From: a virus
Lineage: Duplodnaviria > Caudoviricetes
Length of the DNA: 64,000 nucleotides
Virus record (IMG/VR): IMGVR_UViG_3300028591_000072
Location: 128,001 to 192,000 of that record
Direction: 5' to 3' (one strand)
Below, one piece after another: positions 1 to 64,000 of this stretch (its first letter is position 1; the number at the start of each line of letters is the position of its first letter). Both the position numbers and the translations under genes were made by a program. The notes beneath the pieces were generated by a model. That model searched no databases. It was not told the origin of the DNA and saw only the letters and a list, made by a program, of their open reading frames with translations.

Positions 1-127
1 CGTCTTTATTTTCACGCTGTTCGTCAATTACACGTTTAAAACCGCCTATTACATCTGTTTCTATTCCTGTCATACTTCCTGACTCATCTATTACAAAAAC
101 AATATTTACAAAACCGTTTTTACTCAT
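1..127 (-). CDS. von Willebrand factor A (vWA) domain protein, N-terminal part (runs off window)
   Basis: Not in the ORF track. Minus-strand translation from ATG 127 is MSKNGFVNIVFVIDESGSMTGIETDVIGGFKRVIDEQRENKD, with a hydrophobic strand and the MIDAS motif DxSGS. The start overlaps the upstream stop (ATGAGTAA). Confidence 0.8.
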   Translation of the reverse strand, partial: MSKNGFVNIVFVIDESGSMTGIETDVIGGFKRVIDEQRENKD

Positions 128-1277
128 TTTCTTTTATTATTTTTAGTAAATTATTTTTATCCGTTATAACATCATAAGGAAAATCAATTATAAAATTTGA
201 ATAATATAGAAGTTTAACATTGTTTTTATCACAAAGTTCTTTTTTTATTCTATCTCTTTCTTGTATTTGTTTTATTTTTTCTTCTGTATAAAAAGATTTT
301 TTATTTCTAGAATGAAAAAAATGCTGAATTCCTTGACATTCTATTCCAATATTATACTTAGGAATAAAAAAGTCAATAGATTGTTTTCCAAGCCAATCAA
401 ATTTTTTCCATCTTTCATGCTCTATATTATTAAGTGTTAATAAATTTTCAATTTCTTTTTCTAATTTACTTTCTTTACAATTTGGGCAGCCATCATTATT
501 TAAATGTCTATTTGGAGTTTGCCAAAATTCACCGTGTTCAGGACAAATTATACAAACTTTTGTATGATTATTTGTATATTCAACCTTTGAATAATCATAT
601 TTTTCTCCGTGAACTTTTTTTGCGTCATTTATGAATTCTTCTATGTTTTTTGTCCTGTTTTTATTTTTCATATAATTTCCGCATTTTGGACATCCTTGTC
701 CAAAAATATGCATATATGGTGCCTGAAAAAAATCTCCATGAATTTTACATGTAATACAAACTTTAGTATAATTATCTTTATATATTGTTTTAGAATAGTC
801 ATATTTGTTATCATGAATTTCATTTGATTTTTTTATGAAATATTCATTATCATATATTTTTTTACCTTTTCTTTTATTAGAGCATTTTTTACATTCATGC
901 CCACATAAATGATGTGAAGGTGTTTGCCAAAATTCGCCATGCTCAGGACAAATAATACAAACCTTTGTGTGGTTGTTTATATATTCAACTTTTGAATAAT
1001 CATATTTATTACCATAAAGTTCGATAGATTCTTTTATAAAGTCATCAGTTGTTTTTGATTTACATTTTGATTTTTTTTCATTAGAGCATTTTTTACATCC
1101 GTAGCCATTTAAATGTAAATTTGGTGTTTGCCAAAATTCTCCGTGTATTGGACATATTATGCAGACTTTAGTGTTCTTGTTTAAATACTTAACTTTTGAG
1201 TAATCATATTTATTGCCGTGTATATATTTTGATTTTTCAATAAATTCTTCTTTAGTTAATTTTTTCATAAAAGACAT
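120..1277 (-). CDS. Putative homing endonuclease: 4 Zn-binding repeats plus C-terminal PD-(D/E)xK/Vsr-like nuclease
   Basis: Repeats of FIxKxxxxHGxKYDYSKxxYxNxxTKVCIxCxxHGxFxQxPxxHxxGxxCxxC; C-terminal IDFFIPKYNIGIECQGIQH. Confidence 0.8.
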   Translation of the reverse strand: MSFMKKLTKEEFIEKSKYIHGNKYDYSKVKYLNKNTKVCIICPIHGEFWQTPNLHLNGYGCKKCSNEKKSKCKSKTTDDFIKESIELYGNKYDYSKVEYINNHTKVCIICPEHGEFWQTPSHHLCGHECKKCSNKRKGKKIYDNEYFIKKSNEIHDNKYDYSKTIYKDNYTKVCITCKIHGDFFQAPYMHIFGQGCPKCGNYMKNKNRTKNIEEFINDAKKVHGEKYDYSKVEYTNNHTKVCIICPEHGEFWQTPNRHLNNDGCPNCKESKLEKEIENLLTLNNIEHERWKKFDWLGKQSIDFFIPKYNIGIECQGIQHFFHSRNKKSFYTEEKIKQIQERDRIKKELCDKNNVKLLYYSNFIIDFPYDVITDKNNLLKIIKENE

Positions 1278-1284
1278 TTTATAT

Positions 1285-1292
1285 ATAAATAG
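1285..1292 (-). promoter_or_regulatory. CTATTTAT putative late promoter
   Basis: Recurrent motif just upstream of the nuclease gene start. Confidence 0.6.
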
Positions 1293-1394
1293 TAAAAAAC
1301 ATAAAAAATTAGCAAAAACAAAATAAAAATAAATATGTTTTTGTGCTATATTTAATCATTTTTAATTGTTTTTATTTAAAACTTAAAATACAAA

Positions 1395-1402
1395 CTATTT
1401 AT
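1395..1402 (+). promoter_or_regulatory. CTATTTAT putative late promoter
   Basis: Recurrent motif 20 nt upstream of ATG 1423. Confidence 0.6.
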
Positions 1403-1422
1403 AAACGTATAATTGTAATTTT

Positions 1423-1794
1423 ATGAAAAAGGAATATACTGATTTTATATGTGCATTGCATGGCTATACAATAAGAGTCAAAGAAATACATTGGAATACC
1501 ACAAATAATTCTGAACATTTATTATGTGATGAAATAAATGATTGCATTTTTGAATGTGAAGACGAATTTACAGAATGTTGCATGGGAATTGAGGGAAAAC
1601 ATTTTCAAATTGGGAAATTATTACCAATATTACCAAATGCAGAAAGTCTTTTGCCAATGCTAAAAGAACTTGAAGAAGATGTTTTATCAATGAAAAAAAA
1701 GTGTAATGACACAACAGAAAGCGGACTTACGAATGTATTAGACGATATGATGCAAAATGTTAATAAATTCAAATATAGAGCAACCCAAAAATGA
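1423..1794 (+). CDS. Small ferritin/Dps-like four-helix protein
   Basis: KEIHWN...EHLLCDE...EDEFTE pattern resembles the Dps-like HW/H..DE/E ligands. Confidence 0.55.
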   Translation: MKKEYTDFICALHGYTIRVKEIHWNTTNNSEHLLCDEINDCIFECEDEFTECCMGIEGKHFQIGKLLPILPNAESLLPMLKELEEDVLSMKKKCNDTTESGLTNVLDDMMQNVNKFKYRATQK

Positions 1795-2435
1795 GCAAAA
1801 AAACAATAATATTAACAGATAAACAACTTGACGAAATTGCAAATGGTGTAAGTAGTTATTTGGATACGTTGGGAACAACTCCTGATATGCCAGAAGATTT
1901 TGCAAATCAGACAAGTTTGGGCTCTAATGGATACGGAGAAGCTTATACTGACCCTGAAACATCAGATGACTTTGGAAAGCGCCACTACCCTGAATATAGA
2001 TGGGCATTGGGTCCAAGGACATTTGGAAAAGGTCCGTCAAATATTCATGAAATGTCAAAAAAAGATTGGGAAAACAAATATATTTTAAATGAAGAAGAAA
2101 AAAACGGGCAGCATTTATCAAATATTAATTTCGGCAATTCAGACAAACAATATTCAGATGATGCGATGACACAATATCAATACAGAAAAAGAAAAGCAGC
2201 AAGACAAGCATTAAATGGTTCAACACCAGAGGAAAAAATGAAAGGTCTCCAATCATTACAAAGAATAAATAACAACAACGGAAAAAGTAGAGAAGTCGCT
2301 GAAAAACAATTTAATGCAGCGAAGGCTTCTGCAAGAGTTTTGCCAAAAAAGATAAAATCAGCGCCAAAAACAGGAATTGGAACAACACATGACAAAAAAT
2401 TAAAAAACGGAATAATAACAACAGCAAAAGAATAA
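1791..2435 (+). CDS. Hypothetical protein, possible virion/internal head protein
   Basis: 214-aa ORF, ATGA-coupled; N-terminal IILTDKQLDEI motif shared with other late genes. Confidence 0.6.
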   Translation: MSKKTIILTDKQLDEIANGVSSYLDTLGTTPDMPEDFANQTSLGSNGYGEAYTDPETSDDFGKRHYPEYRWALGPRTFGKGPSNIHEMSKKDWENKYILNEEEKNGQHLSNINFGNSDKQYSDDAMTQYQYRKRKAARQALNGSTPEEKMKGLQSLQRINNNNGKSREVAEKQFNAAKASARVLPKKIKSAPKTGIGTTHDKKLKNGIITTAKE

Positions 2436-2455
2436 AATCAAAAAACTAAAATATT

Positions 2456-2830
2456 ATGCAAACTTGTTTAGAAAAAAAGGGTATTGAATCAAGACAAAAT
2501 CTATTACCAAGAAATGATTATACAAGGGTTGAAGAATACTCACAAACACACCCTGATGCATTGGCAACAGGAGACCCACAAGGAAAAGGAACAGGACATG
2601 GCGGACACACACATTCAATTCCAGATTGTACAGCACCTTCAACAATAAACTATTCTAATTTTGATACAAACGGCGGAGGTGGCTCATACGACATAAACGG
2701 AAGAAATGGCGTTGGTGGTAGGATTTTTTGCCAAAACATTTCAATGTACAACGAAGCAAATAGTTATTGTAATGTTTCAATTGATACAACAGCAAATGTT
2801 GCTGACGGACAAATTGTTATTAAGGCATAA
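2456..2830 (+). CDS. Gly-rich hypothetical protein
   Basis: 124-aa ORF within an operon; GDPQGKGTGHGGH motif. Confidence 0.65.
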   Translation: MQTCLEKKGIESRQNLLPRNDYTRVEEYSQTHPDALATGDPQGKGTGHGGHTHSIPDCTAPSTINYSNFDTNGGGGSYDINGRNGVGGRIFCQNISMYNEANSYCNVSIDTTANVADGQIVIKA

Positions 2831-3687
2831 TGAAAAAAAGACTAATACATATAAACGAGACCGTTTCATTATCTAAAAAAAGATTCGGAAAAGAAACTTG
2901 GCAATTAAGCAAAGAAGAAAAAATCCAATTTGCAATTGAAAATTGCCGTAGAATCCGAATTACTTATGACGATAAAAAAGGCGGGAAAGGTAAAAATACA
3001 AGATACCTTTTGCCATTGGTATATGGTATTACAAAAAACGGAAAAAGTGCAATTAGGGCCTTTCAGACTTATGGCTCAACAAAAAGAGGTGTTCCCAAAT
3101 ACAAACTTTTCCTAACAGACAACATAGGACAAGTTGATATCGGACGTGTAAAATATTATGATTATGAACAAGAATTATTAAGCACGGGATTTAACGATTC
3201 CGGAGATAAAGGATTCTCTGACATTTATTCGATAACCCCACTTGCAAGAAATTTCAATGTGGCAAATCTGTCAAATCAAAATCAACCAATAGATTCAAAC
3301 CCAGTTCAAAAATCAGATATTGATAAAGGAGAAAAGCCACAAGCAACGCCAACACATCAAACACGGCCAACGCAAACAATAAATGTTGCACAAAAAAATA
3401 TTGACAATTTAGGACAAAAAAGTTACTTTCAAAATAAAGTTGAGGCACCAGATACTGAGCCTGTTTCAAAAGGCGAAATCGAAAACGGGGAAAATATACC
3501 GCAGCCAACACAGGTAAGCCAATCACCAATTGATATTGGTGATGAAACGGAACCAGTAGAAAAATCAGATATCGAACCTCAAATTAATACAGATAATGTT
3601 TTATCTAAGTCTTATAAAGATATGATGGACAGAATGGATAATCTTTATAACGATGAAGATGAAGAAAATGATGAAGATAATTTATAA
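2830..3687 (+). CDS. WYL-like domain protein with disordered acidic C-terminus
   Basis: AIENCRRIRITY...TRYLLPLVYG...AIRAFQ...YKLFLTDNI resembles the WYL fold pattern. Confidence 0.55.
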   Translation: MKKRLIHINETVSLSKKRFGKETWQLSKEEKIQFAIENCRRIRITYDDKKGGKGKNTRYLLPLVYGITKNGKSAIRAFQTYGSTKRGVPKYKLFLTDNIGQVDIGRVKYYDYEQELLSTGFNDSGDKGFSDIYSITPLARNFNVANLSNQNQPIDSNPVQKSDIDKGEKPQATPTHQTRPTQTINVAQKNIDNLGQKSYFQNKVEAPDTEPVSKGEIENGENIPQPTQVSQSPIDIGDETEPVEKSDIEPQINTDNVLSKSYKDMMDRMDNLYNDEDEENDEDNL

Positions 3688-3692
3688 TTAAA

Positions 3693-4301
3693 ATGGCAGT
3701 TTCAAAACAACAATTAGCACAAATTATAGGAAAAGCAAGGGATTTATGTAATCCTGAAGGTGACAGGCTTGTTGAATCATATAAAGGTGATGGCAATTTC
3801 GATAGAAATGACCCAGACCCATCTTCATATGACGATTATTCTCAATTTGATAGAATGTACCTTAATGAAGAAGAAGATTATCAGCCACAAAAAAGAAATG
3901 TTCAAACAAAAGACATTAGATATAATCAGCAAACGGCAGCAAATAGCAAAATGCCTGACAAAATCAAACAATCAATGCTTAATGAAGTCATAGATGTAAC
4001 TGCATTGGATAATCAGTCTGTTTTATCAGGAATGGATATACCTGGCGTAAACAGAAAACCGCAACAAAGCAGAAGGCCCGTTAATGAACAACAATATCAG
4101 ACACAAGGCGGAAACATTGACTATTCAATAATAAAAGCAATTGTAAATGAATGCTTGAATGATTATTTCTCAAGACAACCATTGAATGAAAGCGCATCAA
4201 TTAGCACAATTGGACTAAAGCCAGGCGTTATAAAAGTGGTTGATAGTAAAGGAAATGTATTTTCAGGTAAACTTGAAAAAATAGGAAATACAAAAAATTA
4301 A
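3693..4301 (+). CDS. Hypothetical protein
   Basis: 202-aa ORF closing the operon. Confidence 0.7.
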   Translation: MAVSKQQLAQIIGKARDLCNPEGDRLVESYKGDGNFDRNDPDPSSYDDYSQFDRMYLNEEEDYQPQKRNVQTKDIRYNQQTAANSKMPDKIKQSMLNEVIDVTALDNQSVLSGMDIPGVNRKPQQSRRPVNEQQYQTQGGNIDYSIIKAIVNECLNDYFSRQPLNESASISTIGLKPGVIKVVDSKGNVFSGKLEKIGNTKN

Positions 4302-4322
4302 CGAAATAATGAATTTATAAAG

Positions 4323-4353
4323 AAAAGTCAGTCATAAACGGCTGACTTTTTTT
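4323..4353 (+). terminator. Intrinsic terminator
   Basis: AAAAGTCAGTC-ataaac-GGCTGACTTTTTTT. Confidence 0.8.
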
Positions 4354-4390
4354 GTTTATAGCAAACTATTTATAAAGAAAAGTTTTAGAA

Positions 4391-4966
4391 ATGAGTAAAA
4401 AACAAATTATTAAAATAAACGAAAGTCAATTAAAACAAGTTGTCACTGAAATTGTGAAAAAAATGTTGAAAGAAGAAACTTCAGACAGTTGGCAACATCA
4501 AGACTTTGATTTTAGAAACGCATGTGAAAGGCTTTGTGGAGAAATTGAATTAGGTAATTACGATAATAGAATAACAGATGCCGAATGGGTTGAAGACATG
4601 GAAAATAAATACGAAAATGATAATAATGGCACAGTTGGTAATATACGTAAGGCTATAAATGATAGATTATCCATAATTGCAAATGATTCATCAGGCAAAA
4701 GCCAGTATATGAGCAATGAAATAGCAAAAAGAATAGTATCTGAATCAATGAAAAATGTATTGAAAGAAGAACAAGAAAATACATATGAAACATTAATAGA
4801 AATTATGAATAAACTTGATATGATTATGCATAGCGGATTTATACCATTTTCTTCGCCAAGTCCTTCATCAACAGAAAAAAAAGTTGCTGATTCAATAAGG
4901 CAAGCAAATGAATTATTAAAACAAGCCGCCATTGGTTGTAAACAATTAGGATATGGGATTAATTAA
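4391..4966 (+). CDS. Hypothetical protein with INESQL motif, possible internal head protein
   Basis: Own CTATTTAT motif (4366-4373); internal repeat IVKKMLKEE / IVSESMKNVLKEE. Confidence 0.65.
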   Translation: MSKKQIIKINESQLKQVVTEIVKKMLKEETSDSWQHQDFDFRNACERLCGEIELGNYDNRITDAEWVEDMENKYENDNNGTVGNIRKAINDRLSIIANDSSGKSQYMSNEIAKRIVSESMKNVLKEEQENTYETLIEIMNKLDMIMHSGFIPFSSPSPSSTEKKVADSIRQANELLKQAAIGCKQLGYGIN

Positions 4967-4970
4967 ATAA

Positions 4971-5001
4971 AAAAAAGTCGGTCAAATGGCCGACTTTTTT
5001 T
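4971..5001. terminator. Bidirectional intrinsic terminator
   Basis: AAAAAAGTCGGTCA-aa-TGGCCGACTTTTTTT between convergent genes. Confidence 0.8.
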
Positions 5002-6535
5002 ATGCCTCAGTTTCTACTTCATTTTCAAATTCAAGAGCGTTTATTTTCTCTTCTTTTGCATCCAAAACATCAAGTATTGTACCGATTACAATGTCTTTAT
5101 ATTCTTTTGACATAAATTTGCCTGTCAATGGGTCCACATCAACAATTTCAAGCATTGCTTTTGGCATGTCTCCATCTTCAAAATCCTCAAGTTCTTCAAG
5201 AGTCATATTGAAAACAATTTCAGCAAACCTTGCTTTCACCTTGTCAATTCCAAGTTGTCTTTCACGTTTCATTCTTTCAATGTAATCGTTTTTGATTTGT
5301 TCCCAATCCATTTCACAGTAATCCAAATACGGTGGTTCCCATTCAGGATGCGACATCCAAAACTTAATTTCCCTATCATCAAGAGTCATAAGTTGTTCAT
5401 ATGTGTCTTGGTCTGATTCTTTATTTGGGAAGCCATTGCATAATTCACATTGGTCATATGTGAAATATTGTCTGTCATCAGGATTTGTAATTAAAATTTT
5501 ATTTCTAATTTCAGGCCTGAAGCAAACCAAAAGAGGCGTAATTCTTTTATTGAATTGGTCAATATACTTTTGTACATTATATTCTTCGCCCTCTTTACAC
5601 ATTATATCTTCTTCTGAATCAACAATTTCTCTTGGTACCAATTTGCAATTAAGTATGACCTCATCTTCGATTATAACATCTGAATGATGTCTTTTTACAT
5701 AATCGTTGAATGACAAAGCACGTTCTTTTGGCGCTAACTTTCCATCAACATTGTTTTTTTTCCATTCTTTTTCCAATGCAACCCTGTAATCGGTTTTTTC
5801 TCCAAATAATCCGTCTACTTTATAATAATGGGTTACTTTTTTTGCATCGGTTTGTGATTTTGTCTTACCGATATTGATATAATAAATGGTTTCTCCCATA
5901 CTGACATCAAGATTCTCTCTCAATGCAAGTTCCATCCATGCTTGTCTTGATTTAGGCCTACCTGCTTTTGTTATTGTTTTGCAATCTTCAATATATTCAT
6001 CCAATGATTTTTTAATTTTTCCTTTTGAAGCAATCATTTTCAATGGAATTTGATAATTGTAAATTTTTTCGATATAGTCATAATATGCTTCAATAAAGTC
6101 TTGGCCTTTTTTGCTCAAAAGAAGTCTTATACCTTTTTCCAAGAATTTTGAAATATATTCAGGCATTTTTTTGGATTTAATTGTGTTACCAACCATTTTA
6201 ACATCCTTCGGAAATTCTTCATCAGGGAAATAGTCTGCATAGTTCTTTCTACTAAAGTTAATTGTTGCATCAACTATTTCGTCAATTCCAAGACCCATTT
6301 TATTAACGCAATTAGGACCATAATGAAAATCTTTCATAAACATATCATTAAACTCAGCAACATCAGCTTTAAATCCAGTATATTCTGCACCCGGTTTAGT
6401 TTCTCTTGAAAGACCTAAACTAACATATGGGTTATTTTTTGAATATCTATATTCACTTTTTTCAACATTTAGCCCAAAATACTTTGGTAAAGTAAGGGTC
6501 TTATCTTTTACTTTTATATTATAAAATTTACTCAT
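5000..6535 (-). CDS. Family B DNA polymerase, C-terminal part (rest of palm and thumb), with a 26-aa intein-C-like leader
   Basis: GLGIDE...NFSRKNYA (KKRY-equivalent), KMVGNTIKSKK, GETIYY, YNVQKYIDQF thumb-like motifs; follows the N-terminal part across a nuclease gene. Confidence 0.8.
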   Translation of the reverse strand: MSKFYNIKVKDKTLTLPKYFGLNVEKSEYRYSKNNPYVSLGLSRETKPGAEYTGFKADVAEFNDMFMKDFHYGPNCVNKMGLGIDEIVDATINFSRKNYADYFPDEEFPKDVKMVGNTIKSKKMPEYISKFLEKGIRLLLSKKGQDFIEAYYDYIEKIYNYQIPLKMIASKGKIKKSLDEYIEDCKTITKAGRPKSRQAWMELALRENLDVSMGETIYYINIGKTKSQTDAKKVTHYYKVDGLFGEKTDYRVALEKEWKKNNVDGKLAPKERALSFNDYVKRHHSDVIIEDEVILNCKLVPREIVDSEEDIMCKEGEEYNVQKYIDQFNKRITPLLVCFRPEIRNKILITNPDDRQYFTYDQCELCNGFPNKESDQDTYEQLMTLDDREIKFWMSHPEWEPPYLDYCEMDWEQIKNDYIERMKRERQLGIDKVKARFAEIVFNMTLEELEDFEDGDMPKAMLEIVDVDPLTGKFMSKEYKDIVIGTILDVLDAKEEKINALEFENEVETEA

Positions 6536-8000
6536 TTTTCCAAATATATTTAATTAATCCGCAATCCCATATTTTTATAAAACCAAGTTTGTCACAAATT
6601 TCTTTTTCTGTTAATGTGGTATCTATTTTATATTTTTTATATAAAATATTTTTTCTAAATCCAAATTTATGAAATCTTTTTTGCTCTCCACCTTTTATGT
6701 ATTTATAATCTGGCGGTGTGTACTTTTCAAAATTAAAACCAATTTTTGTATAAAAATTTCCAATTAAGTCATTAGACCATCTTCTATCAGCAAATGACTT
6801 TACTTCTTTTGGATTATATTTTTTAATAAAATAAGAAAAAAGTTTTCCTCCTACTCCACAACAAATTTTTGATGTATCCGTCGCATATCTGTTTAATTCC
6901 CATTTGTCACCATTCTTTTTTTCTTTTTTAAAAGTCATTACTCCAATTAATTCTCCTTTGTAAAAACATCCTAAATATACACTTGATTTTACTTCTCCTT
7001 GAATGTGAAATGAGTTTAAGAATTGCTTTGATTCACTATATGTTATATCTTTTACATTGCAATTTCTTGCATAAATTTTATCATTTGTTGTTTTGTTTAA
7101 AATATGAGAAATCTTATTTAACACTATTTCTTTTTTATAAAGATATTCATCTTCAAATATTTGAATTAGTCTTATACCATTATTTTTACACATTTCTGTT
7201 TTTTCCAAATGATAATTTTTATTTTTTATACATTTTTCAGAATGCCAAAAAAGTCCATTATATTCAATTCCTATTTTATATTTTGGAATGTAGATATCTA
7301 TTTCAAATGGCTTAATAGATTCTCTATCATTTTTTATAACATTATCTTTTCCTATTAATGAAACAATGTATTCGTAAATTTCATTTTCTGGCTTTGAAAT
7401 TTTAGAAAAGCAAGAAGGACATCCTCCTTGTGGCGATGTTAAATGGTCACACGCAATTTTTTCAAACTCAGTACCACAATCATTACATTTTATTGTAATT
7501 TTAGAATGGCTATTTTCATATTCTTTTTCAATATATGGAAATGAATATTTTTCGCCAAATCTATTTGTTGATTCTTTTATAAAATGTGAAAAATCATTTT
7601 TTCTATATTCTGAAGCATATTTTTTTCCACACAACGGGCATCCTTGTCCTCTTAAATGATTATTAGCTGCTTGTTCAAAATCGCCATGAATTTTACAAGT
7701 AATAATAACTTTACTTCTTTTATTTACATATTTAGTTTTTGAATAATCGTACCTGTTACCGTGAACACTTATTGCTTTTTCAATAAAAGATTCAGAATCT
7801 CTCTTTTTTAACCCAACACATGAAGGGCATCCATTTCCATTAAGATGTGAGTACGGCTTTTGCCAAAACTCGCCATGCTTAGGACATATTATACAGACTT
7901 TTGTTTGTGAATTAACATAATAAGCCTTAGAATAATCATATTTATTTCCGTGTATTAATTTTGCTTTTTCAATAAAAATTTCAGTATTATATTTTTCCAT
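6528..8000 (-). mobile_element. Free-standing homing-type endonuclease inside the polB locus (Zn repeats + PD-(D/E)xK + Hef/GNAT-like C-terminal domain)
   Basis: CPKHGEF/CKIHGDF repeats; EIDIYIPKYKIGIEYNGLFWH; WELNRYA...GGKLF...SFADRRWS; own CTATTTAT at 8028-8035. Confidence 0.8.
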
Positions 8001-8036
8001 ATGCTTGTTTATAATCCATTTTTATTAATAAATAGT

Positions 8037-10295
8037 TCATACTTCACAAAAATTAATTTCTTTTACGGAAATCCATTCATTATCTATTAATACATCAATA
8101 TTGTCATTTATTTTTTTCATTAATTCATTTATAGGAACAAATAATATATTTTCAGAATTTTTTTCTCTTATGCATAATTTAGTATCTTCACTAAATTTAG
8201 TATTTTCTCCTTCATATCTTGGAACAACATATTCAGTAATAACCGGTTCAATCTTGTTTTCTGGAATTGGCAATTTAAAGTTGAATCCATCTGTATCTCC
8301 AACAATTGGTTGATATCCAAGTTTTGTAAACCAATAAATCATTAGTCTAAGTGCCATTCTGCCTGTACATGTTATTCTTTCAGCACTATCAATTGAACCC
8401 CATGGAAATAAATTAGTTGCAGAGTATGACCCGAACATTGAGTTACCAAAAATTTTCAATGGTAATTGTTTTTTATCATTTGCTGATTCTTCTTGTGCCG
8501 CATTCAACATTTTTCTGTTAAGTTCATCTTTTAACTGTAAATCAGAGCAAGATTCTATTTCTTTTTTATATTTATCTTTTTCTTTGGCAGCTTTTTTCTT
8601 TAATCCTTTATATTTTTCACGTTGAGTTAAAACATGCTCTAAAAAATGAAGCATAGAATTTAACAAATCCTTTTCATTTGTAATACCCCATGTAAGCATG
8701 ATTGATGGATAAAGCGAATTATAGTCAAATTTTGCTACATTATCAACAAATCCTACTTTTAGGAGGCGGGAAAGACCTCCTGTAAATGTTTTTCTTTCAG
8801 AAAATTGAGGAATTGCCAAGTTATTTTCATAACTCCAAGCAAGCATAATTGATTTCCACTGGCCAGCAGTACCCATTGTACAGCACTTGTCAAATGGAAC
8901 AGGAATCATTTTACAAATAAGGAAGTTTGGGGTGTTGTAACGATGTTCAACCATGTCACATTCCCACAAGTCATCAAGCAAATACTTTTGTCCTATATAT
9001 TTTCCGTCAACAACTTTATATCCATCCAAAAGTTTGTTCTTTGTGTAAAGAACAAAAGTTGGGTTGTCTTTTCCTTTTTTCAATAATAGTTCTTCACTTT
9101 CACAAGTATGATTTTCGTCATATATATACCAATCGCCTGTTTCATCGTTAATTGCGAATTTTCTATTTTTATCGTTGTAAATATCTGAAATTTTGTCACC
9201 TGGTATATAAACACGGTCTTCTTTAATCAAATCTGAATATTTACTAACATATTTCAAGTTTGAGAAAAGCATATTTGAATCCAATGCTTGTGCTCTTCTT
9301 ACAGCATGCAATGAATCAGTTACAATAATATTTGGTACGATTGTTTTATTGAATTTTTCAATTTCTCCACCCAATTTAAGAATTGATTCACGTTCATCTT
9401 TTCTAATTGATTCTCCATTGAAAAATTTCTTTGATAGTTCTTCAAGAGAAGTTCCAAGTCTTTCACAAGCGCCAATAATTAACTGCCAGTCAAATGCTTC
9501 TCCATTATGTGCACTAATTACATCGGGCCTAAAAGTATAAATTATTTTTAAGAATGTTATAATACCATTTAATTCTGAAATATTTTTTTCCTCTTCAGTA
9601 TTACCCTCAACATTAATTAATTTTTCAAATTTAATATATTCCCCTTTATATTTTACAGGGCGATTAAATCTTATACCAAACTGTTCTATTCTATCTTTTT
9701 TTGTATTAAGACCTGTTGACTCTAAGTCGAATATAAGTCTTAGAATATCATTATAATCCTCATACCCCTTAAAGAACCTCTTTCCTGTTGAAATCATGAA
9801 TTGCTCTTTGGGAGTAACAGTTAAATACTGTTTTTCTTCTTTTTGTTGGGTTCCACCTTTGTCATCTTTCTTTTTTCTACTCGAAACAGGATTTCCTGCT
9901 TTTTTGAAAAAATCCAAAAAGTCGGAATAACTCATCGGTACTGTTGCATAGAACAAATATGTGTATCCATTCTTAATTTCTTCAACAACTTCACCGTCCG
10001 AATTAGTTACATCAAGTGCCTTAACCCATATTCTATATTTTTTTAGAAGATATCTTACTTTTTGCTTATCGCCATTGCATAGCCTTTTACAAGCATTTTC
10101 AGTTGCCCACAAAAACGGCATAAATGGCTCTTGAGAAACACATTTGTCATCGTTTTCGTTTCTGTAAAATACTGTTATGAAATTATTTTGGTATTTATAG
10201 TCAAGGTTTACAATTCTTTCTTGTTCGTCTCTACCATTTAAAAATGTACTGATTACTTCAGGAGTAATCTCTTTTTTAATAAAATTTTGTCCCAT
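8037..10295 (-). CDS. Family B DNA polymerase, N-terminal part (3'-5' exonuclease, motifs A, B, C), with an intein-N-like tail
   Basis: ExoI FDLEST, ExoII HNGEAFD, ExoIII YLLDD; motif A DYNSLYPS, motif B KIFGNSMFG, motif C GDTDG (8300-8286). Confidence 0.9.
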   Translation of the reverse strand: MGQNFIKKEITPEVISTFLNGRDEQERIVNLDYKYQNNFITVFYRNENDDKCVSQEPFMPFLWATENACKRLCNGDKQKVRYLLKKYRIWVKALDVTNSDGEVVEEIKNGYTYLFYATVPMSYSDFLDFFKKAGNPVSSRKKKDDKGGTQQKEEKQYLTVTPKEQFMISTGKRFFKGYEDYNDILRLIFDLESTGLNTKKDRIEQFGIRFNRPVKYKGEYIKFEKLINVEGNTEEEKNISELNGIITFLKIIYTFRPDVISAHNGEAFDWQLIIGACERLGTSLEELSKKFFNGESIRKDERESILKLGGEIEKFNKTIVPNIIVTDSLHAVRRAQALDSNMLFSNLKYVSKYSDLIKEDRVYIPGDKISDIYNDKNRKFAINDETGDWYIYDENHTCESEELLLKKGKDNPTFVLYTKNKLLDGYKVVDGKYIGQKYLLDDLWECDMVEHRYNTPNFLICKMIPVPFDKCCTMGTAGQWKSIMLAWSYENNLAIPQFSERKTFTGGLSRLLKVGFVDNVAKFDYNSLYPSIMLTWGITNEKDLLNSMLHFLEHVLTQREKYKGLKKKAAKEKDKYKKEIESCSDLQLKDELNRKMLNAAQEESANDKKQLPLKIFGNSMFGSYSATNLFPWGSIDSAERITCTGRMALRLMIYWFTKLGYQPIVGDTDGFNFKLPIPENKIEPVITEYVVPRYEGENTKFSEDTKLCIREKNSENILFVPINELMKKINDNIDVLIDNEWISVKEINFCEV

Positions 10296-10346
10296 TTAAA
10301 ATAGCCAAATCCCTTGGCATGCTTATTCGCTGTTATTTTTATACTA

Positions 10347-10862
10347 TTATAGTACATTAATAATATAGTCCCTTACTCTTCCAAGGACTTTTCCTAAAAG
10401 ATTTTGCCCTTTCCATTTATTTTCATCGTCTATAATTGGGTTATTCCATTCAATACCGCAACCCCATATAAAATCATATTTAGAACCTTCGACAAATGTT
10501 TTATCCAATAAATCTTCTCTTGTAATCAATCGTGCCAAATATTCATTTTGGCAAAATTTTGCAAGTACAACATTATACATTATGTCTTCGCAAACCTCAG
10601 ACCATTGTTCTGAATTAAAATTTTTTACTTGTCTACCTAATTTCTTTGCTTCTTTTGGAGTTTTTGCCTTTAAAATAAGGTCTGCAATCTCTTTATCCTT
10701 AAAATACAAAGCCTTTTCATACATATACGCTTGTTCAGAAGATTTAAACTCAATGCCTAAATATGTTAACTTGCATTCATGAAAGTTTGAGAATTCAGAA
10801 CCCCAAAACGCAATGTGATTGTCATAAACAATAAATCCGTTTCTATCAAAATTTTGTATCAT
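10347..10862 (-). CDS. NADAR (YbiA-like) family protein
   Basis: FSNF...SSEQAYMYEKA...AKKLGRQV...KF.QN...VEGS..D.IWG.G...GQNLLG. Confidence 0.9.
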   Translation of the reverse strand: MIQNFDRNGFIVYDNHIAFWGSEFSNFHECKLTYLGIEFKSSEQAYMYEKALYFKDKEIADLILKAKTPKEAKKLGRQVKNFNSEQWSEVCEDIMYNVVLAKFCQNEYLARLITREDLLDKTFVEGSKYDFIWGCGIEWNNPIIDDENKWKGQNLLGKVLGRVRDYIINVL

Positions 10863-10885
10863 AATTTAAATTTTCATTTTTATAA

Positions 10886-10914
10886 AATATACATTTTTTT
10901 TTGTTATTAACAAA
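10886..10914 (-). promoter_or_regulatory. TTTG-N19-TATATT putative early/middle promoter
   Basis: Same bipartite motif as 44588 and 50438; upstream of the NADAR-polB genes. Confidence 0.5.
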
Positions 10915-10948
10915 ATATTTAAACTATTTATCATTAAAATAGATTTTT

Positions 10949-12796
10949 ATGGCATTACAAGTTTGGCTACCATTCACTAAAAATTATGACACAAATCAGG
11001 GGCTTAGCAATGATAAATTTTCATCTACTGCAACAAATGTAAATATCTTATCTGATATGCAATCACCTTTGCATAAAGGTTGCTTGTCTGTTAAAAATGG
11101 AAGTTCTGGAATAAAAATACCTGCTTCATTATTGAACAACTTAGAAGAAGCCAGTGTTGCAATGTGGGTATATCCTTCTGTTGGAGGTTCTTCATATGGT
11201 GAATATTTTTGTGCTACTCATAGTGGCTATTTTAATTTCTCTTGGTATAACAATAAAATATACTTAGGAACTACAAAAACAGGATTTGGGCAATCTGCAC
11301 CACGTGCCAAACAACTTCCTGCTTCAGCACAAGCAACAGCAAGAACATGGCAACATATATGTCTTACATTTAACAGGGGAGAATATAAAGCTTATTCAAA
11401 TGGGAATTTATGCCTTTCAGGAAATACAGGATATTCAGATGATAGTTTAGGAAATTCATATACTTCATTTTATATTGGAGGATTTAGTTCAACATATCAA
11501 TTTTCAGGAATGGTATCCGATTTCAGGTTTTATGACAACGCCATAACAGATTATGATGTAAAAAGGCTATATCAACAAAAAATATACGAATTGGTCCCAT
11601 ATGATGGATTTAATAATGTATTGTTCGATAGAAGTGGTATTATTAATATGCCAATTGAAAAAAATCATACAGCAAAGTTTGTTAACAATGCATTGTATTT
11701 TAACGGAAATTCAAAATTAAGGCCAAAAAACGGTAATATTGGGTTTACAATGGATAATGGAACATTGTCTGTTTGGTTTACTATAGAAACATCTTCCACT
11801 AATTTTCAAATAATTTACATAGACTCAGTTTCAAAATTTGCAATTGGTATCGTTAAATCATCCAATACAATTATAACAACATGTAATGGAACTGGTAATA
11901 AAACAAAATTCACAGGAGCAAGCATTAAATATGATGGCTCAATAAATAACATAATTGTTTCATATAATACAGGTAAAACCCCACAATTCATGTTGATAAA
12001 CGGAGTTAGTGTTGGAACTAATGGAAGTGATGTTTGGACAGAAACAAGTGGCTTGACAATTGGAAATAGGATGTACAATTCTGCACAGTCAGGATTTAAA
12101 GGAAATTTGTTTAAAGTTAGTGTTTACAACAAACAATTTACACGAGATGAAGCAATGGAATTATATAATTTAGAAAAAGAAATGTTCTTACCTGTTGAAT
12201 ATGCATTTTGCAAAAATATATCATCAACAGAAAATGGGATAAATGAATATATTGATACCGGAATTATTCCAAATGAACATATTAAAATAGAAACTGAATT
12301 TAAAATTAGCGCAAATGCACACAGAAATTTTTTTGGATGTTATTCTGAAGAAGGAATTCCGCCAAAAGTATTTTATAAAAATTTTTATTTAAGTTCAGCA
12401 GCTGGAACAAAAATGCCATCTTTTTATTTTTCATATGGAAATATTGAAACTATAAATTTATTAAATAGGCCAATAAACACTGTTACTAGATTTATAATAG
12501 ATTTTAAAAACGGCATTATTATGGATAATGACTCTATCTATAATATAAATACAACAAGTATTGGAAATGTCCTTCCTTCATCAACAATTAAAATATTTAC
12601 AAATAGTGATGATAAGTTAATAAATCAAAATCAAATAGCATTTAAATATTTTAAAATATATGATAATGATGTTTTAATAATGAATCTTATTCCAGCAAAA
12701 AGAAAAGAAGATAATTTGTTTGGAATGTATGATATGATAACAAAGGAATTTTTTTACGGTTCAGGCACGTTTATAGAAGAAGACTCAATTCTTTAA
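10949..12796 (+). CDS. LamG/concanavalin-A-like multidomain protein, probable tail fibre or receptor-binding protein
   Basis: SVAMWV...WQHICLTF...YSNG...YIGG...FSGMVSDFRFYDNA plus a second copy; C-terminal YIDTGI...LIPAKR...GMYD domain; CTATTTAT at 10924. Confidence 0.7.
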   Translation: MALQVWLPFTKNYDTNQGLSNDKFSSTATNVNILSDMQSPLHKGCLSVKNGSSGIKIPASLLNNLEEASVAMWVYPSVGGSSYGEYFCATHSGYFNFSWYNNKIYLGTTKTGFGQSAPRAKQLPASAQATARTWQHICLTFNRGEYKAYSNGNLCLSGNTGYSDDSLGNSYTSFYIGGFSSTYQFSGMVSDFRFYDNAITDYDVKRLYQQKIYELVPYDGFNNVLFDRSGIINMPIEKNHTAKFVNNALYFNGNSKLRPKNGNIGFTMDNGTLSVWFTIETSSTNFQIIYIDSVSKFAIGIVKSSNTIITTCNGTGNKTKFTGASIKYDGSINNIIVSYNTGKTPQFMLINGVSVGTNGSDVWTETSGLTIGNRMYNSAQSGFKGNLFKVSVYNKQFTRDEAMELYNLEKEMFLPVEYAFCKNISSTENGINEYIDTGIIPNEHIKIETEFKISANAHRNFFGCYSEEGIPPKVFYKNFYLSSAAGTKMPSFYFSYGNIETINLLNRPINTVTRFIIDFKNGIIMDNDSIYNINTTSIGNVLPSSTIKIFTNSDDKLINQNQIAFKYFKIYDNDVLIMNLIPAKRKEDNLFGMYDMITKEFFYGSGTFIEEDSIL

Positions 12797-12820
12797 TTAT
12801 AAAGAATATTTAAAAAAATA

Positions 12821-13216
12821 TCACTTAAATTTTGCATTAATTATTGACAAAATATTTGATACTGTTTCTAAATTGTCTCCAAAATGTAAGACACAACGGC
12901 TTTTCGGGTATTCGTCCATTAAATCAATGTTGACCCATGACAACGCTAATATTCCATAAGTTGCATATTCCATTGAATAGCAACTTGTTTCTTCTGCTGT
13001 TGTAAAAGGTAAGTCTGTTATTACTTGTTTAACAACGGAATATGTTGTTGAATCAGGCGTAATATCTCCATTACTGCTTGGATTATCAACGTCCCATGAC
13101 GGACCCCACACATATTCAGGCGTTTCGCTGAAGAAAAAGTCATAGACATAGGTTCCGTCTGTATTTTTTCCCAAATATTTTACATAAATCAATTTTAAAT
13201 TATCTTCTTTTTCCAT
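12821..13216 (-). CDS. Hypothetical protein, paralog of 13378-13857
   Basis: Shared YLG...DG.Y.Y.F.F.....VWG...SM.....GI..L...FG pattern. Confidence 0.75.
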   Translation of the reverse strand: MEKEDNLKLIYVKYLGKNTDGTYVYDFFFSETPEYVWGPSWDVDNPSSNGDITPDSTTYSVVKQVITDLPFTTAEETSCYSMEYATYGILALSWVNIDLMDEYPKSRCVLHFGDNLETVSNILSIINAKFK

Positions 13217-13217
13217 T

Positions 13218-13391
13218 TTAAATCAATTTATAAAATTTTGTTATTAATTTGTATCTATAAAGGCTTCTTTTAATCATTCTTTTGCCATGAACATAAGGTC
13301 TTACCTCTTTAAACATAAAATTGTCAAATGATTCCCCCACATAATGTGAATTTCCGTGTTCAACTTTTCCAATTAAATTATATATAGTCAT
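13218..13391 (-). CDS. Small hypothetical protein (57 aa)
   Basis: Below the ORF-track cutoff. MTIYNLIGKVEHGNSHYVGESFDNFMFKEVRPYVHGKRMIKRSLYRYKLITKFYKLI fills the gap between the two paralogs. Confidence 0.5.
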   Translation of the reverse strand: MTIYNLIGKVEHGNSHYVGESFDNFMFKEVRPYVHGKRMIKRSLYRYKLITKFYKLI

Positions 13392-13857
13392 CGTTTTCTC
13401 CGTTTATTAAATCAATATTATCAATCAAATCATCAATTGCGCTTTCATCGCCTTTTTTAACATCTTCAATGTCATATGGTTCAATGTTAATTGATTGAAG
13501 AACATTTTTTATTGTTTCAAAATTTTCACCAAACTTAAAAAAAAGCGGTGCATCATTATACTCAATGCAATTTTCTGAAATTTCAGAAAAAATCAACGGT
13601 ATTATCCCATCTATACAATCTTGCATTGAAAAGCAATAGTTTTTCTTTGCCAATTGCATTTCTATTTGGAAATTTACCTTACAACTTTTCGATAATGAAT
13701 TTATATCAGGCTGCAAATCGGGAACTATTCCAGCCGGTGTTACATTAAAGTATTCACCCCACACACTATCAGCATCCACAGTAAAATCAAACCTATAAAT
13801 ATATTTTCCATCTATTGTTCTTCCAATATAATCAACAAACGCTAAATATTCTTCCAT
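13378..13857 (-). CDS. Hypothetical protein, paralog of 12821-13216
   Basis: Shared motif pattern, see paralog. Confidence 0.75.
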   Translation of the reverse strand: MEEYLAFVDYIGRTIDGKYIYRFDFTVDADSVWGEYFNVTPAGIVPDLQPDINSLSKSCKVNFQIEMQLAKKNYCFSMQDCIDGIIPLIFSEISENCIEYNDAPLFFKFGENFETIKNVLQSINIEPYDIEDVKKGDESAIDDLIDNIDLINGENDDYI

Positions 13858-13876
13858 GATAATTTACTTTATTATG

Positions 13877-14146
13877 TTATTTAAAATTCATAACACCAAT
13901 TTCCCAATATTTATATTTCACTATATTTGTATCAAAAAATTCACCACCTATTACTGGTATTATCGTTTGTCTTATAATACAGAAAGTTCTATCGCCCCTA
14001 TAATAATATTTTGTTATGTAGTCTGATGATGATAAAACAGCCATTGGTGTATATTCTTTTTCTTTTTTCAATTTAAATACAGTTTTTAAAAAACCTTTTA
14101 TAGAAAAATATGTTTTAACTAATTCTTTTTTAATATTTTTTTTCAT
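13877..14146 (-). CDS. Hypothetical protein
   Basis: 89-aa ORF overlapping the helicase stop. Confidence 0.55.
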   Translation of the reverse strand: MKKNIKKELVKTYFSIKGFLKTVFKLKKEKEYTPMAVLSSSDYITKYYYRGDRTFCIIRQTIIPVIGGEFFDTNIVKYKYWEIGVMNFK

Positions 14147-16178
14147 CTTCTTTTTTAATTACTTGATTTATTGATAATTCTTTTTTCATAACAGTATTCC
14201 AAATTTTTTCATATTGTGTTCCTCTAAAGAATTGGTAATATATATCACAATCTTTTGTTTGTCCTATTCTATGGATTCTATCTTCAAACTGCCTTTCGTC
14301 TGAAGGTACATATGTAATATTATTAAAAACTAAAATATGTGAACAAATTAAAGTTATACCAACAGATGCCGCCTGTACATTTCCAATAAACACTAATTTT
14401 TCAGGATTATTAATAAATGCATTTTTAGCTTCATCTTTTTGTTTTAATGACATTTTCCCGTTATATATGACACATTTATCCCCATAATAATCTCGTAATG
14501 TATAAAGTTCTTCATCGTAACAAGTTGCTATTACAACTTTATCTCCGTTTTTTATAAATTTATCAACTAATTTTATTGTATTTGGAACCATTTGGTTTGA
14601 GCAATATTTTCTATAAACAGCACCCTCAAGCAAATCTTTATTTATTTCCTTTGTTGGGTCTAATTCGAGTTGTGCAGCCTCATATTCTTCCCAAAGACGT
14701 GCATATTCAAACTCTTGCTTCATATCGAAATCATAGAATAGTTCGTGAACTGTCTTATTTGGCAATCCTTCTGCAATATCTTCTTTTGTACGTCTCAAAT
14801 ATATGTGTGATACTTTAAGTTTTAACTCTTCAAGATTCGTTGGGTCTTTTAAAATTGTGATTTTCCTTGCATTTGCATTAATGTATTCCTTTAACTCATC
14901 TTTTTCCTTAGATGTAAGTTCTCCCCAACATGTCGGCGCAACTTTTCCTGCATTTCCATACTCACGTTTTTTCTTTTCAAAGAAAAACTTGGACCATTTT
15001 TCTTTCTCACCCTTAGCAGGTATCTTCATGGCACCACAAAATCTATCCATGTAATAATTCCAATCAAGAGTAATGTCTTCATTGAGAAGTTTTAACAAAC
15101 AATAAAAATTTGACGGATTATTGGTGATAGGTGTACCTGTTGCAAGGTATATACTATTTGGATTACCTCTCTTAATTAGGTCATTTATAATTTTAAATCT
15201 ATCAGAATTTGAATTTGAAAGCCGATGTGCCTCATCTATGATTAACAATGTTTTTCTATTCGTGACATATTGAAGCATAGGGCTATTTTCATATGCTATC
15301 TTGATATTTTCTGCACTTCTTGTCTTTGGTATTTTATAAAATTCATCAAGAATGTCAAAATTTACAATAACAAACCTGTTATCTTTCCATTTTCCAATTT
15401 CTTTTGCCTCTTCGAGTAATTGTTCACGTTTTAGACCTGAGTTTCCTACTTTATACCCAAGTAATTTCTCTAATTCAGGCTTTGTTTTGTCATTAACACC
15501 ATCAATTATACTTATATCTCGTTCATTTGCATACCAAAGCAATTCGTCACGCCAATTTGTTTTCAAAGAAGCGGGACAAATAATCAAAACAGAATCAAAA
15601 TTACCTTCTATTGCAGCAACTGCTAATGAACACGTTTTACCCAAGCCCATTCCGTCTGCCAAAATGCACTTTTTCCTATGTAAAAGGAATTGAACTGCTT
15701 CCTTTTGGTGAGGTTTAAGTATCCTGTTCGGGTCTTTTGACATTGATAAGTTGTCATAACGGTCAAAATCCACTTGAACAGAGTGATAATCTCCAATCAA
15801 GAAGTTTCCAAGTACCGCTTTCTTTGGTAGAAAAATCTCCATCGTTTCCATGTTTTGCCTATATTTAATAGTGCAATGGAAAGCAATTGATGTTTCCCCA
15901 AAATATGTGTAAATTCTTATCTTTTGAGGAACAAATTCTAATTCATAGTCATTTTTTAGTTTTTCACCATACCAATCAGCGACAGAAACGTTCTTGTTTA
16001 TCTGAATTGGCGAAAAATCATGGTTTTTCTTTATATACTCGACTACATAGTCACTAAGTAAATCTGTTTTTCTGCATAAAACGATGTCTCTTTTAAGCCT
16101 CAAAAGATATGGGTTTGGCCCATTATAGTTGTTTAGTATGTCTATTGCTTCATTTTTTCCTTTTATCGTGTTAAACAT
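14130..16178 (-). CDS. SNF2/SWI2-family helicase (SMARCAL1/HARP-like)
   Basis: LADGMGLGKT, DEAH, ATGTPITN, YLRRTK, QFEDRIHRIGQ. Confidence 0.9.
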   Translation of the reverse strand: MFNTIKGKNEAIDILNNYNGPNPYLLRLKRDIVLCRKTDLLSDYVVEYIKKNHDFSPIQINKNVSVADWYGEKLKNDYELEFVPQKIRIYTYFGETSIAFHCTIKYRQNMETMEIFLPKKAVLGNFLIGDYHSVQVDFDRYDNLSMSKDPNRILKPHQKEAVQFLLHRKKCILADGMGLGKTCSLAVAAIEGNFDSVLIICPASLKTNWRDELLWYANERDISIIDGVNDKTKPELEKLLGYKVGNSGLKREQLLEEAKEIGKWKDNRFVIVNFDILDEFYKIPKTRSAENIKIAYENSPMLQYVTNRKTLLIIDEAHRLSNSNSDRFKIINDLIKRGNPNSIYLATGTPITNNPSNFYCLLKLLNEDITLDWNYYMDRFCGAMKIPAKGEKEKWSKFFFEKKKREYGNAGKVAPTCWGELTSKEKDELKEYINANARKITILKDPTNLEELKLKVSHIYLRRTKEDIAEGLPNKTVHELFYDFDMKQEFEYARLWEEYEAAQLELDPTKEINKDLLEGAVYRKYCSNQMVPNTIKLVDKFIKNGDKVVIATCYDEELYTLRDYYGDKCVIYNGKMSLKQKDEAKNAFINNPEKLVFIGNVQAASVGITLICSHILVFNNITYVPSDERQFEDRIHRIGQTKDCDIYYQFFRGTQYEKIWNTVMKKELSINQVIKKEDEKKY

Positions 16179-16232
16179 TAAATTTTATATAATTTCTAAA
16201 TATTATTTACAAAAACTTTTTTTAAAAAACAA

Positions 16233-16327
16233 ATACTAGTGCTATAAGAACTAGTTTTTTTATAATATATTAATTATATTATTAATTTAATAATTATTTA
16301 ATAAATTATTTCTAGAAGCACTAGTAT
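16233..16327. other. Candidate replication origin: inverted repeat around an A/T-only tract
   Basis: ATACTAGTGCT (16233-16243) and AGCACTAGTAT (16317-16327) flank 57 nt of only A/T; lies at a gene divergence point. Confidence 0.55.
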
Positions 16328-16393
16328 ACCACACGCACGAGAAACATTTTTTTATTATGATTTTACTATTTATCTTTAAAGAATTAAAAATAA

Positions 16394-16939
16394 ATGGCAC
16401 TTGAATTTAATCAAACAAAAAATACGAACAAAGTACCTGTAACAAGGAACAATAAGTTCTTTGGAATGGAGGATTTTGATTTGGAAGTAGGTTTTGCCAC
16501 TGAATATTTGGAACAAGATGCAAATCAGGAGATAATTCTTTATCAAGTTGATTATGAAAAGACAAAAGTTAACGACACGTATAATGAGGCTTCAAAAGAT
16601 GCCATAAGATTCAAAACTCCTATTGTTCTTCCGGTGATTTACGAGATAAGTGACGCTGAAACTAAGGCATATAACAACAAAATTCAAACAGGTTATTATG
16701 CCAAAACAGGAAAACTTACTTTTAGTGTACTTTTATCAACGCTTGAAGAAAATCATTGTGATATTTCAAGAGGCGATTACATTGGGATACAAATAGACAC
16801 AGAACATCGTGAATATTTCACGGTAGTTGACGATGGAAGGGTAAATATGACTTCAAATAAGTTTACATTGTTCGGAAAAAAACCTTATGCTAGACAAATT
16901 ATTGCAGTTTCTATAGATTCTAATGAGTTTAATGGGTAA
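16394..16939 (+). CDS. Probable neck/head-closure protein
   Basis: Position upstream of the sheath, late motif at 16366, ILYQVD...NDTYNEA pattern. Confidence 0.5.
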   Translation: MALEFNQTKNTNKVPVTRNNKFFGMEDFDLEVGFATEYLEQDANQEIILYQVDYEKTKVNDTYNEASKDAIRFKTPIVLPVIYEISDAETKAYNNKIQTGYYAKTGKLTFSVLLSTLEENHCDISRGDYIGIQIDTEHREYFTVVDDGRVNMTSNKFTLFGKKPYARQIIAVSIDSNEFNG

Positions 16940-17022
16940 TGCACAGTGTATAGTTCTATTTATACGATAGAAAATTCATTCAAAAGTAAAAAGAAGTTAT
17001 TAAAAAAAATATTTTCATTTAA

Positions 17023-18183
17023 ATGAGTAGAAATTATAAAAATATTATAAAACTTAAACGAAATATTGTTGGTAAAGAAAGACGTGAAAATTTGGTGAAA
17101 GAAGTTCTCCAAGATAACACTCCGTTGCCAAAACCTTTGGAATATGAAGATATAGACAAGGAATTTGAAAGATGGGTTTCCGAAGATTTGGACATTTCAT
17201 TCGAGGAACAAAAATTACCAACTTATTTAATGCTTTCAAACCAAAGATTTTCAGAATATCTTCAATCATGGCAAAATGTTGATGATAAAAAGAACTTAAT
17301 TCTCAATTTTAAGGCAATAACAAGGGAAAATAATCCAAAATTGGGTAGTATAGTTGGTGATACAAGGAATATTCCTGGCAATATTGATTTTTTGATGAAG
17401 AGAGTTCATGCTGTTGATAAAAGCGGGCATAGATATTTCATTGATTATAGAGTTAAACAGCCAATTTCAATTGATTTTATATATACTGTATCAATTTTCA
17501 CAAACAAATATCAATTATTGAATGAATTCAATATGATGATGAATGAAAAATTTAAGGCAATTGATTGTTACATAAGGCCAAACGGACATTTTATTCCAAT
17601 GAAGTTGACAGATATATCAGACGAGTCTGAATATAACATTGATGACAGGCGTTATTATTCACAATCGTATTTAATAACTGTTATGGCTTATATAATGCCT
17701 AAGGATAGTTTTAGGGTTGTCGAACAGCCAATGCTTGTTCTTGAATGCTTTGATGGCGAAACAAAACCAAAAACAATTATAGAAAGCATTGAGTGCGATA
17801 ATGAAAATAATCCTTATGAATATGAGCCAATAGATGTAATAACAACAATACCAAGAGATAAAAACGGCCATAGTTTCAGAATGGATTGTGATTCTGAAAT
17901 AACATCAATAATACTGAAAAACACGAGATATTTTAGGCTGCTAATAAATGGAAAAGAGTATTCGTGGGTGGATTCTAATGGAAACAATCAAACATTAGAC
18001 TATTATTTACAGAACATTGAAAGTTCTTGCTATGATGATGTTGATATAATATTGGATATACCAATAAAAATTAGCATGAACGACCTTATAAAAATTGATT
18101 CTGTTTCAAGATATAAGGCTTTTGAAGATTCTGTAATAAAATTCAAAGGGAAAGATTTCACAAGTGTGATTGAAAAAGAATAA
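17023..18183 (+). CDS. Probable tail terminator/sheath stabiliser (T4 gp15-like)
   Basis: P..IDFIYTVSIFT...LNEFN pattern; directly upstream of the sheath. Confidence 0.5.
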   Translation: MSRNYKNIIKLKRNIVGKERRENLVKEVLQDNTPLPKPLEYEDIDKEFERWVSEDLDISFEEQKLPTYLMLSNQRFSEYLQSWQNVDDKKNLILNFKAITRENNPKLGSIVGDTRNIPGNIDFLMKRVHAVDKSGHRYFIDYRVKQPISIDFIYTVSIFTNKYQLLNEFNMMMNEKFKAIDCYIRPNGHFIPMKLTDISDESEYNIDDRRYYSQSYLITVMAYIMPKDSFRVVEQPMLVLECFDGETKPKTIIESIECDNENNPYEYEPIDVITTIPRDKNGHSFRMDCDSEITSIILKNTRYFRLLINGKEYSWVDSNGNNQTLDYYLQNIESSCYDDVDIILDIPIKISMNDLIKIDSVSRYKAFEDSVIKFKGKDFTSVIEKE

Positions 18184-18281
18184 TATTGAATATAAAGATT
18201 ATTTTTAATAAATGTAATTTGTTTTTTGGTTTTTTAGTGCTATTTATAAAGAAAATAATAAAGTAAAAAAAATAAAACAAT

Positions 18282-21050
18282 ATGATAAGTGATGCAAGAG
18301 GCAGACATGTTTCACCTGGTGTCTATACTGAAGAAAAAGATGTAACTTATTCAGTTAATAGTCTTGGGATTACAAGTCTTGGACTTGTTGGAGAAACATT
18401 ATATGGTCCTGCTTTTGAAAACATTGAAATAACAGATTGGAATGATTTTGTTGATTACTTTGGAGGAACATCATCTGAAAAATTCAGAAAAACAGGCTTG
18501 CCAAAGTACGAGCTTCCATATATTGCAAAAAGTTACTTGACGAAATCAAAGAGGCTTAACGTTGTAAGGGTTCTTGGATTATCAGGATATGATGCAGGAA
18601 AAGCATGGGTTGTTAAAGTTAAAACTACAAAAGGAGAAGTAAAACCATTGATTGTTTTAAGAAGTAAAATGTCATATAATGTTCCTGGAGATGGTGGTAT
18701 ATGTGCGCCAAATAATGACAACGCTGAGGAATTAGTTACCGGAATAACTATTAGTGATTACAAACCAGCTTTTTATTCTTCAAAATGTCACACAAGTGAA
18801 GCAGTAAAAGTAATTGATTCGTATAAAAAGTTGTGTATTACTGCAAACTTGAAGAATGGGGGAACTGAAATATATAATGTTACATTAGACCCAAGGGATA
18901 GTGATTATATATATAAAGTAATTAGTTCAAGCCCTGAAAATGGTAAAAGTTCAATATATGTTGAGGCTGTTTTTGAAGAAGGTATGAGATATGACAGTAA
19001 TGTTGATACAGAAAAACCTGAAATACAGAAAGAAATAACAGTACTTGATTCAGAAACATATAGTGATTATAAGAGCCAATATAGATGCGCACAAACTCCT
19101 TGGCTTGTATCAGAAGCATATGCTTCACAAGAATCAAACGGAGAAGATGCTGCATGTGGATTAAAGATTACCCTTAGAAGGTTATTTAAATTATTAACGA
19201 TTTCCGATGGTAATGCATCAAATTATCAAGTTAAGGTTTCAATTGAAAGGATAAATCCTTATGATGGTACATTTGATGTTGTTGTTAGAGATTTCAACGA
19301 TAATGATACTTATCCTATTATACTTGAAAAATTCTCAAGATGTACAATGACAAAGGGAGATTCTTCGTATATTGGATATAAGATTGGTACAAGTGATGGA
19401 TTGTTTGCAACAAAGTCAAAGTATATCACAGTTATGTTTGCTGATGATAATGAAGACTATAGTGGAAGCGTTCCTTGTGGATTTTTAGGGTATCCTTGCC
19501 CTGATTATGATATTTCAGTTCCTGATATAACATATAATACTGTTTTTGACCCAAAAATAAAAGCAAAGAAACAATATTTTGGCCTTTCAAGCGTTGATAC
19601 TGATTTCTTGTCTTTCAAAGGAACCAAGTTGTATAATGATGAACTTGGAGGAAAAGCAAAGTCAGAACAATGTGCCGATGATGACAGTTGCTGCTATGTA
19701 CTTGATGCTAAATATACAAAAGGATTCCATATGGATTCAATATTTGAAAAAATAGAATCTGATGAAGAATCAGGAAGCAATGACATAGTTTTAGTTGATG
19801 GAGAAGAATATAATGATGGATTTATATGTGTTTCTGGAAAGAAGGTTACAGCATATGACTATGCTCCTAGAATTACAGCAGAAAGAGCACCTGATAAAGA
19901 AGAATATGCACCAAGGGTTATGAATGCTGGCTATATGAATGACACAATTTATAAAGACCCTGCTGTTCGTAAGTTTACTGTTTGTTTCTATGGAGGTTTT
20001 GATGGATGGGATGTTCATAGAGGATATAGAACTACATTAAATGAATTTAATGCAAATGTATACGGACAAAGCAATATATATGGCCCGGTTTGTAATTGGG
20101 ATTATTATAAGATTCCTCAAAATATGAACAACACAAGCGACTATTATGCATTCTTGGCTGGATATCAAGTGTTTTCAAATCCTCAAGATGTAGAAATAAA
20201 CTTGTTTGCTACTCCTGGAATTGATTGGATGAACAGTTCGCTTTTAACGCAGGACGCAATTCATATGATAGAAGACCCTGAAGACGGTAGGGGCGGAGAT
20301 GCTTTATATATAATGAACGCACCATATTGTGACTACAGACCTGTTGTTACTACAGCAGAAGGATACGGTATATCACCAATTTTTGATGTTGAAGAACTTT
20401 CTTCGTTGTTTGATGAAACTGAAATCAATTCTTCATATGCTTGTACATATTTCCCATGGATTTTGTATAAAGACACCGTTAGAAATGAATATTTGTATTT
20501 GCCTCCGACAAAAGATGTTGTTAGAAACATTGCTGACACAGACAACACATTATTCCCATGGTATACGCCAGCCGGTATTTCTCGTGGAACCGTTGTATGT
20601 GAAAAAGCCGCAATAAAGACAACTTTAGTTGATGAGGATGTATTATATAATAATAGAATTAATCCAATCAAGACATTCGGAAAAGATGGTGTTAAAGTTT
20701 GGGGTAATAAGACTGCTTATGAAATTGATAGCCCTCTTAACAGAATCAATGTAAGAAGACTTATGATTAGAGTTAAGAAACTTGTCACTTCAGCGTCAAA
20801 ACACTTGATATTTGAACAATATGACGATGCTCTTGAAAAACAATTTAGAGGTTTGATTGAACCAATTCTTGCAGAAGTAAAATCAAATAGAGGTATATTT
20901 GATTATAGGGTCGTTACTGAAGTAACTCCTGAAACAAGAGACCAACACATTCTTCCATGTAAGATTATGATTAAGCCAACACCTGCTTTGGAATACGTAT
21001 CAATATCATTTGTTGTATATCCGGAGTCGGTTCAATTTGAAAATGACTGA
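18282..21050 (+). CDS. Contractile tail sheath protein
   Basis: SPGVYTEEKD N-terminus; PWYTPAGISRG, INPI, VKVWGNKT, LNRINVRRL, IKPTPALEYVSISF. Confidence 0.95.
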   Translation: MISDARGRHVSPGVYTEEKDVTYSVNSLGITSLGLVGETLYGPAFENIEITDWNDFVDYFGGTSSEKFRKTGLPKYELPYIAKSYLTKSKRLNVVRVLGLSGYDAGKAWVVKVKTTKGEVKPLIVLRSKMSYNVPGDGGICAPNNDNAEELVTGITISDYKPAFYSSKCHTSEAVKVIDSYKKLCITANLKNGGTEIYNVTLDPRDSDYIYKVISSSPENGKSSIYVEAVFEEGMRYDSNVDTEKPEIQKEITVLDSETYSDYKSQYRCAQTPWLVSEAYASQESNGEDAACGLKITLRRLFKLLTISDGNASNYQVKVSIERINPYDGTFDVVVRDFNDNDTYPIILEKFSRCTMTKGDSSYIGYKIGTSDGLFATKSKYITVMFADDNEDYSGSVPCGFLGYPCPDYDISVPDITYNTVFDPKIKAKKQYFGLSSVDTDFLSFKGTKLYNDELGGKAKSEQCADDDSCCYVLDAKYTKGFHMDSIFEKIESDEESGSNDIVLVDGEEYNDGFICVSGKKVTAYDYAPRITAERAPDKEEYAPRVMNAGYMNDTIYKDPAVRKFTVCFYGGFDGWDVHRGYRTTLNEFNANVYGQSNIYGPVCNWDYYKIPQNMNNTSDYYAFLAGYQVFSNPQDVEINLFATPGIDWMNSSLLTQDAIHMIEDPEDGRGGDALYIMNAPYCDYRPVVTTAEGYGISPIFDVEELSSLFDETEINSSYACTYFPWILYKDTVRNEYLYLPPTKDVVRNIADTDNTLFPWYTPAGISRGTVVCEKAAIKTTLVDEDVLYNNRINPIKTFGKDGVKVWGNKTAYEIDSPLNRINVRRLMIRVKKLVTSASKHLIFEQYDDALEKQFRGLIEPILAEVKSNRGIFDYRVVTEVTPETRDQHILPCKIMIKPTPALEYVSISFVVYPESVQFEND

Positions 21051-21066
21051 TTAACAGTATTTTAAT

Positions 21067-21094
21067 AAAGCCAATGGATTTCATTGGCTTTTTT
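21067..21094 (+). terminator. Intrinsic terminator after sheath
   Basis: AAAGCCAATG-gattt-CATTGGCTTTTTT. Confidence 0.8.
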
Positions 21095-21161
21095 GTAATT
21101 TTTTTTTCATTAAAAAAAACTTTTTCAGGATTTTCACTATTTATTAAAAAAAAAGTTATAT

Positions 21162-22144
21162 ATGAAAAAAAAATAAATGATTTTATAGAAAAAGCAAACT
21201 TTGTTCATAAAAATAAATATGATTATTCAAAAGTTAAATATAATAATTGTAAAGAAAAAGTATGCATTATATGTTCAGAACATGGTGAATTTTGGCAAAC
21301 GCCAGATGGACATATACAAGGAAGAGGGTGCCCTGTTTGTCGTTATATAAATTCATCAAAAAATAATGCATTAACAAAAGAAAGTTTTATAAAAAAAGCA
21401 AAAAAAATTCATGGTGATAAGTATGACTATTCAAAAGTTGAATATGTTAATAATAGAACGAAAGTTTGTATAATTTGTCACGAAAAAGATGAATTTGGTA
21501 ATGAACATGGTGAATTTTGGCAAGACCCAACAGGACATATTGATAAGAAAGCAGGATGCCCAAGATGTTCAAAAAATCACAAATATACAACTGAAGAATT
21601 TTTAAATAAATTACCACTATGGTTGAAAGAAAAATATGATTTTTCAAAATTTTCATATGTTAGAACACATGACAAATCAATATTAATATGTCGTGAGCAT
21701 GGCGAATTTTTAATATCACCACACAATATAATTAAAGGGGTTGGATGTCCTGGATGTAGTGAAAGTAAACTTGAAAGGCAAATTAGACTTTTTTTAAAAG
21801 AAAAAAATATTGTGTTTATATCGGAATATAAACATAATAAAAATTTTGGAAAACAGGCGATAGATTTTTATTTACCTGATTATAATATTGCAATAGAGTG
21901 TCAAGGAATACAGCATTTTATGCCAACTGATTTTGCCGGAAAAGGAAATGAATGGGCTGAAAATGAATATGAACATATTATAGAACTTGATTTGAATAAA
22001 CAAATATTATGTAAAGAAAATAATATTAGTCTTTTGTATTTTACAACAAATGAAAATAAACAATTAGTGACTGAATCAAGAAATATGCATTTTAATGGTT
22101 ATTATATTTTTACTGATGTTGAAGAATTAAATAACTATTTATGA
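21162..22144 (+). mobile_element. Homing-type endonuclease (3 Zn repeats + PD-(D/E)xK); probable start ATG 21162 is out of frame across an A9 tract
   Basis: HGEF repeats; IDFYLPDYNIAIECQGIQH. The ORF-track ATG (21074) lies in the terminator, upstream of the promoter motif at 21137. Confidence 0.7.
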
Positions 22145-22157
22145 AAAAATAAATGTT

Positions 22158-22490
22158 ATGAAAAGAATTTTTACTTTTTTGCTAATGGTGTTTTTATTGT
22201 TTTCGTGCAAAACACATCAGAATGTTGGTGAAATAACATTTGGAGCACCAATAATGATTAATCTATATGAAATGACAATAACGCAACACCAACTTGATTC
22301 CATATGCGAAGTGGATATGATTCCGACATATGACAAGTGGATAAAAACAAGTTTCATTGACTATGAAACAGATTCTGTTTTCACGAAAAGACTTTATTTG
22401 AAATCATATTCAGATGAAAATGAAGTGATATATATTCTTCTTGGTGAAAGAGAGCCATATAAAATAACAAAAAGAATTGCTGAACAATGA
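22158..22490 (+). CDS. Lipoprotein
   Basis: MKR + hydrophobic stretch + lipobox LFSC. Confidence 0.75.
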   Translation: MKRIFTFLLMVFLLFSCKTHQNVGEITFGAPIMINLYEMTITQHQLDSICEVDMIPTYDKWIKTSFIDYETDSVFTKRLYLKSYSDENEVIYILLGEREPYKITKRIAEQ

Positions 22491-23116
22491 AAAACATAGA
22501 TAATTTGGGGTTTGTTCCTTCAATAATAAACGGCACTGAAATTTTGTTTGAGTGCCCGAAAGATGCAGATTTGCCTGAAAAATATTCTTATGTGAATGTA
22601 TTGCCACAAGTGATAAATCAAGGAAAACTATCAATATGTGTACCTTGCTCAATGTCTGCATACTTGAATTGGAAAGCAAATTTGAATACATTAACAAATA
22701 ACGATAATGCGATTGTTTTGTTTGATATTTACAATAGCCGTGAAAACAAGGGAGACGGAATGACATTCAAGGCGGCTTTTAAATATTTAAGGCATAATGG
22801 CGTTGATTCTGCAATTGGAATTTTAAAAATCGGGCATTATGGAAAAATAAACAAAATAGATGATTTGAAATTTGCAATAGTTTCAAATGGGCCTTGTTTT
22901 GGTGCTTTGCCTGTATATGGCAACCATTGCGATTTTTGGAACAAGAAAGTTGGTACTACATTGCACGGATACCACGCAATATCAATTGTTGGATATGATT
23001 CAGAAGGATTTATAATAAGAAATTCTTGGGGAAAGGAATTTTGTGAAAATGGATATACAAAGATAAGTTATGAAAATTTTGAAAAATTACTTGAAATTTG
23101 GACTGTAATTGATTAG
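22487..23116 (+). CDS. Papain-like (C1 family) cysteine peptidase
   Basis: NQGKLSIC (oxyanion Q, catalytic C), GYHAISIVGY (H), IRNSWG (N). Confidence 0.9.
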   Translation: MKNIDNLGFVPSIINGTEILFECPKDADLPEKYSYVNVLPQVINQGKLSICVPCSMSAYLNWKANLNTLTNNDNAIVLFDIYNSRENKGDGMTFKAAFKYLRHNGVDSAIGILKIGHYGKINKIDDLKFAIVSNGPCFGALPVYGNHCDFWNKKVGTTLHGYHAISIVGYDSEGFIIRNSWGKEFCENGYTKISYENFEKLLEIWTVID

Positions 23117-23132
23117 ATTTTTTTAAAAAAAA

Positions 23133-24074
23133 ATGAATGTTTTAGTTACTGGTGCTGAAGGACAACTCGGAAGATGCATTGTTGATATATTTAGAAAGTT
23201 TGATGCTGAAAATAAATATGTATTTATGCCAAGAGACCTGTTTGATTTGACAAATAAAGGACAAATGGCTGAACAATTTGAAAGATTTAAGCCTGATATT
23301 GTTGTAAATTGTGCTGCATATACAAATGTAGAAAAAGCGGAAGAAAATTCAATTGATACAATTGGTGTAAATTATCTTGGGGTTGGAGATTTAGTAAAAC
23401 TATGTGAAACTTATGGTGTATATTTAATTCATATTTCAACTGATTATGTTTTTAATGGAAAATCAAGTAAGCCATACAAAGAAGACTCAAATGTAAATCC
23501 ATTAAATGTTTATGGCGCTTCTAAACTAGGTGGAGACAATTTTGTTGTTGGATACAACAGAGGAATTGTTTTAAGGACTTCATGGCTTTATTCTGAATAT
23601 GGCCACAATTTTTATAGGACAATGATTGAAAGAATACGTGAGCAAAAAGAAACAAATGTAGTTAATGACCAAATAGGAACGCCAACATATGCAAAAGATT
23701 TGGCTTTGTTTATAGTAAGAGATTTAATTGCTTCAAATAAATACAAAGAAGTTAAAGGAATTTATAATTTTTCAAATAACGGAATTGCGTCATGGTATGA
23801 TTTTGCTTCAATGATAGAAACATTCTATCAAAATTTCGGTCCATATGAGCCAATGATAAAAGACCCTGTTGATATTAAATTTGAAGTTAGCCAGTATCAA
23901 AAGAAATACATAATTCCAATCACAACAAAGAAATACAAGACAAAAGCCAAAAGGCCGATGTATTCAGTTCTTGACAAAACGAAAGTTGAAAATGAATTTG
24001 GAATTAAGATTCCACATTGGTCTGAGTCACTTTTGCAATGTATGATTGATGATGGGAAAATTAAAAGAAACTAA
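23133..24074 (+). CDS. rmlD: dTDP-4-dehydrorhamnose reductase
   Basis: VTGAEGQLG, NCAAYTNV, HISTDYVF, YGASK, DQIGTPT, RPMYSVLD. Confidence 0.93.
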   Translation: MNVLVTGAEGQLGRCIVDIFRKFDAENKYVFMPRDLFDLTNKGQMAEQFERFKPDIVVNCAAYTNVEKAEENSIDTIGVNYLGVGDLVKLCETYGVYLIHISTDYVFNGKSSKPYKEDSNVNPLNVYGASKLGGDNFVVGYNRGIVLRTSWLYSEYGHNFYRTMIERIREQKETNVVNDQIGTPTYAKDLALFIVRDLIASNKYKEVKGIYNFSNNGIASWYDFASMIETFYQNFGPYEPMIKDPVDIKFEVSQYQKKYIIPITTKKYKTKAKRPMYSVLDKTKVENEFGIKIPHWSESLLQCMIDDGKIKRN

Positions 24075-24076
24075 TA

Positions 24077-24868
24077 GTGAAAAAGATTTTGTTTTTTTAT
24101 TTTTATACATTTCATAATTTTTTAGAAAACATTGCTATTAAGATGCATTTATGGTATCTTAATAAATATAGCCACATATTTGATAAAGCAATTTTTGTAA
24201 TTTCATTAAAAGAAAATGATGAAGAATTAATTATAGATACAAAAATTAATATTTTAAAAAATCTTCATGTAAATGATGTTGAATTTAAAGTAATTAAAGA
24301 TAATGATTTACATGAATCTGGCGCTTTCAAAACAGAGGTGATTGATAAACTTGATAGCATTGATGGACTTGTTTTTTGTGCACATACAAAAGGCATTAGT
24401 AATTTTGGTAAATATAATGAAGAATCAATAAAATTATGGATTAGTAGCCTTTGGTATTATAATTTAGAACATGTTTATGATGTTGTTAATGAACTTGTTT
24501 ATCATGAAAGAAAAGCATTATATGGGGCGTATCTACTAGACGATAGAATAGATAAAATTGTAAAATTCAACAAAAATAATTGTTGGTATGCAGGTAATTT
24601 TTATTGGATTAATGCCGGAAAATTGAAATATGACATTGATAATATCAACAACAGTATGCTTACACGATGTTATTCTAAATATTTTTTTGAAAAGTTTCCT
24701 GGAGAAGTTTATAATATTGAAAAACTTGGTAGTTTTGAAAATAAGTCAGTAAGAACAAGTAAATTTCATACTTATTTTTGTAAAATTGAAGATGTTGTAA
24801 ATTATTTTGGAGATAATGAAAAGTTTAAAGAACAATTTTATTTTATGAAAAATGAATTATGTATATAA
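24077..24868 (+). CDS. HTKG-motif protein, putative glycosyltransferase-like; paralog of 58068 and 58871
   Basis: HTKGISN, WI...YYNL, YAGNFYWIN, EKFPG. Confidence 0.55.
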   Translation: MKKILFFYFYTFHNFLENIAIKMHLWYLNKYSHIFDKAIFVISLKENDEELIIDTKINILKNLHVNDVEFKVIKDNDLHESGAFKTEVIDKLDSIDGLVFCAHTKGISNFGKYNEESIKLWISSLWYYNLEHVYDVVNELVYHERKALYGAYLLDDRIDKIVKFNKNNCWYAGNFYWINAGKLKYDIDNINNSMLTRCYSKYFFEKFPGEVYNIEKLGSFENKSVRTSKFHTYFCKIEDVVNYFGDNEKFKEQFYFMKNELCI

Positions 24869-24896
24869 TAAAAATAAAAAAAAATAATTAATTATT

Positions 24897-25562
24897 ATGT
24901 TATGCAGAACTGATATTATAAATAATTTAATAGAAAAAAATGGATTTAAAACATATTTGGAAATTGGGCTTGATAATCCATTTAATAATTTTGTGGAAAT
25001 TAATTGTTTAACAAAACATAGTGTTGACCCTTTTATTGTACGTGATAATAGTTTTGATTTTATTGATTGTGGAAAAAGTAAAGATGACTTAGAAGAAGAA
25101 ATAAAAAGGGCACTTCCATATCTTACATTTAGGACAACATCTGATGATTTTTTTGAAAAAACAAGTTTAAAGTATGATATAATTTTTATTGATGGATTAC
25201 ACACAGAAAGGCAATGCGGTAAGGATATTATAAATGGGCTGAAACATCTTAATGAAGGTGGTTATATAATTGTTCATGATTGTCTTCCTTCACAAGAAGT
25301 TTCACAAATCATACCAAGAAAAGTCATTGAATGGAACGGTGATGTTTGGAAATGCATTCCTGAATTGAATAAACAATTTATAGGCTATGATGTAGTTGAT
25401 TGTGATTTTGGATGCGGTGTCATAAAGTATACTCCTGATTGGAAATATTTACATTATCTTGACAAATCAATATATGAATGGAATGATTTTGAAAAAAACA
25501 GGGATAAATTGATGCATGTAATAAGCGAACAAGAATTTTTGGAAAAATATATTTATAATTAA
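24897..25562 (+). CDS. Class I SAM-dependent methyltransferase (Methyltransf_24-like)
   Basis: YLEIG, TSDDFF, YDIIFIDGLH, GGYIIVHD. Confidence 0.85.
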   Translation: MLCRTDIINNLIEKNGFKTYLEIGLDNPFNNFVEINCLTKHSVDPFIVRDNSFDFIDCGKSKDDLEEEIKRALPYLTFRTTSDDFFEKTSLKYDIIFIDGLHTERQCGKDIINGLKHLNEGGYIIVHDCLPSQEVSQIIPRKVIEWNGDVWKCIPELNKQFIGYDVVDCDFGCGVIKYTPDWKYLHYLDKSIYEWNDFEKNRDKLMHVISEQEFLEKYIYN

Positions 25563-25569
25563 AAGTAAA

Positions 25570-25600
25570 AAAAAGGCTGAAATTAACATTCAGCCTTTTT
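25570..25600. terminator. Bidirectional terminator
   Basis: AAAAAGGCTGAA-attaaca-TTCAGCCTTTTT. Confidence 0.75.
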
Positions 25601-27247
25601 CCATATATATCTGATTAAGCCACAGTCGTATATCTTTTCATACCCAAGTTGTTTCGTCATTTCTGATTCTGTCATTGATAACGGTAATCCATATTTATGG
25701 TTTAGCGTTTTTTTTCTAAAGCCAAACTTATGCTGCCTTTTGATTCCATCGGAAGGGTTGAAGTATTTGTAATCCGGCGCTGTATATCCGTCAAATACAA
25801 ATCCAAGCTTTGTATAGACATTTGATTCTTCGTTTATTGTCCATCTTCTGTCTGCAAAGGATTTAATAACGTCAGGACCGTATTCCCTTACGAAATATTT
25901 GAACAGTTTACCACCAACACCTTGGCAAATGTAATTGTAATCACTTGCAAATCTAACCAATTCCCATCTATTGCTTTCTTTTGTTTCTTTTTTGAACGAC
26001 ATTACGGCTATTAGCGAATTGTTAAAAAATGCACCAATGTTAATTGTAGAAGGACCATATCCTTGTATGTGGTATTTGTTAAGGAAACTTTTAGCCAAGC
26101 CATTGTCAATTTCCTTTATTTCACATTTTCTTCCCATTATTTTTGGAAGGTTTTCGCTAACACCAACCAAATGCTTTATCTTGTTTAGTACAATATCCTT
26201 GCTGTTTACGTATTCATCTTCGAAAATCTGGATTAGTTTTACCCCCTTTTCTTTACAAGCATTTAGTTTTTTTAAATGGTTGTTTTTTTCTATGTTTGAA
26301 TGCCAAAAAAGTCCATTATATTCAATCCCAATTTTTAATGACGGAACATAAATATCTATTTCTTTTGGAAGAATTAGTTTTCTTTCGCTTTGTATTACAT
26401 TTTCTTTTCCAATTAATGATGTAACATAATCAAAAATTTCAGATTCTGCTTTTGATATATGATGAACACACTTTGGGCATCCGTTTCCGTCAAGATGCCT
26501 CCATGGAGCTTGCCAAAATTCGCCGTGTTTTGGGCATATTATGCAAACTTTGTTTTTTCCCGTAACATATTCAGTTTTTGAATAATCATATTTGTTATTA
26601 TGTATTTTGTTTGATTTTTCAATGAAATCTTCGGTTGTTAATCTTTTTGACAAACCAAGTTCTTCATGGGAACATTTTTTACAAGATGAACCTTTAAGAT
26701 GCAAATATGGCAATTGATAAAATTCTCCATGTTTAGGGCAAATTATACAAACTTTTGTAAGCATATCAACGTATTCTGTTTTTGAATAGTCATATTTACA
26801 ATTATGCACTTTATTTGCCTCTTGTACAAAAGTTTCCGTTGTGTATTTTTTATTCTTATGGATTGATTTTGAACATATAGGACAACCTTTTCCTTTTAAA
26901 TGGTTATGTGGGTCTTGAAAAAATTCGCCGTGTTCTGGGCATATTATACAAACTTTTGTGTGGCTATTAACATATTCAACTTTTGAGTAGTCATATCTAT
27001 TTCCATGTATTTGTTTTGCTTTTTTAATGAACGAGCTATTAGAACTCTTCATTGTTTTTGAACAGAATGGGCATCCTTGTCCAATTAAATGTTTATCTGG
27101 CCTTTGAGAAAATTTTCCATGTTTTTTACAAATTATTGTTATGTTAGTTTTATTGTTTGTATAAGATACTTTTGAATAGTCATATCTATCTCCATGTATT
27201 TGTTTTGCTTTTTCTATAAAAGTTTTTGTTGTATTTTTTTTACTCAT
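25583..27247 (-). mobile_element. Homing-type endonuclease (4 Zn repeats + PD-(D/E)xK + Hef/GNAT-like domain); paralog of 6528-8000
   Basis: EIDIYVPSLKIGIEYNGLFWH; WELVRFA...GGKLF...SFADRRW. Confidence 0.8.
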
Positions 27248-27370
27248 TAATTTTTTTGTTTATTATATATTATATAAATAAATATTCAAAAAGTCAAAAA
27301 ATAGGACCATAATGTGTCTTTTATTTTTTAAAAAAATAAGCCATAAAAGGTCTGTTAATATGAACAAAAT

Positions 27371-27399
27371 AAAAAAAAAGCAGCAAAAGATGCTGCTTT
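27371..27399 (-). terminator. Intrinsic terminator after tail tube
   Basis: AAAGCAGCA/TGCTGCTTT hairpin with a T-tract on the minus strand. Confidence 0.75.
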
Positions 27400-27428
27400 A
27401 AAATAATTTGTAATTTGTTGATTATTAA

Positions 27429-27923
27429 TTAATAGCACAATATACAATAATCAGGCCTCAATGTCGCAGAAATTGTTGCCAATCCATCTTCTGAATAATT
27501 AAGGTCACCAAATTCAACATTTGTTAAAAAGCACCCTTTTAAAATCCACTTCTGAACAACAGCGCCTGTTGGGTCTAACATCTCAAGTTCCACATCGCGT
27601 TTATATCCTGCTGCATATCCTTGTCTACCTGTTATACTTTCTGAGCCAAGTCTGACCCATTCCATAATTGCTTGTGTGGTTGAAGGACCAATTGCATCAC
27701 GGAATGTCAATTGCATTTCCTGCCAAGTGTATCTACCCAAAACCCAAGTTGAAGTGTTAAGGAATTGGATTTCAGTTGCGTTTTGGTTTATTGAAGGGCG
27801 TTTTCCTGATTCTACTGTCCATTCTTGTATGCCTAAATCTGCTGGGAACCTGAATATAAATCTATTTTTCCTTAGTGGTTCATAGACATTAGGCATTTTT
27901 AAAAGTAAATCACTCATTATCAA
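27429..27923 (-). CDS. Tail tube protein (T4 gp19-like)
   Basis: EPLRKNRF, RPSI, GRYTWQEMQLTFRD, YKRDVELEMLDP.G.VV.KW.LKGCF, FGDLNYS. Confidence 0.9.
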   Translation of the reverse strand: MIMSDLLLKMPNVYEPLRKNRFIFRFPADLGIQEWTVESGKRPSINQNATEIQFLNTSTWVLGRYTWQEMQLTFRDAIGPSTTQAIMEWVRLGSESITGRQGYAAGYKRDVELEMLDPTGAVVQKWILKGCFLTNVEFGDLNYSEDGLATISATLRPDYCILCY

Positions 27924-27957
27924 TTAATTAATTAACTTTATTATTTTTTACGTTAGT

Positions 27958-28356
27958 TTATATTCTTTGGCTCCCACCATTTATTTGTTGTGGATTGCCT
28001 TGCATATTTCCTTGATTTGGATTGCTAAATGCTGTTTGTTGTTCTGGCTTTTTATCACATATTTGCCAAATTTTCTTTAAAAGTTGATATCTTTCATCAT
28101 CTGGGTTATCTGCTAATTGAGCCATACCCCTAAGTGATTTTTTCCTAATATCGTCAACAAATTGCATCACATCCATTCCTTTTTCTTCCGGTTCTTCTTG
28201 ATGTTCTGGCTCATCTACCATGTCATTGTCCATGAGTTCATCATCTTCTTCATATGGCTGTTCCCCAAAATTAATTGCCTCGTTTATTGATTTAGGCATT
28301 TTTGAAGAGATTTTTTTCATTTGTTGAATATTTTCTTTAATTGTTTTCTTTTTCAT
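27958..28356 (-). CDS. Hypothetical late protein
   Basis: CTATTTAT at 28379-28386; upstream of the tube gene. Confidence 0.65.
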   Translation of the reverse strand: MKKKTIKENIQQMKKISSKMPKSINEAINFGEQPYEEDDELMDNDMVDEPEHQEEPEEKGMDVMQFVDDIRKKSLRGMAQLADNPDDERYQLLKKIWQICDKKPEQQTAFSNPNQGNMQGNPQQINGGSQRI

Positions 28357-28446
28357 AACAATATTAATATTTTCATTTATAAATAGTCTAATTTTAAAAA
28401 ATTATTGACTAACATATTAGTATAATGTATATTTAATAAAAAAATA

Positions 28447-28794
28447 ATGGGCGTAGTGTATTTGCTTGGCGATAGTGGAAAAGAAGGTGAGTATAAAATT
28501 GGTGTTACGACAGGTAAAATAGAAAACAGAATAAAAAAACTCCAAACTGGTAATTCAGGGAAAATATACTTGATAAACAGTTATAATACAGACCATCCGT
28601 TTATTATGGAAAAAATGCTTCATACCAAGTATTTTGCAGATAGGTCACTTGGGGAATGGTTCGAACTGCCTTTTGATGAGGTCGTTAAGTTTTCAGAAAC
28701 TTGTGAAAAAATGCAAAATACAATAAATGCGCTTAAAGAAAATTATTTTTTCAAAAAAAAGTATAACAAAAAAAACGATAACTTATATGAGTGA
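28447..28794 (+). CDS. GIY-YIG-like (T5orf172/MUG113) domain protein
   Basis: VYLL...YKIGVT...RIKKLQTGN...EKMLH...GEWF. Confidence 0.85.
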   Translation: MGVVYLLGDSGKEGEYKIGVTTGKIENRIKKLQTGNSGKIYLINSYNTDHPFIMEKMLHTKYFADRSLGEWFELPFDEVVKFSETCEKMQNTINALKENYFFKKKYNKKNDNLYE

Positions 28795-29275
28795 TAATGT
28801 GTTTTATGTTCCTAAACGCTTAAAATCTTACGATTCATTTAAATTGTTTGAAAATGAATTTTATGGATATCCTGAACGAAATGAGTATAATGAATTTGAG
28901 AAACTTAAATCATCGATTAAAAGAAAATATCATAGAATATCTTCTGCTTTATGGGTTGTTGAGTTTATTGATATTCCTTCTGAACTAATAAAGAGTGTAG
29001 AGTTTTTATCAGAATATAAATTGGCTGTTACATTTTATGAATCCGAAGAATTTTGTGTTGAAAAATATTTTCAGACAAATTTCGACATTATAAAAGATAA
29101 AAAAATTATTATTAAATATTTAAATAAAGAAGAGTATGCTATAAGAACGGATTCTTATACTATTTCTAAATTGTGTAGTATTGATAAAAAGCCGTTAAGT
29201 AATGAAATAGAAGATATAAAAGTGAAGATAACATTGGAGTGTAAAAATCATGACATCTCAACCTGTAAGGAATAA
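28787..29275 (+). CDS. Hypothetical protein (likely start MSDNV at 28787)
   Basis: ORF whose ATG overlaps the previous stop. Confidence 0.6.
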   Translation: MSDNVFYVPKRLKSYDSFKLFENEFYGYPERNEYNEFEKLKSSIKRKYHRISSALWVVEFIDIPSELIKSVEFLSEYKLAVTFYESEEFCVEKYFQTNFDIIKDKKIIIKYLNKEEYAIRTDSYTISKLCSIDKKPLSNEIEDIKVKITLECKNHDISTCKE

Positions 29276-29765
29276 TATTGTACAGCAGAAGAAAAAAAAG
29301 AAAAATACAAAGGTAAAGCCAACTAAAAGAGAATTTATAAGAAAGGCTGCTGAACGAAGCAAGAAAATGCACAAAGAATATGGCACTTCAAAACTTGAGG
29401 AAAAATTTGCCAAAGAGTTTTTGGATAAACTTGGTGTTAAATACAAATACCAATATTTGGCGGAAGATATAAAAAGATATTATGATTTTTATTTACCTGA
29501 ACAAAGGGTTCTTATAGAAGTTGATGGGGATTTTTATCACGGATATGGAAAACTTTATGAAGAAATGTCACCAATGCAGAAAAAAAATAAAAGAATTGAT
29601 GAAATAAAGAACAAATGGGCTGATTTAAATTCAATTCCGTTATTAAGATTTTGGGAACATGATATAAATAAAAACCCACAAAAAGTCATGAAAGAATTAA
29701 AAAGTTGGATAAATAAATATACAGAAAAGATGATAATTGACGAAAATAAAAAGAAAAGACATTAA
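29250..29765 (+). CDS. Vsr/DUF559-like endonuclease
   Basis: SKLE...YDFYLP...IEVDGDFYH...D..KN...LLRFWE. Confidence 0.8.
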   Translation: MTSQPVRNNIVQQKKKKKNTKVKPTKREFIRKAAERSKKMHKEYGTSKLEEKFAKEFLDKLGVKYKYQYLAEDIKRYYDFYLPEQRVLIEVDGDFYHGYGKLYEEMSPMQKKNKRIDEIKNKWADLNSIPLLRFWEHDINKNPQKVMKELKSWINKYTEKMIIDENKKKRH

Positions 29766-29769
29766 TGGT

Positions 29770-31062
29770 ATGGCAGAAGATAATGGTTATACAAAAGAAA
29801 AAATTTTGAAACAGTTGAAATATTCTTTTGACATGTATGAAAACACAAAAAAGTCAACAGAAAAAAGAATGAAAGAGGCTCTTACAAAAGATGGAACAAA
29901 AAAGTATACGCAAAGTGACATTGATAAGGAAATAGAATTAATAAATGAAGCACAGGATGATGTTATAAGACAATATGTTGAATGTGGCGGGAATGAAGAA
30001 GATTTAAAGAAAACTGGCAGAAAGAAATCAGTAAATAAATCGACAGAACAATCAACAATTGTTGATATGATGAATAAAATGGATGAAGACAGGAAAAAAG
30101 AACTGGAAAAAGCCGTTAGCGCAACAGCAACAAAGTTAGAACAGGAATATATTCCAACAAAGGGAAATTACAATCCTGAGGCTGCATTCGATGTGATTCC
30201 TTTACCATCAAAGGGTGAAGGATATAAAGATAAAATTTCAAAAGCATCAGTTGCATATCTTACTGCATATGATGAAAACATGATTGTTTCTCCAAATCTT
30301 TATAGGGATAATCTTATTTTGGATTATATTTTGCAAGAGAAACTTTTAAGCCAAGAAATTGAGCCAATGGATTTACTTGAAGGTGATAGGGAGGCGATTA
30401 TTTTGTTTTTAAGGGCGAGTGGTTATGGAAATGAATATCCTATTAGTGCAACTGATGATGTTACAGGAAAAGAATTTGAAACTGTTGTTGACCTTTCAAA
30501 ATTAAAATATAAGGAATTTAACTTGAAAGGAGATGCAAACGGATGGTTTGATTTTGAATTGCCTGTTTGTAAAAAAATAGTAAAATTCAGATTTCCAACA
30601 CATAGGGATATTGTTTTGCTTGATAAAATGCAGAAATCAGAAGACCCTAAACTTAGATTGGAAGCAATAAAAAAATGTGTTGATACACTTGATTCATTTA
30701 TTGAATCTGATAATGAGGTTAGTAAAGAAGATAAAATAAACATAAGAAAATCAATAAGAACAATTGAAAAGTGGGCTGATGAAATGGATTCTGAAGAGGC
30801 AATAAGATTTAATCATACACTTACAAATAGAATGAATTTATTAATAATGGCAATTGACGGAATTACTGATAAAAAATATATTTCTGATTTTATTATGAAA
30901 ATGAATGTTAGGGATTCTTCTGCATTAAGAAAATATATGCAAAAAAATGAGCCTGGAGTTGATTATAATATTGAAATTAAAAGGCCTGAGAGTCTTGGAG
31001 GTGGCTCATTCACAACCTTTCTGCAACTTGACCAATTTCTTTTTCTTAATATCCCCGAATGA
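29770..31062 (+). CDS. Baseplate hub assembly/tail assembly chaperone (T4 gp26-like)
   Basis: IPLPSKG.Y...LTA.DE...DLL.GDREAIILFLRASGYG; upstream of the tape measure gene. Confidence 0.65.
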   Translation: MAEDNGYTKEKILKQLKYSFDMYENTKKSTEKRMKEALTKDGTKKYTQSDIDKEIELINEAQDDVIRQYVECGGNEEDLKKTGRKKSVNKSTEQSTIVDMMNKMDEDRKKELEKAVSATATKLEQEYIPTKGNYNPEAAFDVIPLPSKGEGYKDKISKASVAYLTAYDENMIVSPNLYRDNLILDYILQEKLLSQEIEPMDLLEGDREAIILFLRASGYGNEYPISATDDVTGKEFETVVDLSKLKYKEFNLKGDANGWFDFELPVCKKIVKFRFPTHRDIVLLDKMQKSEDPKLRLEAIKKCVDTLDSFIESDNEVSKEDKINIRKSIRTIEKWADEMDSEEAIRFNHTLTNRMNLLIMAIDGITDKKYISDFIMKMNVRDSSALRKYMQKNEPGVDYNIEIKRPESLGGGSFTTFLQLDQFLFLNIPE

Positions 31063-31303
31063 GTATTCTAAAAACCTTCTTGAAGAAGAATGGGGATGCT
31101 TTAAGCATATAGGCATGTCTTGGGATATGATTATGCACTTGCCTATACAAGACAGAAGGTCGTTGATACGTAAACATAACATTGAACAAGAAGCCGAAAA
31201 CAAAGCTATTGAAGGATATGAAAAGAGTGATATAAGAACATACGAAGGCGAATCAATTAATACGTTTGCAAAACTTGAACAAGAACAAAATAAAAAGCGG
31301 TAA
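31040..31303 (+). CDS. Small tail-chaperone extension, possibly reached by frameshift (alternative start ATG 31115)
   Basis: +1-frame ORF overlapping the chaperone end: NEYSKNLLEEEWGCFKHIGMSWDMIMHLPIQDRR. Confidence 0.55.
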   Translation, partial: FFLISPNEYSKNLLEEEWGCFKHIGMSWDMIMHLPIQDRRSLIRKHNIEQEAENKAIEGYEKSDIRTYEGESINTFAKLEQEQNKKR

Positions 31304-31317
31304 AAACCGCTTTTTTT
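31292..31317 (+). terminator. Intrinsic terminator
   Basis: AAAAAGCGGT-aaaa-ACCGCTTTTTTT. Confidence 0.75.
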
Positions 31318-31368
31318 GTTTTTTAGAAATTAATTTACACCTATTTATATTTGAAAAATACTATTTGA

Positions 31369-34300
31369 ATGGACTATAACGAGATAGAATTGCTGAGAAA
31401 TATACAAAAAGACGTACATTACATTGCATATGGTGATGGAAACGGTGATGGATTCGGCGATGGAAACGGCGATGGAAGTAATGCTGGCTCAGGAAATGGA
31501 ACTGCTAAAGGTGGATTTCTACAAAAAATTGGTAGAATAAATAGTGCACTTGACCATACAAAATACCTACTTAAAGGAATGTATAATGATGTTAAGTACA
31601 TGGTAGAGCCATGGGCTGCGGTTGATAATGCTGCTTCAAAGTATGCAAAGACAATTGCAATGACAGAGGCTGGCATGAAACGCCTTAGAAAGACCACTAT
31701 TGATAATGTTGTTAGTGCAAAAATTGGTATAAATTATAATGTATCTCCTGAAGACCTTATTGAGTTTCAGTCAAAATATAATCAAATTGTTGGTCGTGCA
31801 CTTAGAATAGACAATACACAACAAGAAAGCCTTGCAGCAATGCATGCTGTCATGGATGGACGTGAAATTGAACTTGCTGCCGCTTTTGAAAATTTCGGAG
31901 TTAGTCTTAATGGAGTTGCGGACCATGCTGGAAAAATGTTTGCAGATGCTTCTAAGCAAGGGCTATCGTTTGAAAAATATTCTGATAATGTTGCAAAAAA
32001 CATAAAGATAGCACAAAATTATACTTTTAAGAATGGGCTTAAAGGTCTTGAAAGTATGGCAAAAAAAGCAACGGCAATTAAACTTGATATGGGTCAAGTT
32101 GCGAACTTTGCGGAAAAAGTGAGTAATATTGAGGGTGCGATTGATGTTGCATCAAAACTACAGGTTTTGGGAGGTTCATTTGCTAGCATTGCAGACCCAT
32201 TGGGTATGCTTAATGAAGGCCTTATGGATATGGAAGGCCTTACAGACAGAGTTATTAATATGGTAGGCGGAATGGGCGCATTCAATAAGCAGACAGGTGA
32301 AGTGGAGGTATCTGCGTTTAATAAGCAACGTATTAAGGCTGCTGCACAAGCAATGGGAATGGATTATTCTCAATTGATGGAAAGTGTAAATGCTGGTGCA
32401 AAAAGAGAGGAAATAAAAAGACAAATTAGTGCTTCTTCTAATGCTGTTGGTCTTAATAATGATATGAAGGAGCTGTTAAAAAATTCAGCAACATTTAATG
32501 AAGAAGGAAAGGCTGGAGTGTCAATTAATGGCGTATTTAAAACTTTAGACCAATTAAGTGACAATGATTATGAAGACTTGGTAAAGGAAACACAGGACCA
32601 AGCTGCTGACATTAAAGATATTGCTAAAACTCTTAGAAGTTTTAAAGATATGGAAGAAGGCACTAGAAAACAATATCGTGCAGCAAAAGCACAAATTGCA
32701 GAACATACTGGCCTTGGAGATGGGGTTAAGAACTTAGTAAAATTAGCGGGAAGGCAAACGTGGCTATTAGGATTAATTGCTACTGGAAGTATTATAAAAG
32801 GATTTTTGGGCATTTTTAGCAAAGGAGCACAACTATTTGGTGGATGGGGACACTTTTTAAAAGGTGGCTCATTTATGAAAGGAATGAATAATGCTGTCGG
32901 AAGTGCTGCAAATAGAATTAGTGGTGCTGCTGGACGTTTTGGAACTTCGGTTGGAAAGGCTGCATTTGTAGAAAGACTTGGTTCTGTTGGGCTTCAGGCT
33001 AATGAGAAACTATTTAATGTCGGTTCGAAACTTGCTACTAAAAATGGGCTTATAGGAAATGCCGGTACTAAAATTGCAGAGAAGGCTATCGCAAGAGAAG
33101 CTATAGTATCTACTGCCACAAAACAAGCAACTGGAAAAGCGGCTGCTCAACTAACTTCACAAGAAATGGCTAAAACAGCTGGTGCAAAAATTCTTGCCAA
33201 TGGCGCTAAAGGACTTGGTGTTGGCCTTGCGTTTGGCCTTGCTGGAACTGGACTTGATTTGTGGAAAGATAATCTTGTTAGAAAGGGTAAGATAAAGGAA
33301 GGAGGCTTTGCGCATGGCGCAATGACAATTGGTTCAAGTGCTCTTCAGGGCGCTGGATGGGGCTCTGCACTTGGTGTTCCTGGAATGATAGCTGGCGCTC
33401 TTATAGGCGCTACTGTTGGTGCAGTTAAACTTGTTAAACAGAAACGTGAAAGAATAGTTGATGCACAGTTGGAGAAAAAGGGTATTCAAAGGCAAGGGAA
33501 ATATAATGCAAGAAAACTCAAACTGATTGATGAAGGTTTACAAACAGGCGAACTGTCAAATAGAATGAGGAAGAAATTGATTGCTCGTGGTGATATTGCA
33601 ATTGTTGAAGAAATTGAAAAGAAAAAAGAGGAAAATAAGGAAAAAAGGCGCAAAAATAGAAATGAACTTCTTTCATCTATATTTGGTGGAAAAGGCGGAA
33701 ACATTGCAAAAGGAACATTTACTGTTGCACAAGCGTTTTTTAATGGAGAAGCATTTAATACTAATATTAAAAGGAACGGAACGTATAGTGACGAACAAAA
33801 CAAAGAAATTGACCAAGCAATAATGACTGGCAAAATGTCAAGAGATTTGAGGAAACTTCTTGAGGAAAACGAAGAAACTGAAATCCTTAAGGCAATTGAA
33901 GATAGGAAAAAAATGGATAAAAATGGCCTTAAAGAAAAAATTGATAAAAATAAATTTGGCGTTGCTCATTTTGAAGTTGGGGTTGGTCATTTTGGCGTTA
34001 AAACTGAAAAATTTGATGAAAAATCAGAAAAAGACAGAAGTAAAATCAAATCAATTCTTGGCTCTGTTACAGACTTTAATAAATTTAAAATAGGTCCTGC
34101 CGCATTATTTAATGGATTTGAAAAGGCTGTAATACATAAATTATTTGGTGACCTCAATGGGTCAAAGAAAAAAGGAAATGATGGCATTTCAAATGTAAAA
34201 GGTGTTCCTGAAAATGGATTTAATCCTGAAATAAAAACACTTGGCAAGACAAAACAAAATGAGGCTTCTGAATTGCAAAATAATAAAAATTTGCGAGAAA

Positions 34301-34518
34301 AATCAAATAATTTTGCAACAAATGGAAAAATTGACATTAATATAACGGGTACTATTAAACTTGAAGGGGCAAATGGCAAAAAAGTTGAAATAACAAAAGA
34401 ACTTCTTGGTAATAAGTCATTCATTGAAGAAATAAGTAAACTTATAAGTGAAAAAATAGGTGCCCATAAAGTTGGTTCGTTGCGTCAAGATAACAATGTT
34501 TTGGGGAGAACTGTTTAA
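31369..34518 (+). CDS. Tape measure protein
   Basis: 1049 aa, Ala/Gly-rich helical sequence with hydrophobic segments; between chaperone and baseplate genes; late motif at 31341. Confidence 0.75.
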   Translation: MDYNEIELLRNIQKDVHYIAYGDGNGDGFGDGNGDGSNAGSGNGTAKGGFLQKIGRINSALDHTKYLLKGMYNDVKYMVEPWAAVDNAASKYAKTIAMTEAGMKRLRKTTIDNVVSAKIGINYNVSPEDLIEFQSKYNQIVGRALRIDNTQQESLAAMHAVMDGREIELAAAFENFGVSLNGVADHAGKMFADASKQGLSFEKYSDNVAKNIKIAQNYTFKNGLKGLESMAKKATAIKLDMGQVANFAEKVSNIEGAIDVASKLQVLGGSFASIADPLGMLNEGLMDMEGLTDRVINMVGGMGAFNKQTGEVEVSAFNKQRIKAAAQAMGMDYSQLMESVNAGAKREEIKRQISASSNAVGLNNDMKELLKNSATFNEEGKAGVSINGVFKTLDQLSDNDYEDLVKETQDQAADIKDIAKTLRSFKDMEEGTRKQYRAAKAQIAEHTGLGDGVKNLVKLAGRQTWLLGLIATGSIIKGFLGIFSKGAQLFGGWGHFLKGGSFMKGMNNAVGSAANRISGAAGRFGTSVGKAAFVERLGSVGLQANEKLFNVGSKLATKNGLIGNAGTKIAEKAIAREAIVSTATKQATGKAAAQLTSQEMAKTAGAKILANGAKGLGVGLAFGLAGTGLDLWKDNLVRKGKIKEGGFAHGAMTIGSSALQGAGWGSALGVPGMIAGALIGATVGAVKLVKQKRERIVDAQLEKKGIQRQGKYNARKLKLIDEGLQTGELSNRMRKKLIARGDIAIVEEIEKKKEENKEKRRKNRNELLSSIFGGKGGNIAKGTFTVAQAFFNGEAFNTNIKRNGTYSDEQNKEIDQAIMTGKMSRDLRKLLEENEETEILKAIEDRKKMDKNGLKEKIDKNKFGVAHFEVGVGHFGVKTEKFDEKSEKDRSKIKSILGSVTDFNKFKIGPAALFNGFEKAVIHKLFGDLNGSKKKGNDGISNVKGVPENGFNPEIKTLGKTKQNEASELQNNKNLREKSNNFATNGKIDINITGTIKLEGANGKKVEITKELLGNKSFIEEISKLISEKIGAHKVGSLRQDNNVLGRTV

Positions 34519-34568
34519 TTGTTGATATTTTTGAAAATAAAGTTAAATTATAAATATTAATCGAATAA

Positions 34569-37500
34569 ATGGAAACATTAGGTAATATTGCAAAATCATT
34601 AACAATTGGTGCATTGGATGCATTACAGACGATGCTTTCTTTTGTTACTACAATTAGATTAACCGGTGGTGTAAGCGTTTATACTGTTACTCATAATGGG
34701 ATTAATGGATATGACTTAAGAAGTTCGAATCTTGTAAATAATTTCGGAAACGGAATGACATTAAGGGCTGATAAAGCAAAAATAAAGTCAACAAATGCAT
34801 ATGTTTATGATGAAGAAGGAAAATTGGGAAAACCTGTTATATATTCAGATTATATAGGAAGATTATATCATCAAGATGATTTTATTGAAAGTTCTTCATT
34901 TTCTTTTATTACCGAAGAGGGGTTTGGTAAATTTGAGAGTGCAATAAGAAACGAAAATTTAAGAAATATCACTGAAAAAAGTGAAGAATACTCTAATGCT
35001 TCACATACTGATTATGGGGCAATTTTTTTAGGCGGAGATTTTAGTAGGACTGTTAGCCCTATGAAAATTGGAGATGAATATGTTCAGGAGAAATCTATCA
35101 TTGTAAAACACAATGATTTAAAAAAAGATGCTAATATTTTTTATAAAAAATTACATAGTTTTACTGAATTTGTTGATTCACGTATTGGAGAAACAGAAGA
35201 ATCTGAAAAATACCTTAACTTGTCGGCTGAAAATGCTGTATCAAATAATGGGGTCGCAAATGTTTCAAATGGTCATGAAGTAAGGACTTATGAGTCAGGA
35301 AACATAAAAGACATTAAAAGGTTTGGTATAGATTATTTTAACGGAAACATAGAAGGAAAGGGTGGTCTTAGTAGATATAGGATAAATTATGATTATATAA
35401 AAAAATTTCCTCCATATAATGGAATAAAAGTAAATGGGCGTTCATATCTTGAGCATGTTGACATTCCTGATTATATTATTGACTTATCTTTTTTGAAAGG
35501 TCCAATAAGTATTGTTGACTTCTACAATGATGCAAGGACAAAAAATATTAATGAATCTATACATTATACATATTCAAATCCATATGCTGTTGGAAATAGT
35601 GGAGATATGTTAAGATTCTATAATGTTGGGATGAAAAAGTCTGAAATTGGACAATATAGTGAAATAAAAATAACAAATGGCAAGGGTGACCCGAATAGTC
35701 TTTTAACCAAATCAACATACTCTGAACTTGAAAGTAAAAATGACACCATAAAAGATAAATCGGGGCCATTTGTTGGGGATAGTGGATATTCAAAATTGAT
35801 TCATAAAACAAATGATATGTTCAAACAGATGAAGATTGGAAGCTTAGTTAATAGATTCCATATGTCTTCAACTGACTTACATGATTATGATAATGATGAA
35901 CTTGTAACTTCAAAATCAAATTATGGCTTGTCTCGTGGAAGAAATTTATTGGCAAATGGTGCTTCAATAGAAAATGGGTATCATAATCCATATTGCCGTG
36001 TTTGGACAAAACATCATCAATATACAAAATTAAGCAGATTGATAAGACCGTTTAATTCTGATTCGTCTATTAATGGTATTTCTGACATACAAAGAATAAT
36101 AGAGAAAAATAGTGAACTAAGACCAAATAATGGTGGAAGTGAATATCTTGCAAATAATACGGTTCTTATGAATAATGGATTTGTTAGAATGTCTTCACAG
36201 CATTCTAGCAGCGGTGTGAATGATATTACCAATTTTATGTTTTCCATAGAAAATCTTGCTTGGCGTGATATTGAATTGGATGGTGCAGGAATATCAAAGG
36301 AACAACAAGGTCCAAATAAAGGGAGAATAATGTGGTTTCCTCCTTATAATCTTAAATTTACAGAGAATGTAAATGTTGATTGGAATGCAAATAAGTTTAT
36401 AGGTCGTGGGGAACAGATATATACATATACAAATACTGATAGAAGTGGTACACTTAGTTTTACTTTATTGATAGACCATCCTTCGATAATAAATGTTTGG
36501 AGGGGAACTTCTCAAATTGTTGATGATGCTGAAACACGTGAGAATGAAATACTTAGGTTTTTTGCCGGATGCAGCCCTTTAGATAATCAATGCAATCCTG
36601 GCATTGACAAAAAAACAACAGAAGAGCCTGAAAAACGTTCAGATAACAATCCTAAATACAATGGTGAAACAAGAAATGTAGCAATCGTTTTGTTTTTCCC
36701 AAATAATTTTTCGGCAAACGATTTAAAGAATGAGCCGTATTCAAAATCAATAGAATTGTTAAGAAAATACGAAAATGGAAATGGTGATTGGGATAATAGG
36801 CAAGATTCTGATATAGAAAATATTATTTTGCCAAATAACAATGAATCGTTATATTATTTGAATAATGTTGACAGCACTTCTGATGAAAACGATATAGTAA
36901 ATGAAATAAGGACAATGCTTTTTGGCGGTGATGAAAATATTGAATTTTATGGCTTTTTTAATAGAGATAACGGATATGACAAATTAAATGATATCATTAA
37001 AAATATGGATTCTGAAGACGGTGTTATTTTTGGAGATAAGAAAAAAAACATAAAAATTGATGGTATTGAATTAGGCGGATTTGCTTCTTCACATGGAACG
37101 CAAACAAATAATCAAAAATTGTCAAAAAGGCGTGCTGATTTTTTAAAAAACGTATTGGTTAGCAAAAATAGTGAAATAAATCCTGAACTCTTTTCTGAAG
37201 CAAGAACTGGAATAAAAGAGGTGTTTGATATTAGTTCAGACCCAATGCAGCGTGATATTAATACGATTCAGGCAAAAGTGGCACGTTCAGCATATGCATT
37301 ATTTAGAATAAGATGGGAAGATGAAACAACTACGCCAAGTGTTGTTTTGGAGGATGGTAATATAATAGTTGAAAATCAAGACTATGATAATTTTAATGCA
37401 GAAGAAATTTCTAAGAATATATTAGTTGGACAACAAGAGACAACTGTTTCATATGTTGCAAATTCAAATGAATTGTATCGTGCGGATAATGAATATTTAT

Positions 37501-38198
37501 ATTTTTCTGGGCTAAGGGATGATGAGGTTGCATATCAACGTGTTATTGACAAAATAAAATATTTCAACCCAGCATTTCACTCGATAACACCGGAAGGGTT
37601 TAATGCAAGACTTACATTTTTGCATCAATGCACACGGCAAGGACCAACTGTTGATTTGTCTTCAGGATTACATAATTCTGAAAGTACAAATTATACCAAA
37701 TATGCCGGAAACATGTCATTCGGTAGAGCGCCATACTGTATTTTAAGAATTGGCGATTTTTTCCATACAAAAATTTGTATAACATCTTTAAGCATTGATT
37801 ATGATTCTGGCGGTGGCGTTCAGTGGGATTTAAATCCTGAGGGTACTGGCGTTCAACCGATGTATGCAAACATAAATATAAATTTCAATTTTATTGGAGG
37901 TCAAGACCTTGCTGGCCCTATAGAAAGACTTCAAAATGCTGTTACTTCAAATTATTATGCAAATGCATCTGTATATGACAATAAAGCTGACAGAAAGGGT
38001 AAATATGTATATGATGTAAGACTAAATAATCCTGAAAAGCCTGAAGAAGAACAGAATAAAATAACAGAAGAAGATGTTCAAGAAGAACAAAATAAAGAAA
38101 ATGATTTGGGAAAAATGATGAGAGATATATATGATAATCTGGAGTCAACACGTTTAGTTGATTATATGCCAGATTTTCTAAAATCTTATGATAAATAA
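34569..38198 (+). CDS. Baseplate/tail-tube initiator protein with inserted OmpA-like domain
   Basis: W....FIGRGE.IYTY.NT.RSG.LSF and P.CILRIGDF...ITSLSI.YD..W...PM motifs; GFASSHG..NQKLSKRRA. Confidence 0.6.
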   Translation: METLGNIAKSLTIGALDALQTMLSFVTTIRLTGGVSVYTVTHNGINGYDLRSSNLVNNFGNGMTLRADKAKIKSTNAYVYDEEGKLGKPVIYSDYIGRLYHQDDFIESSSFSFITEEGFGKFESAIRNENLRNITEKSEEYSNASHTDYGAIFLGGDFSRTVSPMKIGDEYVQEKSIIVKHNDLKKDANIFYKKLHSFTEFVDSRIGETEESEKYLNLSAENAVSNNGVANVSNGHEVRTYESGNIKDIKRFGIDYFNGNIEGKGGLSRYRINYDYIKKFPPYNGIKVNGRSYLEHVDIPDYIIDLSFLKGPISIVDFYNDARTKNINESIHYTYSNPYAVGNSGDMLRFYNVGMKKSEIGQYSEIKITNGKGDPNSLLTKSTYSELESKNDTIKDKSGPFVGDSGYSKLIHKTNDMFKQMKIGSLVNRFHMSSTDLHDYDNDELVTSKSNYGLSRGRNLLANGASIENGYHNPYCRVWTKHHQYTKLSRLIRPFNSDSSINGISDIQRIIEKNSELRPNNGGSEYLANNTVLMNNGFVRMSSQHSSSGVNDITNFMFSIENLAWRDIELDGAGISKEQQGPNKGRIMWFPPYNLKFTENVNVDWNANKFIGRGEQIYTYTNTDRSGTLSFTLLIDHPSIINVWRGTSQIVDDAETRENEILRFFAGCSPLDNQCNPGIDKKTTEEPEKRSDNNPKYNGETRNVAIVLFFPNNFSANDLKNEPYSKSIELLRKYENGNGDWDNRQDSDIENIILPNNNESLYYLNNVDSTSDENDIVNEIRTMLFGGDENIEFYGFFNRDNGYDKLNDIIKNMDSEDGVIFGDKKKNIKIDGIELGGFASSHGTQTNNQKLSKRRADFLKNVLVSKNSEINPELFSEARTGIKEVFDISSDPMQRDINTIQAKVARSAYALFRIRWEDETTTPSVVLEDGNIIVENQDYDNFNAEEISKNILVGQQETTVSYVANSNELYRADNEYLYFSGLRDDEVAYQRVIDKIKYFNPAFHSITPEGFNARLTFLHQCTRQGPTVDLSSGLHNSESTNYTKYAGNMSFGRAPYCILRIGDFFHTKICITSLSIDYDSGGGVQWDLNPEGTGVQPMYANININFNFIGGQDLAGPIERLQNAVTSNYYANASVYDNKADRKGKYVYDVRLNNPEKPEEEQNKITEEDVQEEQNKENDLGKMMRDIYDNLESTRLVDYMPDFLKSYDK

Positions 38199-38218
38199 TT
38201 TATAATTAATACAATTAT

Positions 38219-38533
38219 ATGGTTACATTTGACAGATATGCACAATTTAGGGAAGGAAATAAAATAAATATAGTTAGTTTTGGTGAAGTTCCTGAAAAGG
38301 CAAGCGATAAATATATAACATATCAAAAGGGTGTTACAAGATTGGATTTGGTTTCTTATCAATTTTACGACAGTCCCGATTATGCTTGGCTTATTTTGCA
38401 GGCAAATGCAAAATATGGTTCAATGGAGTTTAGAATTCCGGATGGTGTTACTATTAGGATTCCATATCCTTTGAATTCATCTTTGTCTGACTATCAAAAA
38501 TCAATAGAAAATAATAAGAAATATTACGGGTAA
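38219..38533 (+). CDS. LysM-like baseplate wedge protein (gp53/tail X-like)
   Basis: TRLDLVSYQFY..P.YAWLILQAN...G.TIRIP. Confidence 0.75.
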   Translation: MVTFDRYAQFREGNKINIVSFGEVPEKASDKYITYQKGVTRLDLVSYQFYDSPDYAWLILQANAKYGSMEFRIPDGVTIRIPYPLNSSLSDYQKSIENNKKYYG

Positions 38534-38545
38534 TGTTTTTGTTTT

Positions 38546-41500
38546 ATGCGTGAATTTGAAAATAACGTTGGAAGATTAAGGTATTTTGACCCAAATGCGA
38601 CTGTGCTTGAAAACAGAGAAGGGACGTATTCTGATTCAATAACTTTTCCATATGAAGATTATAATATGGCGGTTGATTTGCAAATACGTGTCTTTAATAG
38701 ATATTCTTGCGGACTTGGTGACATGACTGGCGAAATGAAATCATACGAATATTCTACAAAAAACGGCACTTTATCTTTTTTAGGTGGCACTGATGGTATT
38801 CTTACAACAAATTATACTGATATATCAATGGTAAATCCATCAGGAAATACATCAGAATGCCTTGGAATAGAGTCAATTCAAGTTACATATGACAGTTGGC
38901 TTCACCCAACAGTTAATATTGTCTTTATTGATGTTCGTGGTGGAACTGTAATGCAGCCAGCGGAATCACATTATTATAATGACTTGGAAGAAGGTAGTAA
39001 TTATCAAATATATAGAGCCTTGTTCTCGTTTCCATATCCGTTGTTTTTACTTAAGGTGAAAGGCTTTTATGGACGTGGTGTTACATATAGGCTTGCTGTT
39101 AATAGAACAGATATAGAATTTGATGCAAGTAGTGGAAACTTTAAAATATCTGTTGATTTCATTGGGCATATTTATGGCCTTTTTGCAGACATACCAATGA
39201 CATATATTGCAATTGCTCCTTATACTGAAGAAGGTAATAGATATTGGGAACAAAAAGTTTCTGATAAGACATTTTGGTTTTATTCAATGTCTTCTTCCGG
39301 TGAACCTATAGAAAAATCTCCAATGATTAAGTTTCCTGAATTGGCGCTAAGGGCTGCTGAGGTTGCTTTTTCACAACCTGCTGCTAAAATAAAAGCAGAT
39401 ACGCAGAAAACTCTTCAAGACCTTGACTCTGAAATAGAATCTTTGAATGGCATTGTGACTGAATATAGAAATATTTTTGAGAATAATTCAAATGTTGTTT
39501 TGTTTGAGGATGGAAAAGTGTTTCCTTATTTTTCATATATTGCATATTTTGGAAATGGTAATTTATTTGGAAATGATGGAGAAAAAGAGGCATTTAACTC
39601 ATTTATAGAGCATGTTAAAAATCATGATACTTCTTATGGCACATCTTATGAATATAGGTTTGGAAGACTTAGTTCATTCGTGCAAAATAGTTGGCTTGAT
39701 TCTGAGAAATATGTTAAATATAAGAGAAATGAAAATGGTACATTTGAGTTTGATGGGTATGCTGGATGGGTGACAAAAAAAGAATTAACTTATGGTGATT
39801 CAAAACTTACAGATATTTTTGATTTGACAAAAAACCCAGATTTGGGTAATTTCTTGAAGAATTCATCAAAAATTGAAGGAATTCCTGTTGATAATGTGAA
39901 AATATATGCATTTAGAAATAGTGGAGAAAAAATTGGTGATATTATTAACAATAAAATTCCTGAAAACATAAAAAAAATACAAAAATCAAAAGAAATATCC
40001 GAAAAAGAGGGAAAAGAAAAACAGGTATCATATATTGAAGATGCGCTTGGCTTTAGGCCATCAATAAAAAATATGTATGATTTAGCATTTGCTCATCTTG
40101 ATACATTTATGCATGTTTATTATGAAACGCTAAAAAAAATCAGAATGCAACTTGAAAAAAAAGGTGATGAAAGGAAAAAAATAACATATTCTCTTACTGA
40201 TGATTTGACAGATTGTGAAAGGTCTAGTGGAATTAACCTAAACCAATATGAAAACAATTTTGTAAGAGGTGATTTTCTACCTCCATTTGCTGGAATATAT
40301 AAATATATGGACGATGCTGACAATTATACAAAGAAAAGAACAATGATGTGGCCTGGCGACCTTCCAAACGGTGATAGTTCGCTTGAAGAAGTAAAGTTTA
40401 TTTTTGATTTGCTGAATGGTTCTAAATTGTATTTTGAACGGTCTGAAGAAGTTAATTTTGAAATAGAAAAATTTAGGTCAAGTGGAAGTACTAATGTTAG
40501 TTCAGGAAGGCATCCGATGGCTGATGTAAAGAATTTTATACCGTTGACTGTGTATGATATTGCAAATAACGGATATGTTGCAAATCCATATTCAAGTATT
40601 GCTTTGAAAATAAAAAATGAAGTTGATATAGATGAAATAATTGGAGATGTGTATGGCATATTTTCTCTTAGATTATTCTATTATATGAATTCGTTTGATA
40701 GTGGAAAAAATACTAATACAAATGAAGCGGCATTTTTTGGGAGGCTTGATGCTATTAATTTTTTCAAGGCTGTTGGTAAAAGTGAGTCAACAGTGCTTTA
40801 TAAATTTTTGAGTGAGTTTGCTGATGGCGAAGATATGCGCAAAGACAGAAAGAAGTTTGAAGACGCAATAACATACGGTGATGACAGTGTGGATAGCAAG
40901 ACAAAAATGGTTAAATCATGGAGAATAGATTCGTCAAGTGGTACAAATAGGAGTTTGTTTACTAGAAGTGGAAAAGTGTATCGCTATTCCTATTCAAAAA
41001 CGGATACTGTCGAATGTTCAAATGGTGTTTTGTCAGTTAAAGTTCCTATTAAATATTTTCCTGTTAAAATAGAAGGAATGAACGAACTTAAAAAATCGTT
41101 TTCTAATGGATTTCCAAGAAATAATGAAGGCTTTATATCTTCAATATCGCATGAAGCATATTCAGGAACAACAGATGGATATAGGGTTGGTAAGACAATG
41201 AATGGTGGGACTTTTTTGCTTTATGAAACAAGAGATTACATTAAAAATCTTTATAAAAATATAGAAGATGAATTAAATCAGGAAAAAAGTGAAAATGGGA
41301 ATTCAATAACCGATGAAGATATTAATGCAATTAAAGCGAAAAGCACATTTAAGGGCTTTTCAAATAACATTGACTCATCAGTAAAGCCAAAAATAAGAAA
41401 GTATGCAATAGAGAAAACAAAAAGTGATGAAAAATTATCAATAGACGAGATGATAAAAAACGGCTCTCTTGAATCAATGGATAGTTATCAAATTGTACAT

Positions 41501-44500
41501 CCGGATGCTATTGATGATGCAAGGAATCAAAATCAATTAGATGCAAATGGAGAAACATCTGTAAGGGATGCAAGGAGCGTTTTGGAAACACCTTTATATT
41601 GGCTTCAAGATAATGTTTATGCCAAAGCAATGCTGTTTATACAAGGGGCATTGATTACTGATGGCATTCTTGGAATGGAATATAAAAACAATAGTGTTGT
41701 TCAACGAGCTTCATTGCTAAGAGAGGGGTCAACATATTGGTATCATGATAATTATGATTTGGTTAAAACAGAAGGACATTGCAAATTTAAATATTCTATA
41801 GATAAAGATGGGAATTGTACTGAAATAGAAGGTGATTATAAATTTAAAAAGCCAAATCAAAACCAAATGTTCATTTCGAATTACAGTGAAAATGGGGACG
41901 GTATTAATGATAATCAAGCACTTATATATGACAATTTTGAAACATATAATCCAATACCATATGATTCAAATGCACAATATTATGATACGCCTTATTATGG
42001 TGGCATAAAGCAAAAAGAAACTAAAGATGTGTCAAAATCAAGGGTGGAGTATTTGAAGAAGTATTTTGAAAGTTGGGTCGAAAATGAGTTTGCACCCGTT
42101 CTTGATTGTTATGAGGATATAACATTATATGGAGATAAAGAAAGAAGAAAATATGGCGATGGCCTTGATATATCTCTTGTTACTGGCGCAATGTCATCTG
42201 GGGAATCAAATAGAATACCACGTGCACGAAAACTTCAAGAATGTTTAAAGGGCGTATATTTTAATAGTTGTACTATTTTTGACTATTATGGAGGGTTTTA
42301 TAATAATGTAATGAGTGTTAAAGAATCTGTATTTACGAGCGGATTTAGGGCCTTTATGAAACAACTTCGTGCCATATATGGTGATATGGCGGATGCAACT
42401 CAAAATGAAATTAATGATGCATTTGCAAAAAAATATGCAGAAGACCCATTTAGGAATAAGGACTTGCGACTTAGTACATATATGACACTAAAATCTTTGT
42501 ATGATAAATGGATATGCTCGTCACTTAAAGGGGAAAAAACTTGGAGGTTTAATAGAACTGATTTTGAACATAATAAGAGGATAAATAGTGATAGAAACTA
42601 TTATAATGCACATCGTGGAGAATATGAGTTGGATAATTTCATATATGTTGATAGTTTTTATCGTGATATAGGATATGATTTGACCATAAACCTTACAAAA
42701 TTTGTAGATTGGATTGGTAAGTGCTTACCAACATCTGATATGCATAGCGTTGAAGGCATAATGTCATATAATTCAAAAACATTATATGAATTTTTGACGG
42801 ATATAGCAATAGATTGTGGCGCTATATTATTGGCTATTCCACAAAGATTTATGTTTGATTGTGGTGAAAATATAAAGAAAGTTTTTACTCCAATTCCATC
42901 TTGCCAAGATTGGGATGATGATACATATACATATATGTTTCTTTATAACTATAAGCCTTCTGAGCACCTTGGTACACAAGAACCAACGAATATTGATATG
43001 AATGGATGGTCTCCTGAAGGTGATGGATTTGATTTGACTGATAAGGATATTGTTGGGGAATTGTTTGATGAAAACGATATAGGCTATGGTGTTCCGGCTT
43101 TTGGCGTTACGTTTGCAAAACAAAATCAGTCGTATTTTAAAAACATTTCTTTAACCACAAAACAGCATGGTGTTACTGAAGCGGGACTTAATGCAACATT
43201 TCAAATTGCTGCAAAATCGTCTGAAACAGTTAGAGAAACAACTTTGTATGGACAAGATATATATAAGGTGTTTTCTAATAATTCATATGAGTGCACTGTT
43301 GAGATGATGGGAAATATGCAAATTTTTCCACCAATGTATTTTCAATTAAACAATATTCCAATGTGGAGAGGTGCTTATATGATTAAAAAAGTTACACATT
43401 CAATAAGGCCTGGCGATATAACAACAACCTTTGTAGGAGTAAAGCAAAACAAGTATTTGATACCAATGGCAAACGCTACAATAGCATCTCTCGGAACAAA
43501 CGAGAAAAGGAATTCAAGTTCAGAATCAAACAACGAAACTGTTGTTAGTGAATTAAGCGTTTTTGTTGATGGAAGCCAAGGAATAGGAGTTAAGCAAATT
43601 CCTCAAAATTTAGGAAAGAATATTTCAGAAGATGCTGATTTGGATAAAGATGATATTTCACCAACAAAGCCTATTATATGTATAACACCAGCTCATTCTA
43701 CTACACATAAGGCGCTAGAACATTCATGGAGCACGAAGATTGTTGATAATTATATAATACCAAAACTAAAAAGACAAACGTTTATGGATGGAACTTCTTA
43801 TGAAAAACATGTATTTAGGGGTGGAAGAACTAATAGGCCAAATAGAGAGTCAAATTCATACGATTTAGACCCGGTTAGACATTTGATAAGCAAGTATGGG
43901 TCAAATTGTGTTGTTTCTGTTGTACCACATTGGAATGGCGCACATGGACAATATTATATGGCTATATATGGAAAAATTAATGAAGGAAGTTGTACTAAAT
44001 ATATAAACGAAGAAGGAAAAGAGGCTTATAAGGATTGTACTGCATCAATGGCATATTTCAGGGCGGATTCAAGAAAATTCGGAGAGTTTTTTAGGGCGGC
44101 AGCAAACGAGGCCTATTCAAAAAGAGATACATATTCCACGATGCCAAATGGAATGATGGATGGTGGAATTACAACTGAAAAAAATGGGCCATTGAAATAT
44201 TTGTTGAAACCGGATAACACAGACCCGGCACCAATGGTCAACTGTTCTTGCGTTCTTACTGAAAACTTTTTTGCTGACTATAGTGTTAATAGTGTATCAT
44301 GGCAAGGGCCTGACTATGACAAAAAAGATTCTGAAGGAAGATACCAAACAGGGCGTGCATGGCTTGAAAGTGAAGAAGGACTCAATGTAATATCGGATAT
44401 ACATGTGAATGCAATAGTTAATTACATTAATTCATTGAAAGAAAACACAGTAAATCCGCCAATAGAAGATGGACAAAAAAAACAACAGGAATTTAAGGAA

Positions 44501-44581
44501 AAGATTAAGGAAATTCAAAATAGGAATATGAAATCAGATAAACTATCAGGTAAAAGGGGTGGAAAATTTGGAAAATGGTAA
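38546..44581 (+). CDS. Large baseplate hub protein with C-terminal Amidase_3-like domain
   Basis: GIESIQV...P.V.I.F.DVRG; Y.C.VEMMGN..I.P.MYFQL.NIPM..GAY.I.KVTH; C-terminal ITPAH..EH..SVVPHWN..VLTENFF. Confidence 0.7.
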   Translation: MREFENNVGRLRYFDPNATVLENREGTYSDSITFPYEDYNMAVDLQIRVFNRYSCGLGDMTGEMKSYEYSTKNGTLSFLGGTDGILTTNYTDISMVNPSGNTSECLGIESIQVTYDSWLHPTVNIVFIDVRGGTVMQPAESHYYNDLEEGSNYQIYRALFSFPYPLFLLKVKGFYGRGVTYRLAVNRTDIEFDASSGNFKISVDFIGHIYGLFADIPMTYIAIAPYTEEGNRYWEQKVSDKTFWFYSMSSSGEPIEKSPMIKFPELALRAAEVAFSQPAAKIKADTQKTLQDLDSEIESLNGIVTEYRNIFENNSNVVLFEDGKVFPYFSYIAYFGNGNLFGNDGEKEAFNSFIEHVKNHDTSYGTSYEYRFGRLSSFVQNSWLDSEKYVKYKRNENGTFEFDGYAGWVTKKELTYGDSKLTDIFDLTKNPDLGNFLKNSSKIEGIPVDNVKIYAFRNSGEKIGDIINNKIPENIKKIQKSKEISEKEGKEKQVSYIEDALGFRPSIKNMYDLAFAHLDTFMHVYYETLKKIRMQLEKKGDERKKITYSLTDDLTDCERSSGINLNQYENNFVRGDFLPPFAGIYKYMDDADNYTKKRTMMWPGDLPNGDSSLEEVKFIFDLLNGSKLYFERSEEVNFEIEKFRSSGSTNVSSGRHPMADVKNFIPLTVYDIANNGYVANPYSSIALKIKNEVDIDEIIGDVYGIFSLRLFYYMNSFDSGKNTNTNEAAFFGRLDAINFFKAVGKSESTVLYKFLSEFADGEDMRKDRKKFEDAITYGDDSVDSKTKMVKSWRIDSSSGTNRSLFTRSGKVYRYSYSKTDTVECSNGVLSVKVPIKYFPVKIEGMNELKKSFSNGFPRNNEGFISSISHEAYSGTTDGYRVGKTMNGGTFLLYETRDYIKNLYKNIEDELNQEKSENGNSITDEDINAIKAKSTFKGFSNNIDSSVKPKIRKYAIEKTKSDEKLSIDEMIKNGSLESMDSYQIVHPDAIDDARNQNQLDANGETSVRDARSVLETPLYWLQDNVYAKAMLFIQGALITDGILGMEYKNNSVVQRASLLREGSTYWYHDNYDLVKTEGHCKFKYSIDKDGNCTEIEGDYKFKKPNQNQMFISNYSENGDGINDNQALIYDNFETYNPIPYDSNAQYYDTPYYGGIKQKETKDVSKSRVEYLKKYFESWVENEFAPVLDCYEDITLYGDKERRKYGDGLDISLVTGAMSSGESNRIPRARKLQECLKGVYFNSCTIFDYYGGFYNNVMSVKESVFTSGFRAFMKQLRAIYGDMADATQNEINDAFAKKYAEDPFRNKDLRLSTYMTLKSLYDKWICSSLKGEKTWRFNRTDFEHNKRINSDRNYYNAHRGEYELDNFIYVDSFYRDIGYDLTINLTKFVDWIGKCLPTSDMHSVEGIMSYNSKTLYEFLTDIAIDCGAILLAIPQRFMFDCGENIKKVFTPIPSCQDWDDDTYTYMFLYNYKPSEHLGTQEPTNIDMNGWSPEGDGFDLTDKDIVGELFDENDIGYGVPAFGVTFAKQNQSYFKNISLTTKQHGVTEAGLNATFQIAAKSSETVRETTLYGQDIYKVFSNNSYECTVEMMGNMQIFPPMYFQLNNIPMWRGAYMIKKVTHSIRPGDITTTFVGVKQNKYLIPMANATIASLGTNEKRNSSSESNNETVVSELSVFVDGSQGIGVKQIPQNLGKNISEDADLDKDDISPTKPIICITPAHSTTHKALEHSWSTKIVDNYIIPKLKRQTFMDGTSYEKHVFRGGRTNRPNRESNSYDLDPVRHLISKYGSNCVVSVVPHWNGAHGQYYMAIYGKINEGSCTKYINEEGKEAYKDCTASMAYFRADSRKFGEFFRAAANEAYSKRDTYSTMPNGMMDGGITTEKNGPLKYLLKPDNTDPAPMVNCSCVLTENFFADYSVNSVSWQGPDYDKKDSEGRYQTGRAWLESEEGLNVISDIHVNAIVNYINSLKENTVNPPIEDGQKKQQEFKEKIKEIQNRNMKSDKLSGKRGGKFGKW

Positions 44582-44630
44582 ATTATTTTTGTAATAATTT
44601 TAAAATTTTGTATATTGATTAAAATTTTTA

Positions 44631-45224
44631 TTGATGAGAAAGATTGCTAATATTTTGACTAAAAATTTATTTAATGATAAAATATTTTATAATGTTGTTG
44701 AAAATAAAAACGATATAATTCGTGGACTTCCTGTTTTATGTGTTGGTGTTGATTTTACAAAAAAGAATTATCCTAATTTTAACAGGATAAATATGAAAAT
44801 TGATGAACTTACAAGTTGGACTTATGGACCACGTGAAAAAAGAAACATATACGAGTCAAGACTAAAACTATTTATTAGCGATGCTATAGAAAAATTTAAG
44901 TCAAATATTAACTATAGATATGTTAATGTTATTGTCGATAAAGATTCTAAAGAATTTTCTACAGTTAAAGAAATGTCTAATAGTGGTGATAAAAAAGTTA
45001 TATCGTTTATTTACAATGGCGTTATATATATGTACGATAACATTAATACTGTTTACGGAGTTTCAATAAGGGAGATGTCGTATATTGGAATTGATGTCAA
45101 GTCTTTTTTAAGAAATATGTATTTAAATACAACTGTTATAACGAATAAAGATTCTATACCGTTAGATGTTAGAATATTGTTTAATGGTTGCGATTATTTA
45201 ATACCTTGTTTGTTTTCTAACTGA
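44631..45224 (+). CDS. Hypothetical protein
   Basis: 197-aa ORF after a TTTG-N19-TATATT motif (44588-44616). Confidence 0.7.
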   Translation: MMRKIANILTKNLFNDKIFYNVVENKNDIIRGLPVLCVGVDFTKKNYPNFNRINMKIDELTSWTYGPREKRNIYESRLKLFISDAIEKFKSNINYRYVNVIVDKDSKEFSTVKEMSNSGDKKVISFIYNGVIYMYDNINTVYGVSIREMSYIGIDVKSFLRNMYLNTTVITNKDSIPLDVRILFNGCDYLIPCLFSN

Positions 45225-45274
45225 TATAATTAGTTTTTTGTTTTTAAAACTATTTATATGTAAAATATTATATT

Positions 45275-45604
45275 ATGTTTTCACCTAGAATAGTGGTTAA
45301 AAGATATGGATTGGTAAAAAAGATGGCAAAAAAAAGTATTAAAGATGAAAAAATGCTTGATAATTTTTTAGGAAGCCATAATGAGGAAAAGATAGATGAT
45401 GAAGTAAAAGAAAGTAAGAATAATAAGAAAAAAAACAAAAAAGATATGGCAATTAATGAAGAACAAATTTCAGCTGCTGAAGAGCAAGCAAGTGCGTTAT
45501 CTAATAATGTAAAAGTTGTAAAAAAAGAACGTGGCTTGATTGAAAGAACCGAGTCATCTAAAATAATTCTTACAGAGGATAATAGACAAGTGTTAAATGA
45601 CTAA
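45275..45604 (+). CDS. Hypothetical late protein
   Basis: CTATTTAT at 45250; C-terminal GLIERTE..IILTED.RQ.L.D. Confidence 0.65.
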   Translation: MFSPRIVVKRYGLVKKMAKKSIKDEKMLDNFLGSHNEEKIDDEVKESKNNKKKNKKDMAINEEQISAAEEQASALSNNVKVVKKERGLIERTESSKIILTEDNRQVLND

Positions 45605-46409
45605 GAATAGTTTAAACGAAATAAGATATAATTTTAGGCATTTGGTTGAGTATGTAACGCCAGAAGGTGTTGTTGAAGATGAAAATGACCCAAATGCTAT
45701 GGGTGGTAGTGACCCAAATGCCGCTGGAGATTCTATGGGTGGTGACCCAATGGCTATGGGTGGTGACCAAAATGCCATGGGTGGTGACCCAAATGCTATG
45801 GGTGGTGACCCAAATGCTATGGGTGGCGCTCCTATGGGTGGCGACCCTAATGCAATGGGTGACGGACAATCACCTGAAGGCTTTTCTCCACAGGGGGTTG
45901 AACAAGATGCGGGAATGGATGGCATGGGTGGTGACCCTAATTCAATTGGCGGAGACCAAAACATGCCCGGTCCTAATGATGAAGTTATAGAAATTGATGA
46001 TTTAACTAATGCTCAGGAAGACACTGATAAAAAAGTTGATTCTCTAACTTCTAAATTTGAAAAATTAATGTCATCAATTGACGGAATAGAAAAAAGAATA
46101 AATGACATTGATGCACATACGAATCAATATCTTGGAGCACTTAAAGGCGAAATGGAGAAAAGAAATCCAACTCCTTTGCAGAGGTTAACTATGCGTTCAA
46201 CAAAGTCGGCGCCATACGATATGACACCAAATGAGTATATGAACAATTATGCGCCTGATAATTATAGTGATGCACCAGACAACAATGGCGCTGATGACCC
46301 TCAATATAAAATAACAAAGGGAGATATTGATGATTTTGTTGATTATGGCTCAATTGCAAGAGATATTGAAAACAAGAAAATTGGATTAAATGATATATTT
46401 GGATATTAA
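45597..46409 (+). CDS. Acidic protein with (DPNAMGG)n repeats and coiled coil, possible scaffold/internal head protein
   Basis: Low-complexity repeats followed by a heptad region. Confidence 0.65.
   Translation: MTKNSLNEIRYNFRHLVEYVTPEGVVEDENDPNAMGGSDPNAAGDSMGGDPMAMGGDQNAMGGDPNAMGGDPNAMGGAPMGGDPNAMGDGQSPEGFSPQGVEQDAGMDGMGGDPNSIGGDQNMPGPNDEVIEIDDLTNAQEDTDKKVDSLTSKFEKLMSSIDGIEKRINDIDAHTNQYLGALKGEMEKRNPTPLQRLTMRSTKSAPYDMTPNEYMNNYAPDNYSDAPDNNGADDPQYKITKGDIDDFVDYGSIARDIENKKIGLNDIFGY
45687..45860 (+). repeat. Coding 21-nt tandem repeat GACCCAAATGCTATGGGTGGT (about 7 degenerate copies)
   Basis: Directly visible in the sequence. Confidence 0.85.
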
Positions 46410-46411
46410 TG

Positions 46412-46451
46412 ATTATTGGGCTACATTTGTGGCCCAATAATTGTTTTTTTT
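46412..46451 (+). terminator. Intrinsic terminator
   Basis: ATTATTGGGCTAC-attt-GTGGCCCAATAAT followed by a T tract. Confidence 0.7.
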
Positions 46452-46536
46452 GTAAACTTTTTGTATATTAAATAAAAATAGATTTTGATTTATTAACATT
46501 TTTAAAAAATAATTTTATGAAAAATTTTTGTAATTT

Positions 46537-47526
46537 ATGGGTAATTTAATTGATTTACCAAACATTAGTTTAGATTCAGTTGTAAATGAAAGAAATGATG
46601 AACAAAAACCAAAAAAAGAAGGTTTTGATGTTAAAAACTACCTGAATGTAAGGCTTTCAGATGGAGAAGACCAAAAGACGCTTACAATAAGGCTATTACC
46701 GATGGACTTGGAAACAGGTAGTCCGTTTGCGAAGATACACATTCACAACGTTAAAGTCCCTCAAGATATGGTAAAGCCTGGCGAAAAGCCGTATAAATCA
46801 TACATTTGTTTAAATAAGACGGAAGGAATTGACCATGAGAAGTATGGTACAAAATGTCCATTTTGTGAAATGAACTATGCCGCTTATTTAGAATCAACAA
46901 AGGAAACAGACCCTGTAAAAAAGAAAGCATTGCAAGAAGCGTCTCTTGCGTTTAAGAGCCAAGAGGCTGTTATTGTTAGGTGTATTGAGCGTGGAAAAGA
47001 GTCGGATGGTGTTAAGTTTTGGAAATTTAACATTAGGGCAAAAGATAAGACCGACCCATACAATCAAATTTTAAATTTGGCCAAGTTAAGGGAAGAAGCC
47101 GCAAAAAAGAAAGGCGAAGAAAACAATATTCTTGATATCTACACAGGCCGTGATTTGAATGTTACAATTACATCAGCAGAAAAATCGGCACCAAGCATTA
47201 TTGATGACGGTGACAGAAGCCCATTGTCAAAAGATGAGGAACTTATGAAGAAATGGATATTCGACACAAAGAGATGGCAAGATGTGTTTACGTGCAAGCC
47301 TTATGAATATCTTAATCTTGTTGCGCAAATGAGAACTCCATGGTTTGACAAATCAAAAGGTATTTGGGTTGACAAGGAAGAATATGATGCAGAACATGGC
47401 GCAAATACAAAAGATATTAATGACGAAATTAAAAATGCTGAAAACAAGGTAAAAGAAAACGAAAATTCTAAAAATAATTCATTTGTTAATTCATTGGAAA
47501 TTAACGATAGCGATTTACCTTATTAA
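46537..47526 (+). CDS. Single-stranded DNA-binding protein (T4 gp32-like)
   Basis: IRLLP...H...CL...CPFCE...KFWKF...D..TGRDL; acidic tail ending DLPY. Confidence 0.75.
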   Translation: MGNLIDLPNISLDSVVNERNDEQKPKKEGFDVKNYLNVRLSDGEDQKTLTIRLLPMDLETGSPFAKIHIHNVKVPQDMVKPGEKPYKSYICLNKTEGIDHEKYGTKCPFCEMNYAAYLESTKETDPVKKKALQEASLAFKSQEAVIVRCIERGKESDGVKFWKFNIRAKDKTDPYNQILNLAKLREEAAKKKGEENNILDIYTGRDLNVTITSAEKSAPSIIDDGDRSPLSKDEELMKKWIFDTKRWQDVFTCKPYEYLNLVAQMRTPWFDKSKGIWVDKEEYDAEHGANTKDINDEIKNAENKVKENENSKNNSFVNSLEINDSDLPY

Positions 47527-47528
47527 TT

Positions 47529-48155
47529 ATGTGTAATCACGGAAAAATTAAATTTAATTATGGAGCAATGGGTAGTGGCAAAAGTCTTCATTTGATTGCC
47601 ACGGCCCACAACTTCAAAATGCATTCAATACCTTTTATTGTTCTTAAAAGCAGAATAGATGATAGGGATGGCGAAGATATTGTTCATTCTAGGGCAATAG
47701 GAGACATTGAATGTGTTGGAATTACGGTTGAAGATAATATTTTTAGCCTTGTTTCAAATTACTTAAACGCTGATTTGTTTTATGGAGCAAAAGGCCTTAA
47801 ATGGATTCTTATAGACGAATGCCAATTTTTAACAGAAAAACAGGTTGATGAATTGGCAGCAGTTGCAGATAATTTTGGAATAAACGTTTTGTGTTACGGG
47901 CTAAGAACTGATTTTAAAACGCAATTATTTCCTGGTTCAAAAAGGCTATTTGAAATAGCAGATAGTTTTGAGGAAATAAAATCAAGTTGCTATTGCAACA
48001 GTAAGACTATTTTTAATGCAAGAATAAATAAAGAGGGTGAAATTGTTACTGACGGAGAACAAATCGAAGTCGGTGGAGATGACAGATATGTCTCTTTGTG
48101 TAGAAAATGCTATTTTGAAAAGACAAATAACCCTTTGTATAATAAAAATGATTAA
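47529..48155 (+). CDS. tdk: Thymidine kinase
   Basis: GAMGSGKS, IDECQFL, YGLRTDF, Y.SLCRKC. Confidence 0.95.
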   Translation: MCNHGKIKFNYGAMGSGKSLHLIATAHNFKMHSIPFIVLKSRIDDRDGEDIVHSRAIGDIECVGITVEDNIFSLVSNYLNADLFYGAKGLKWILIDECQFLTEKQVDELAAVADNFGINVLCYGLRTDFKTQLFPGSKRLFEIADSFEEIKSSCYCNSKTIFNARINKEGEIVTDGEQIEVGGDDRYVSLCRKCYFEKTNNPLYNKND

Positions 48156-48157
48156 TT

Positions 48158-49378
48158 ATGGCACAGCCACAAAAAAAAGCACCTATTAAAAAGAAGAATA
48201 CAATTTCAGATTTAAAAGCAAAAATGGGATTTGGGGTTTCTGTTGAAAAGGGAAATATACAAGGAAATAGTAATGCAGATAAGCCTCTTGATTGGATATT
48301 AATGCCAAAAGCATTTCAGGATGCTTTAAAGTTACCGGGATGGCCGCAAGGGTATGTAAGCTGTTGTGTTGGTTGGCCCTCGACTGGTAAAAGTACATTG
48401 ATAAATCATGCAATAATAGCGGCACAAAGGCAAGGTTTGATACCAATTATATATGATACGGAAAATAATTTTGACTTTAATTATGCAATTGATATGGGTA
48501 TGGAAGCAACTCCTGTTTATGGCGATATTAATGTTGAAGTTGTTGACCCAGAGACTGGTGATGTTTCCATTGTCAAAGAAAATAGAATAATTGAATATGA
48601 TGGACCATTTGTCTATTTTAATAATACGATACTTGTTAATAGATATGGCGACATAGATTATTCCACCGGTAAACATGGGTCTAAAAAAAGAAACAAGGCT
48701 GTAATTGAAGATATGGTTTATTCTATAAATGAATTCTTAGAGTTACAAGCTAATGGGGAGATTGAACAAGGATTAGTATTTTTGTGGGACTCTGTTGGCT
48801 CAATTGGTGGATTGAAATCTTACAATAGTAAAGTTGGAAACAACATGTTTGATGCTGGGACAATTTCTGCTGCGTTTCAGGATATTATGGATAACTCGAT
48901 TCCTTCATCTAGAAAGGCTTCATCACCGTATACAAATACTATGATAATAATAAATAAAGTTTGGCTTGACTCAACTTCTAACCCAGTTGGGCCACCAAGT
49001 TTAGAGTTAAAAGGAGGTAAGTCAATAACTTATAGGAGTAGACTTGTTGTATTATTAGGAGGGCAATTAAAAGCTGGCATTAAAAGATTAACAGCAACAT
49101 CTAAAGGCTTTGATTATAATTATGGTATACAAACAAAAATTCGGGTTTTAAAAAATCAATTACCTTCTCCATATAATGTAACTTATCAAGGTGAATTTAT
49201 TTGTACGGATATTGGCATAATTGGTACAACAAAAGAAGAGATTGATGATTATAAGAAAAAAAGAATACCATATATTTTAGAAAAGTTAAATAATATGGCA
49301 AAAGAAAGTGGTCAAATTGAAAATTTGACATCGGAAGACATCTCATATAAAGAAAGTGATGAAGATGTTGAATATTGA
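48158..49378 (+). CDS. RecA/UvsX-like recombinase
   Basis: Walker A GWPSTGKST, YDTEN, Walker B FLWDSVGS, KGG, KN. Confidence 0.8.
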   Translation: MAQPQKKAPIKKKNTISDLKAKMGFGVSVEKGNIQGNSNADKPLDWILMPKAFQDALKLPGWPQGYVSCCVGWPSTGKSTLINHAIIAAQRQGLIPIIYDTENNFDFNYAIDMGMEATPVYGDINVEVVDPETGDVSIVKENRIIEYDGPFVYFNNTILVNRYGDIDYSTGKHGSKKRNKAVIEDMVYSINEFLELQANGEIEQGLVFLWDSVGSIGGLKSYNSKVGNNMFDAGTISAAFQDIMDNSIPSSRKASSPYTNTMIIINKVWLDSTSNPVGPPSLELKGGKSITYRSRLVVLLGGQLKAGIKRLTATSKGFDYNYGIQTKIRVLKNQLPSPYNVTYQGEFICTDIGIIGTTKEEIDDYKKKRIPYILEKLNNMAKESGQIENLTSEDISYKESDEDVEY

Positions 49379-49535
49379 TAAAAAATAAGAGCCTGTTCAA
49401 GGTATTTGGATAAAGATGATAAATATGCGACAAATGAATGTAAACTTTTAAGCATAATTAAAGGATAACTACTATTTATGTTATAAAGTAAATTACAATG
49501 TATTGTATGGCTTTTAATATAAATTAAACAACAAT

Positions 49536-49570
49536 AAGGTGCTACTATGGAAATAGTAGTGCCTTTTTTT
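49536..49570 (+). terminator. Intrinsic terminator with GGAA tetraloop upstream of phoH
   Basis: AAGGTGCTACTAT-GGAA-ATAGTAGTGCCTTTTTTT. Confidence 0.75.
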
Positions 49571-49603
49571 GTTGTTCGTTAATAATTCTAAAAAACTATT
49601 TTT

Positions 49604-50401
49604 ATGGCTAAGAAAAAGAGACTTGTAGAATCATTAGATGAAGATGAACTTGCTTACATTAGTGAAAAAATGTATCCAATTAAAACAAACACAATTGATT
49701 TTGAATCGTGTAAGGTACATATAAAATGTAAAAATCCACATCAAAAAGAATTTTTAAAGCAACTTGACGATAAAAATAATGTTATATGTTTTGGGGAAGG
49801 AGCTGCTGGTACCGGAAAATCTTATATTTCTTTGGCGTATAGTTTAAAACAATTGTTAAATGGCGGGTGTGAAAAAATAACAATAATTGTTCCGACTTGT
49901 CCTTCTGGTGGTGATGGAATTGAAATTGGATATTTAAAGGGAAATTATGATGAAAAAATAGGCCCGTTTCTTGAGGCTGATATTGATACAATGAAAAAAA
50001 TATTGAAAAAAAGCGGAAATTCAAACTATAACGAGGTTATTGATTATCTAATAAAAGATGGAAAAATAGACTTTCAAATTGTAAATTATATTAGAGGTAA
50101 ATCAATAAACGGTATAATATTGGTAAATGAGTGTGAACAATTTACAAAAGAAAATTTAAAATTAATTTTAACAAGAATAGAAGATGATGATAGCGAAGAA
50201 GATATGCTAACAAAGGTAATCATAACTGGTGATTTGACACAATGCGATAGAAAATTGATTAACAATAACAAAAATAAGTCTGGTATGGAATATGCAATGG
50301 ATACATTAAAGAATTTAGATGAAGTATCAATAACACGTTTTGATAATTCTGATGTTGTTAGGTCAAAAATTGTGTCAAAAATATTGGATTTATGGGATTA
50401 A
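49604..50401 (+). CDS. phoH: PhoH-like ATPase
   Basis: G.AGTGKS, IGYL.G, YIRG, LTRI, ITGD..Q.D, DVVRS. Confidence 0.85.
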   Translation: MAKKKRLVESLDEDELAYISEKMYPIKTNTIDFESCKVHIKCKNPHQKEFLKQLDDKNNVICFGEGAAGTGKSYISLAYSLKQLLNGGCEKITIIVPTCPSGGDGIEIGYLKGNYDEKIGPFLEADIDTMKKILKKSGNSNYNEVIDYLIKDGKIDFQIVNYIRGKSINGIILVNECEQFTKENLKLILTRIEDDDSEEDMLTKVIITGDLTQCDRKLINNNKNKSGMEYAMDTLKNLDEVSITRFDNSDVVRSKIVSKILDLWD

Positions 50402-50475
50402 TTGTTGACTTTTTGTTATATTGGAACAACATAGAGCTTTGATTTTTGGATAAAATTTTGTATATTATATAAAAA

Positions 50476-51720
50476 GTGTGGGAAATGGGTCAACCTGTAA
50501 GGCCAAATATAAAAGAATTACATCCTGAGTTGTCCGCAAAGCCGTTTTTTACGTTGATAATTGACGGAAACAATCTTTTGCGCCAATGTATGGCTGATAC
50601 TAAGGTGAATGCCGATGGTATTCACTATGGTGGTATATTCCAATTTTTGCTTCAAATTAAGTTAATGCTAAAAGACTATCAATATTCGTATGTTTATGTG
50701 GTTTTTGATGACTCTGAATCTGGTATTTTGAGGTATCAGTTATACAATGAATATAAAGCCAACAGAGATAAAAACTATGCAAAGCATGTTATTGATGGTG
50801 ATGAGGAAAGTGACTATTGGAAACGTTTGAATATGACTATTAAGTGTATGGAAAAGGCCATATATAATAAAAGTAAGAAAAAAGAGCGTGAAGAATCACT
50901 TTCTGACGAAGAAAAGGCTTTAAAAGAGGAAAGAAAGAAGAAAAAAGAGATTGTTGACGAAAATTTTGAACGAGAACGGAACATTATAATGCAATATTGT
51001 GATGAGTTGTTCATAAGGGTACTTTTTGATAATAAAACAGAGGGTGATGATTTCATTGCATACTACACATTACATAAAAAGCCTGAAGAAAGGGTTGTTA
51101 TAGTAAGTTCTGACCAAGATTTAACGCAATTAATAACGCCAACTGTTTCAGTTTATGACAGAAGAATTAAAAAATACCTATCTGTTAAGAACTTCAAGTC
51201 TATTAAGGGATATCCCATTGAAAATGTTGTCATAAAAAAGATTTTATGTGGTGATACATCGGACAATATAGGTAATATTAAGGGACTTTCAGAAAACAGA
51301 TTGATGGAATTGATGCCTGAAATGGCGGATAGACCAATTACAATTGAAGAGGTAAAGGAAAGGGCCCAAAAACTGATAGATGAACGAATAGAGCAAAAGA
51401 AAAAGCCATTACAATGGCATGAAAACATAGTAAATGGCGTTTCAAACAAGGAATACGATGGGGATTTCTATGAAATTAACGAAAAAATTATTGATTTAAA
51501 GCATCCTTTACTTACAAAACGAGCAGAAAATGATATTGAATCAATGATGTATGCACCTATGGACCCAGAAGGACGTTCTTTTGAAAATTTATACGAAATG
51601 ATTAAACGTGATGGAATAGAGGATTTAATGAATTCTAATTCTTTTTCAAGTTTTTTTATTCCATTTAAAGAATTGACTGATAGGGAAAAGAAAAAATTTA
51701 ATGATGAAAAAGATAATTAA
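50476..51720 (+). CDS. 5'-3' exonuclease/flap endonuclease (T4 RNase H/PolI N-domain-like)
   Basis: IDGNN, VFD, YKANR, EGDD, SSDQDLTQL, GDTSDNI..IKG. Confidence 0.9.
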   Translation: MWEMGQPVRPNIKELHPELSAKPFFTLIIDGNNLLRQCMADTKVNADGIHYGGIFQFLLQIKLMLKDYQYSYVYVVFDDSESGILRYQLYNEYKANRDKNYAKHVIDGDEESDYWKRLNMTIKCMEKAIYNKSKKKEREESLSDEEKALKEERKKKKEIVDENFERERNIIMQYCDELFIRVLFDNKTEGDDFIAYYTLHKKPEERVVIVSSDQDLTQLITPTVSVYDRRIKKYLSVKNFKSIKGYPIENVVIKKILCGDTSDNIGNIKGLSENRLMELMPEMADRPITIEEVKERAQKLIDERIEQKKKPLQWHENIVNGVSNKEYDGDFYEINEKIIDLKHPLLTKRAENDIESMMYAPMDPEGRSFENLYEMIKRDGIEDLMNSNSFSSFFIPFKELTDREKKKFNDEKDN

Positions 51721-51804
51721 TCTTTGTTTTTTTAAAAATAATTTTATATGATATAAGTACAATTTGAACTTAAGTATATTGTTTAATTTTTAAAATTTAA
51801 AATT

Positions 51805-52569
51805 ATGGTAGATTTTAAAGCAAAGTCCAACGAATCTCAGCAAAAGGACTATAAAGAAAGATTCGAGTTTGTTTTTACAACCGATGGTAACATTATTTGT
51901 CAGCGTTACTTCAGAATTAATAACTTTAATCCTACTTCGTTGCGTTCTTATGAACTTACAAACGCAATTAGAAGGTGTGCTTCTGTTATTGACAGAGACC
52001 TTAGGGACAAAACACAGATTTATCTTTCCATTTATGCTCCAAGAGTATTTGATACTCAAAAGCAAATGGAAGAATACATTGCAAAAGATGAAAATTTTTC
52101 AAAGATGACGATTGGAGAGGGCCTTGTTGTAAGGGGAAACACTGAGACTGATTTTGTTCTTTGTGCAGACAAGACAGCAAAGCCAATTGGCAGCAAATTT
52201 GACGATGGCGAACTTACTGAGGCAAATCCTGAAGATAATAAATCTTCATATAAGTTTGCATTTAAGGTTGATGGGAAGGAGGTATGCTCAATTGCTTGGG
52301 ATGGGTATTATCCTAAGTTTGTGAGAGATAAAATTGACATTTCCAACAAGAGAGGTAAGTTTTCTGAGGAAGATACGGAGCATTTGACGTTTGAACAGTA
52401 TCTTCTTTATATGATGGTTAAGGACAAGTCTGACCTTGTTTATGGCCTTATTAAAAACATTTGCTACGCTTGTAGCTATCCAGATAGCAAGGATTATACG
52501 GTAGACGTGGATGACATTTTTGATTGTTGGAACCACGATTCTGCTATATTGCTATATAATTTGGTATAA
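51805..52569 (+). CDS. Hypothetical protein in the replication cluster
   Basis: 254-aa ORF; NIICQRYF motif. Confidence 0.7.
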   Translation: MVDFKAKSNESQQKDYKERFEFVFTTDGNIICQRYFRINNFNPTSLRSYELTNAIRRCASVIDRDLRDKTQIYLSIYAPRVFDTQKQMEEYIAKDENFSKMTIGEGLVVRGNTETDFVLCADKTAKPIGSKFDDGELTEANPEDNKSSYKFAFKVDGKEVCSIAWDGYYPKFVRDKIDISNKRGKFSEEDTEHLTFEQYLLYMMVKDKSDLVYGLIKNICYACSYPDSKDYTVDVDDIFDCWNHDSAILLYNLV

Positions 52570-52580
52570 TTATGTGATAA

Positions 52581-54110
52581 GTGGGTAAACAATTAGATAA
52601 GAGTAACTTAGGTTACTTAGATTTGGAATTTCAATATAAACTCGTAAAGATTTTTGTTGAAGAACCAAGATTCTTTGAAGATATCGCATCAATTGTTGAC
52701 CAAAATGCATTTACTGACGCATTACTTAGGACTTTTGTGGGTACAATTAAAGATTACTACAAAAATGAAAATGTAATGCCATCTTACGAAGTCATTGGGT
52801 TTTTGCTGAATCAAAAGGCAAAAACCCAAAATGATTTAGATGAGTGGAATGCACTTATTAAGAAACTTAAATTTGAAACAAGTTATGAGGGTTATACAAT
52901 TGTAAAAGAAACAGCTTTACGATTTTTTAAACAGCAAAACTTAATTAAGGTTGCTAATAAAATTCTTGAAATTGCAGGAAAAGGTGATATTGACCGTTAT
53001 GAGGAATGCCAAAGAATGCTAGACGAGGCTGCAATGGCCGGCCAGGATGAGGATTTTGGGTATAACATTTATGAAATGATGGATAAAGCATTGGCAAATG
53101 ATTATACTGTATCAATTCCAACAGGCGTTAGCGTTCTTGACGACGTTCTTGGAGGTGGACTTGATAAAGGAAAGTTAGGGCTTATAATTGCTCCAGCTGG
53201 CTTCGGTAAAACAACATTTACGACTGCAATTTGTGCTTATGCAGCAGGATATAAATGTGACATGAATAACAATCAGGGCTATAAGGTGTTGCAGATATAT
53301 TTTGAAGACGATGATGTTGATATAACAAGAAAGCACTATTCAAGAATTACGGGTTGGGAAGCAAGAACCATGAAAAGGCTTTCTCAACAAGATAGGGAAG
53401 AGGTTACATCGTGGCTTAATAATTTTGAAGACAAGGAAGCACTGAAAAATAACCTAAAGTTAAAGCATTTTAAGACAGGAACAAAAAGTGCAAGCGATAT
53501 TGAAATCTTTGTCAGAAGATTAATTAACACAGGATTTAAACCTGATTTGATTTCAATAGACTATTTTGAATGCCTTGCACCGGAAAAGGGTGGATATTCA
53601 ACTGATACAGAGTGGACACGTGAAGGTGTTACAATGAGAAAGTTGGAAAATATGGCACATGACCTTGATTGTGCAATTTGGATTCCGACACAAGGCACAA
53701 AAGATAGTATGAACAGTCCTGATGTTGTTAGAATGGACCAAGCAAGCGGTTCTGCAAAAAAAGTACACGTTGCGCAGCTAATTCTTTCAATTGCAAGAGC
53801 GATTGGCGATATAGATAAGAATAAAGCGGTAATTTCGGTTCTCAAAAATCGTTCAGGAAAGTCAGGAAAAATATTCAATAATGTAAAATTCGATAATGGA
53901 ACAAGTACTATTTCTTGTGACGAGGTTCAAGAGTTTGACGATTCCCTTGCTTGGGATGAAAAAGCTGCTGAACTTCAGCAACAGCAAACAACAAAATTAT
54001 TTAGGGAAATAAATTCTAAAAAAGACGAAATAATTTCCCAAAAAACTGATAATAAAGATATTGGAGAAGGTAATTTTGTTGGAGTAATAAAGCCAAATGA
54101 TAATTTTTAA
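52581..54110 (+). CDS. Replicative DnaB/gp41-like helicase
   Basis: IPTG...LD..LGGGL, APAGFGKTT, IDYFE, W.PTQG, KNRSG. Confidence 0.9.
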   Translation: MGKQLDKSNLGYLDLEFQYKLVKIFVEEPRFFEDIASIVDQNAFTDALLRTFVGTIKDYYKNENVMPSYEVIGFLLNQKAKTQNDLDEWNALIKKLKFETSYEGYTIVKETALRFFKQQNLIKVANKILEIAGKGDIDRYEECQRMLDEAAMAGQDEDFGYNIYEMMDKALANDYTVSIPTGVSVLDDVLGGGLDKGKLGLIIAPAGFGKTTFTTAICAYAAGYKCDMNNNQGYKVLQIYFEDDDVDITRKHYSRITGWEARTMKRLSQQDREEVTSWLNNFEDKEALKNNLKLKHFKTGTKSASDIEIFVRRLINTGFKPDLISIDYFECLAPEKGGYSTDTEWTREGVTMRKLENMAHDLDCAIWIPTQGTKDSMNSPDVVRMDQASGSAKKVHVAQLILSIARAIGDIDKNKAVISVLKNRSGKSGKIFNNVKFDNGTSTISCDEVQEFDDSLAWDEKAAELQQQQTTKLFREINSKKDEIISQKTDNKDIGEGNFVGVIKPNDNF

Positions 54111-54122
54111 AAAAAAATATGG

Positions 54123-54153
54123 GGCTTTTTCAAACAAAATGAAAAAGCCTTTT
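54123..54153 (+). terminator. Putative intrinsic terminator
   Basis: GGCTTTTTCA...TGAAAAAGCCTTTT. Confidence 0.55.
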
Positions 54154-54182
54154 ATTTATTAAAATAAGAAAAGATTTAAGAT

Positions 54183-57100
54183 ATGAATGTAAGAAAAAGT
54201 GATGGCTCTTATGAAGAGTTTGATAGAGAAAAAGTTAAGAATGGAATATGTGATGCTTATGTCGAGGCTGGAGAAGAATGTAATGAAATTTTAATTAACA
54301 GCATTGTTGATAACTTGTTTTTGTTCGACAAAATTGATAGTAGTGAGATACGAAGGCAAGTTGAAGATGCATTAATGTCAATAAATAAAAAAGTAGCAAA
54401 GGAATACATCAAGAAATTCGTTTCTGATAGCGAATTAAAGAAAAGGGGTGATTTTATAACGAGTTACATTAATGCCACAAATGCTTCTACTGGTTCAAAA
54501 TACGATTCAAATGCAAATGTAGCAAATAAAAATATTGCGACGTTAAATGCTGAAATACCAAAATTTGAAAATATAATGTTTAACCGTAAAAATACATCTT
54601 CTAGAATAAAGAAATTGTATTCAAATAAGCTGGCCAAACAATATATTGATGATTTAGAAAATCATATAATATATAAACATGACGAAAGTAGTTTTGGGAT
54701 TAATAGTCCATATTGTGTTGCAATTCAATCATATCCTTTTTTAACTGATGGCTTAAAGGGTCTTGGCGGATTGTCCGCAGCGCCTAAAAACATAGATTCA
54801 TATTGTGGAATGTTTGTTAATCTTATTTTTGCAGTTTCCTCTCAGTTTGCAGGCGCTGTTGCTTGTTCTGGCTTTTTTAACATGTTTGATTATTTTGCGA
54901 GAAAGGAATGGGGTGATGATTATTATAAAGAATCAAATAGTTTTTATAAAATTGGATATAAATTAAGAAAATTATTAAATAAGACACATTATTGGACAAA
55001 CAATGTCGTTGAACTTTCAGAACATGATTTTGGTGATGAAGAGATGAATAAATTAAGGGATGAGATTGTGTATGAAAGTACAAGACAATTAACCGAAGAA
55101 GAATTAAAAACTTATATTGAAAACATAAAAAAAGACCCAAATTATGTTTTTCATTTTGGCGATGGTACAAGAACAATTAAGGGCCAAATATACCAATATT
55201 TCCAACAAGTAGTTTATGGAATAAATCAACCTGCCGCAGCAAGGGGATTTCAGAGTGCGTTTGTTAATTTTGGATATTTTGACAAGCCTTATTTTGAAGG
55301 TATGTATGGCGAATTTGTGTTTCCTGACAATACACGTCCTCAATGGGAATCTGTTTCTTTTATACAAAAGACATTTATGAAATGGTTTAATGCTGAAAGA
55401 ACAAGATGCGTTCTTACATTTCCAGTTGAAACAATGTCACTTCTTTATAGGGATGGTGAATATGTTGACAAGGAATACGCTGAATTTACGGCTGAGATGT
55501 TATCTGAAGGACATAGTTTCTTTATTTACACAAGTGATTCACCGGATACATTAAGTTCATGTTGCTTTAGTAAAGACCAAAAAGTGTTATGGAAGTCATC
55601 AACTGGAGGTGTCAATTTAACAACATTAGAGGAATTGCATAATGCGAAATGGGAAACAGAAAAGAAAAATCTAAGGATTTTCCATAACGGAAGTTGGGTT
55701 AATGGGAAGACAGTAAAGTTGTCTAATAGAAAAATGTATAAAGTTGTTACAGAAAACAACAAAGAATTTTATATGACAGATAATCATATAAATGTAACGG
55801 CTGAAGGTGAAAAAACAACGGATAAACTTTCAACTAATGATTATCTAATGTTTAATACAATGGCATTAAATGCCATTTCTGAAAATGATGAACATTTAAC
55901 ATACGAACAAGGCTTTGTCATTGGTGCATTTCTTGGTGATGGTTCATTTGGCAGCGAAGTGAATGGGACCATATATAGTATTAATTTTTCCCAAAATGAA
56001 AAAAAATATGAGAAAATGATGGATATGATTGATAAAGCGAATAAGCAAGTTGGTGGAGATAGTTTTTCCTGTTTAAGAACTGTTTATAATAACGTATATC
56101 CAGTAGAAATAAGTTCAAAAAGACTTGCATCTTTTATCATGAAATGGACAAATTGGCACAGAGGGGTATATGCTTATAATAAAGAATTGAATCTTAATTG
56201 TTTATTACAGTCTGTTGAGTTCAGGAAAGGTATTCTTGATGGATGGTATAATACAGATGGTGGAAATACTAACAGATGTTATACGACAAGCAAAAAACTT
56301 GTTGAATGCATGGAGGCTTTAATTACATCACTAGGAATGCAGTCAATTATAAATGTTAGCAATAGAACAACGGAAATATGTGGCTCTAAAGTTGTTATAA
56401 GGGAAAAGGAATATAATAGAAATTATCCTTTATATTGTGTTAGATGGTACGAGCCTGTTAATAATAGGAAAAACAAGAATAAAGGAAACAGTTGGATAAA
56501 GAAAAACAATTCAATATATTTTAAAATAAAGTCAATCGAGCCATTTGAATATAATGAAGATGTTTATTGTATTGAATGCAATAATGAAGATGAACCTTAT
56601 TTTACATTACCTTCCGGATTGATAACCCATAATTGCAGACTTTCAAATAAGATACAAGAAAACACATTTACGTTTACCAATGGATTAACAGGCGAACAGA
56701 CTGGTTCAAAATCCGTTATTACACTTAATTTCAATAGGATTATGCAAAACTTTGTTAATGAACATTATAATGGTGAAGCGGATTCATTCAACAAGGATAA
56801 ACAAGAGTTCATGGATGGCTTTAAGAAATATTTGCAGCCAATACTTGAAAGAGTATATAAATACCATACGGCATATAATGATATATTATGGGAATTGTAT
56901 AATGCAAATATGCTTCCTGTTTATTCAGCCGGATTCATACATTTAAACAGGCAATATCTTACGCTTGGAATTAATGGACTTAATGAGGCATGGATGTTTT
57001 TGGGCGGAAAATGTAATTACAATAAAGATTATTTATATTTCACTTCTTCAATTACTGGTTTTATGAAACAACAGAATGCAATTCATAAAACAAGAAAAGA

Positions 57101-57578
57101 ACTATTTAACACCGAGTTTGTACCTGCGGAATCACTTGGAATTAAGAATTATAAATGGGACAAAAATGATGGATATTGGGTACCAGAAGGGAGAAATTGC
57201 TATACTTCTTATTTCTTTTTACCTGATGATGATGAAATTTCAATATTAGACAAAATGAAATTACATGGAAAAGAAAATGTTGAGTCAATCGATGGAGGTT
57301 CGGCATGTCATTTACAATTGATGGAGCATTTAAGTATCGAACAATATCGAAAGTTGCTTGATTTCGCCGGTAAAGTAGGATGTAATTACTGGACGGTTAA
57401 CGTAAAAAATAGTGAATGCAAAAATTGCGGATATATTAGTAAACATACGATAAAAAAATGTCCTAAATGTGGAAGTGAAGATTTTGATTATTGGACAAGA
57501 ATAATTGGATATTTGAGAAAAGTAAGTGACTTTAACGAAGGTAGACAAATAGAAGAAAGTAAAAGGGTTTATTCTTAA
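54183..57578 (+). CDS. nrdD: Anaerobic (class III) ribonucleoside-triphosphate reductase containing an intein
   Basis: N-terminal ATP cone, YKHD, SSC/CRL loop, PAESL, CxxC..CxxC, glycyl-radical RIIGYL. Confidence 0.95.
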   Translation: MNVRKSDGSYEEFDREKVKNGICDAYVEAGEECNEILINSIVDNLFLFDKIDSSEIRRQVEDALMSINKKVAKEYIKKFVSDSELKKRGDFITSYINATNASTGSKYDSNANVANKNIATLNAEIPKFENIMFNRKNTSSRIKKLYSNKLAKQYIDDLENHIIYKHDESSFGINSPYCVAIQSYPFLTDGLKGLGGLSAAPKNIDSYCGMFVNLIFAVSSQFAGAVACSGFFNMFDYFARKEWGDDYYKESNSFYKIGYKLRKLLNKTHYWTNNVVELSEHDFGDEEMNKLRDEIVYESTRQLTEEELKTYIENIKKDPNYVFHFGDGTRTIKGQIYQYFQQVVYGINQPAAARGFQSAFVNFGYFDKPYFEGMYGEFVFPDNTRPQWESVSFIQKTFMKWFNAERTRCVLTFPVETMSLLYRDGEYVDKEYAEFTAEMLSEGHSFFIYTSDSPDTLSSCCFSKDQKVLWKSSTGGVNLTTLEELHNAKWETEKKNLRIFHNGSWVNGKTVKLSNRKMYKVVTENNKEFYMTDNHINVTAEGEKTTDKLSTNDYLMFNTMALNAISENDEHLTYEQGFVIGAFLGDGSFGSEVNGTIYSINFSQNEKKYEKMMDMIDKANKQVGGDSFSCLRTVYNNVYPVEISSKRLASFIMKWTNWHRGVYAYNKELNLNCLLQSVEFRKGILDGWYNTDGGNTNRCYTTSKKLVECMEALITSLGMQSIINVSNRTTEICGSKVVIREKEYNRNYPLYCVRWYEPVNNRKNKNKGNSWIKKNNSIYFKIKSIEPFEYNEDVYCIECNNEDEPYFTLPSGLITHNCRLSNKIQENTFTFTNGLTGEQTGSKSVITLNFNRIMQNFVNEHYNGEADSFNKDKQEFMDGFKKYLQPILERVYKYHTAYNDILWELYNANMLPVYSAGFIHLNRQYLTLGINGLNEAWMFLGGKCNYNKDYLYFTSSITGFMKQQNAIHKTRKELFNTEFVPAESLGIKNYKWDKNDGYWVPEGRNCYTSYFFLPDDDEISILDKMKLHGKENVESIDGGSACHLQLMEHLSIEQYRKLLDFAGKVGCNYWTVNVKNSECKNCGYISKHTIKKCPKCGSEDFDYWTRIIGYLRKVSDFNEGRQIEESKRVYS
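55563..56633 (+). mobile_element. Intein with LAGLIDADG endonuclease (357 aa) in nrdD
   Basis: Starts CFSKDQ; block B TDNH; IGAFLGDGS and LDGWYNTDGG; ends THN followed by Cys(+1). Confidence 0.93.
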
Positions 57579-57581
57579 ATT

Positions 57582-58061
57582 ATGATTAAATATTTACAGA
57601 CAAAGGTTGTTTTTTTTGAGATACCTTGTGAAATTACGCTTGCTGTCAACATAACAAATTGTCAAAACAGATGTGTAGGATGCCATTCCCCTGAACTAAG
57701 GGAAAACATCGGAACTGAGTTGACAAATGAAGAGGCTGACAAAATGATAAAGGAAAATGATGGAATCAATTGTTTTCTTTTTATGGGCGAGGGAAACGAC
57801 AAGGAAGGCTTAATTTCACTTATGCAATACATGAAAGATAAGTATCCGTCTTTAAAGCTTGCATTGTATAGTGGAAGGGAAAAAGTCGAAGGCGAATTGC
57901 TTAGATATTTGGATTATGTCAAGGTTGGCCCATATATTGAAATGTATGGGCCTCTTAATAAAGAAACAACGAACCAAAGGCTATATCAAATAGAGCATTT
58001 TGAAAATAGTGATGTTGAATTTAAGCTTGTTGATATTACAAATTTATTTTGGAAAAAATAA
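57582..58061 (+). CDS. nrdG: Anaerobic RNR activating enzyme (radical SAM)
   Basis: CQNRCVGCHS; TTNQRLY; adjacent to nrdD. Confidence 0.92.
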   Translation: MIKYLQTKVVFFEIPCEITLAVNITNCQNRCVGCHSPELRENIGTELTNEEADKMIKENDGINCFLFMGEGNDKEGLISLMQYMKDKYPSLKLALYSGREKVEGELLRYLDYVKVGPYIEMYGPLNKETTNQRLYQIEHFENSDVEFKLVDITNLFWKK

Positions 58062-58067
58062 TTTATT

Positions 58068-58874
58068 ATGAAAAAAAGGTTGGTATTTTTTATATATGTT
58101 GATACGGATTATGTGAACAGTAGAATATATGATGTTCATTTTTATCTTTTAAAACATTTTAAGTATAATTTCGATGAATATACGTTTTGGCTATCATTGA
58201 AAGACTTTAGTGAAGAAAATATAGAATTTGCAAGCGAAATTGTTAAAAAATTAATGTCTTTCGGGTTCACAAAAAATACGGAATATAAAATATATGAAAA
58301 TGATTTTTTAAGGGAAGCAAAATGCTTCAATGAAGAGGTTGTGACGAGAGTTTTTGGTGGTGATAATGAACTTATTTTTTTTGGGTACACAAAAGGCTTG
58401 TCAAATGAATTTAATGATTCATTGCTTTTTTGGATTTGTTCGATGTATTATTTTGGGCTGAATTTTAAAAATCGAATTGATGATATTTTTAATGATAAAA
58501 ATAATCACATTGCGTTTTACGGATTTCCTTTAATGGATTATAACACTTGGAACATTGTTAAATATAATCATATGTATGCAGGTACGTTTTATTGGATTAA
58601 TACTGAAATGGTTAGAAAGATAAAGGATTTTTATAATATTGATTTTTCTGTAATTGAAAATAGGGATTACGCTGAAAATTTTACTGGAGATAATTTTTTG
58701 CCTTGTTTTTGTGGGACATATACTGGAAAAAGAATGCCTTGTTGGGAAATGTATCATTTTTCAAGGAATGGAATGGTTAATGTTTTTAATGAAAATGAAG
58801 GGAATTGTGCGGATTTGAAAGAATTTTGTGAATTTTATAATAAAATGATAAATGATTTAAATATTTTTTTATGA
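58068..58874 (+). CDS. HTKG-family paralog (YTKG variant), putative glycosyltransferase-like
   Basis: YTKGLSN, YAGTFYWIN, AENFTG. Confidence 0.55.
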   Translation: MKKRLVFFIYVDTDYVNSRIYDVHFYLLKHFKYNFDEYTFWLSLKDFSEENIEFASEIVKKLMSFGFTKNTEYKIYENDFLREAKCFNEEVVTRVFGGDNELIFFGYTKGLSNEFNDSLLFWICSMYYFGLNFKNRIDDIFNDKNNHIAFYGFPLMDYNTWNIVKYNHMYAGTFYWINTEMVRKIKDFYNIDFSVIENRDYAENFTGDNFLPCFCGTYTGKRMPCWEMYHFSRNGMVNVFNENEGNCADLKEFCEFYNKMINDLNIFL

Positions 58875-59698
58875 AAAAGAGACTTGTGTTTTTTGTTTAT
58901 GTCGATTGTGCTTATAGGGATTGTTTGATATATGACATACATTTTGCAAATTTATCAAAGTATTATAAGATTTTTGATGCGGCTACAATCTATTTTTCAT
59001 TAAAAGAAATTAATGAAGATAACATGGATATTGTTCGCTATCTTGCAAAAAAAATAATTGATTGTGGGTTTATTAATGATGTTGAAATTAAAATAAGAAA
59101 AAACACTGAAATTCGTGAAGTTGATTGCTTTAAAGAAGAAGTTATTTCAAGGATAGAGAACAACGTTCCTGAACTTGTTTTTTTTACACATACAAAGGGC
59201 ATTTCAAATGTACTAAATGAAAGCCTTTTTAAGTGGATATGTGGAATGTATTATTTTAATTTGAATTTTATTGATGAGGTAAATTGCTTTCTTGTAAGCA
59301 AGCCAATTTATGATACGGCACATAGAAGCGGAATTTTTTATGGATTCCCTTGCCTGGTTAGTAACATTAAGAATTATATAACTAGTCAAGTTTTTTATCC
59401 GGGAACTATATATTGGGTCAATTGTTCAAAGGCTGCTCAATATAATAGATATTTTGAAATAGAGCCGAAAAATAAATATATATATAGCACTAGGTGCTTT
59501 GCTGAAGAGTTTCCTGGCGATTATTTTATGGGCGTTGTTTGCCAAAGTCATTTTATGCAAAATAAAGAGGAATTTTCTTTATATGAAGATTTTGATAAGC
59601 AAATGGAATCAATTTATTCGAATAATTCGTATGCTGATAAAGAAGGGTTTGATTCGTATTGCAATGAAATAAAAGATATCGTATCTTTATATTTTTAA
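58871..59698 (+). CDS. HTKG-family paralog, putative glycosyltransferase-like
   Basis: HTKGISN, YPGTIYWVN, AEEFPG. Confidence 0.55.
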   Translation: MKKRLVFFVYVDCAYRDCLIYDIHFANLSKYYKIFDAATIYFSLKEINEDNMDIVRYLAKKIIDCGFINDVEIKIRKNTEIREVDCFKEEVISRIENNVPELVFFTHTKGISNVLNESLFKWICGMYYFNLNFIDEVNCFLVSKPIYDTAHRSGIFYGFPCLVSNIKNYITSQVFYPGTIYWVNCSKAAQYNRYFEIEPKNKYIYSTRCFAEEFPGDYFMGVVCQSHFMQNKEEFSLYEDFDKQMESIYSNNSYADKEGFDSYCNEIKDIVSLYF

Positions 59699-59709
59699 CG
59701 TTAATAAAT

Positions 59710-60951
59710 ATGATTAATATTTTAAAAGCAATTATTTTTGATGAATTAAAGGAAGAACATCTTGAAATGTATAATGATGTTCTGTCAGATGTTTATTTTG
59801 AAAACAGTGAAAGAGGGTTTGATTTGGTTGTAAGCGATGGAAATGAGAGTATTAATGACTTGTTATATAACAATAAAAATTTTGATTGTTTGATAACAAT
59901 AGGTAATACTGATACCTCATATTATAATGAGCTTATGCACTACGGGTTTGACATTAGGAAAAAGTGGGTAAACATTCCTGAATTTGATGCCAACAAAATG
60001 GCTAAAATAATAATTGATACATTTTATACCAATTTAAATAGGGAACGTGGAAGTGAAAATAAGCTGTTTTCATTTTTTACGTGTACATTTAATACTAGCA
60101 ACGATGAACTTACGAGGCTATATAATTCGTTTGTAAATCAAACATATACTGAATGGAATTGGTATATACTTGATGATAGTACAAATGATAGTGTAATTGA
60201 ATTTATAAAATCATTGAAAGATTATAGGATTACAATTATTAAAAATGTTACTGACCATGGAAGTATTGGATTTAATAAAAGAACAATAGCAATGATGTGT
60301 GATGGCGATTATTTGGTTGAGGTTGACCATGATGATGAATTGACTCCTGATTGCCTTTATTATCTGAAAACTGCATTTAATATGTATCCTGATACTGATT
60401 TTGTTTATTCTGACGCTGTTGAGGATATTGAGGGTGAATCTTGTATATATGGAGATGGATGGGGATGGGGGGAAGGGACTCATAGAGATGAGGTTGTAAA
60501 TGGAAAAAGCATAAAATTGTCAGTGAGTCCTGAGATAAATCCGTTCTCAATAAGAACAATTTTTGCCCAGCCAAATCATGTTAGGTGCTGGAAAAAGTCG
60601 TTTTACCATAAAATAGATGGCCATAACGTGTCTTTTGGTGTTTTGGATGATATGGAAATACTTATACGCACTTTTTTATACGGAAAAATGACAAAGGTTG
60701 ATAAGGTACTTTATATACAGTATGAAAAGAGAAATAGAATGGGGGGAAACGGAACTGCACAAGCAAGAAGGTTTGGCGAAATACAAAGAACATGCTGGCT
60801 TTTAAAAGAATATTATGACAAAAAGGTACATGATAGAATAATAGAACTTGGATATTTTGATAATGCTTGGGACTATAATTCCGGATGCTCTATATTATGG
60901 AAGAATCATAAGCCTGGATGTGAAATAATGAGCCATTTACTAAAGCCTTGA
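59710..60951 (+). CDS. Family 2 glycosyltransferase
   Basis: NQTY.EW..YILDDS, VDHDD (DxD), FVYSD, DD.E. Confidence 0.85.
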   Translation: MINILKAIIFDELKEEHLEMYNDVLSDVYFENSERGFDLVVSDGNESINDLLYNNKNFDCLITIGNTDTSYYNELMHYGFDIRKKWVNIPEFDANKMAKIIIDTFYTNLNRERGSENKLFSFFTCTFNTSNDELTRLYNSFVNQTYTEWNWYILDDSTNDSVIEFIKSLKDYRITIIKNVTDHGSIGFNKRTIAMMCDGDYLVEVDHDDELTPDCLYYLKTAFNMYPDTDFVYSDAVEDIEGESCIYGDGWGWGEGTHRDEVVNGKSIKLSVSPEINPFSIRTIFAQPNHVRCWKKSFYHKIDGHNVSFGVLDDMEILIRTFLYGKMTKVDKVLYIQYEKRNRMGGNGTAQARRFGEIQRTCWLLKEYYDKKVHDRIIELGYFDNAWDYNSGCSILWKNHKPGCEIMSHLLKP

Positions 60952-60980
60952 AAAACGCTTTATAATACAATATACTAACA

Positions 60981-61010
60981 AAAATGGGCGGTTTTTTGCC
61001 GCCCATTATT
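60981..61010. terminator. Terminator between convergent glycosyltransferase genes
   Basis: AATGGGCGG-tttttg-CCGCCCATT-type hairpin. Confidence 0.7.
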
Positions 61011-61011
61011 G

Positions 61012-62370
61012 TTATTTTACAATAAATATTTTATTTTTTGTTTTTCTGAAATCCTCGTAAATTCCTTTAAATGCATTTGAAAATAGTTGTTGTTCTGAAT
61101 CTATAATCAATGTTTTAATAAACGAAGTTTCTTTTGAAATTACTTCATCAATTGATTTTGCTTTTTTGCAAAAACTTGGGATATATGATTTGTCGTTGTT
61201 TGCTATTACAAATATATTATTAAAATATCTGTTTGCATAATATATTAACGATGCATTAAAATTATTTGATTTAATGATTATGTTTGTATGTTGCATAAAT
61301 TCTTTTAATTCTGAAGCAATTTTAAAGTTTTCATTCGTTGAATTGTCAAGTTCATATAACAATTCTGATGTTTCAATATAATCTTTTGGAAAATTATATT
61401 CAAGTTCTTTTTTGTATAGTTTTTTATATATTTTTTTTAAATATGGTTTGAATATGTTATTATCTCTGTTTTTTTTGAAAAAATCAAGAATTAAATATTC
61501 TGCTGTGTCGTTTTCTTTTTTTACTTTAGTGATGTCATAAAGAAGTTTAACCTTTAGTGGGTCTTTTGTTGCAAGAGGGTCATTTATCATTGTCATTGCA
61601 AAAAATTCATAATCAGTAAGCCTTCCAATTGAGAAATTATGGACACGATAATCAAATGATGAACTAATTCTATTGTATGAAAATGTATTTGATAATATTT
61701 TTTTACACAAAGGAATGTCATCCCATAATAATGTGTAATAAAAATAATTAAAATAGTCACAATCAACATTTTGCAAATTATTGTCTTCTAATAATGATTT
61801 TAGGAATATTTCTTTATATTTCCAATATTGTGCTTTTGCTCCACCATGTTTTTTGTGCAATATTCTTCCGTTTTTAAAAGTCGTTTCACTTGGATGCTTT
61901 TCAAGAATATGTATGCTTTCATGAACTGGATTTAGCCAAAACGGATTTGCACTTTTTCTTATTATACTTCTACTGTCATAGCATAAAGTGTTTATTTCGT
62001 TTCCGTTTTCATCAAAGTTTGTTAGTGGTACATATATTTTTGTAAAATTAAAGAAATTGTTTTCTTTGTAATATTTTATTTCGTTTTGCAGTGTTTCTTC
62101 AAAAACTTCATCTGCATCGGTGGTTAATACATAGTCACATGTTGTTTTTTCAAGTGAAAAGTTTCTTGCTTTTGAGAAATCATCACACCATTCAAAATCA
62201 TATAATTTTATTTTTGGATTATTTAAATGTTTTATGATTTCTTTTGTCTTATCTGTTGAACCTGTGTCTGTAATAATTATTTCATCTGAAAATGAAATAA
62301 TGGAATCAATACATCTTTTTATTACTGATTCTTCGTTTTTAACTATTAAATATGTGCTTAATGTTTTCAT
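61012..62370 (-). CDS. Family 2 glycosyltransferase
   Basis: IVKNEE, DTGSTD, DFSKARN, DADE, VHE. Confidence 0.88.
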   Translation of the reverse strand: MKTLSTYLIVKNEESVIKRCIDSIISFSDEIIITDTGSTDKTKEIIKHLNNPKIKLYDFEWCDDFSKARNFSLEKTTCDYVLTTDADEVFEETLQNEIKYYKENNFFNFTKIYVPLTNFDENGNEINTLCYDSRSIIRKSANPFWLNPVHESIHILEKHPSETTFKNGRILHKKHGGAKAQYWKYKEIFLKSLLEDNNLQNVDCDYFNYFYYTLLWDDIPLCKKILSNTFSYNRISSSFDYRVHNFSIGRLTDYEFFAMTMINDPLATKDPLKVKLLYDITKVKKENDTAEYLILDFFKKNRDNNIFKPYLKKIYKKLYKKELEYNFPKDYIETSELLYELDNSTNENFKIASELKEFMQHTNIIIKSNNFNASLIYYANRYFNNIFVIANNDKSYIPSFCKKAKSIDEVISKETSFIKTLIIDSEQQLFSNAFKGIYEDFRKTKNKIFIVK

Positions 62371-63173
62371 TTTAAATCTTCTCTATAATTATAATATTGT
62401 CTTTCATATTCGTCATGAACTTCTGTTAAAGCCATTTTTATCATTAAAGGATTTTTTATTTTTTTTGTAAAGAATATTGTTGATAGCCTTTCTGACAAAA
62501 ATGCCTCAATTCTTGCTTGGTAGTCTATTGATGCGTTTTGGCCTGCTTCACAAGTTATGTATTTTTCTTTATTTTCTATTACGTGATTTTTTATGTCATT
62601 ATCTGAATCAAAGCCTCTTATTTTGTCGAATTTATCTAATACGCCAAATACAAATTCACACCATTCATTAAATGTTTCCTTTTTTAGAATAAAAAGATTA
62701 CATGGATAAAATTTGTTGAACACCATTGTATCCATTGCCGCTTCAAAAAATTCAGGATAGTATCTTGCAATTATTTCCATTACGGTAACTATGTCTTTTT
62801 TTGTGTGGCAGCACATATAGTTTCCATATACGCTTGGCCAACCAAGGTCGAATATTGGTAAAATTGCATCATGCTCTTTAAATATTTCATCCATGTTTGG
62901 TATATCGTTCCAAAAGTCAAAGTACCTTCTATAATGCGCAGTTCCAACATAGTCTTTTAATGGGTAATTTTTCCAAATATAATGTATTCTGGCTAGTTCG
63001 CTGTATCCATGTTCTTTTTTGAATATTTTGTCTTTTGAAGTGTCGCAAACTATGTGTTCTAAATTTGAATGTGCGTCAAAATCTTCAATTGAGACAATTT
63101 TGTAACATTGGTTTTTTGGTTTTTTTTCAAAATCACGATGTGTGATTACAAATATGTCTAAATTTTCGTTCAT
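62367..63173 (-). CDS. DUF4422-type glycosyltransferase
   Basis: YSEL...YIWKN, DYVGTAHYRRYF, NLFI.KK..F.E.CE..F..L, R..AFLSERL. Confidence 0.75.
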   Translation of the reverse strand: MNENLDIFVITHRDFEKKPKNQCYKIVSIEDFDAHSNLEHIVCDTSKDKIFKKEHGYSELARIHYIWKNYPLKDYVGTAHYRRYFDFWNDIPNMDEIFKEHDAILPIFDLGWPSVYGNYMCCHTKKDIVTVMEIIARYYPEFFEAAMDTMVFNKFYPCNLFILKKETFNEWCEFVFGVLDKFDKIRGFDSDNDIKNHVIENKEKYITCEAGQNASIDYQARIEAFLSERLSTIFFTKKIKNPLMIKMALTEVHDEYERQYYNYREDLK

Positions 63174-63323
63174 TTTTTTTTAAAAAAAATATTATTTTAT
63201 TGAATATTTGTCAATTGTTTTTAAATAAAATTATTTTTTAAAAAGTTCTATTATTTGTTTTTGGTTTGATATTTATTGTTATATAATAATGCCTTCAATA
63301 AGGAGTAATACATATTCTATAAT

Positions 63324-64000
63324 ATGGGAAAACATAAAGTAATACTTAAAAAAAGCAATGTTCAGGATAAGATACCAAATGTAAGCGGTATGTCTTATGG
63401 AGAACTTTTTATAAACTATGCTTCTGGTGATGGTAAATCGTTTATTGCGTTAAGGAAACATGATGATACTGTTGCGCAATTTATGGAAAAGAAGTATGTT
63501 GATAATGAAATTGACGAATTAATTGATATAATAGAAGAGAATGAGTTTGTTGTTGCAGCTGGACTTACTGATTTGAACGAAAATGTTGAAGAATTAAATG
63601 AATCTGTTGTTACTGGCGCTGTTATGAGTAATTCTGAAACAACTCCATCTGTTACAAATAACGTTTTAACAATTCCAGCTGTTAATGGCCCTCAGGGTTA
63701 TCAGGGGCCAATTGGTTCTCAAGGAAATCAAGGCAGACAGGGCTATCAAGGTCAGACAGGCCCGCAGGGTAATCAAGGATATCAAGGTATGCAAGGCTAT
63801 CAGGGCCCTATAGGTCCACAAGGCAATCAAGGCTACCAAGGTATGCAAGGCTATCAAGGCCCGATAGGGCCACAAGGTAACCAAGGTAGGCAGGGTTATC
63901 AGGGATGGCAAGGCTATCAGGGCCCAATAGGCCCACAGGGTAACCAAGGCTATCAAGGTATGCAAGGCTATCAAGGGAAAACGGGCCCAGTATTTAATGT
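63324..64000 (+). CDS. Collagen-like tail fibre protein (runs off window)
   Basis: Not in the ORF track because no stop is reached. MGKHKVILKKS...YGELFINY N-terminus, then G-X-Y triplets from 63687. Confidence 0.8.
   Translation, partial: MGKHKVILKKSNVQDKIPNVSGMSYGELFINYASGDGKSFIALRKHDDTVAQFMEKKYVDNEIDELIDIIEENEFVVAAGLTDLNENVEELNESVVTGAVMSNSETTPSVTNNVLTIPAVNGPQGYQGPIGSQGNQGRQGYQGQTGPQGNQGYQGMQGYQGPIGPQGNQGYQGMQGYQGPIGPQGNQGRQGYQGWQGYQGPIGPQGNQGYQGMQGYQGKTGPVFN
63687..63992 (+). repeat. Collagen G-X-Y repeat (GYQ/GPQ/GNQ/GMQ/GPI units)
   Basis: About 34 consecutive Gly-X-Y triplets. Confidence 0.9.

Follow-up and report, generated by a model that had tools for sequence, protein, structure and literature searches.

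The window, the complete stretch of 64,000 nucleotides analysed here, belongs to a 302-kb jumbo phage genome and contains four genes, optional inserts of the phage, that are quite probably free-standing homing endonuclease genes in which an array of zinc modules is joined to a nuclease of the Vsr-like/EDxHD type. The genome has nine such module genes (9 of 10 flagged ORFs); the tenth ORF was rejected as a false hit in the opposite frame.

Architecture of the module genes

Gene 1: 120..1277, minus strand; 385 aa, four zinc modules and a Vsr-like/EDxHD nuclease (E-D-ExQGxQH-D-K), upstream of the vWA gene
Gene 2: 6528..8000, minus strand; 490 aa, two canonical modules and one C4-type module, Vsr-like nuclease, Mom-like GNAT domain (Hef-like)
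Gene 3: 21074..22144, plus strand; two canonical modules and one degenerate module, Vsr-like/EDxHD nuclease
Gene 4: 25583..27247, minus strand; four-module array, Vsr-like nuclease, Mom-like GNAT domain (Hef-like)
Array of gene 4: 26456..27247, minus strand; four modules with variable segments starting at 27106, 26917, 26716 and 26512
Nuclease domain of gene 4: 26168..26455, minus strand; Vsr-like, with E268, D298, E309 and H316, match to 3r3p (E 2.2e-5)

The initial annotation had listed genes 1, 2 and 4 without their strand, which is minus, and had assigned three to four modules to each gene. Genes 1 and 4 do have four canonical modules, whereas genes 2 and 3 have two plus a degenerate one, which in gene 2 shows C-x2-C where the others have C-x2-H and in gene 3 reads SPHNI. 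All 12 Q-x-P-x-x-H segments listed there were found in the translations, no two alike, and successive variable segments are 63-75 aa apart. Calling the scaffold nearly constant was an overstatement, as the 20 canonical modules of the genome share a mean of 59% amino acid identity over a 45-residue core.

Among 140 modules, matches at E<=0.1 were obtained to the Pfam families DUF4379 (89), DUF723 (72) and CapR (37). As whole proteins, gene 1 exceeds the gathering score of DUF723 (27.7 > 20.9) and genes 2 and 4 that of DUF4379 (38 and 34, respectively, > 24.5), while gene 3 with 22.5 falls just under the gathering score; Atlas features gave 0.96 to DUF723 clusters. The family comprises 32,596 clusters at 50% identity, and its longest arrays reach 14 modules. 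In the pattern C-x2-H-x15-C-x2-C the C, H/C, C and C positions are conserved, and these residues presumably act as ligands in a module that would bind both zinc and DNA. A C2H2 finger is about 28 aa long, has the pattern C-x2-4-C-x12-H-x3-5-H and is joined by TGEKP-type linkers; a TALE array consists of near-identical 33-35-aa repeats with one variable di-residue and one base per repeat. Both assignments were rejected, the former for the ligand pattern in 63-75 aa, the latter for the 59% identity between modules and the several variable patches. We looked for a solved structure of the zinc module and found none. In an AlphaFold model of an array protein (pTM 0.55, pLDDT 88.6) the variable segment, suggested as a recognition helix in the initial annotation, starts a short helix behind a beta-hairpin.

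The nuclease residues E4, D33, E44, H50 and D73 are invariant in 42 nuclease domains, and genes 1 and 3 have the full EDxHD set; in genes 2 and 4 the last catalytic Asp position is a His. The sole PDB match for the profile of the gene 1/3-type nuclease was AbaSI (E 0.099), and the gene 4 domain retains E, D, E and H of I-Bth0305I, the protein of entry 3r3p. Matches to phrog_3339 had E-values of 2.7e-105 (gene 2) and 1.1e-94 (gene 4). The C-terminal part of gene 4 matches 420 phage records, 405 of which span at least 80% of the query; several of the top ones are annotated as Hef-like, and the nuclease and GNAT part of genes 2 and 4 has about 40% identity to records so annotated.

Insertion sites and probable mobility

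We propose that the array would bind a long DNA site through its zinc-stapled modules, each of roughly 65 aa and made of a helix, a beta-hairpin and a short P-x-x-H-L helix, that the C-terminal nuclease would cut the neighbouring conserved gene in a co-infecting phage without the insert, and that repair of the cut gene would copy the endonuclease gene along with flanking DNA. The inserts are optional: a module gene adjoins the sheath gene in 5 of 11 alleles, the tube gene in 10 of 33, polB in 1 of 5 and vWA in 0 of 2, both vWA alleles of relatives being free of a module gene upstream. Presence is patchy, different arrays replace one another at the same sites, and the array type follows the neighbouring gene, the correlation that the initial annotation had suggested checking.

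Gene 2 sits between the two halves of a split polB.

polB N-half: 8037..10295, minus strand; whole polB, 1163 aa, in L005 and L006
polB C-half: 5000..6535, minus strand; foreign head of about 25 aa, overlaps gene 2 at its end
Foreign tail of the polB N-half: 8037..8201, minus strand; like the beginning of the split intein in L007, truncated, with K for the first nucleophile S/C

The tail aligns with the L007 intein at a score of 59 (0 of 2000 shuffles; 30 of 2000 for L076) and recurs in P0273 and P0274; the similarity of the head to an intein is not significant (128 of 2000 shuffles). Both split-intein ends are present in L007 and L076. A fractured polB with a split intein (Dassa 2009) was rejected for the window, where the C/S start and the N-before-C/S/T end are both missing. 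Around gene 2, nucleotide identity of polB to L005 drops from mostly 92-100% to mostly 76-91%.

In gene 3, the ATG at 21162, which corresponds to the start codon of the orthologs, lies outside the reading frame and gives M-K-K-K-stop over an A9 run, and the nearest in-frame ATG is at 21074, so that the gene looks frameshifted. A frameshifted copy would suit a view of these genes as domesticated phage regulators, repair or defence nucleases instead of active selfish elements, and CapR, from the accessible text of PMC8096241, is a domesticated relative. We consider domestication highly improbable, given that presence is patchy, that unlike arrays are swapped at the same sites and that a foreign polB tract surrounds gene 2.

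Predicted targets and their mimics

Predicted gene-3 target: 21018..21032, plus strand; sheath codons Y-P-E-S-V, recoded here
Operator-like motif upstream of gene 3: 21118..21132, minus strand; AATCCTGAAAAAGTT, beside a TATTTAT promoter-like motif
Two degenerate operator-like copies: 27302..27354, plus strand; GACCAT/GCCAT core, in the opposite orientation to that of gene 4, weak
Predicted gene-4 target: 27558..27575, minus strand; tube codons D-P-T-G-A-V

The DNA upstream of gene-4 orthologs mimics the D-P-T-G-A-V site of the adjoining tube gene. Operator likeness at the D-P-T-G-A window gave a combined Z of 10.7 (0 of 150 shuffles) against 3.0 (80 of 150) for the control; these combined values are inflated because the orthologs are not independent, and the tube and sheath windows had initially been chosen with the same upstream regions that were later scored. 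With a tube model built from non-carrier alleles alone, matching array types occupied places 1-6 of 156 upstream regions (5 distinct loci); the region of gene 4 in the window came only 27th, those of L073 and L184 19th and 10th. The operator matrix in turn placed the tube site second of 605,162 genome positions and first in 7 of 7 non-carrier loci, and at L175 the tube operator was found out of sample. A second D-P-x-G site in the tube gene likewise resembles the operators. Searching with the repeat-2 motif alone led to the tube gene at 12 of 14 loci (4 distinct new loci, the others being duplicates), so the array predicts the locus.

Upstream DNA of gene-3 orthologs likewise mimics the Y-P-E-S-V site of the adjoining sheath gene. 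For the sheath, the model from non-carrier alleles put matching array types at places 1-5 of 156, and the upstream region of gene 3 tied for first; the operator matrix ranked the sheath site first in only 2 of 6 loci, the support for this site being in-sample. In the upstream DNA of gene 1 no operator was found.

In 5 loci the upstream motif lies 17-20 nt from the ATG; L084 has it in four copies and both orientations, and at L175 it moves with the array to a new location. As a Shine-Dalgarno signal it was rejected, only 4 of 155 ORFs having one. We suggest that gene-3- and gene-4-type proteins bind the mimic beside their own promoter and would thereby repress themselves, and that carriers recode the target. 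Most carriers of both types do have an altered predicted site. In close carriers of the tube insert, 7 of 7 have GGC/GGG or W-L, against GGT/GGA in 11 of 11 and W-I in 10 of 10 non-carriers; the window reads GAC CCA ACA GGC GCT GTT, whereas L175 has a gene-4-type array yet retains GGT and W-I. The sheath site reads TAT CCG GAG TCG GTT in the window versus TAT CCW GAR AGY GTW in non-carriers, and its Pro codon is CCT in 0 of 5 gene-3 carriers versus 5 of 8 other alleles. Gene-3-type proteins probably target the sheath codons Y-P-E-S-V, and gene-4-type proteins probably the tube codons D-P-T-G-A-V.

Specificity residues and the question of a code

Among 758 unique modules, variability within the core peaks at the two residues that follow P (3.71 and 3.45 bits), in line with what had been proposed for this segment; zero-entropy positions in the same profile were fixed by the search regex. 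They form 182 different pairs, mostly polar. Positions 15, 16, 32 and two of L-x-G-x-G come close to this variability (3.1-3.5 bits), as does the linker between modules.

Across 21 gene-4 orthologs, chosen by best match to gene 4 and with a quickly made, incomplete tree in which the clade has a support of 85 (mean nuclease-part identity 62%), identity within versus between repeats was 0.54/0.07 at position 34, 0.68/0.11 at 35 and 0.60/0.15 at 15, with controls of 0.19/0.17 at position 11 and 0.24/0.23 at 13. In the 7 orthologs with DNA, pN at 34/35 was 0.20 within and 0.53 between repeats beside a pS of 0.78 (saturated silent sites), against 0.43 and 0.46 at control positions that were picked after the identity comparison. 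Purifying selection at these residues is position-specific. In a second ortholog set of 16 pairs, with 71 pairs of modules and a mean identity of 73%, the test positions gave kappa values of 0.48 and 0.61, inside the control range of 0.20-0.63.

This second result would fit variable residues that are an unconstrained surface, on modules that serve as spacers or bind DNA without sequence preference, the upstream motifs being relics or insertion scars. The same can be said of a single-locus generic operator test that gave no general excess (8 of 107 at p<=0.05, versus 4 of 107 among the controls), and of L189, whose modules 1 and 2 differ from those of gene 3 and whose upstream motif is identical to that of gene 3. 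An unconstrained surface is nevertheless very unlikely: pN is low beside saturated pS solely within a repeat position, and the motif keeps its distance from the ATG, is multiplied in L084, follows the array at L175 and is no Shine-Dalgarno signal.

The residues after P behave like specificity determinants in gene-4 orthologs, as the initial annotation had suggested, and so do loop 14-16 and the G-x-G position; a simple code confined to the Q-x-P-x-x-H segment is not supported, L189 too speaking against it. As specificity residues we propose the pair that follows P, the loop at 14-16 and one position of G-x-G, with each module covering about 4-5 bp, mostly at first and second codon positions, and recognition would therefore be modular yet degenerate and context-dependent, with no one-residue-one-base code. 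That each module's variable residues instead fix one short DNA word, so that modules could be mixed like TALEs or zinc fingers, is unlikely in our estimate. Residues conserved per repeat position, the many mostly polar pairs, long arrays in a large family, similar nuclease domains bearing entirely different arrays, and a low pTM beside a high pLDDT, which agrees with independent beads, would favour such free mixing. It is opposed by at least six variable positions with position-specific linkers, by the shared operator of L189 and gene 3, by repeat-1 (DK/YK/EK) and repeat-4 (DK/EK/WH) variants that pair with similar operators, and by the HN pair common to genes 3 and 4, for which inspection revealed no consistent sub-site. 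Near-duplicate modules, the mark of recent whole-module duplication, are likewise rare (7 of 250 proteins). Retargeting by repeat shuffling is an idea already in print (PMC10448857, in its accessible text).

It is a tentative and rather unlikely possibility that the DUF723-type module is a portable natural DNA-reading unit of about 4-5 bp, its preference set by loops 14-16 and 32-35. The target mimics that some genes keep beside their own promoter would then allow module-to-DNA pairs to be collected from metagenome data for more than 30,000 clusters, and the code to be learned.

The Mom-like domain of genes 2 and 4

Mom-like GNAT domain of gene 4: 25583..26122, minus strand; about residues 376-554, fold match and Mom residue equivalents

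Genes 2 and 4 carry an additional, putative Mom-like domain at the C-terminus that the initial annotation had overlooked. Among folds it matches Mu Mom best (8bv8, E 1.1e-6), and the equivalents of H58, R111, D149, R151 and Y159 are retained and invariant in alignment A1. For the match to Mom, hhalign gives a probability of only 8.5%, and the alignment covered the region outside the HTH-like insertion (residues 175-209), which is essential in Mom. The S124 position is Gly in both genes in this low-probability alignment, and across 90 rows, duplicates included, it is Gly in 70 and Ser in 18 (2 unassigned); G-A-S-[KR]-L in distant relatives supports the alignment at this position.

The fold match and the invariant residues raise the question of a single-chain cut-and-protect system, restriction-modification-like, in which the array would direct the nuclease as well as an active acylating domain whose modification shields self DNA, as proposed for jumbo-phage Mom-REase fusions in the accessible text of PMC7824862. 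We find this doubtful: the essential S124 is replaced by Gly in both window genes, the hhalign probability is low, genes 1 and 3 have no GNAT domain, and close carriers recode the predicted target, which would be needless if it were modified.

Comparison with known systems

As far as the available texts of the cited papers go, the architecture and the idea of repeat shuffling are known (PMC10448857). Barth et al. 2023 proposed beads-on-a-string specificity with recombination between repeats for zinc-finger-repeat T5orf172 homing endonucleases, and these CapR/DUF723/DUF4379 proteins likewise place repeated zinc modules N-terminal to a nuclease, which is T5orf172 there and Vsr-like here. CapR, the one member of the group for which zinc and DNA binding are shown and whose DNA binding requires its cysteines (Netter et al. 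2021, PMC8096241), has a ligand spacing of CxxC..24-26..CxC as opposed to C-x2-H-x15-C-x2-C. The accessible text of both papers identifies no specificity positions or targets, for which candidates are named here, and our search of open-access main texts found no paper tying these modules to specificity positions or operators. New here are the per-repeat residue conservation in gene-4 orthologs and the operator-target mimicry for genes 3 and 4. With candidate residues and two array-target pairs named, the repeat-specificity proposal becomes testable in a single binding or cleavage assay.

From the same partial view, I-Bth0305I (PMC3239194) and EDxHD enzymes (Dassa et al. 2009, PMC2677866) share a C-terminal Vsr-like nuclease and an N-terminal modular binding region with the window genes, and EDxHD/Vsr-like endonucleases also lie between fractured-gene halves, as gene 2 does. 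I-Bth0305I is intron-encoded with two NUMOD2/HTH motifs, whereas the window genes are free-standing and use zinc modules; genes 2 and 4 differ from EDxHD in the His at the last Asp position. Their nuclease and GNAT part is common to Hef-like/Mom-REase fusions (PMC2988022, PMC3239194, PMC7824862), from which they differ in the Gly at Mom S124 and the 3-4 zinc modules ahead. I-TevI, with 15 of 20 identical positions between operator and homing site (PMC2988022), offers the precedent for a site mimic beside the own promoter; the window genes are free-standing, belong to another nuclease family and have autorepression as a prediction only.

With C2H2 and TALE arrays the window modules share their tandem arrangement, variable residues located where a helix begins behind a beta-hairpin, and a natural nuclease fusion; they differ from them in ligands, length, linkers, 59% identity, several variable patches and a predicted 4-5 bp per module. 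If the modules are portable, genome targeting would gain a new scaffold, the third programmable one built of repeats after zinc fingers and TALEs, with natural fusions to nucleases and a Mom-like DNA-modifying domain; otherwise they are a well-annotated case of ordinary phage homing.

Module genes and their genomic setting

The module-bearing nuclease genes of the window, three of the four on the minus strand, are the following:

120 to 1277, minus strand: gene 1, near the vWA gene, four modules
6528 to 8000, minus strand: gene 2, between the halves of a split polB gene, two canonical modules and one degenerate
21074 to 22144, plus strand: gene 3, beside the sheath gene, two canonical modules and one degenerate
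25583 to 27247, minus strand: gene 4, beside the tube gene, four modules

The window derives from a single contig of 302,581 bp that carries sheath, tube, polB and SNF2 genes and thus stems from a jumbo tailed phage, in whose genome the module is found in nine genes. The 12 variable motifs listed in the initial annotation were all recovered, each of them distinct. The start assigned there to gene 3 (21162) corresponds to that of the orthologs, yet is thrown out of frame by an A9 run (window 21162 to 21176), which may mean that the gene is decaying, that slippage acts as a switch, or that the assembly is in error; the in-frame ATG at 21074 falls inside a terminator-like stem. In two RNA runs of one study, X2 and X3, the fraction of words from positions 20500 to 27900 that was present came to 0.67 and 0.30; runs with only a small share carry no weight. 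Genome-wide, 39 of 198 long ORFs are preceded by TATTTAT at a distance of at most 60 nt (expected about 2%); this motif is probably a phage promoter.

The nuclease domain is of Vsr-like type: the profile of gene 4 matches I-Bth0305I, and genes 1 and 3 retain the catalytic set E, D, E, H, D; an NCBIfam search returned weak Vsr/RimI matches only. The nuclease and GNAT parts of genes 2 and 4 form a widespread Hef-like family. The top fold match of this C-terminal GNAT domain is phage Mu Mom, with five of the six alignable active-site positions kept. S124, essential in Mom (PMC13219725), aligns with a glycine in both genes. Note that in the gene 4 clade (window 25583 to 26122) a cysteine lies a few residues upstream of this glycine (C-x-G-V-G-G-K), while distant relatives keep G-A-S-K and have no such cysteine; the glycine-type domain may have lost activity or may have switched its nucleophile.

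Further nucleases and inteins were observed. Two genes devoid of modules, one T5orf172/MUG113 and one Vsr/DUF559 (28447 to 29765), are kept in most relatives, whereas the module genes are optional. An anaerobic ribonucleotide reductase gene, NrdD (54183 to 57578), holds an intein with a LAGLIDADG-like domain. At locus L001 (G000:C1, 37616 to 38734), the C-terminal part of a module gene appears GIY-YIG-like by eye, with no Pfam nuclease match.

Variability and structure of the module

The module falls into the DUF4379/DUF723/CapR group, and its profile matches 32,596 clusters, with as many as 14 modules in one protein. Its scaffold, initially described as nearly constant, is merely conserved, as the mean identity between the modules of this genome is 59%. 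Per-position entropy over 758 unique modules from 221 proteins places the two residues after the proline of Q-x-P-x-x-H (positions 34 and 35) at the top among the core positions, but positions 15, 16, 32 and those of the L-x-G-x-G stretch are nearly as variable. Features of C2H2 fingers and TALE repeats were used for comparison with the module.

In the AlphaFold model (pLDDT 90) of the module a first helix leads into a beta-hairpin, P-x-x-H-L opens a short second helix, and C-x2-C is followed by a third. The complete gene 4 model combines high local (88.6) with low global confidence (pTM 0.55), as expected for beads on a string. PDB searches yielded no solved relative of the module, whether by sequence, by Foldseek (best E 0.75) or by VIA-align (best Z 3.8, rmsd 3.4 over 57 residues), which does not imply a novel fold.

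Candidate specificity-determining positions

We delineated the gene 4 ortholog clade from the C-terminal domains only (27 rows) and used the 21 members with four detected modules, leaving out six. Positions 34, 35, 14, 15 and one G-x-G position show conservation within a repeat position but differences between positions, whereas the comparably variable positions 3, 11, 13, 25 and 30 lack such conservation. In the seven members with available DNA, silent sites are saturated (pS 0.78 to 0.94); pN at 34/35 and 14/15 is about 0.20 within and 0.53 to 0.61 between repeat positions, as against 0.43 and 0.46 for the control positions. This pattern is the signature of specificity-determining positions. 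A second test on 16 other ortholog pairs did not separate test from control positions; it is weak, since these pairs have higher identity (73%) and the arrays of four pairs are unrelated, but it is not supportive either.

The proposal that the variable segment is a recognition helix holds in part: position-specific conservation in the clade favors it, while a second loop shares the signal and the 16 pairs do not show it. The segment is probably part of a recognition surface to which the second loop also contributes. That the modules constitute a portable DNA-reading code appears unlikely, and no residue-to-base rule could be derived. Gene 4 of the window (motifs at 27302 to 27354) and the related locus L184 show reversed GACCA-type motifs where others have GACCC. 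In both, position 15 of module 2 is Ser and not Asn, a hint of a residue-base link from a single phylogenetic contrast.

Predicted targets in the tube and sheath genes

A scan with the repeat-2 motif alone retrieved 14 loci, 12 of them with a tube gene, one a truncated duplicate and one with a different array; array type goes with the flanking gene. A likeness of the regions upstream of these genes to the tube codons D-P-T-G-A was first spotted by eye and then tested: a scan of all tube windows selected this window (Z 10.7, 0/150 shuffles; the own best in four of six regions), and the motif upstream of gene 3 orthologs matches Y-P-E-S-V, the final codons of the sheath gene (Z 8.25, 0/120), Z values that overstate the evidence because orthologs share ancestry.

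For the tube gene, a matrix built from eight upstream copies ranks the site second among 605,162 genome positions and first in all seven non-carrier loci; by our arithmetic, a 489-bp gene would hold a top-two site with a chance of about 0.3%. Conversely, a model of non-carrier tube alleles places gene 4-type genes at ranks 1 to 6 of 156 upstream regions. At L175, a locus outside the scan set, the gene sits at the opposite flank of the tube gene, and the motif lies 19 nt ahead of its ATG. The Gly wobble or the W-I that follows shortly downstream sets all seven close carriers apart from each of the 11 close non-carriers; L175, however, has its site unrecoded despite carrying the array. The upstream motif is degenerate in the window (rank 27), and likewise in L184 (rank 10). 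At a second tube site, R-D-P-I-G-P, the window and loci L073, L075, L076 and L082 have A, C or L in place of the proline; another endonuclease may have its target here.

Across loci, the match to the sheath site is less strong than that to the tube site. The sheath model places gene 3-type genes at ranks 1 to 5 of 156 upstream regions, and in the window the Ser of Y-P-E-S-V is recoded from AGY to TCG. At locus L189 the first and second modules differ from those of gene 3, while the operator is the same.

We infer that the upstream motifs would act as operators, as for I-TevI. Predicted sites of 18 bp for a four-module array and of 15 bp for a three-module one would correspond to about 4 to 5 bp per module. 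A Shine-Dalgarno origin of the motif was rejected, such words being almost missing genome-wide (4/155 ORFs). A generic test of 107 module genes gave no clear operator excess over 107 controls, and gene 1 yielded no operator in comparisons with three vWA alleles and with gene 1423, with 10 to 73 of 100 shuffles equally good.

Mobility and the split polB gene

Each module gene is missing in close relatives, or its place is taken there by another module gene. The polB gene is whole in the related loci L005 and L006 and broken around gene 2 in the window, where a block of lower polB identity flanks the insertion on both sides; two smaller dips occur elsewhere in polB. Optional insertion with altered flanks typifies free-standing homing endonuclease genes (PMC2988022), and the four genes are probably of this class.

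In the window (5000 to 10295) polB is broken about 10 codons past a GD/T site. Its N-half runs out into an intein-N-like tail (net charge about -4) that is truncated and has lost its nucleophile, and a basic foreign head (about +4) opens the C-half. Tail and head are possibly a dead split-intein remnant, retained because it clasps the halves non-covalently; such a role has been suggested for the tails of Aeh1 NrdA (PMC3045599). A link of the split to a polB patch near codons 625 to 641 was rejected, as proteins P0273 and P0274 combine the same tail with an ordinary patch. In the related loci L007 (3792 to 11772) and L076 (6487 to 18136), what appears to be a complete split intein breaks polB at GD/S...SN/T, and at least two module genes separate the halves. 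The tube gene of L076 lies there too, and in L007 the C-half is broken again by an intron-like insert.

Scanning for gene 2 relatives gave best full-length matches of about 50% identity, and a vWA scan gave no relatives. Divergence in vWA is not peculiar to gene 1, as L006 and L007 differ from one another to the same extent. A GTDB scan gave four matches, none in a module gene, and a further viral scan recovered only the already known L175.

Comparison with known systems

The four genes belong to an already described family. The nuclease family, Hef included, was defined by Dassa (2009) and Taylor (2011), Mom-REase fusions were pointed out by Iyer (2021; PMC7824862) and DNA binding by CapR was reported by Netter et al. 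(2021; PMC8096241). Barth et al. (2023; PMC10448857) described homing endonucleases that carry repeated fingers of CapR/DUF723 type, with emergent specificity and inter-repeat recombination. An open-access literature search found nothing on specificity positions or operators of these modules, although supplements might hold such analyses. Our two specific array-target predictions make the published specificity idea directly testable, and the upstream target mimics, here predicted from sequence, are comparable to the I-TevI operator (PMC2988022).

Follow-up and report, generated by a model that had tools for sequence, protein, structure and literature searches.

A mobile nuclease cassette with a non-splicing half-Hint tail splits the DNA polymerase B gene of a gut jumbo phage

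The only polB gene found in the 302-kb genome of a gut jumbo phage is a split copy, consisting of two open reading frames (752 and 511 aa) with the gene of a putatively Vsr-like nuclease between them. This arrangement is probably explained by a mobile split-Hint cassette in polB, composed of an acidic tail, the nuclease and a basic head, which would have been inserted in the palm loop just past motif C and would spread between polB alleles by nuclease-driven homing. One operon would encode both chains, each translated on its own, and no ligation would follow. Tail and head would be reciprocally trimmed pieces of one pseudo-symmetric Hint subdomain, descended from the family of split inteins that occupies the adjacent motif-C site, and they would dock at the end of a short linker, thereby promoting or stabilising the assembly of the two-chain polymerase.

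The analysed window comprises 64,000 nucleotides (positions 128,001 to 192,000 of the IMG/VR record IMGVR_UViG_3300028591_000072), and all features described here lie on its minus strand. The PolB N-chain (8037..10295, 752 aa) contains the N-terminal and 3′-5′ exonuclease domains and motifs A, B and C, and it ends in a tail of 76 aa. The remaining palm and the thumb are found on the C-chain (5000..6535, 511 aa), as assigned by PHROG 1918 and the alignment to whole alleles. The break is located ten residues past motif C (at 8297), with all three motifs in the N-part, so ORF coordinates and motif mapping agree with the earlier note, which had described PolB as two ORFs split by a nuclease just past motif C. 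A spacer of 36 nt (8001..8036) is the sole non-coding DNA of the insert according to the ORF coordinates, and the start codon of the C-chain overlaps the nuclease stop codon by 8 nt. A terminator-like hairpin at the operon end (4970..5001) was detected as a pattern match only, and promoter counts equal those in shuffled sequences. No relative was found among GenBank phages. Over 666 aligned columns, the N-chain and the whole allele L001 are 97% identical, and the C-chain shows 90-94% identity to the C-terminal part of whole alleles. Altogether, a two-chain polymerase is supported.

Whole alleles, up to 97% identical, have neither the 76-aa tail nor the 26-aa head. In L001, L002 (1163 aa) and L076, the Leu-Pro after motif C joins Tyr/Phe-Arg-Tyr at most four residues further on; FKLP thus joins close to YRY, as had been expected for unsplit homologs, and both segments were missing when sought there. 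Tail and head co-occur in 6 of 6 distinct loci with both ends readable and in none of the insert-free alleles, and among the relatives no split allele that starts authentically was seen to lack the tail. A Ser at the place after the head also occurs in several tail-free alleles, though the nearest tail-free alleles lack it. In three relatives, the polymerase seems to consist of three pieces, with a split intein in motif C (pol-c) and the dead module in one gene (L102, L103 and probably L101). Alleles that are whole, split by an intein, split by the clasp or split twice occur side by side at 90-97% identity, which makes the contribution of the clasp, i.e., tail and head, directly testable.

The last 53 residues of the tail (8040..8198), in which Lys replaces the nucleophile, represent the beginning of a Hint domain. 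HHalign matched this half-Hint to the N-halves of pol-c inteins (prob 91, E 1e-6, 47 columns), and in an HMM search of 3,783 frames with the tail the best non-self matches were intein starts. The AlphaFold2 model of the tail without the head reached a pLDDT of 80, and about 90 in the Hint part. The seven best matches in a VIA fold search were inteins (Z 3.1-3.9), and the matches of both fold searches were led by inteins aligned in register over 53-54 residues (Z 3.9-4.2, rmsd 2.3-3.2), with all Z-scores below 5 and GYF and BRK domains scoring nearly as high. The fold alignment covers Npu residues -1..51, and the tail ends at about intein residue 51-61, short of block B. Sequence searches of Pfam, NCBIfam, PHROGs and PDB gave no Hint match for the tail, Foldseek gave no match under E 0.001, and ESM Atlas matches to intein families (0.79, 0.75) are leads only. 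The Hint-like stretch that the earlier note had recognised from 8198 is thus recovered by profile, HMM and fold searches. Its alignment to the start of the nrdD intein in the same window is marginal (p 0.033), and the nrdD intein is not the closest one; on sequence comparison, the closest relative of the tail is the pol-c split intein of sister phages.

The half-Hint is separated from the polymerase by a linker of 23 aa (8199..8267), conserved in 13 tails with two invariant prolines. Counting the linker, the insert on the N-side amounts to 76 aa and not to 53; the sizes given before (53 + 26 aa) hold for half-Hint and head. The linker has no intein homology detectable by sequence, and in both tail models it runs back to the Hint part. 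There it lies over the C-terminal strand of 5ol6, an Npu intein in circularly permuted form, at a weak Z of 3.1-3.3; a circular permutation with the linker as displaced C-half was rejected, having no sequence support. Across tails of 26-43% identity, length and hydrophobic pattern are conserved. In pooled close pairs, 55 of 223 synonymous sites differ versus 70 of 953 non-synonymous sites (Fisher p 7e-12; dN/dS 0.14-0.37), and the tail is under purifying selection as a protein.

For the head (6458..6535, 26 aa), which is basic and has no His-Asn, an intein origin is weakly supported, as the head resembles the strand of block F in the C-half of the pol-c intein (p 0.003 from 300 shuffles, rising to about 0.04 when 12 comparisons are corrected for). 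HHalign of the head to inteins gave a probability of 2 and was not called, and the proposed alignment to the nrdD intein end did not surpass shuffled sequences (p 0.58). The head begins four residues ahead of the Tyr of block F. The seven aligned heads carry an invariant Pro of their own and an invariant Ser directly after the head (6455..6457), possibly the former +1 residue. Head dN/dS ratios of 0.16-1.0, obtained in saturated pairs, indicate fast divergence. A reading of the head as a continuation of the N-half into block B was unsupported (p 0.67). We take the tail piece (to about Npu 51) and the head piece (block F) to make up one Hint subdomain together. The second subdomain is missing, as 53 + 26 residues contain no complete two-subdomain horseshoe fold.

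Tail, nuclease and head are a mobile cassette that moves between alleles, a conclusion new to this analysis. The nuclease (6528..8000, 490 aa), a putative homing endonuclease, matches PHROG 559 (E 2e-121) and PHROG 3339 (E 3e-105), whose labels differ, and comprises zinc-finger-like repeats, a putative Vsr-like catalytic domain (weak matches at E 0.002-0.003, below the cut-off) and a C-terminal GNAT/Mom-like domain. A nuclease of this family follows every readable tail; the tail-associated nucleases form two groups, and that of L088 belongs in the group of the window. A target duplication of four bases at the ends of the nuclease was discarded, as relatives do not share it. The G + C content is 0.23-0.26 inside the cassette versus 0.31-0.32 outside. 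In the polymerase tree, tail-bearers are not monophyletic and at least four changes are needed (AU p 2.8e-6); the nearest kin of the window polymerase are one whole allele and one pol-c-intein allele. Between window and L109, synonymous differences amount to 3/43 in the tail versus 42/89 upstream, and two further pairs show 2/45 versus 58/91 and 8/45 versus 72/90 (p 2e-6 to 4e-12 for the three pairs). Identity to the whole allele L001 drops from 97-100% to 79-89% beside the insertion. The cassette is thus patchily spread with co-conversion of flanks, in a direction that the tree does not fix, and replacement by whole alleles also contributes to the pattern of tail-bearers. Nuclease-driven homing is the most likely cause of the spread; the resolution of the tail tree does not suffice for naming donors.

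All splicing residues are gone from the 13 tails and 7 heads compared. Position 1 of the tails, before an invariant Phe, is occupied by K, K, N, T, T, L, V, I, A, D, D, Y and T and never by Cys or Ser; Thr-x-x-His of block B is found in none of the tails, which end before it, and the heads have no His. Lys or Glu precedes the invariant +1 Ser in 7 of 7 heads, there is no terminal Asn or Gln, and none of the 7 contains any Cys, the block-F Cys of the class 3 Trp-Cys-Thr triad included. These alignments bear out what had been noted earlier, namely Lys at residue 1, no block B, loss of His-Asn and a retained +1 Ser, and together with the Hint origin of the tail they uphold the view of a truncated, non-splicing Hint piece on the N-part. 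A covalent joining of the halves, whether through non-canonical trans-splicing or through excision of the insert from the RNA, would suit the invariant Ser after the head and the fact that sister phages use genuine split inteins as well as group I introns in polB. It is nevertheless very unlikely, as the catalytic residues and half the fold are gone and the Hint start lies 23 residues away from the host sequence on the N-extein side. Regarding RNA splicing, only 36 bases are non-coding, and there was no Rfam intron match in a search of limited sensitivity, which found one intron in L098 but turned up nothing at the comparable breaks of L089 and L095. When spliced mRNA was sought, 100%-identical contigs of a sheep-gut RNA library ran unspliced over the polymerase-tail, tail-nuclease and nuclease-head-polymerase junctions, and none had a joint linking 8270 to 6455, although contigs of this kind can demonstrate what is present but not what is missing, and they could derive from DNA. 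The joints listed for this library have sides of <36 bases and do not match the insert. A fused tail-head protein was not found, which is a weak negative. That polB is a dead pseudogene broken by the nuclease is highly improbable: another polymerase could lie outside the assembly, given that the genome is about 82% complete, but all motifs of the only polB found are intact, dN/dS in the flanks is 0.01-0.2, and the same split layout is seen in many distant phages.

Binding of tail and head is weakly supported by complex models. The pair scored 0.55 and the best of three controls 0.21; the runs agree in at least 94% of contacts with a partner pLDDT of at least 62. Of 80 solved pairs, 58 attain the mark for this score, as do 2 of 110 mismatched ones; 7 of the 80 and both mismatches do so at 0.60 or below. 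Since solved split-intein complexes exist, the score may reflect likeness to them. Charges range from -6 to -11 in tails and from +1 to +6 in heads and are complementary in all copies, a pattern that is not rare (15% of C-termini are as acidic and 13% of N-termini as basic). For the previously proposed heterodimerisation module, the opposite charges count in favour; tail-head binding and head origin are weakly supported. As the tail models well alone, it may not need the head. A model of P0027, the middle protein of a three-piece polymerase, in which the active pol-c C-half is undocked on the tail, is uninformative at a pLDDT of <50. It is unlikely that the native palm/thumb interface alone assembles the chains, with tail and head as relics that fold harmlessly, cap the ends or carry translation signals. 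Besides the confident tail model, such a reading draws on the low conservation of the head and on working intein-free PolB splits; it fits poorly with the purifying selection on the tail, the lack of tail-less split alleles with authentic starts among those seen and the opposite charges in every copy. Similarly, a functional tail that folds on its own linker in a GYF/BRK-type manner and binds a replisome factor or the nuclease would agree with the two invariant linker prolines and with GYF and BRK domains closely behind inteins in both fold searches. This is rather improbable, since such likeness is expected for a small beta-alpha-beta arrangement, the head with its own invariant Pro and Ser always accompanies the tail, and the tail-head pair exceeded unrelated partners by 0.34 (weak).

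Under the preferred explanation, a clasp cassette homing between polB alleles, it is somewhat doubtful whether a distinct type of mobile element is at hand, in which a homing nuclease is combined with a split single-subdomain Hint clasp that is required for host-protein reassembly and makes the insertion harmless without splicing. If the clasp reading is true, tail and head would also represent a half-Hint that exists and folds in nature; duplication of such a unit is thought to have given rise to the Hint fold. Besides loss, intein evolution would then have an end point in which splicing is abandoned, docking is kept and mobility is retained. A non-splicing heterodimer module of 80 residues could serve as a protein-pairing tool. 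No description of natural dead-intein docking modules was found in the literature, covering mostly non-subscription papers.

In sequence, tail and head come closest to the pol-c split inteins (L089-L100), which occur in the same gene with the same nuclease family between the halves, and solved relatives of which are 9hth and the Nanoarchaeum NEQ068 intein. The pol-c inteins sit inside motif C and keep Ser-1, the block B His and Asn-Thr, whereas the dead module lies ten residues downstream. Two-chain family-B polymerases like that of the window are also known from Methanothermobacter and from T4-like phages as gp43A/gp43B (PMC3061061, PMC2988022). The Methanothermobacter PolB is described there as split at about Pfu 550 (PMC3061061), in the same palm loop to which the window break maps, so that the clasp may be dispensable; the gp43 halves of phage 25 co-purify and are active, with the split, unlike that in the window, in the fingers (PMC3061061, PMC2988022). 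A Hint-derived docking module is described for neither in the papers covered. As in the fractured genes of Dassa et al. (2009; PMC2677866), the gene halves flank a free-standing, putatively Vsr-like nuclease and have ends of intein origin, in the window tentatively so for the head, but the inteins of fractured genes are complete and splicing, whereas the window has lost half of the domain and every catalytic residue. The same authors also list an intein-less SbcD-like locus with extensions of 25 and 9 residues (PMC2677866). The nrdA-a/mobE/nrdA-b locus of Aeh1 resembles the window in that an essential gene is split by a nuclease gene, with oppositely charged tails on the broken ends and no splicing (PMC3045599). 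Its tails are essential, yet they are not needed for heterodimer formation and serve tetramer formation, and Crona et al. speculated that such tails might be what is left of a degenerate split intein (PMC3045599). If the clasp reading holds, the window would provide a concrete origin for such 'genes in pieces' assembly tails, which Crona et al. only guessed to be intein-derived. The polarity is reversed in Aeh1, where the N-chain tail is basic, and its tails are without shown intein homology (PMC3045599), whereas the tail in the window can be recognised as Hint, and many alleles bear the cassette.

As the earlier note had described, polB is divided over two ORFs around a nuclease gene, all three lying on the minus strand: an N-chain of 752 aa (8037-10295), which carries the exonuclease and all of the motifs A, B and C, the nuclease of 490 aa (6528-8000) and a C-chain of 511 aa (5000-6535), which is 90-94% identical to the C-terminal part of whole PolBs. 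In the insert-free alleles of the related loci L001, L002 (1163 aa) and L076, at most four residues separate the Leu-Pro that follows motif C from the aromatic-Arg-Tyr motif, in agreement with the expectation that FKLP joins close to YRY. Measured against these whole alleles, the insert adds 76 residues to the N-chain (the tail) and 26 to the C-chain (the head), and both extensions are absent from the three unsplit homologs. Only 36 bases of the insert are non-coding, and the start of the C-chain overlaps the nuclease stop. The C-terminal end of the nuclease (window 6528-7060) matches a GNAT/Mom-like domain (E 0.003-0.013) that is conserved across the nuclease family and might modify DNA or contribute to self-protection.

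Sister phages (L089-L100) carry a split intein inside motif C of polB that looks complete (Ser-1, block-B His, Asn-Thr) and whose profile retrieves solved inteins from the PDB. The last 53 tail residues were aligned by HHalign to the first 61 residues of this motif-C intein (probability 91, E 1e-6). With a tail HMM on 3,783 reading frames, motif-C intein starts were the top non-self matches (best E 0.016) and the other four inteins of the genome gave no match. The Hint similarity previously seen by eye at the end of the N-chain was thereby recovered with profiles. AF2 models of two tails with 26% mutual identity reached a pLDDT of 80 (about 90 in the Hint part), and in a wide fold search inteins ranked top for both, with residue 1 in register and the alignment stopping at about Npu residue 51. 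Due to the low Z-scores (3.9-4.2) and the GYF/BRK domains close behind, this fold result carries weight only in combination with the sequence evidence. A conserved linker makes up the first 23 residues of the tail, and no intein homology was found for it by comparison.

The best match of the head is the block-F strand in the C-half of the motif-C intein (p 0.003 in shuffling tests, about 0.04 once corrected), and HHalign of the head against this intein gave no call. The earlier alignment of the C-chain start to the end of the nrdD intein was at chance level (p 0.58 by shuffling). Residues 1-51 and the block-F strand onward are, as we assume, one of the two pseudo-symmetric intein subdomains, the one bearing the termini, so the truncations of tail and head would be reciprocal and leave pieces of a single subdomain. 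A two-subdomain architecture has been described for the Hint/intein fold (PMC7664689).

In total, 13 tails and 7 heads with 26-99% identity were collected. Beyond each tail for which more sequence can be read, a nuclease gene of one shared family comes next, and the gene after it, where readable, begins with a head; the layout of tail, nuclease and head thus recurs among relatives. No copy has the position-1 splicing residue, block B, the terminal Asn or a block-F Cys, and the module is predicted to be splicing-dead; for the ends of this one phage, the earlier note had already described the loss at position 1, at block B and at the His-Asn. No intron was detected at the insert. A sheep-gut RNA library contains 82% of the words of the window, and its contigs identical to the window run unspliced across the junctions, although they may include DNA and a rare spliced form could escape.

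In the tree of the host part, calculated without three distant loci lacking a recovered N-part, the polymerase of the window falls beside one whole allele, 97% identical to it, and one motif-C-intein allele, the tail-bearer P0002 is sister to the whole allele L002, and monophyly of the tail-bearers was rejected (AU p 2.8e-6). In three pairs, synonymous sites have diverged far less in the tail than immediately upstream of it (p 2e-6 to 6e-12). Next to the insertion the identity to the whole allele drops, and a low G+C content is common to tail, nuclease and head. Homing with co-conversion would be expected to leave such a pattern, though these genes also recombine often in general and the pattern does not fix a direction.

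Live motif-C intein and dead module occur together in the relatives L102, L103 and probably L101. There, the second motif-C aspartate lies on a middle chain of roughly 120 residues; the contigs are short, and no third piece was seen in them. In L103 (6886-7277) and L104 the middle piece is broken right after the catalytic Asp-Gly, where the stop and a TTG restart overlap and a short stretch is duplicated; since this break appears in two runs, the polymerase is possibly in four pieces. Beyond the Hint part, the motif-C intein N-halves of L089-L100 (about 5330-5580) continue for some 80 further residues, which are conserved. L099 (7494-8015, P0028) has a second, decayed N-half without Ser-1 and with the block-B region deleted, a parallel trimming to one subdomain, and its C-terminal extension is 67% identical to that of L100. 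N-halves without a nearby C-half in the ORF listing were found in L071/L091 (after 7305), L093 (7522-7819) and L099, with other mobile genes lying between in L071 and L099. In L096 (5582-6490) the intein halves are separated by an unrelated 302-aa gene and no nuclease. Furthermore, the C-chain is interrupted again at one common site in L098 (6913-7217), L089 (about 9400-9700) and L095 (about 7690-8100), and only the interruption in L098 was identified by Rfam as a group I intron.

The window belongs to a viral contig of 302,581 bases (about 82% complete), in which PolB matches are confined to the split locus. The phage is a jumbo bacteriophage, as tail sheath, portal, prohead protease and capsid-like genes are present. 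Four contiguous inteins are located elsewhere in the genome, namely the nrdD intein (window 54183-57578) and, annotated by eye on the genome contig G000:C1, those in a UvrD-like helicase, the prohead protease and the portal (58622-61114, 79516-81339 and 101948-105637). Nuclease paralogues with repeats occur at window 120-1277, 21074-22144 and 25583-27247, with at least seven such genes in this genome. A NADAR-family gene immediately upstream of polB (window 10347-10862) is kept in close relatives.

The tail is maintained as protein (dN/dS 0.14-0.37 in close pairs, pooled p 7e-12). Tails carry charges of -6 to -11 and heads of +1 to +6, neither uncommon in the genome. When tail and head were modelled together, as the earlier note had suggested for the two chains, the complex scored 0.55 against 0.21 for the best control, with contacts agreeing to at least 94% between runs and a partner pLDDT of at least 62; scores up to 0.60 are more often wrong than right unless there is prior reason to expect the pairing, and resemblance to solved split inteins may contribute, so that docking is weakly suggested. 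Most likely, and with somewhat better than even confidence, the two chains would be made by separate translation and joined without ligation, their assembly being aided by a half-Hint clasp that sits next to the palm on a short stalk. The main rival, that the native interface alone suffices, is rather improbable. It is favoured by the phage 25 gp43 halves, which co-purify and are active (PMC2988022), and by the Methanothermobacter PolB, whose split falls in the same loop, some 83 residues past Pfu 467 (PMC3061061); the break described here lies at about residue 550 of archaeal PolB. The Aeh1 tails, essential yet unneeded for heterodimer formation (PMC3045599), call for caution about clasp-aided assembly, as 'clasp' may misname the exact role.

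Compared to known systems, the locus is alike in function to Aeh1-type genes in pieces and in layout to fractured genes (PMC2677866), while its module, judged by its residues, falls outside the split inteins. In the literature, no account of natural half-Hint modules that dock without splicing was found. The split is real; its recognisably Hint-derived tail sets it apart from Aeh1-type genes, and the loss of half the domain and of all catalytic residues from fractured genes.
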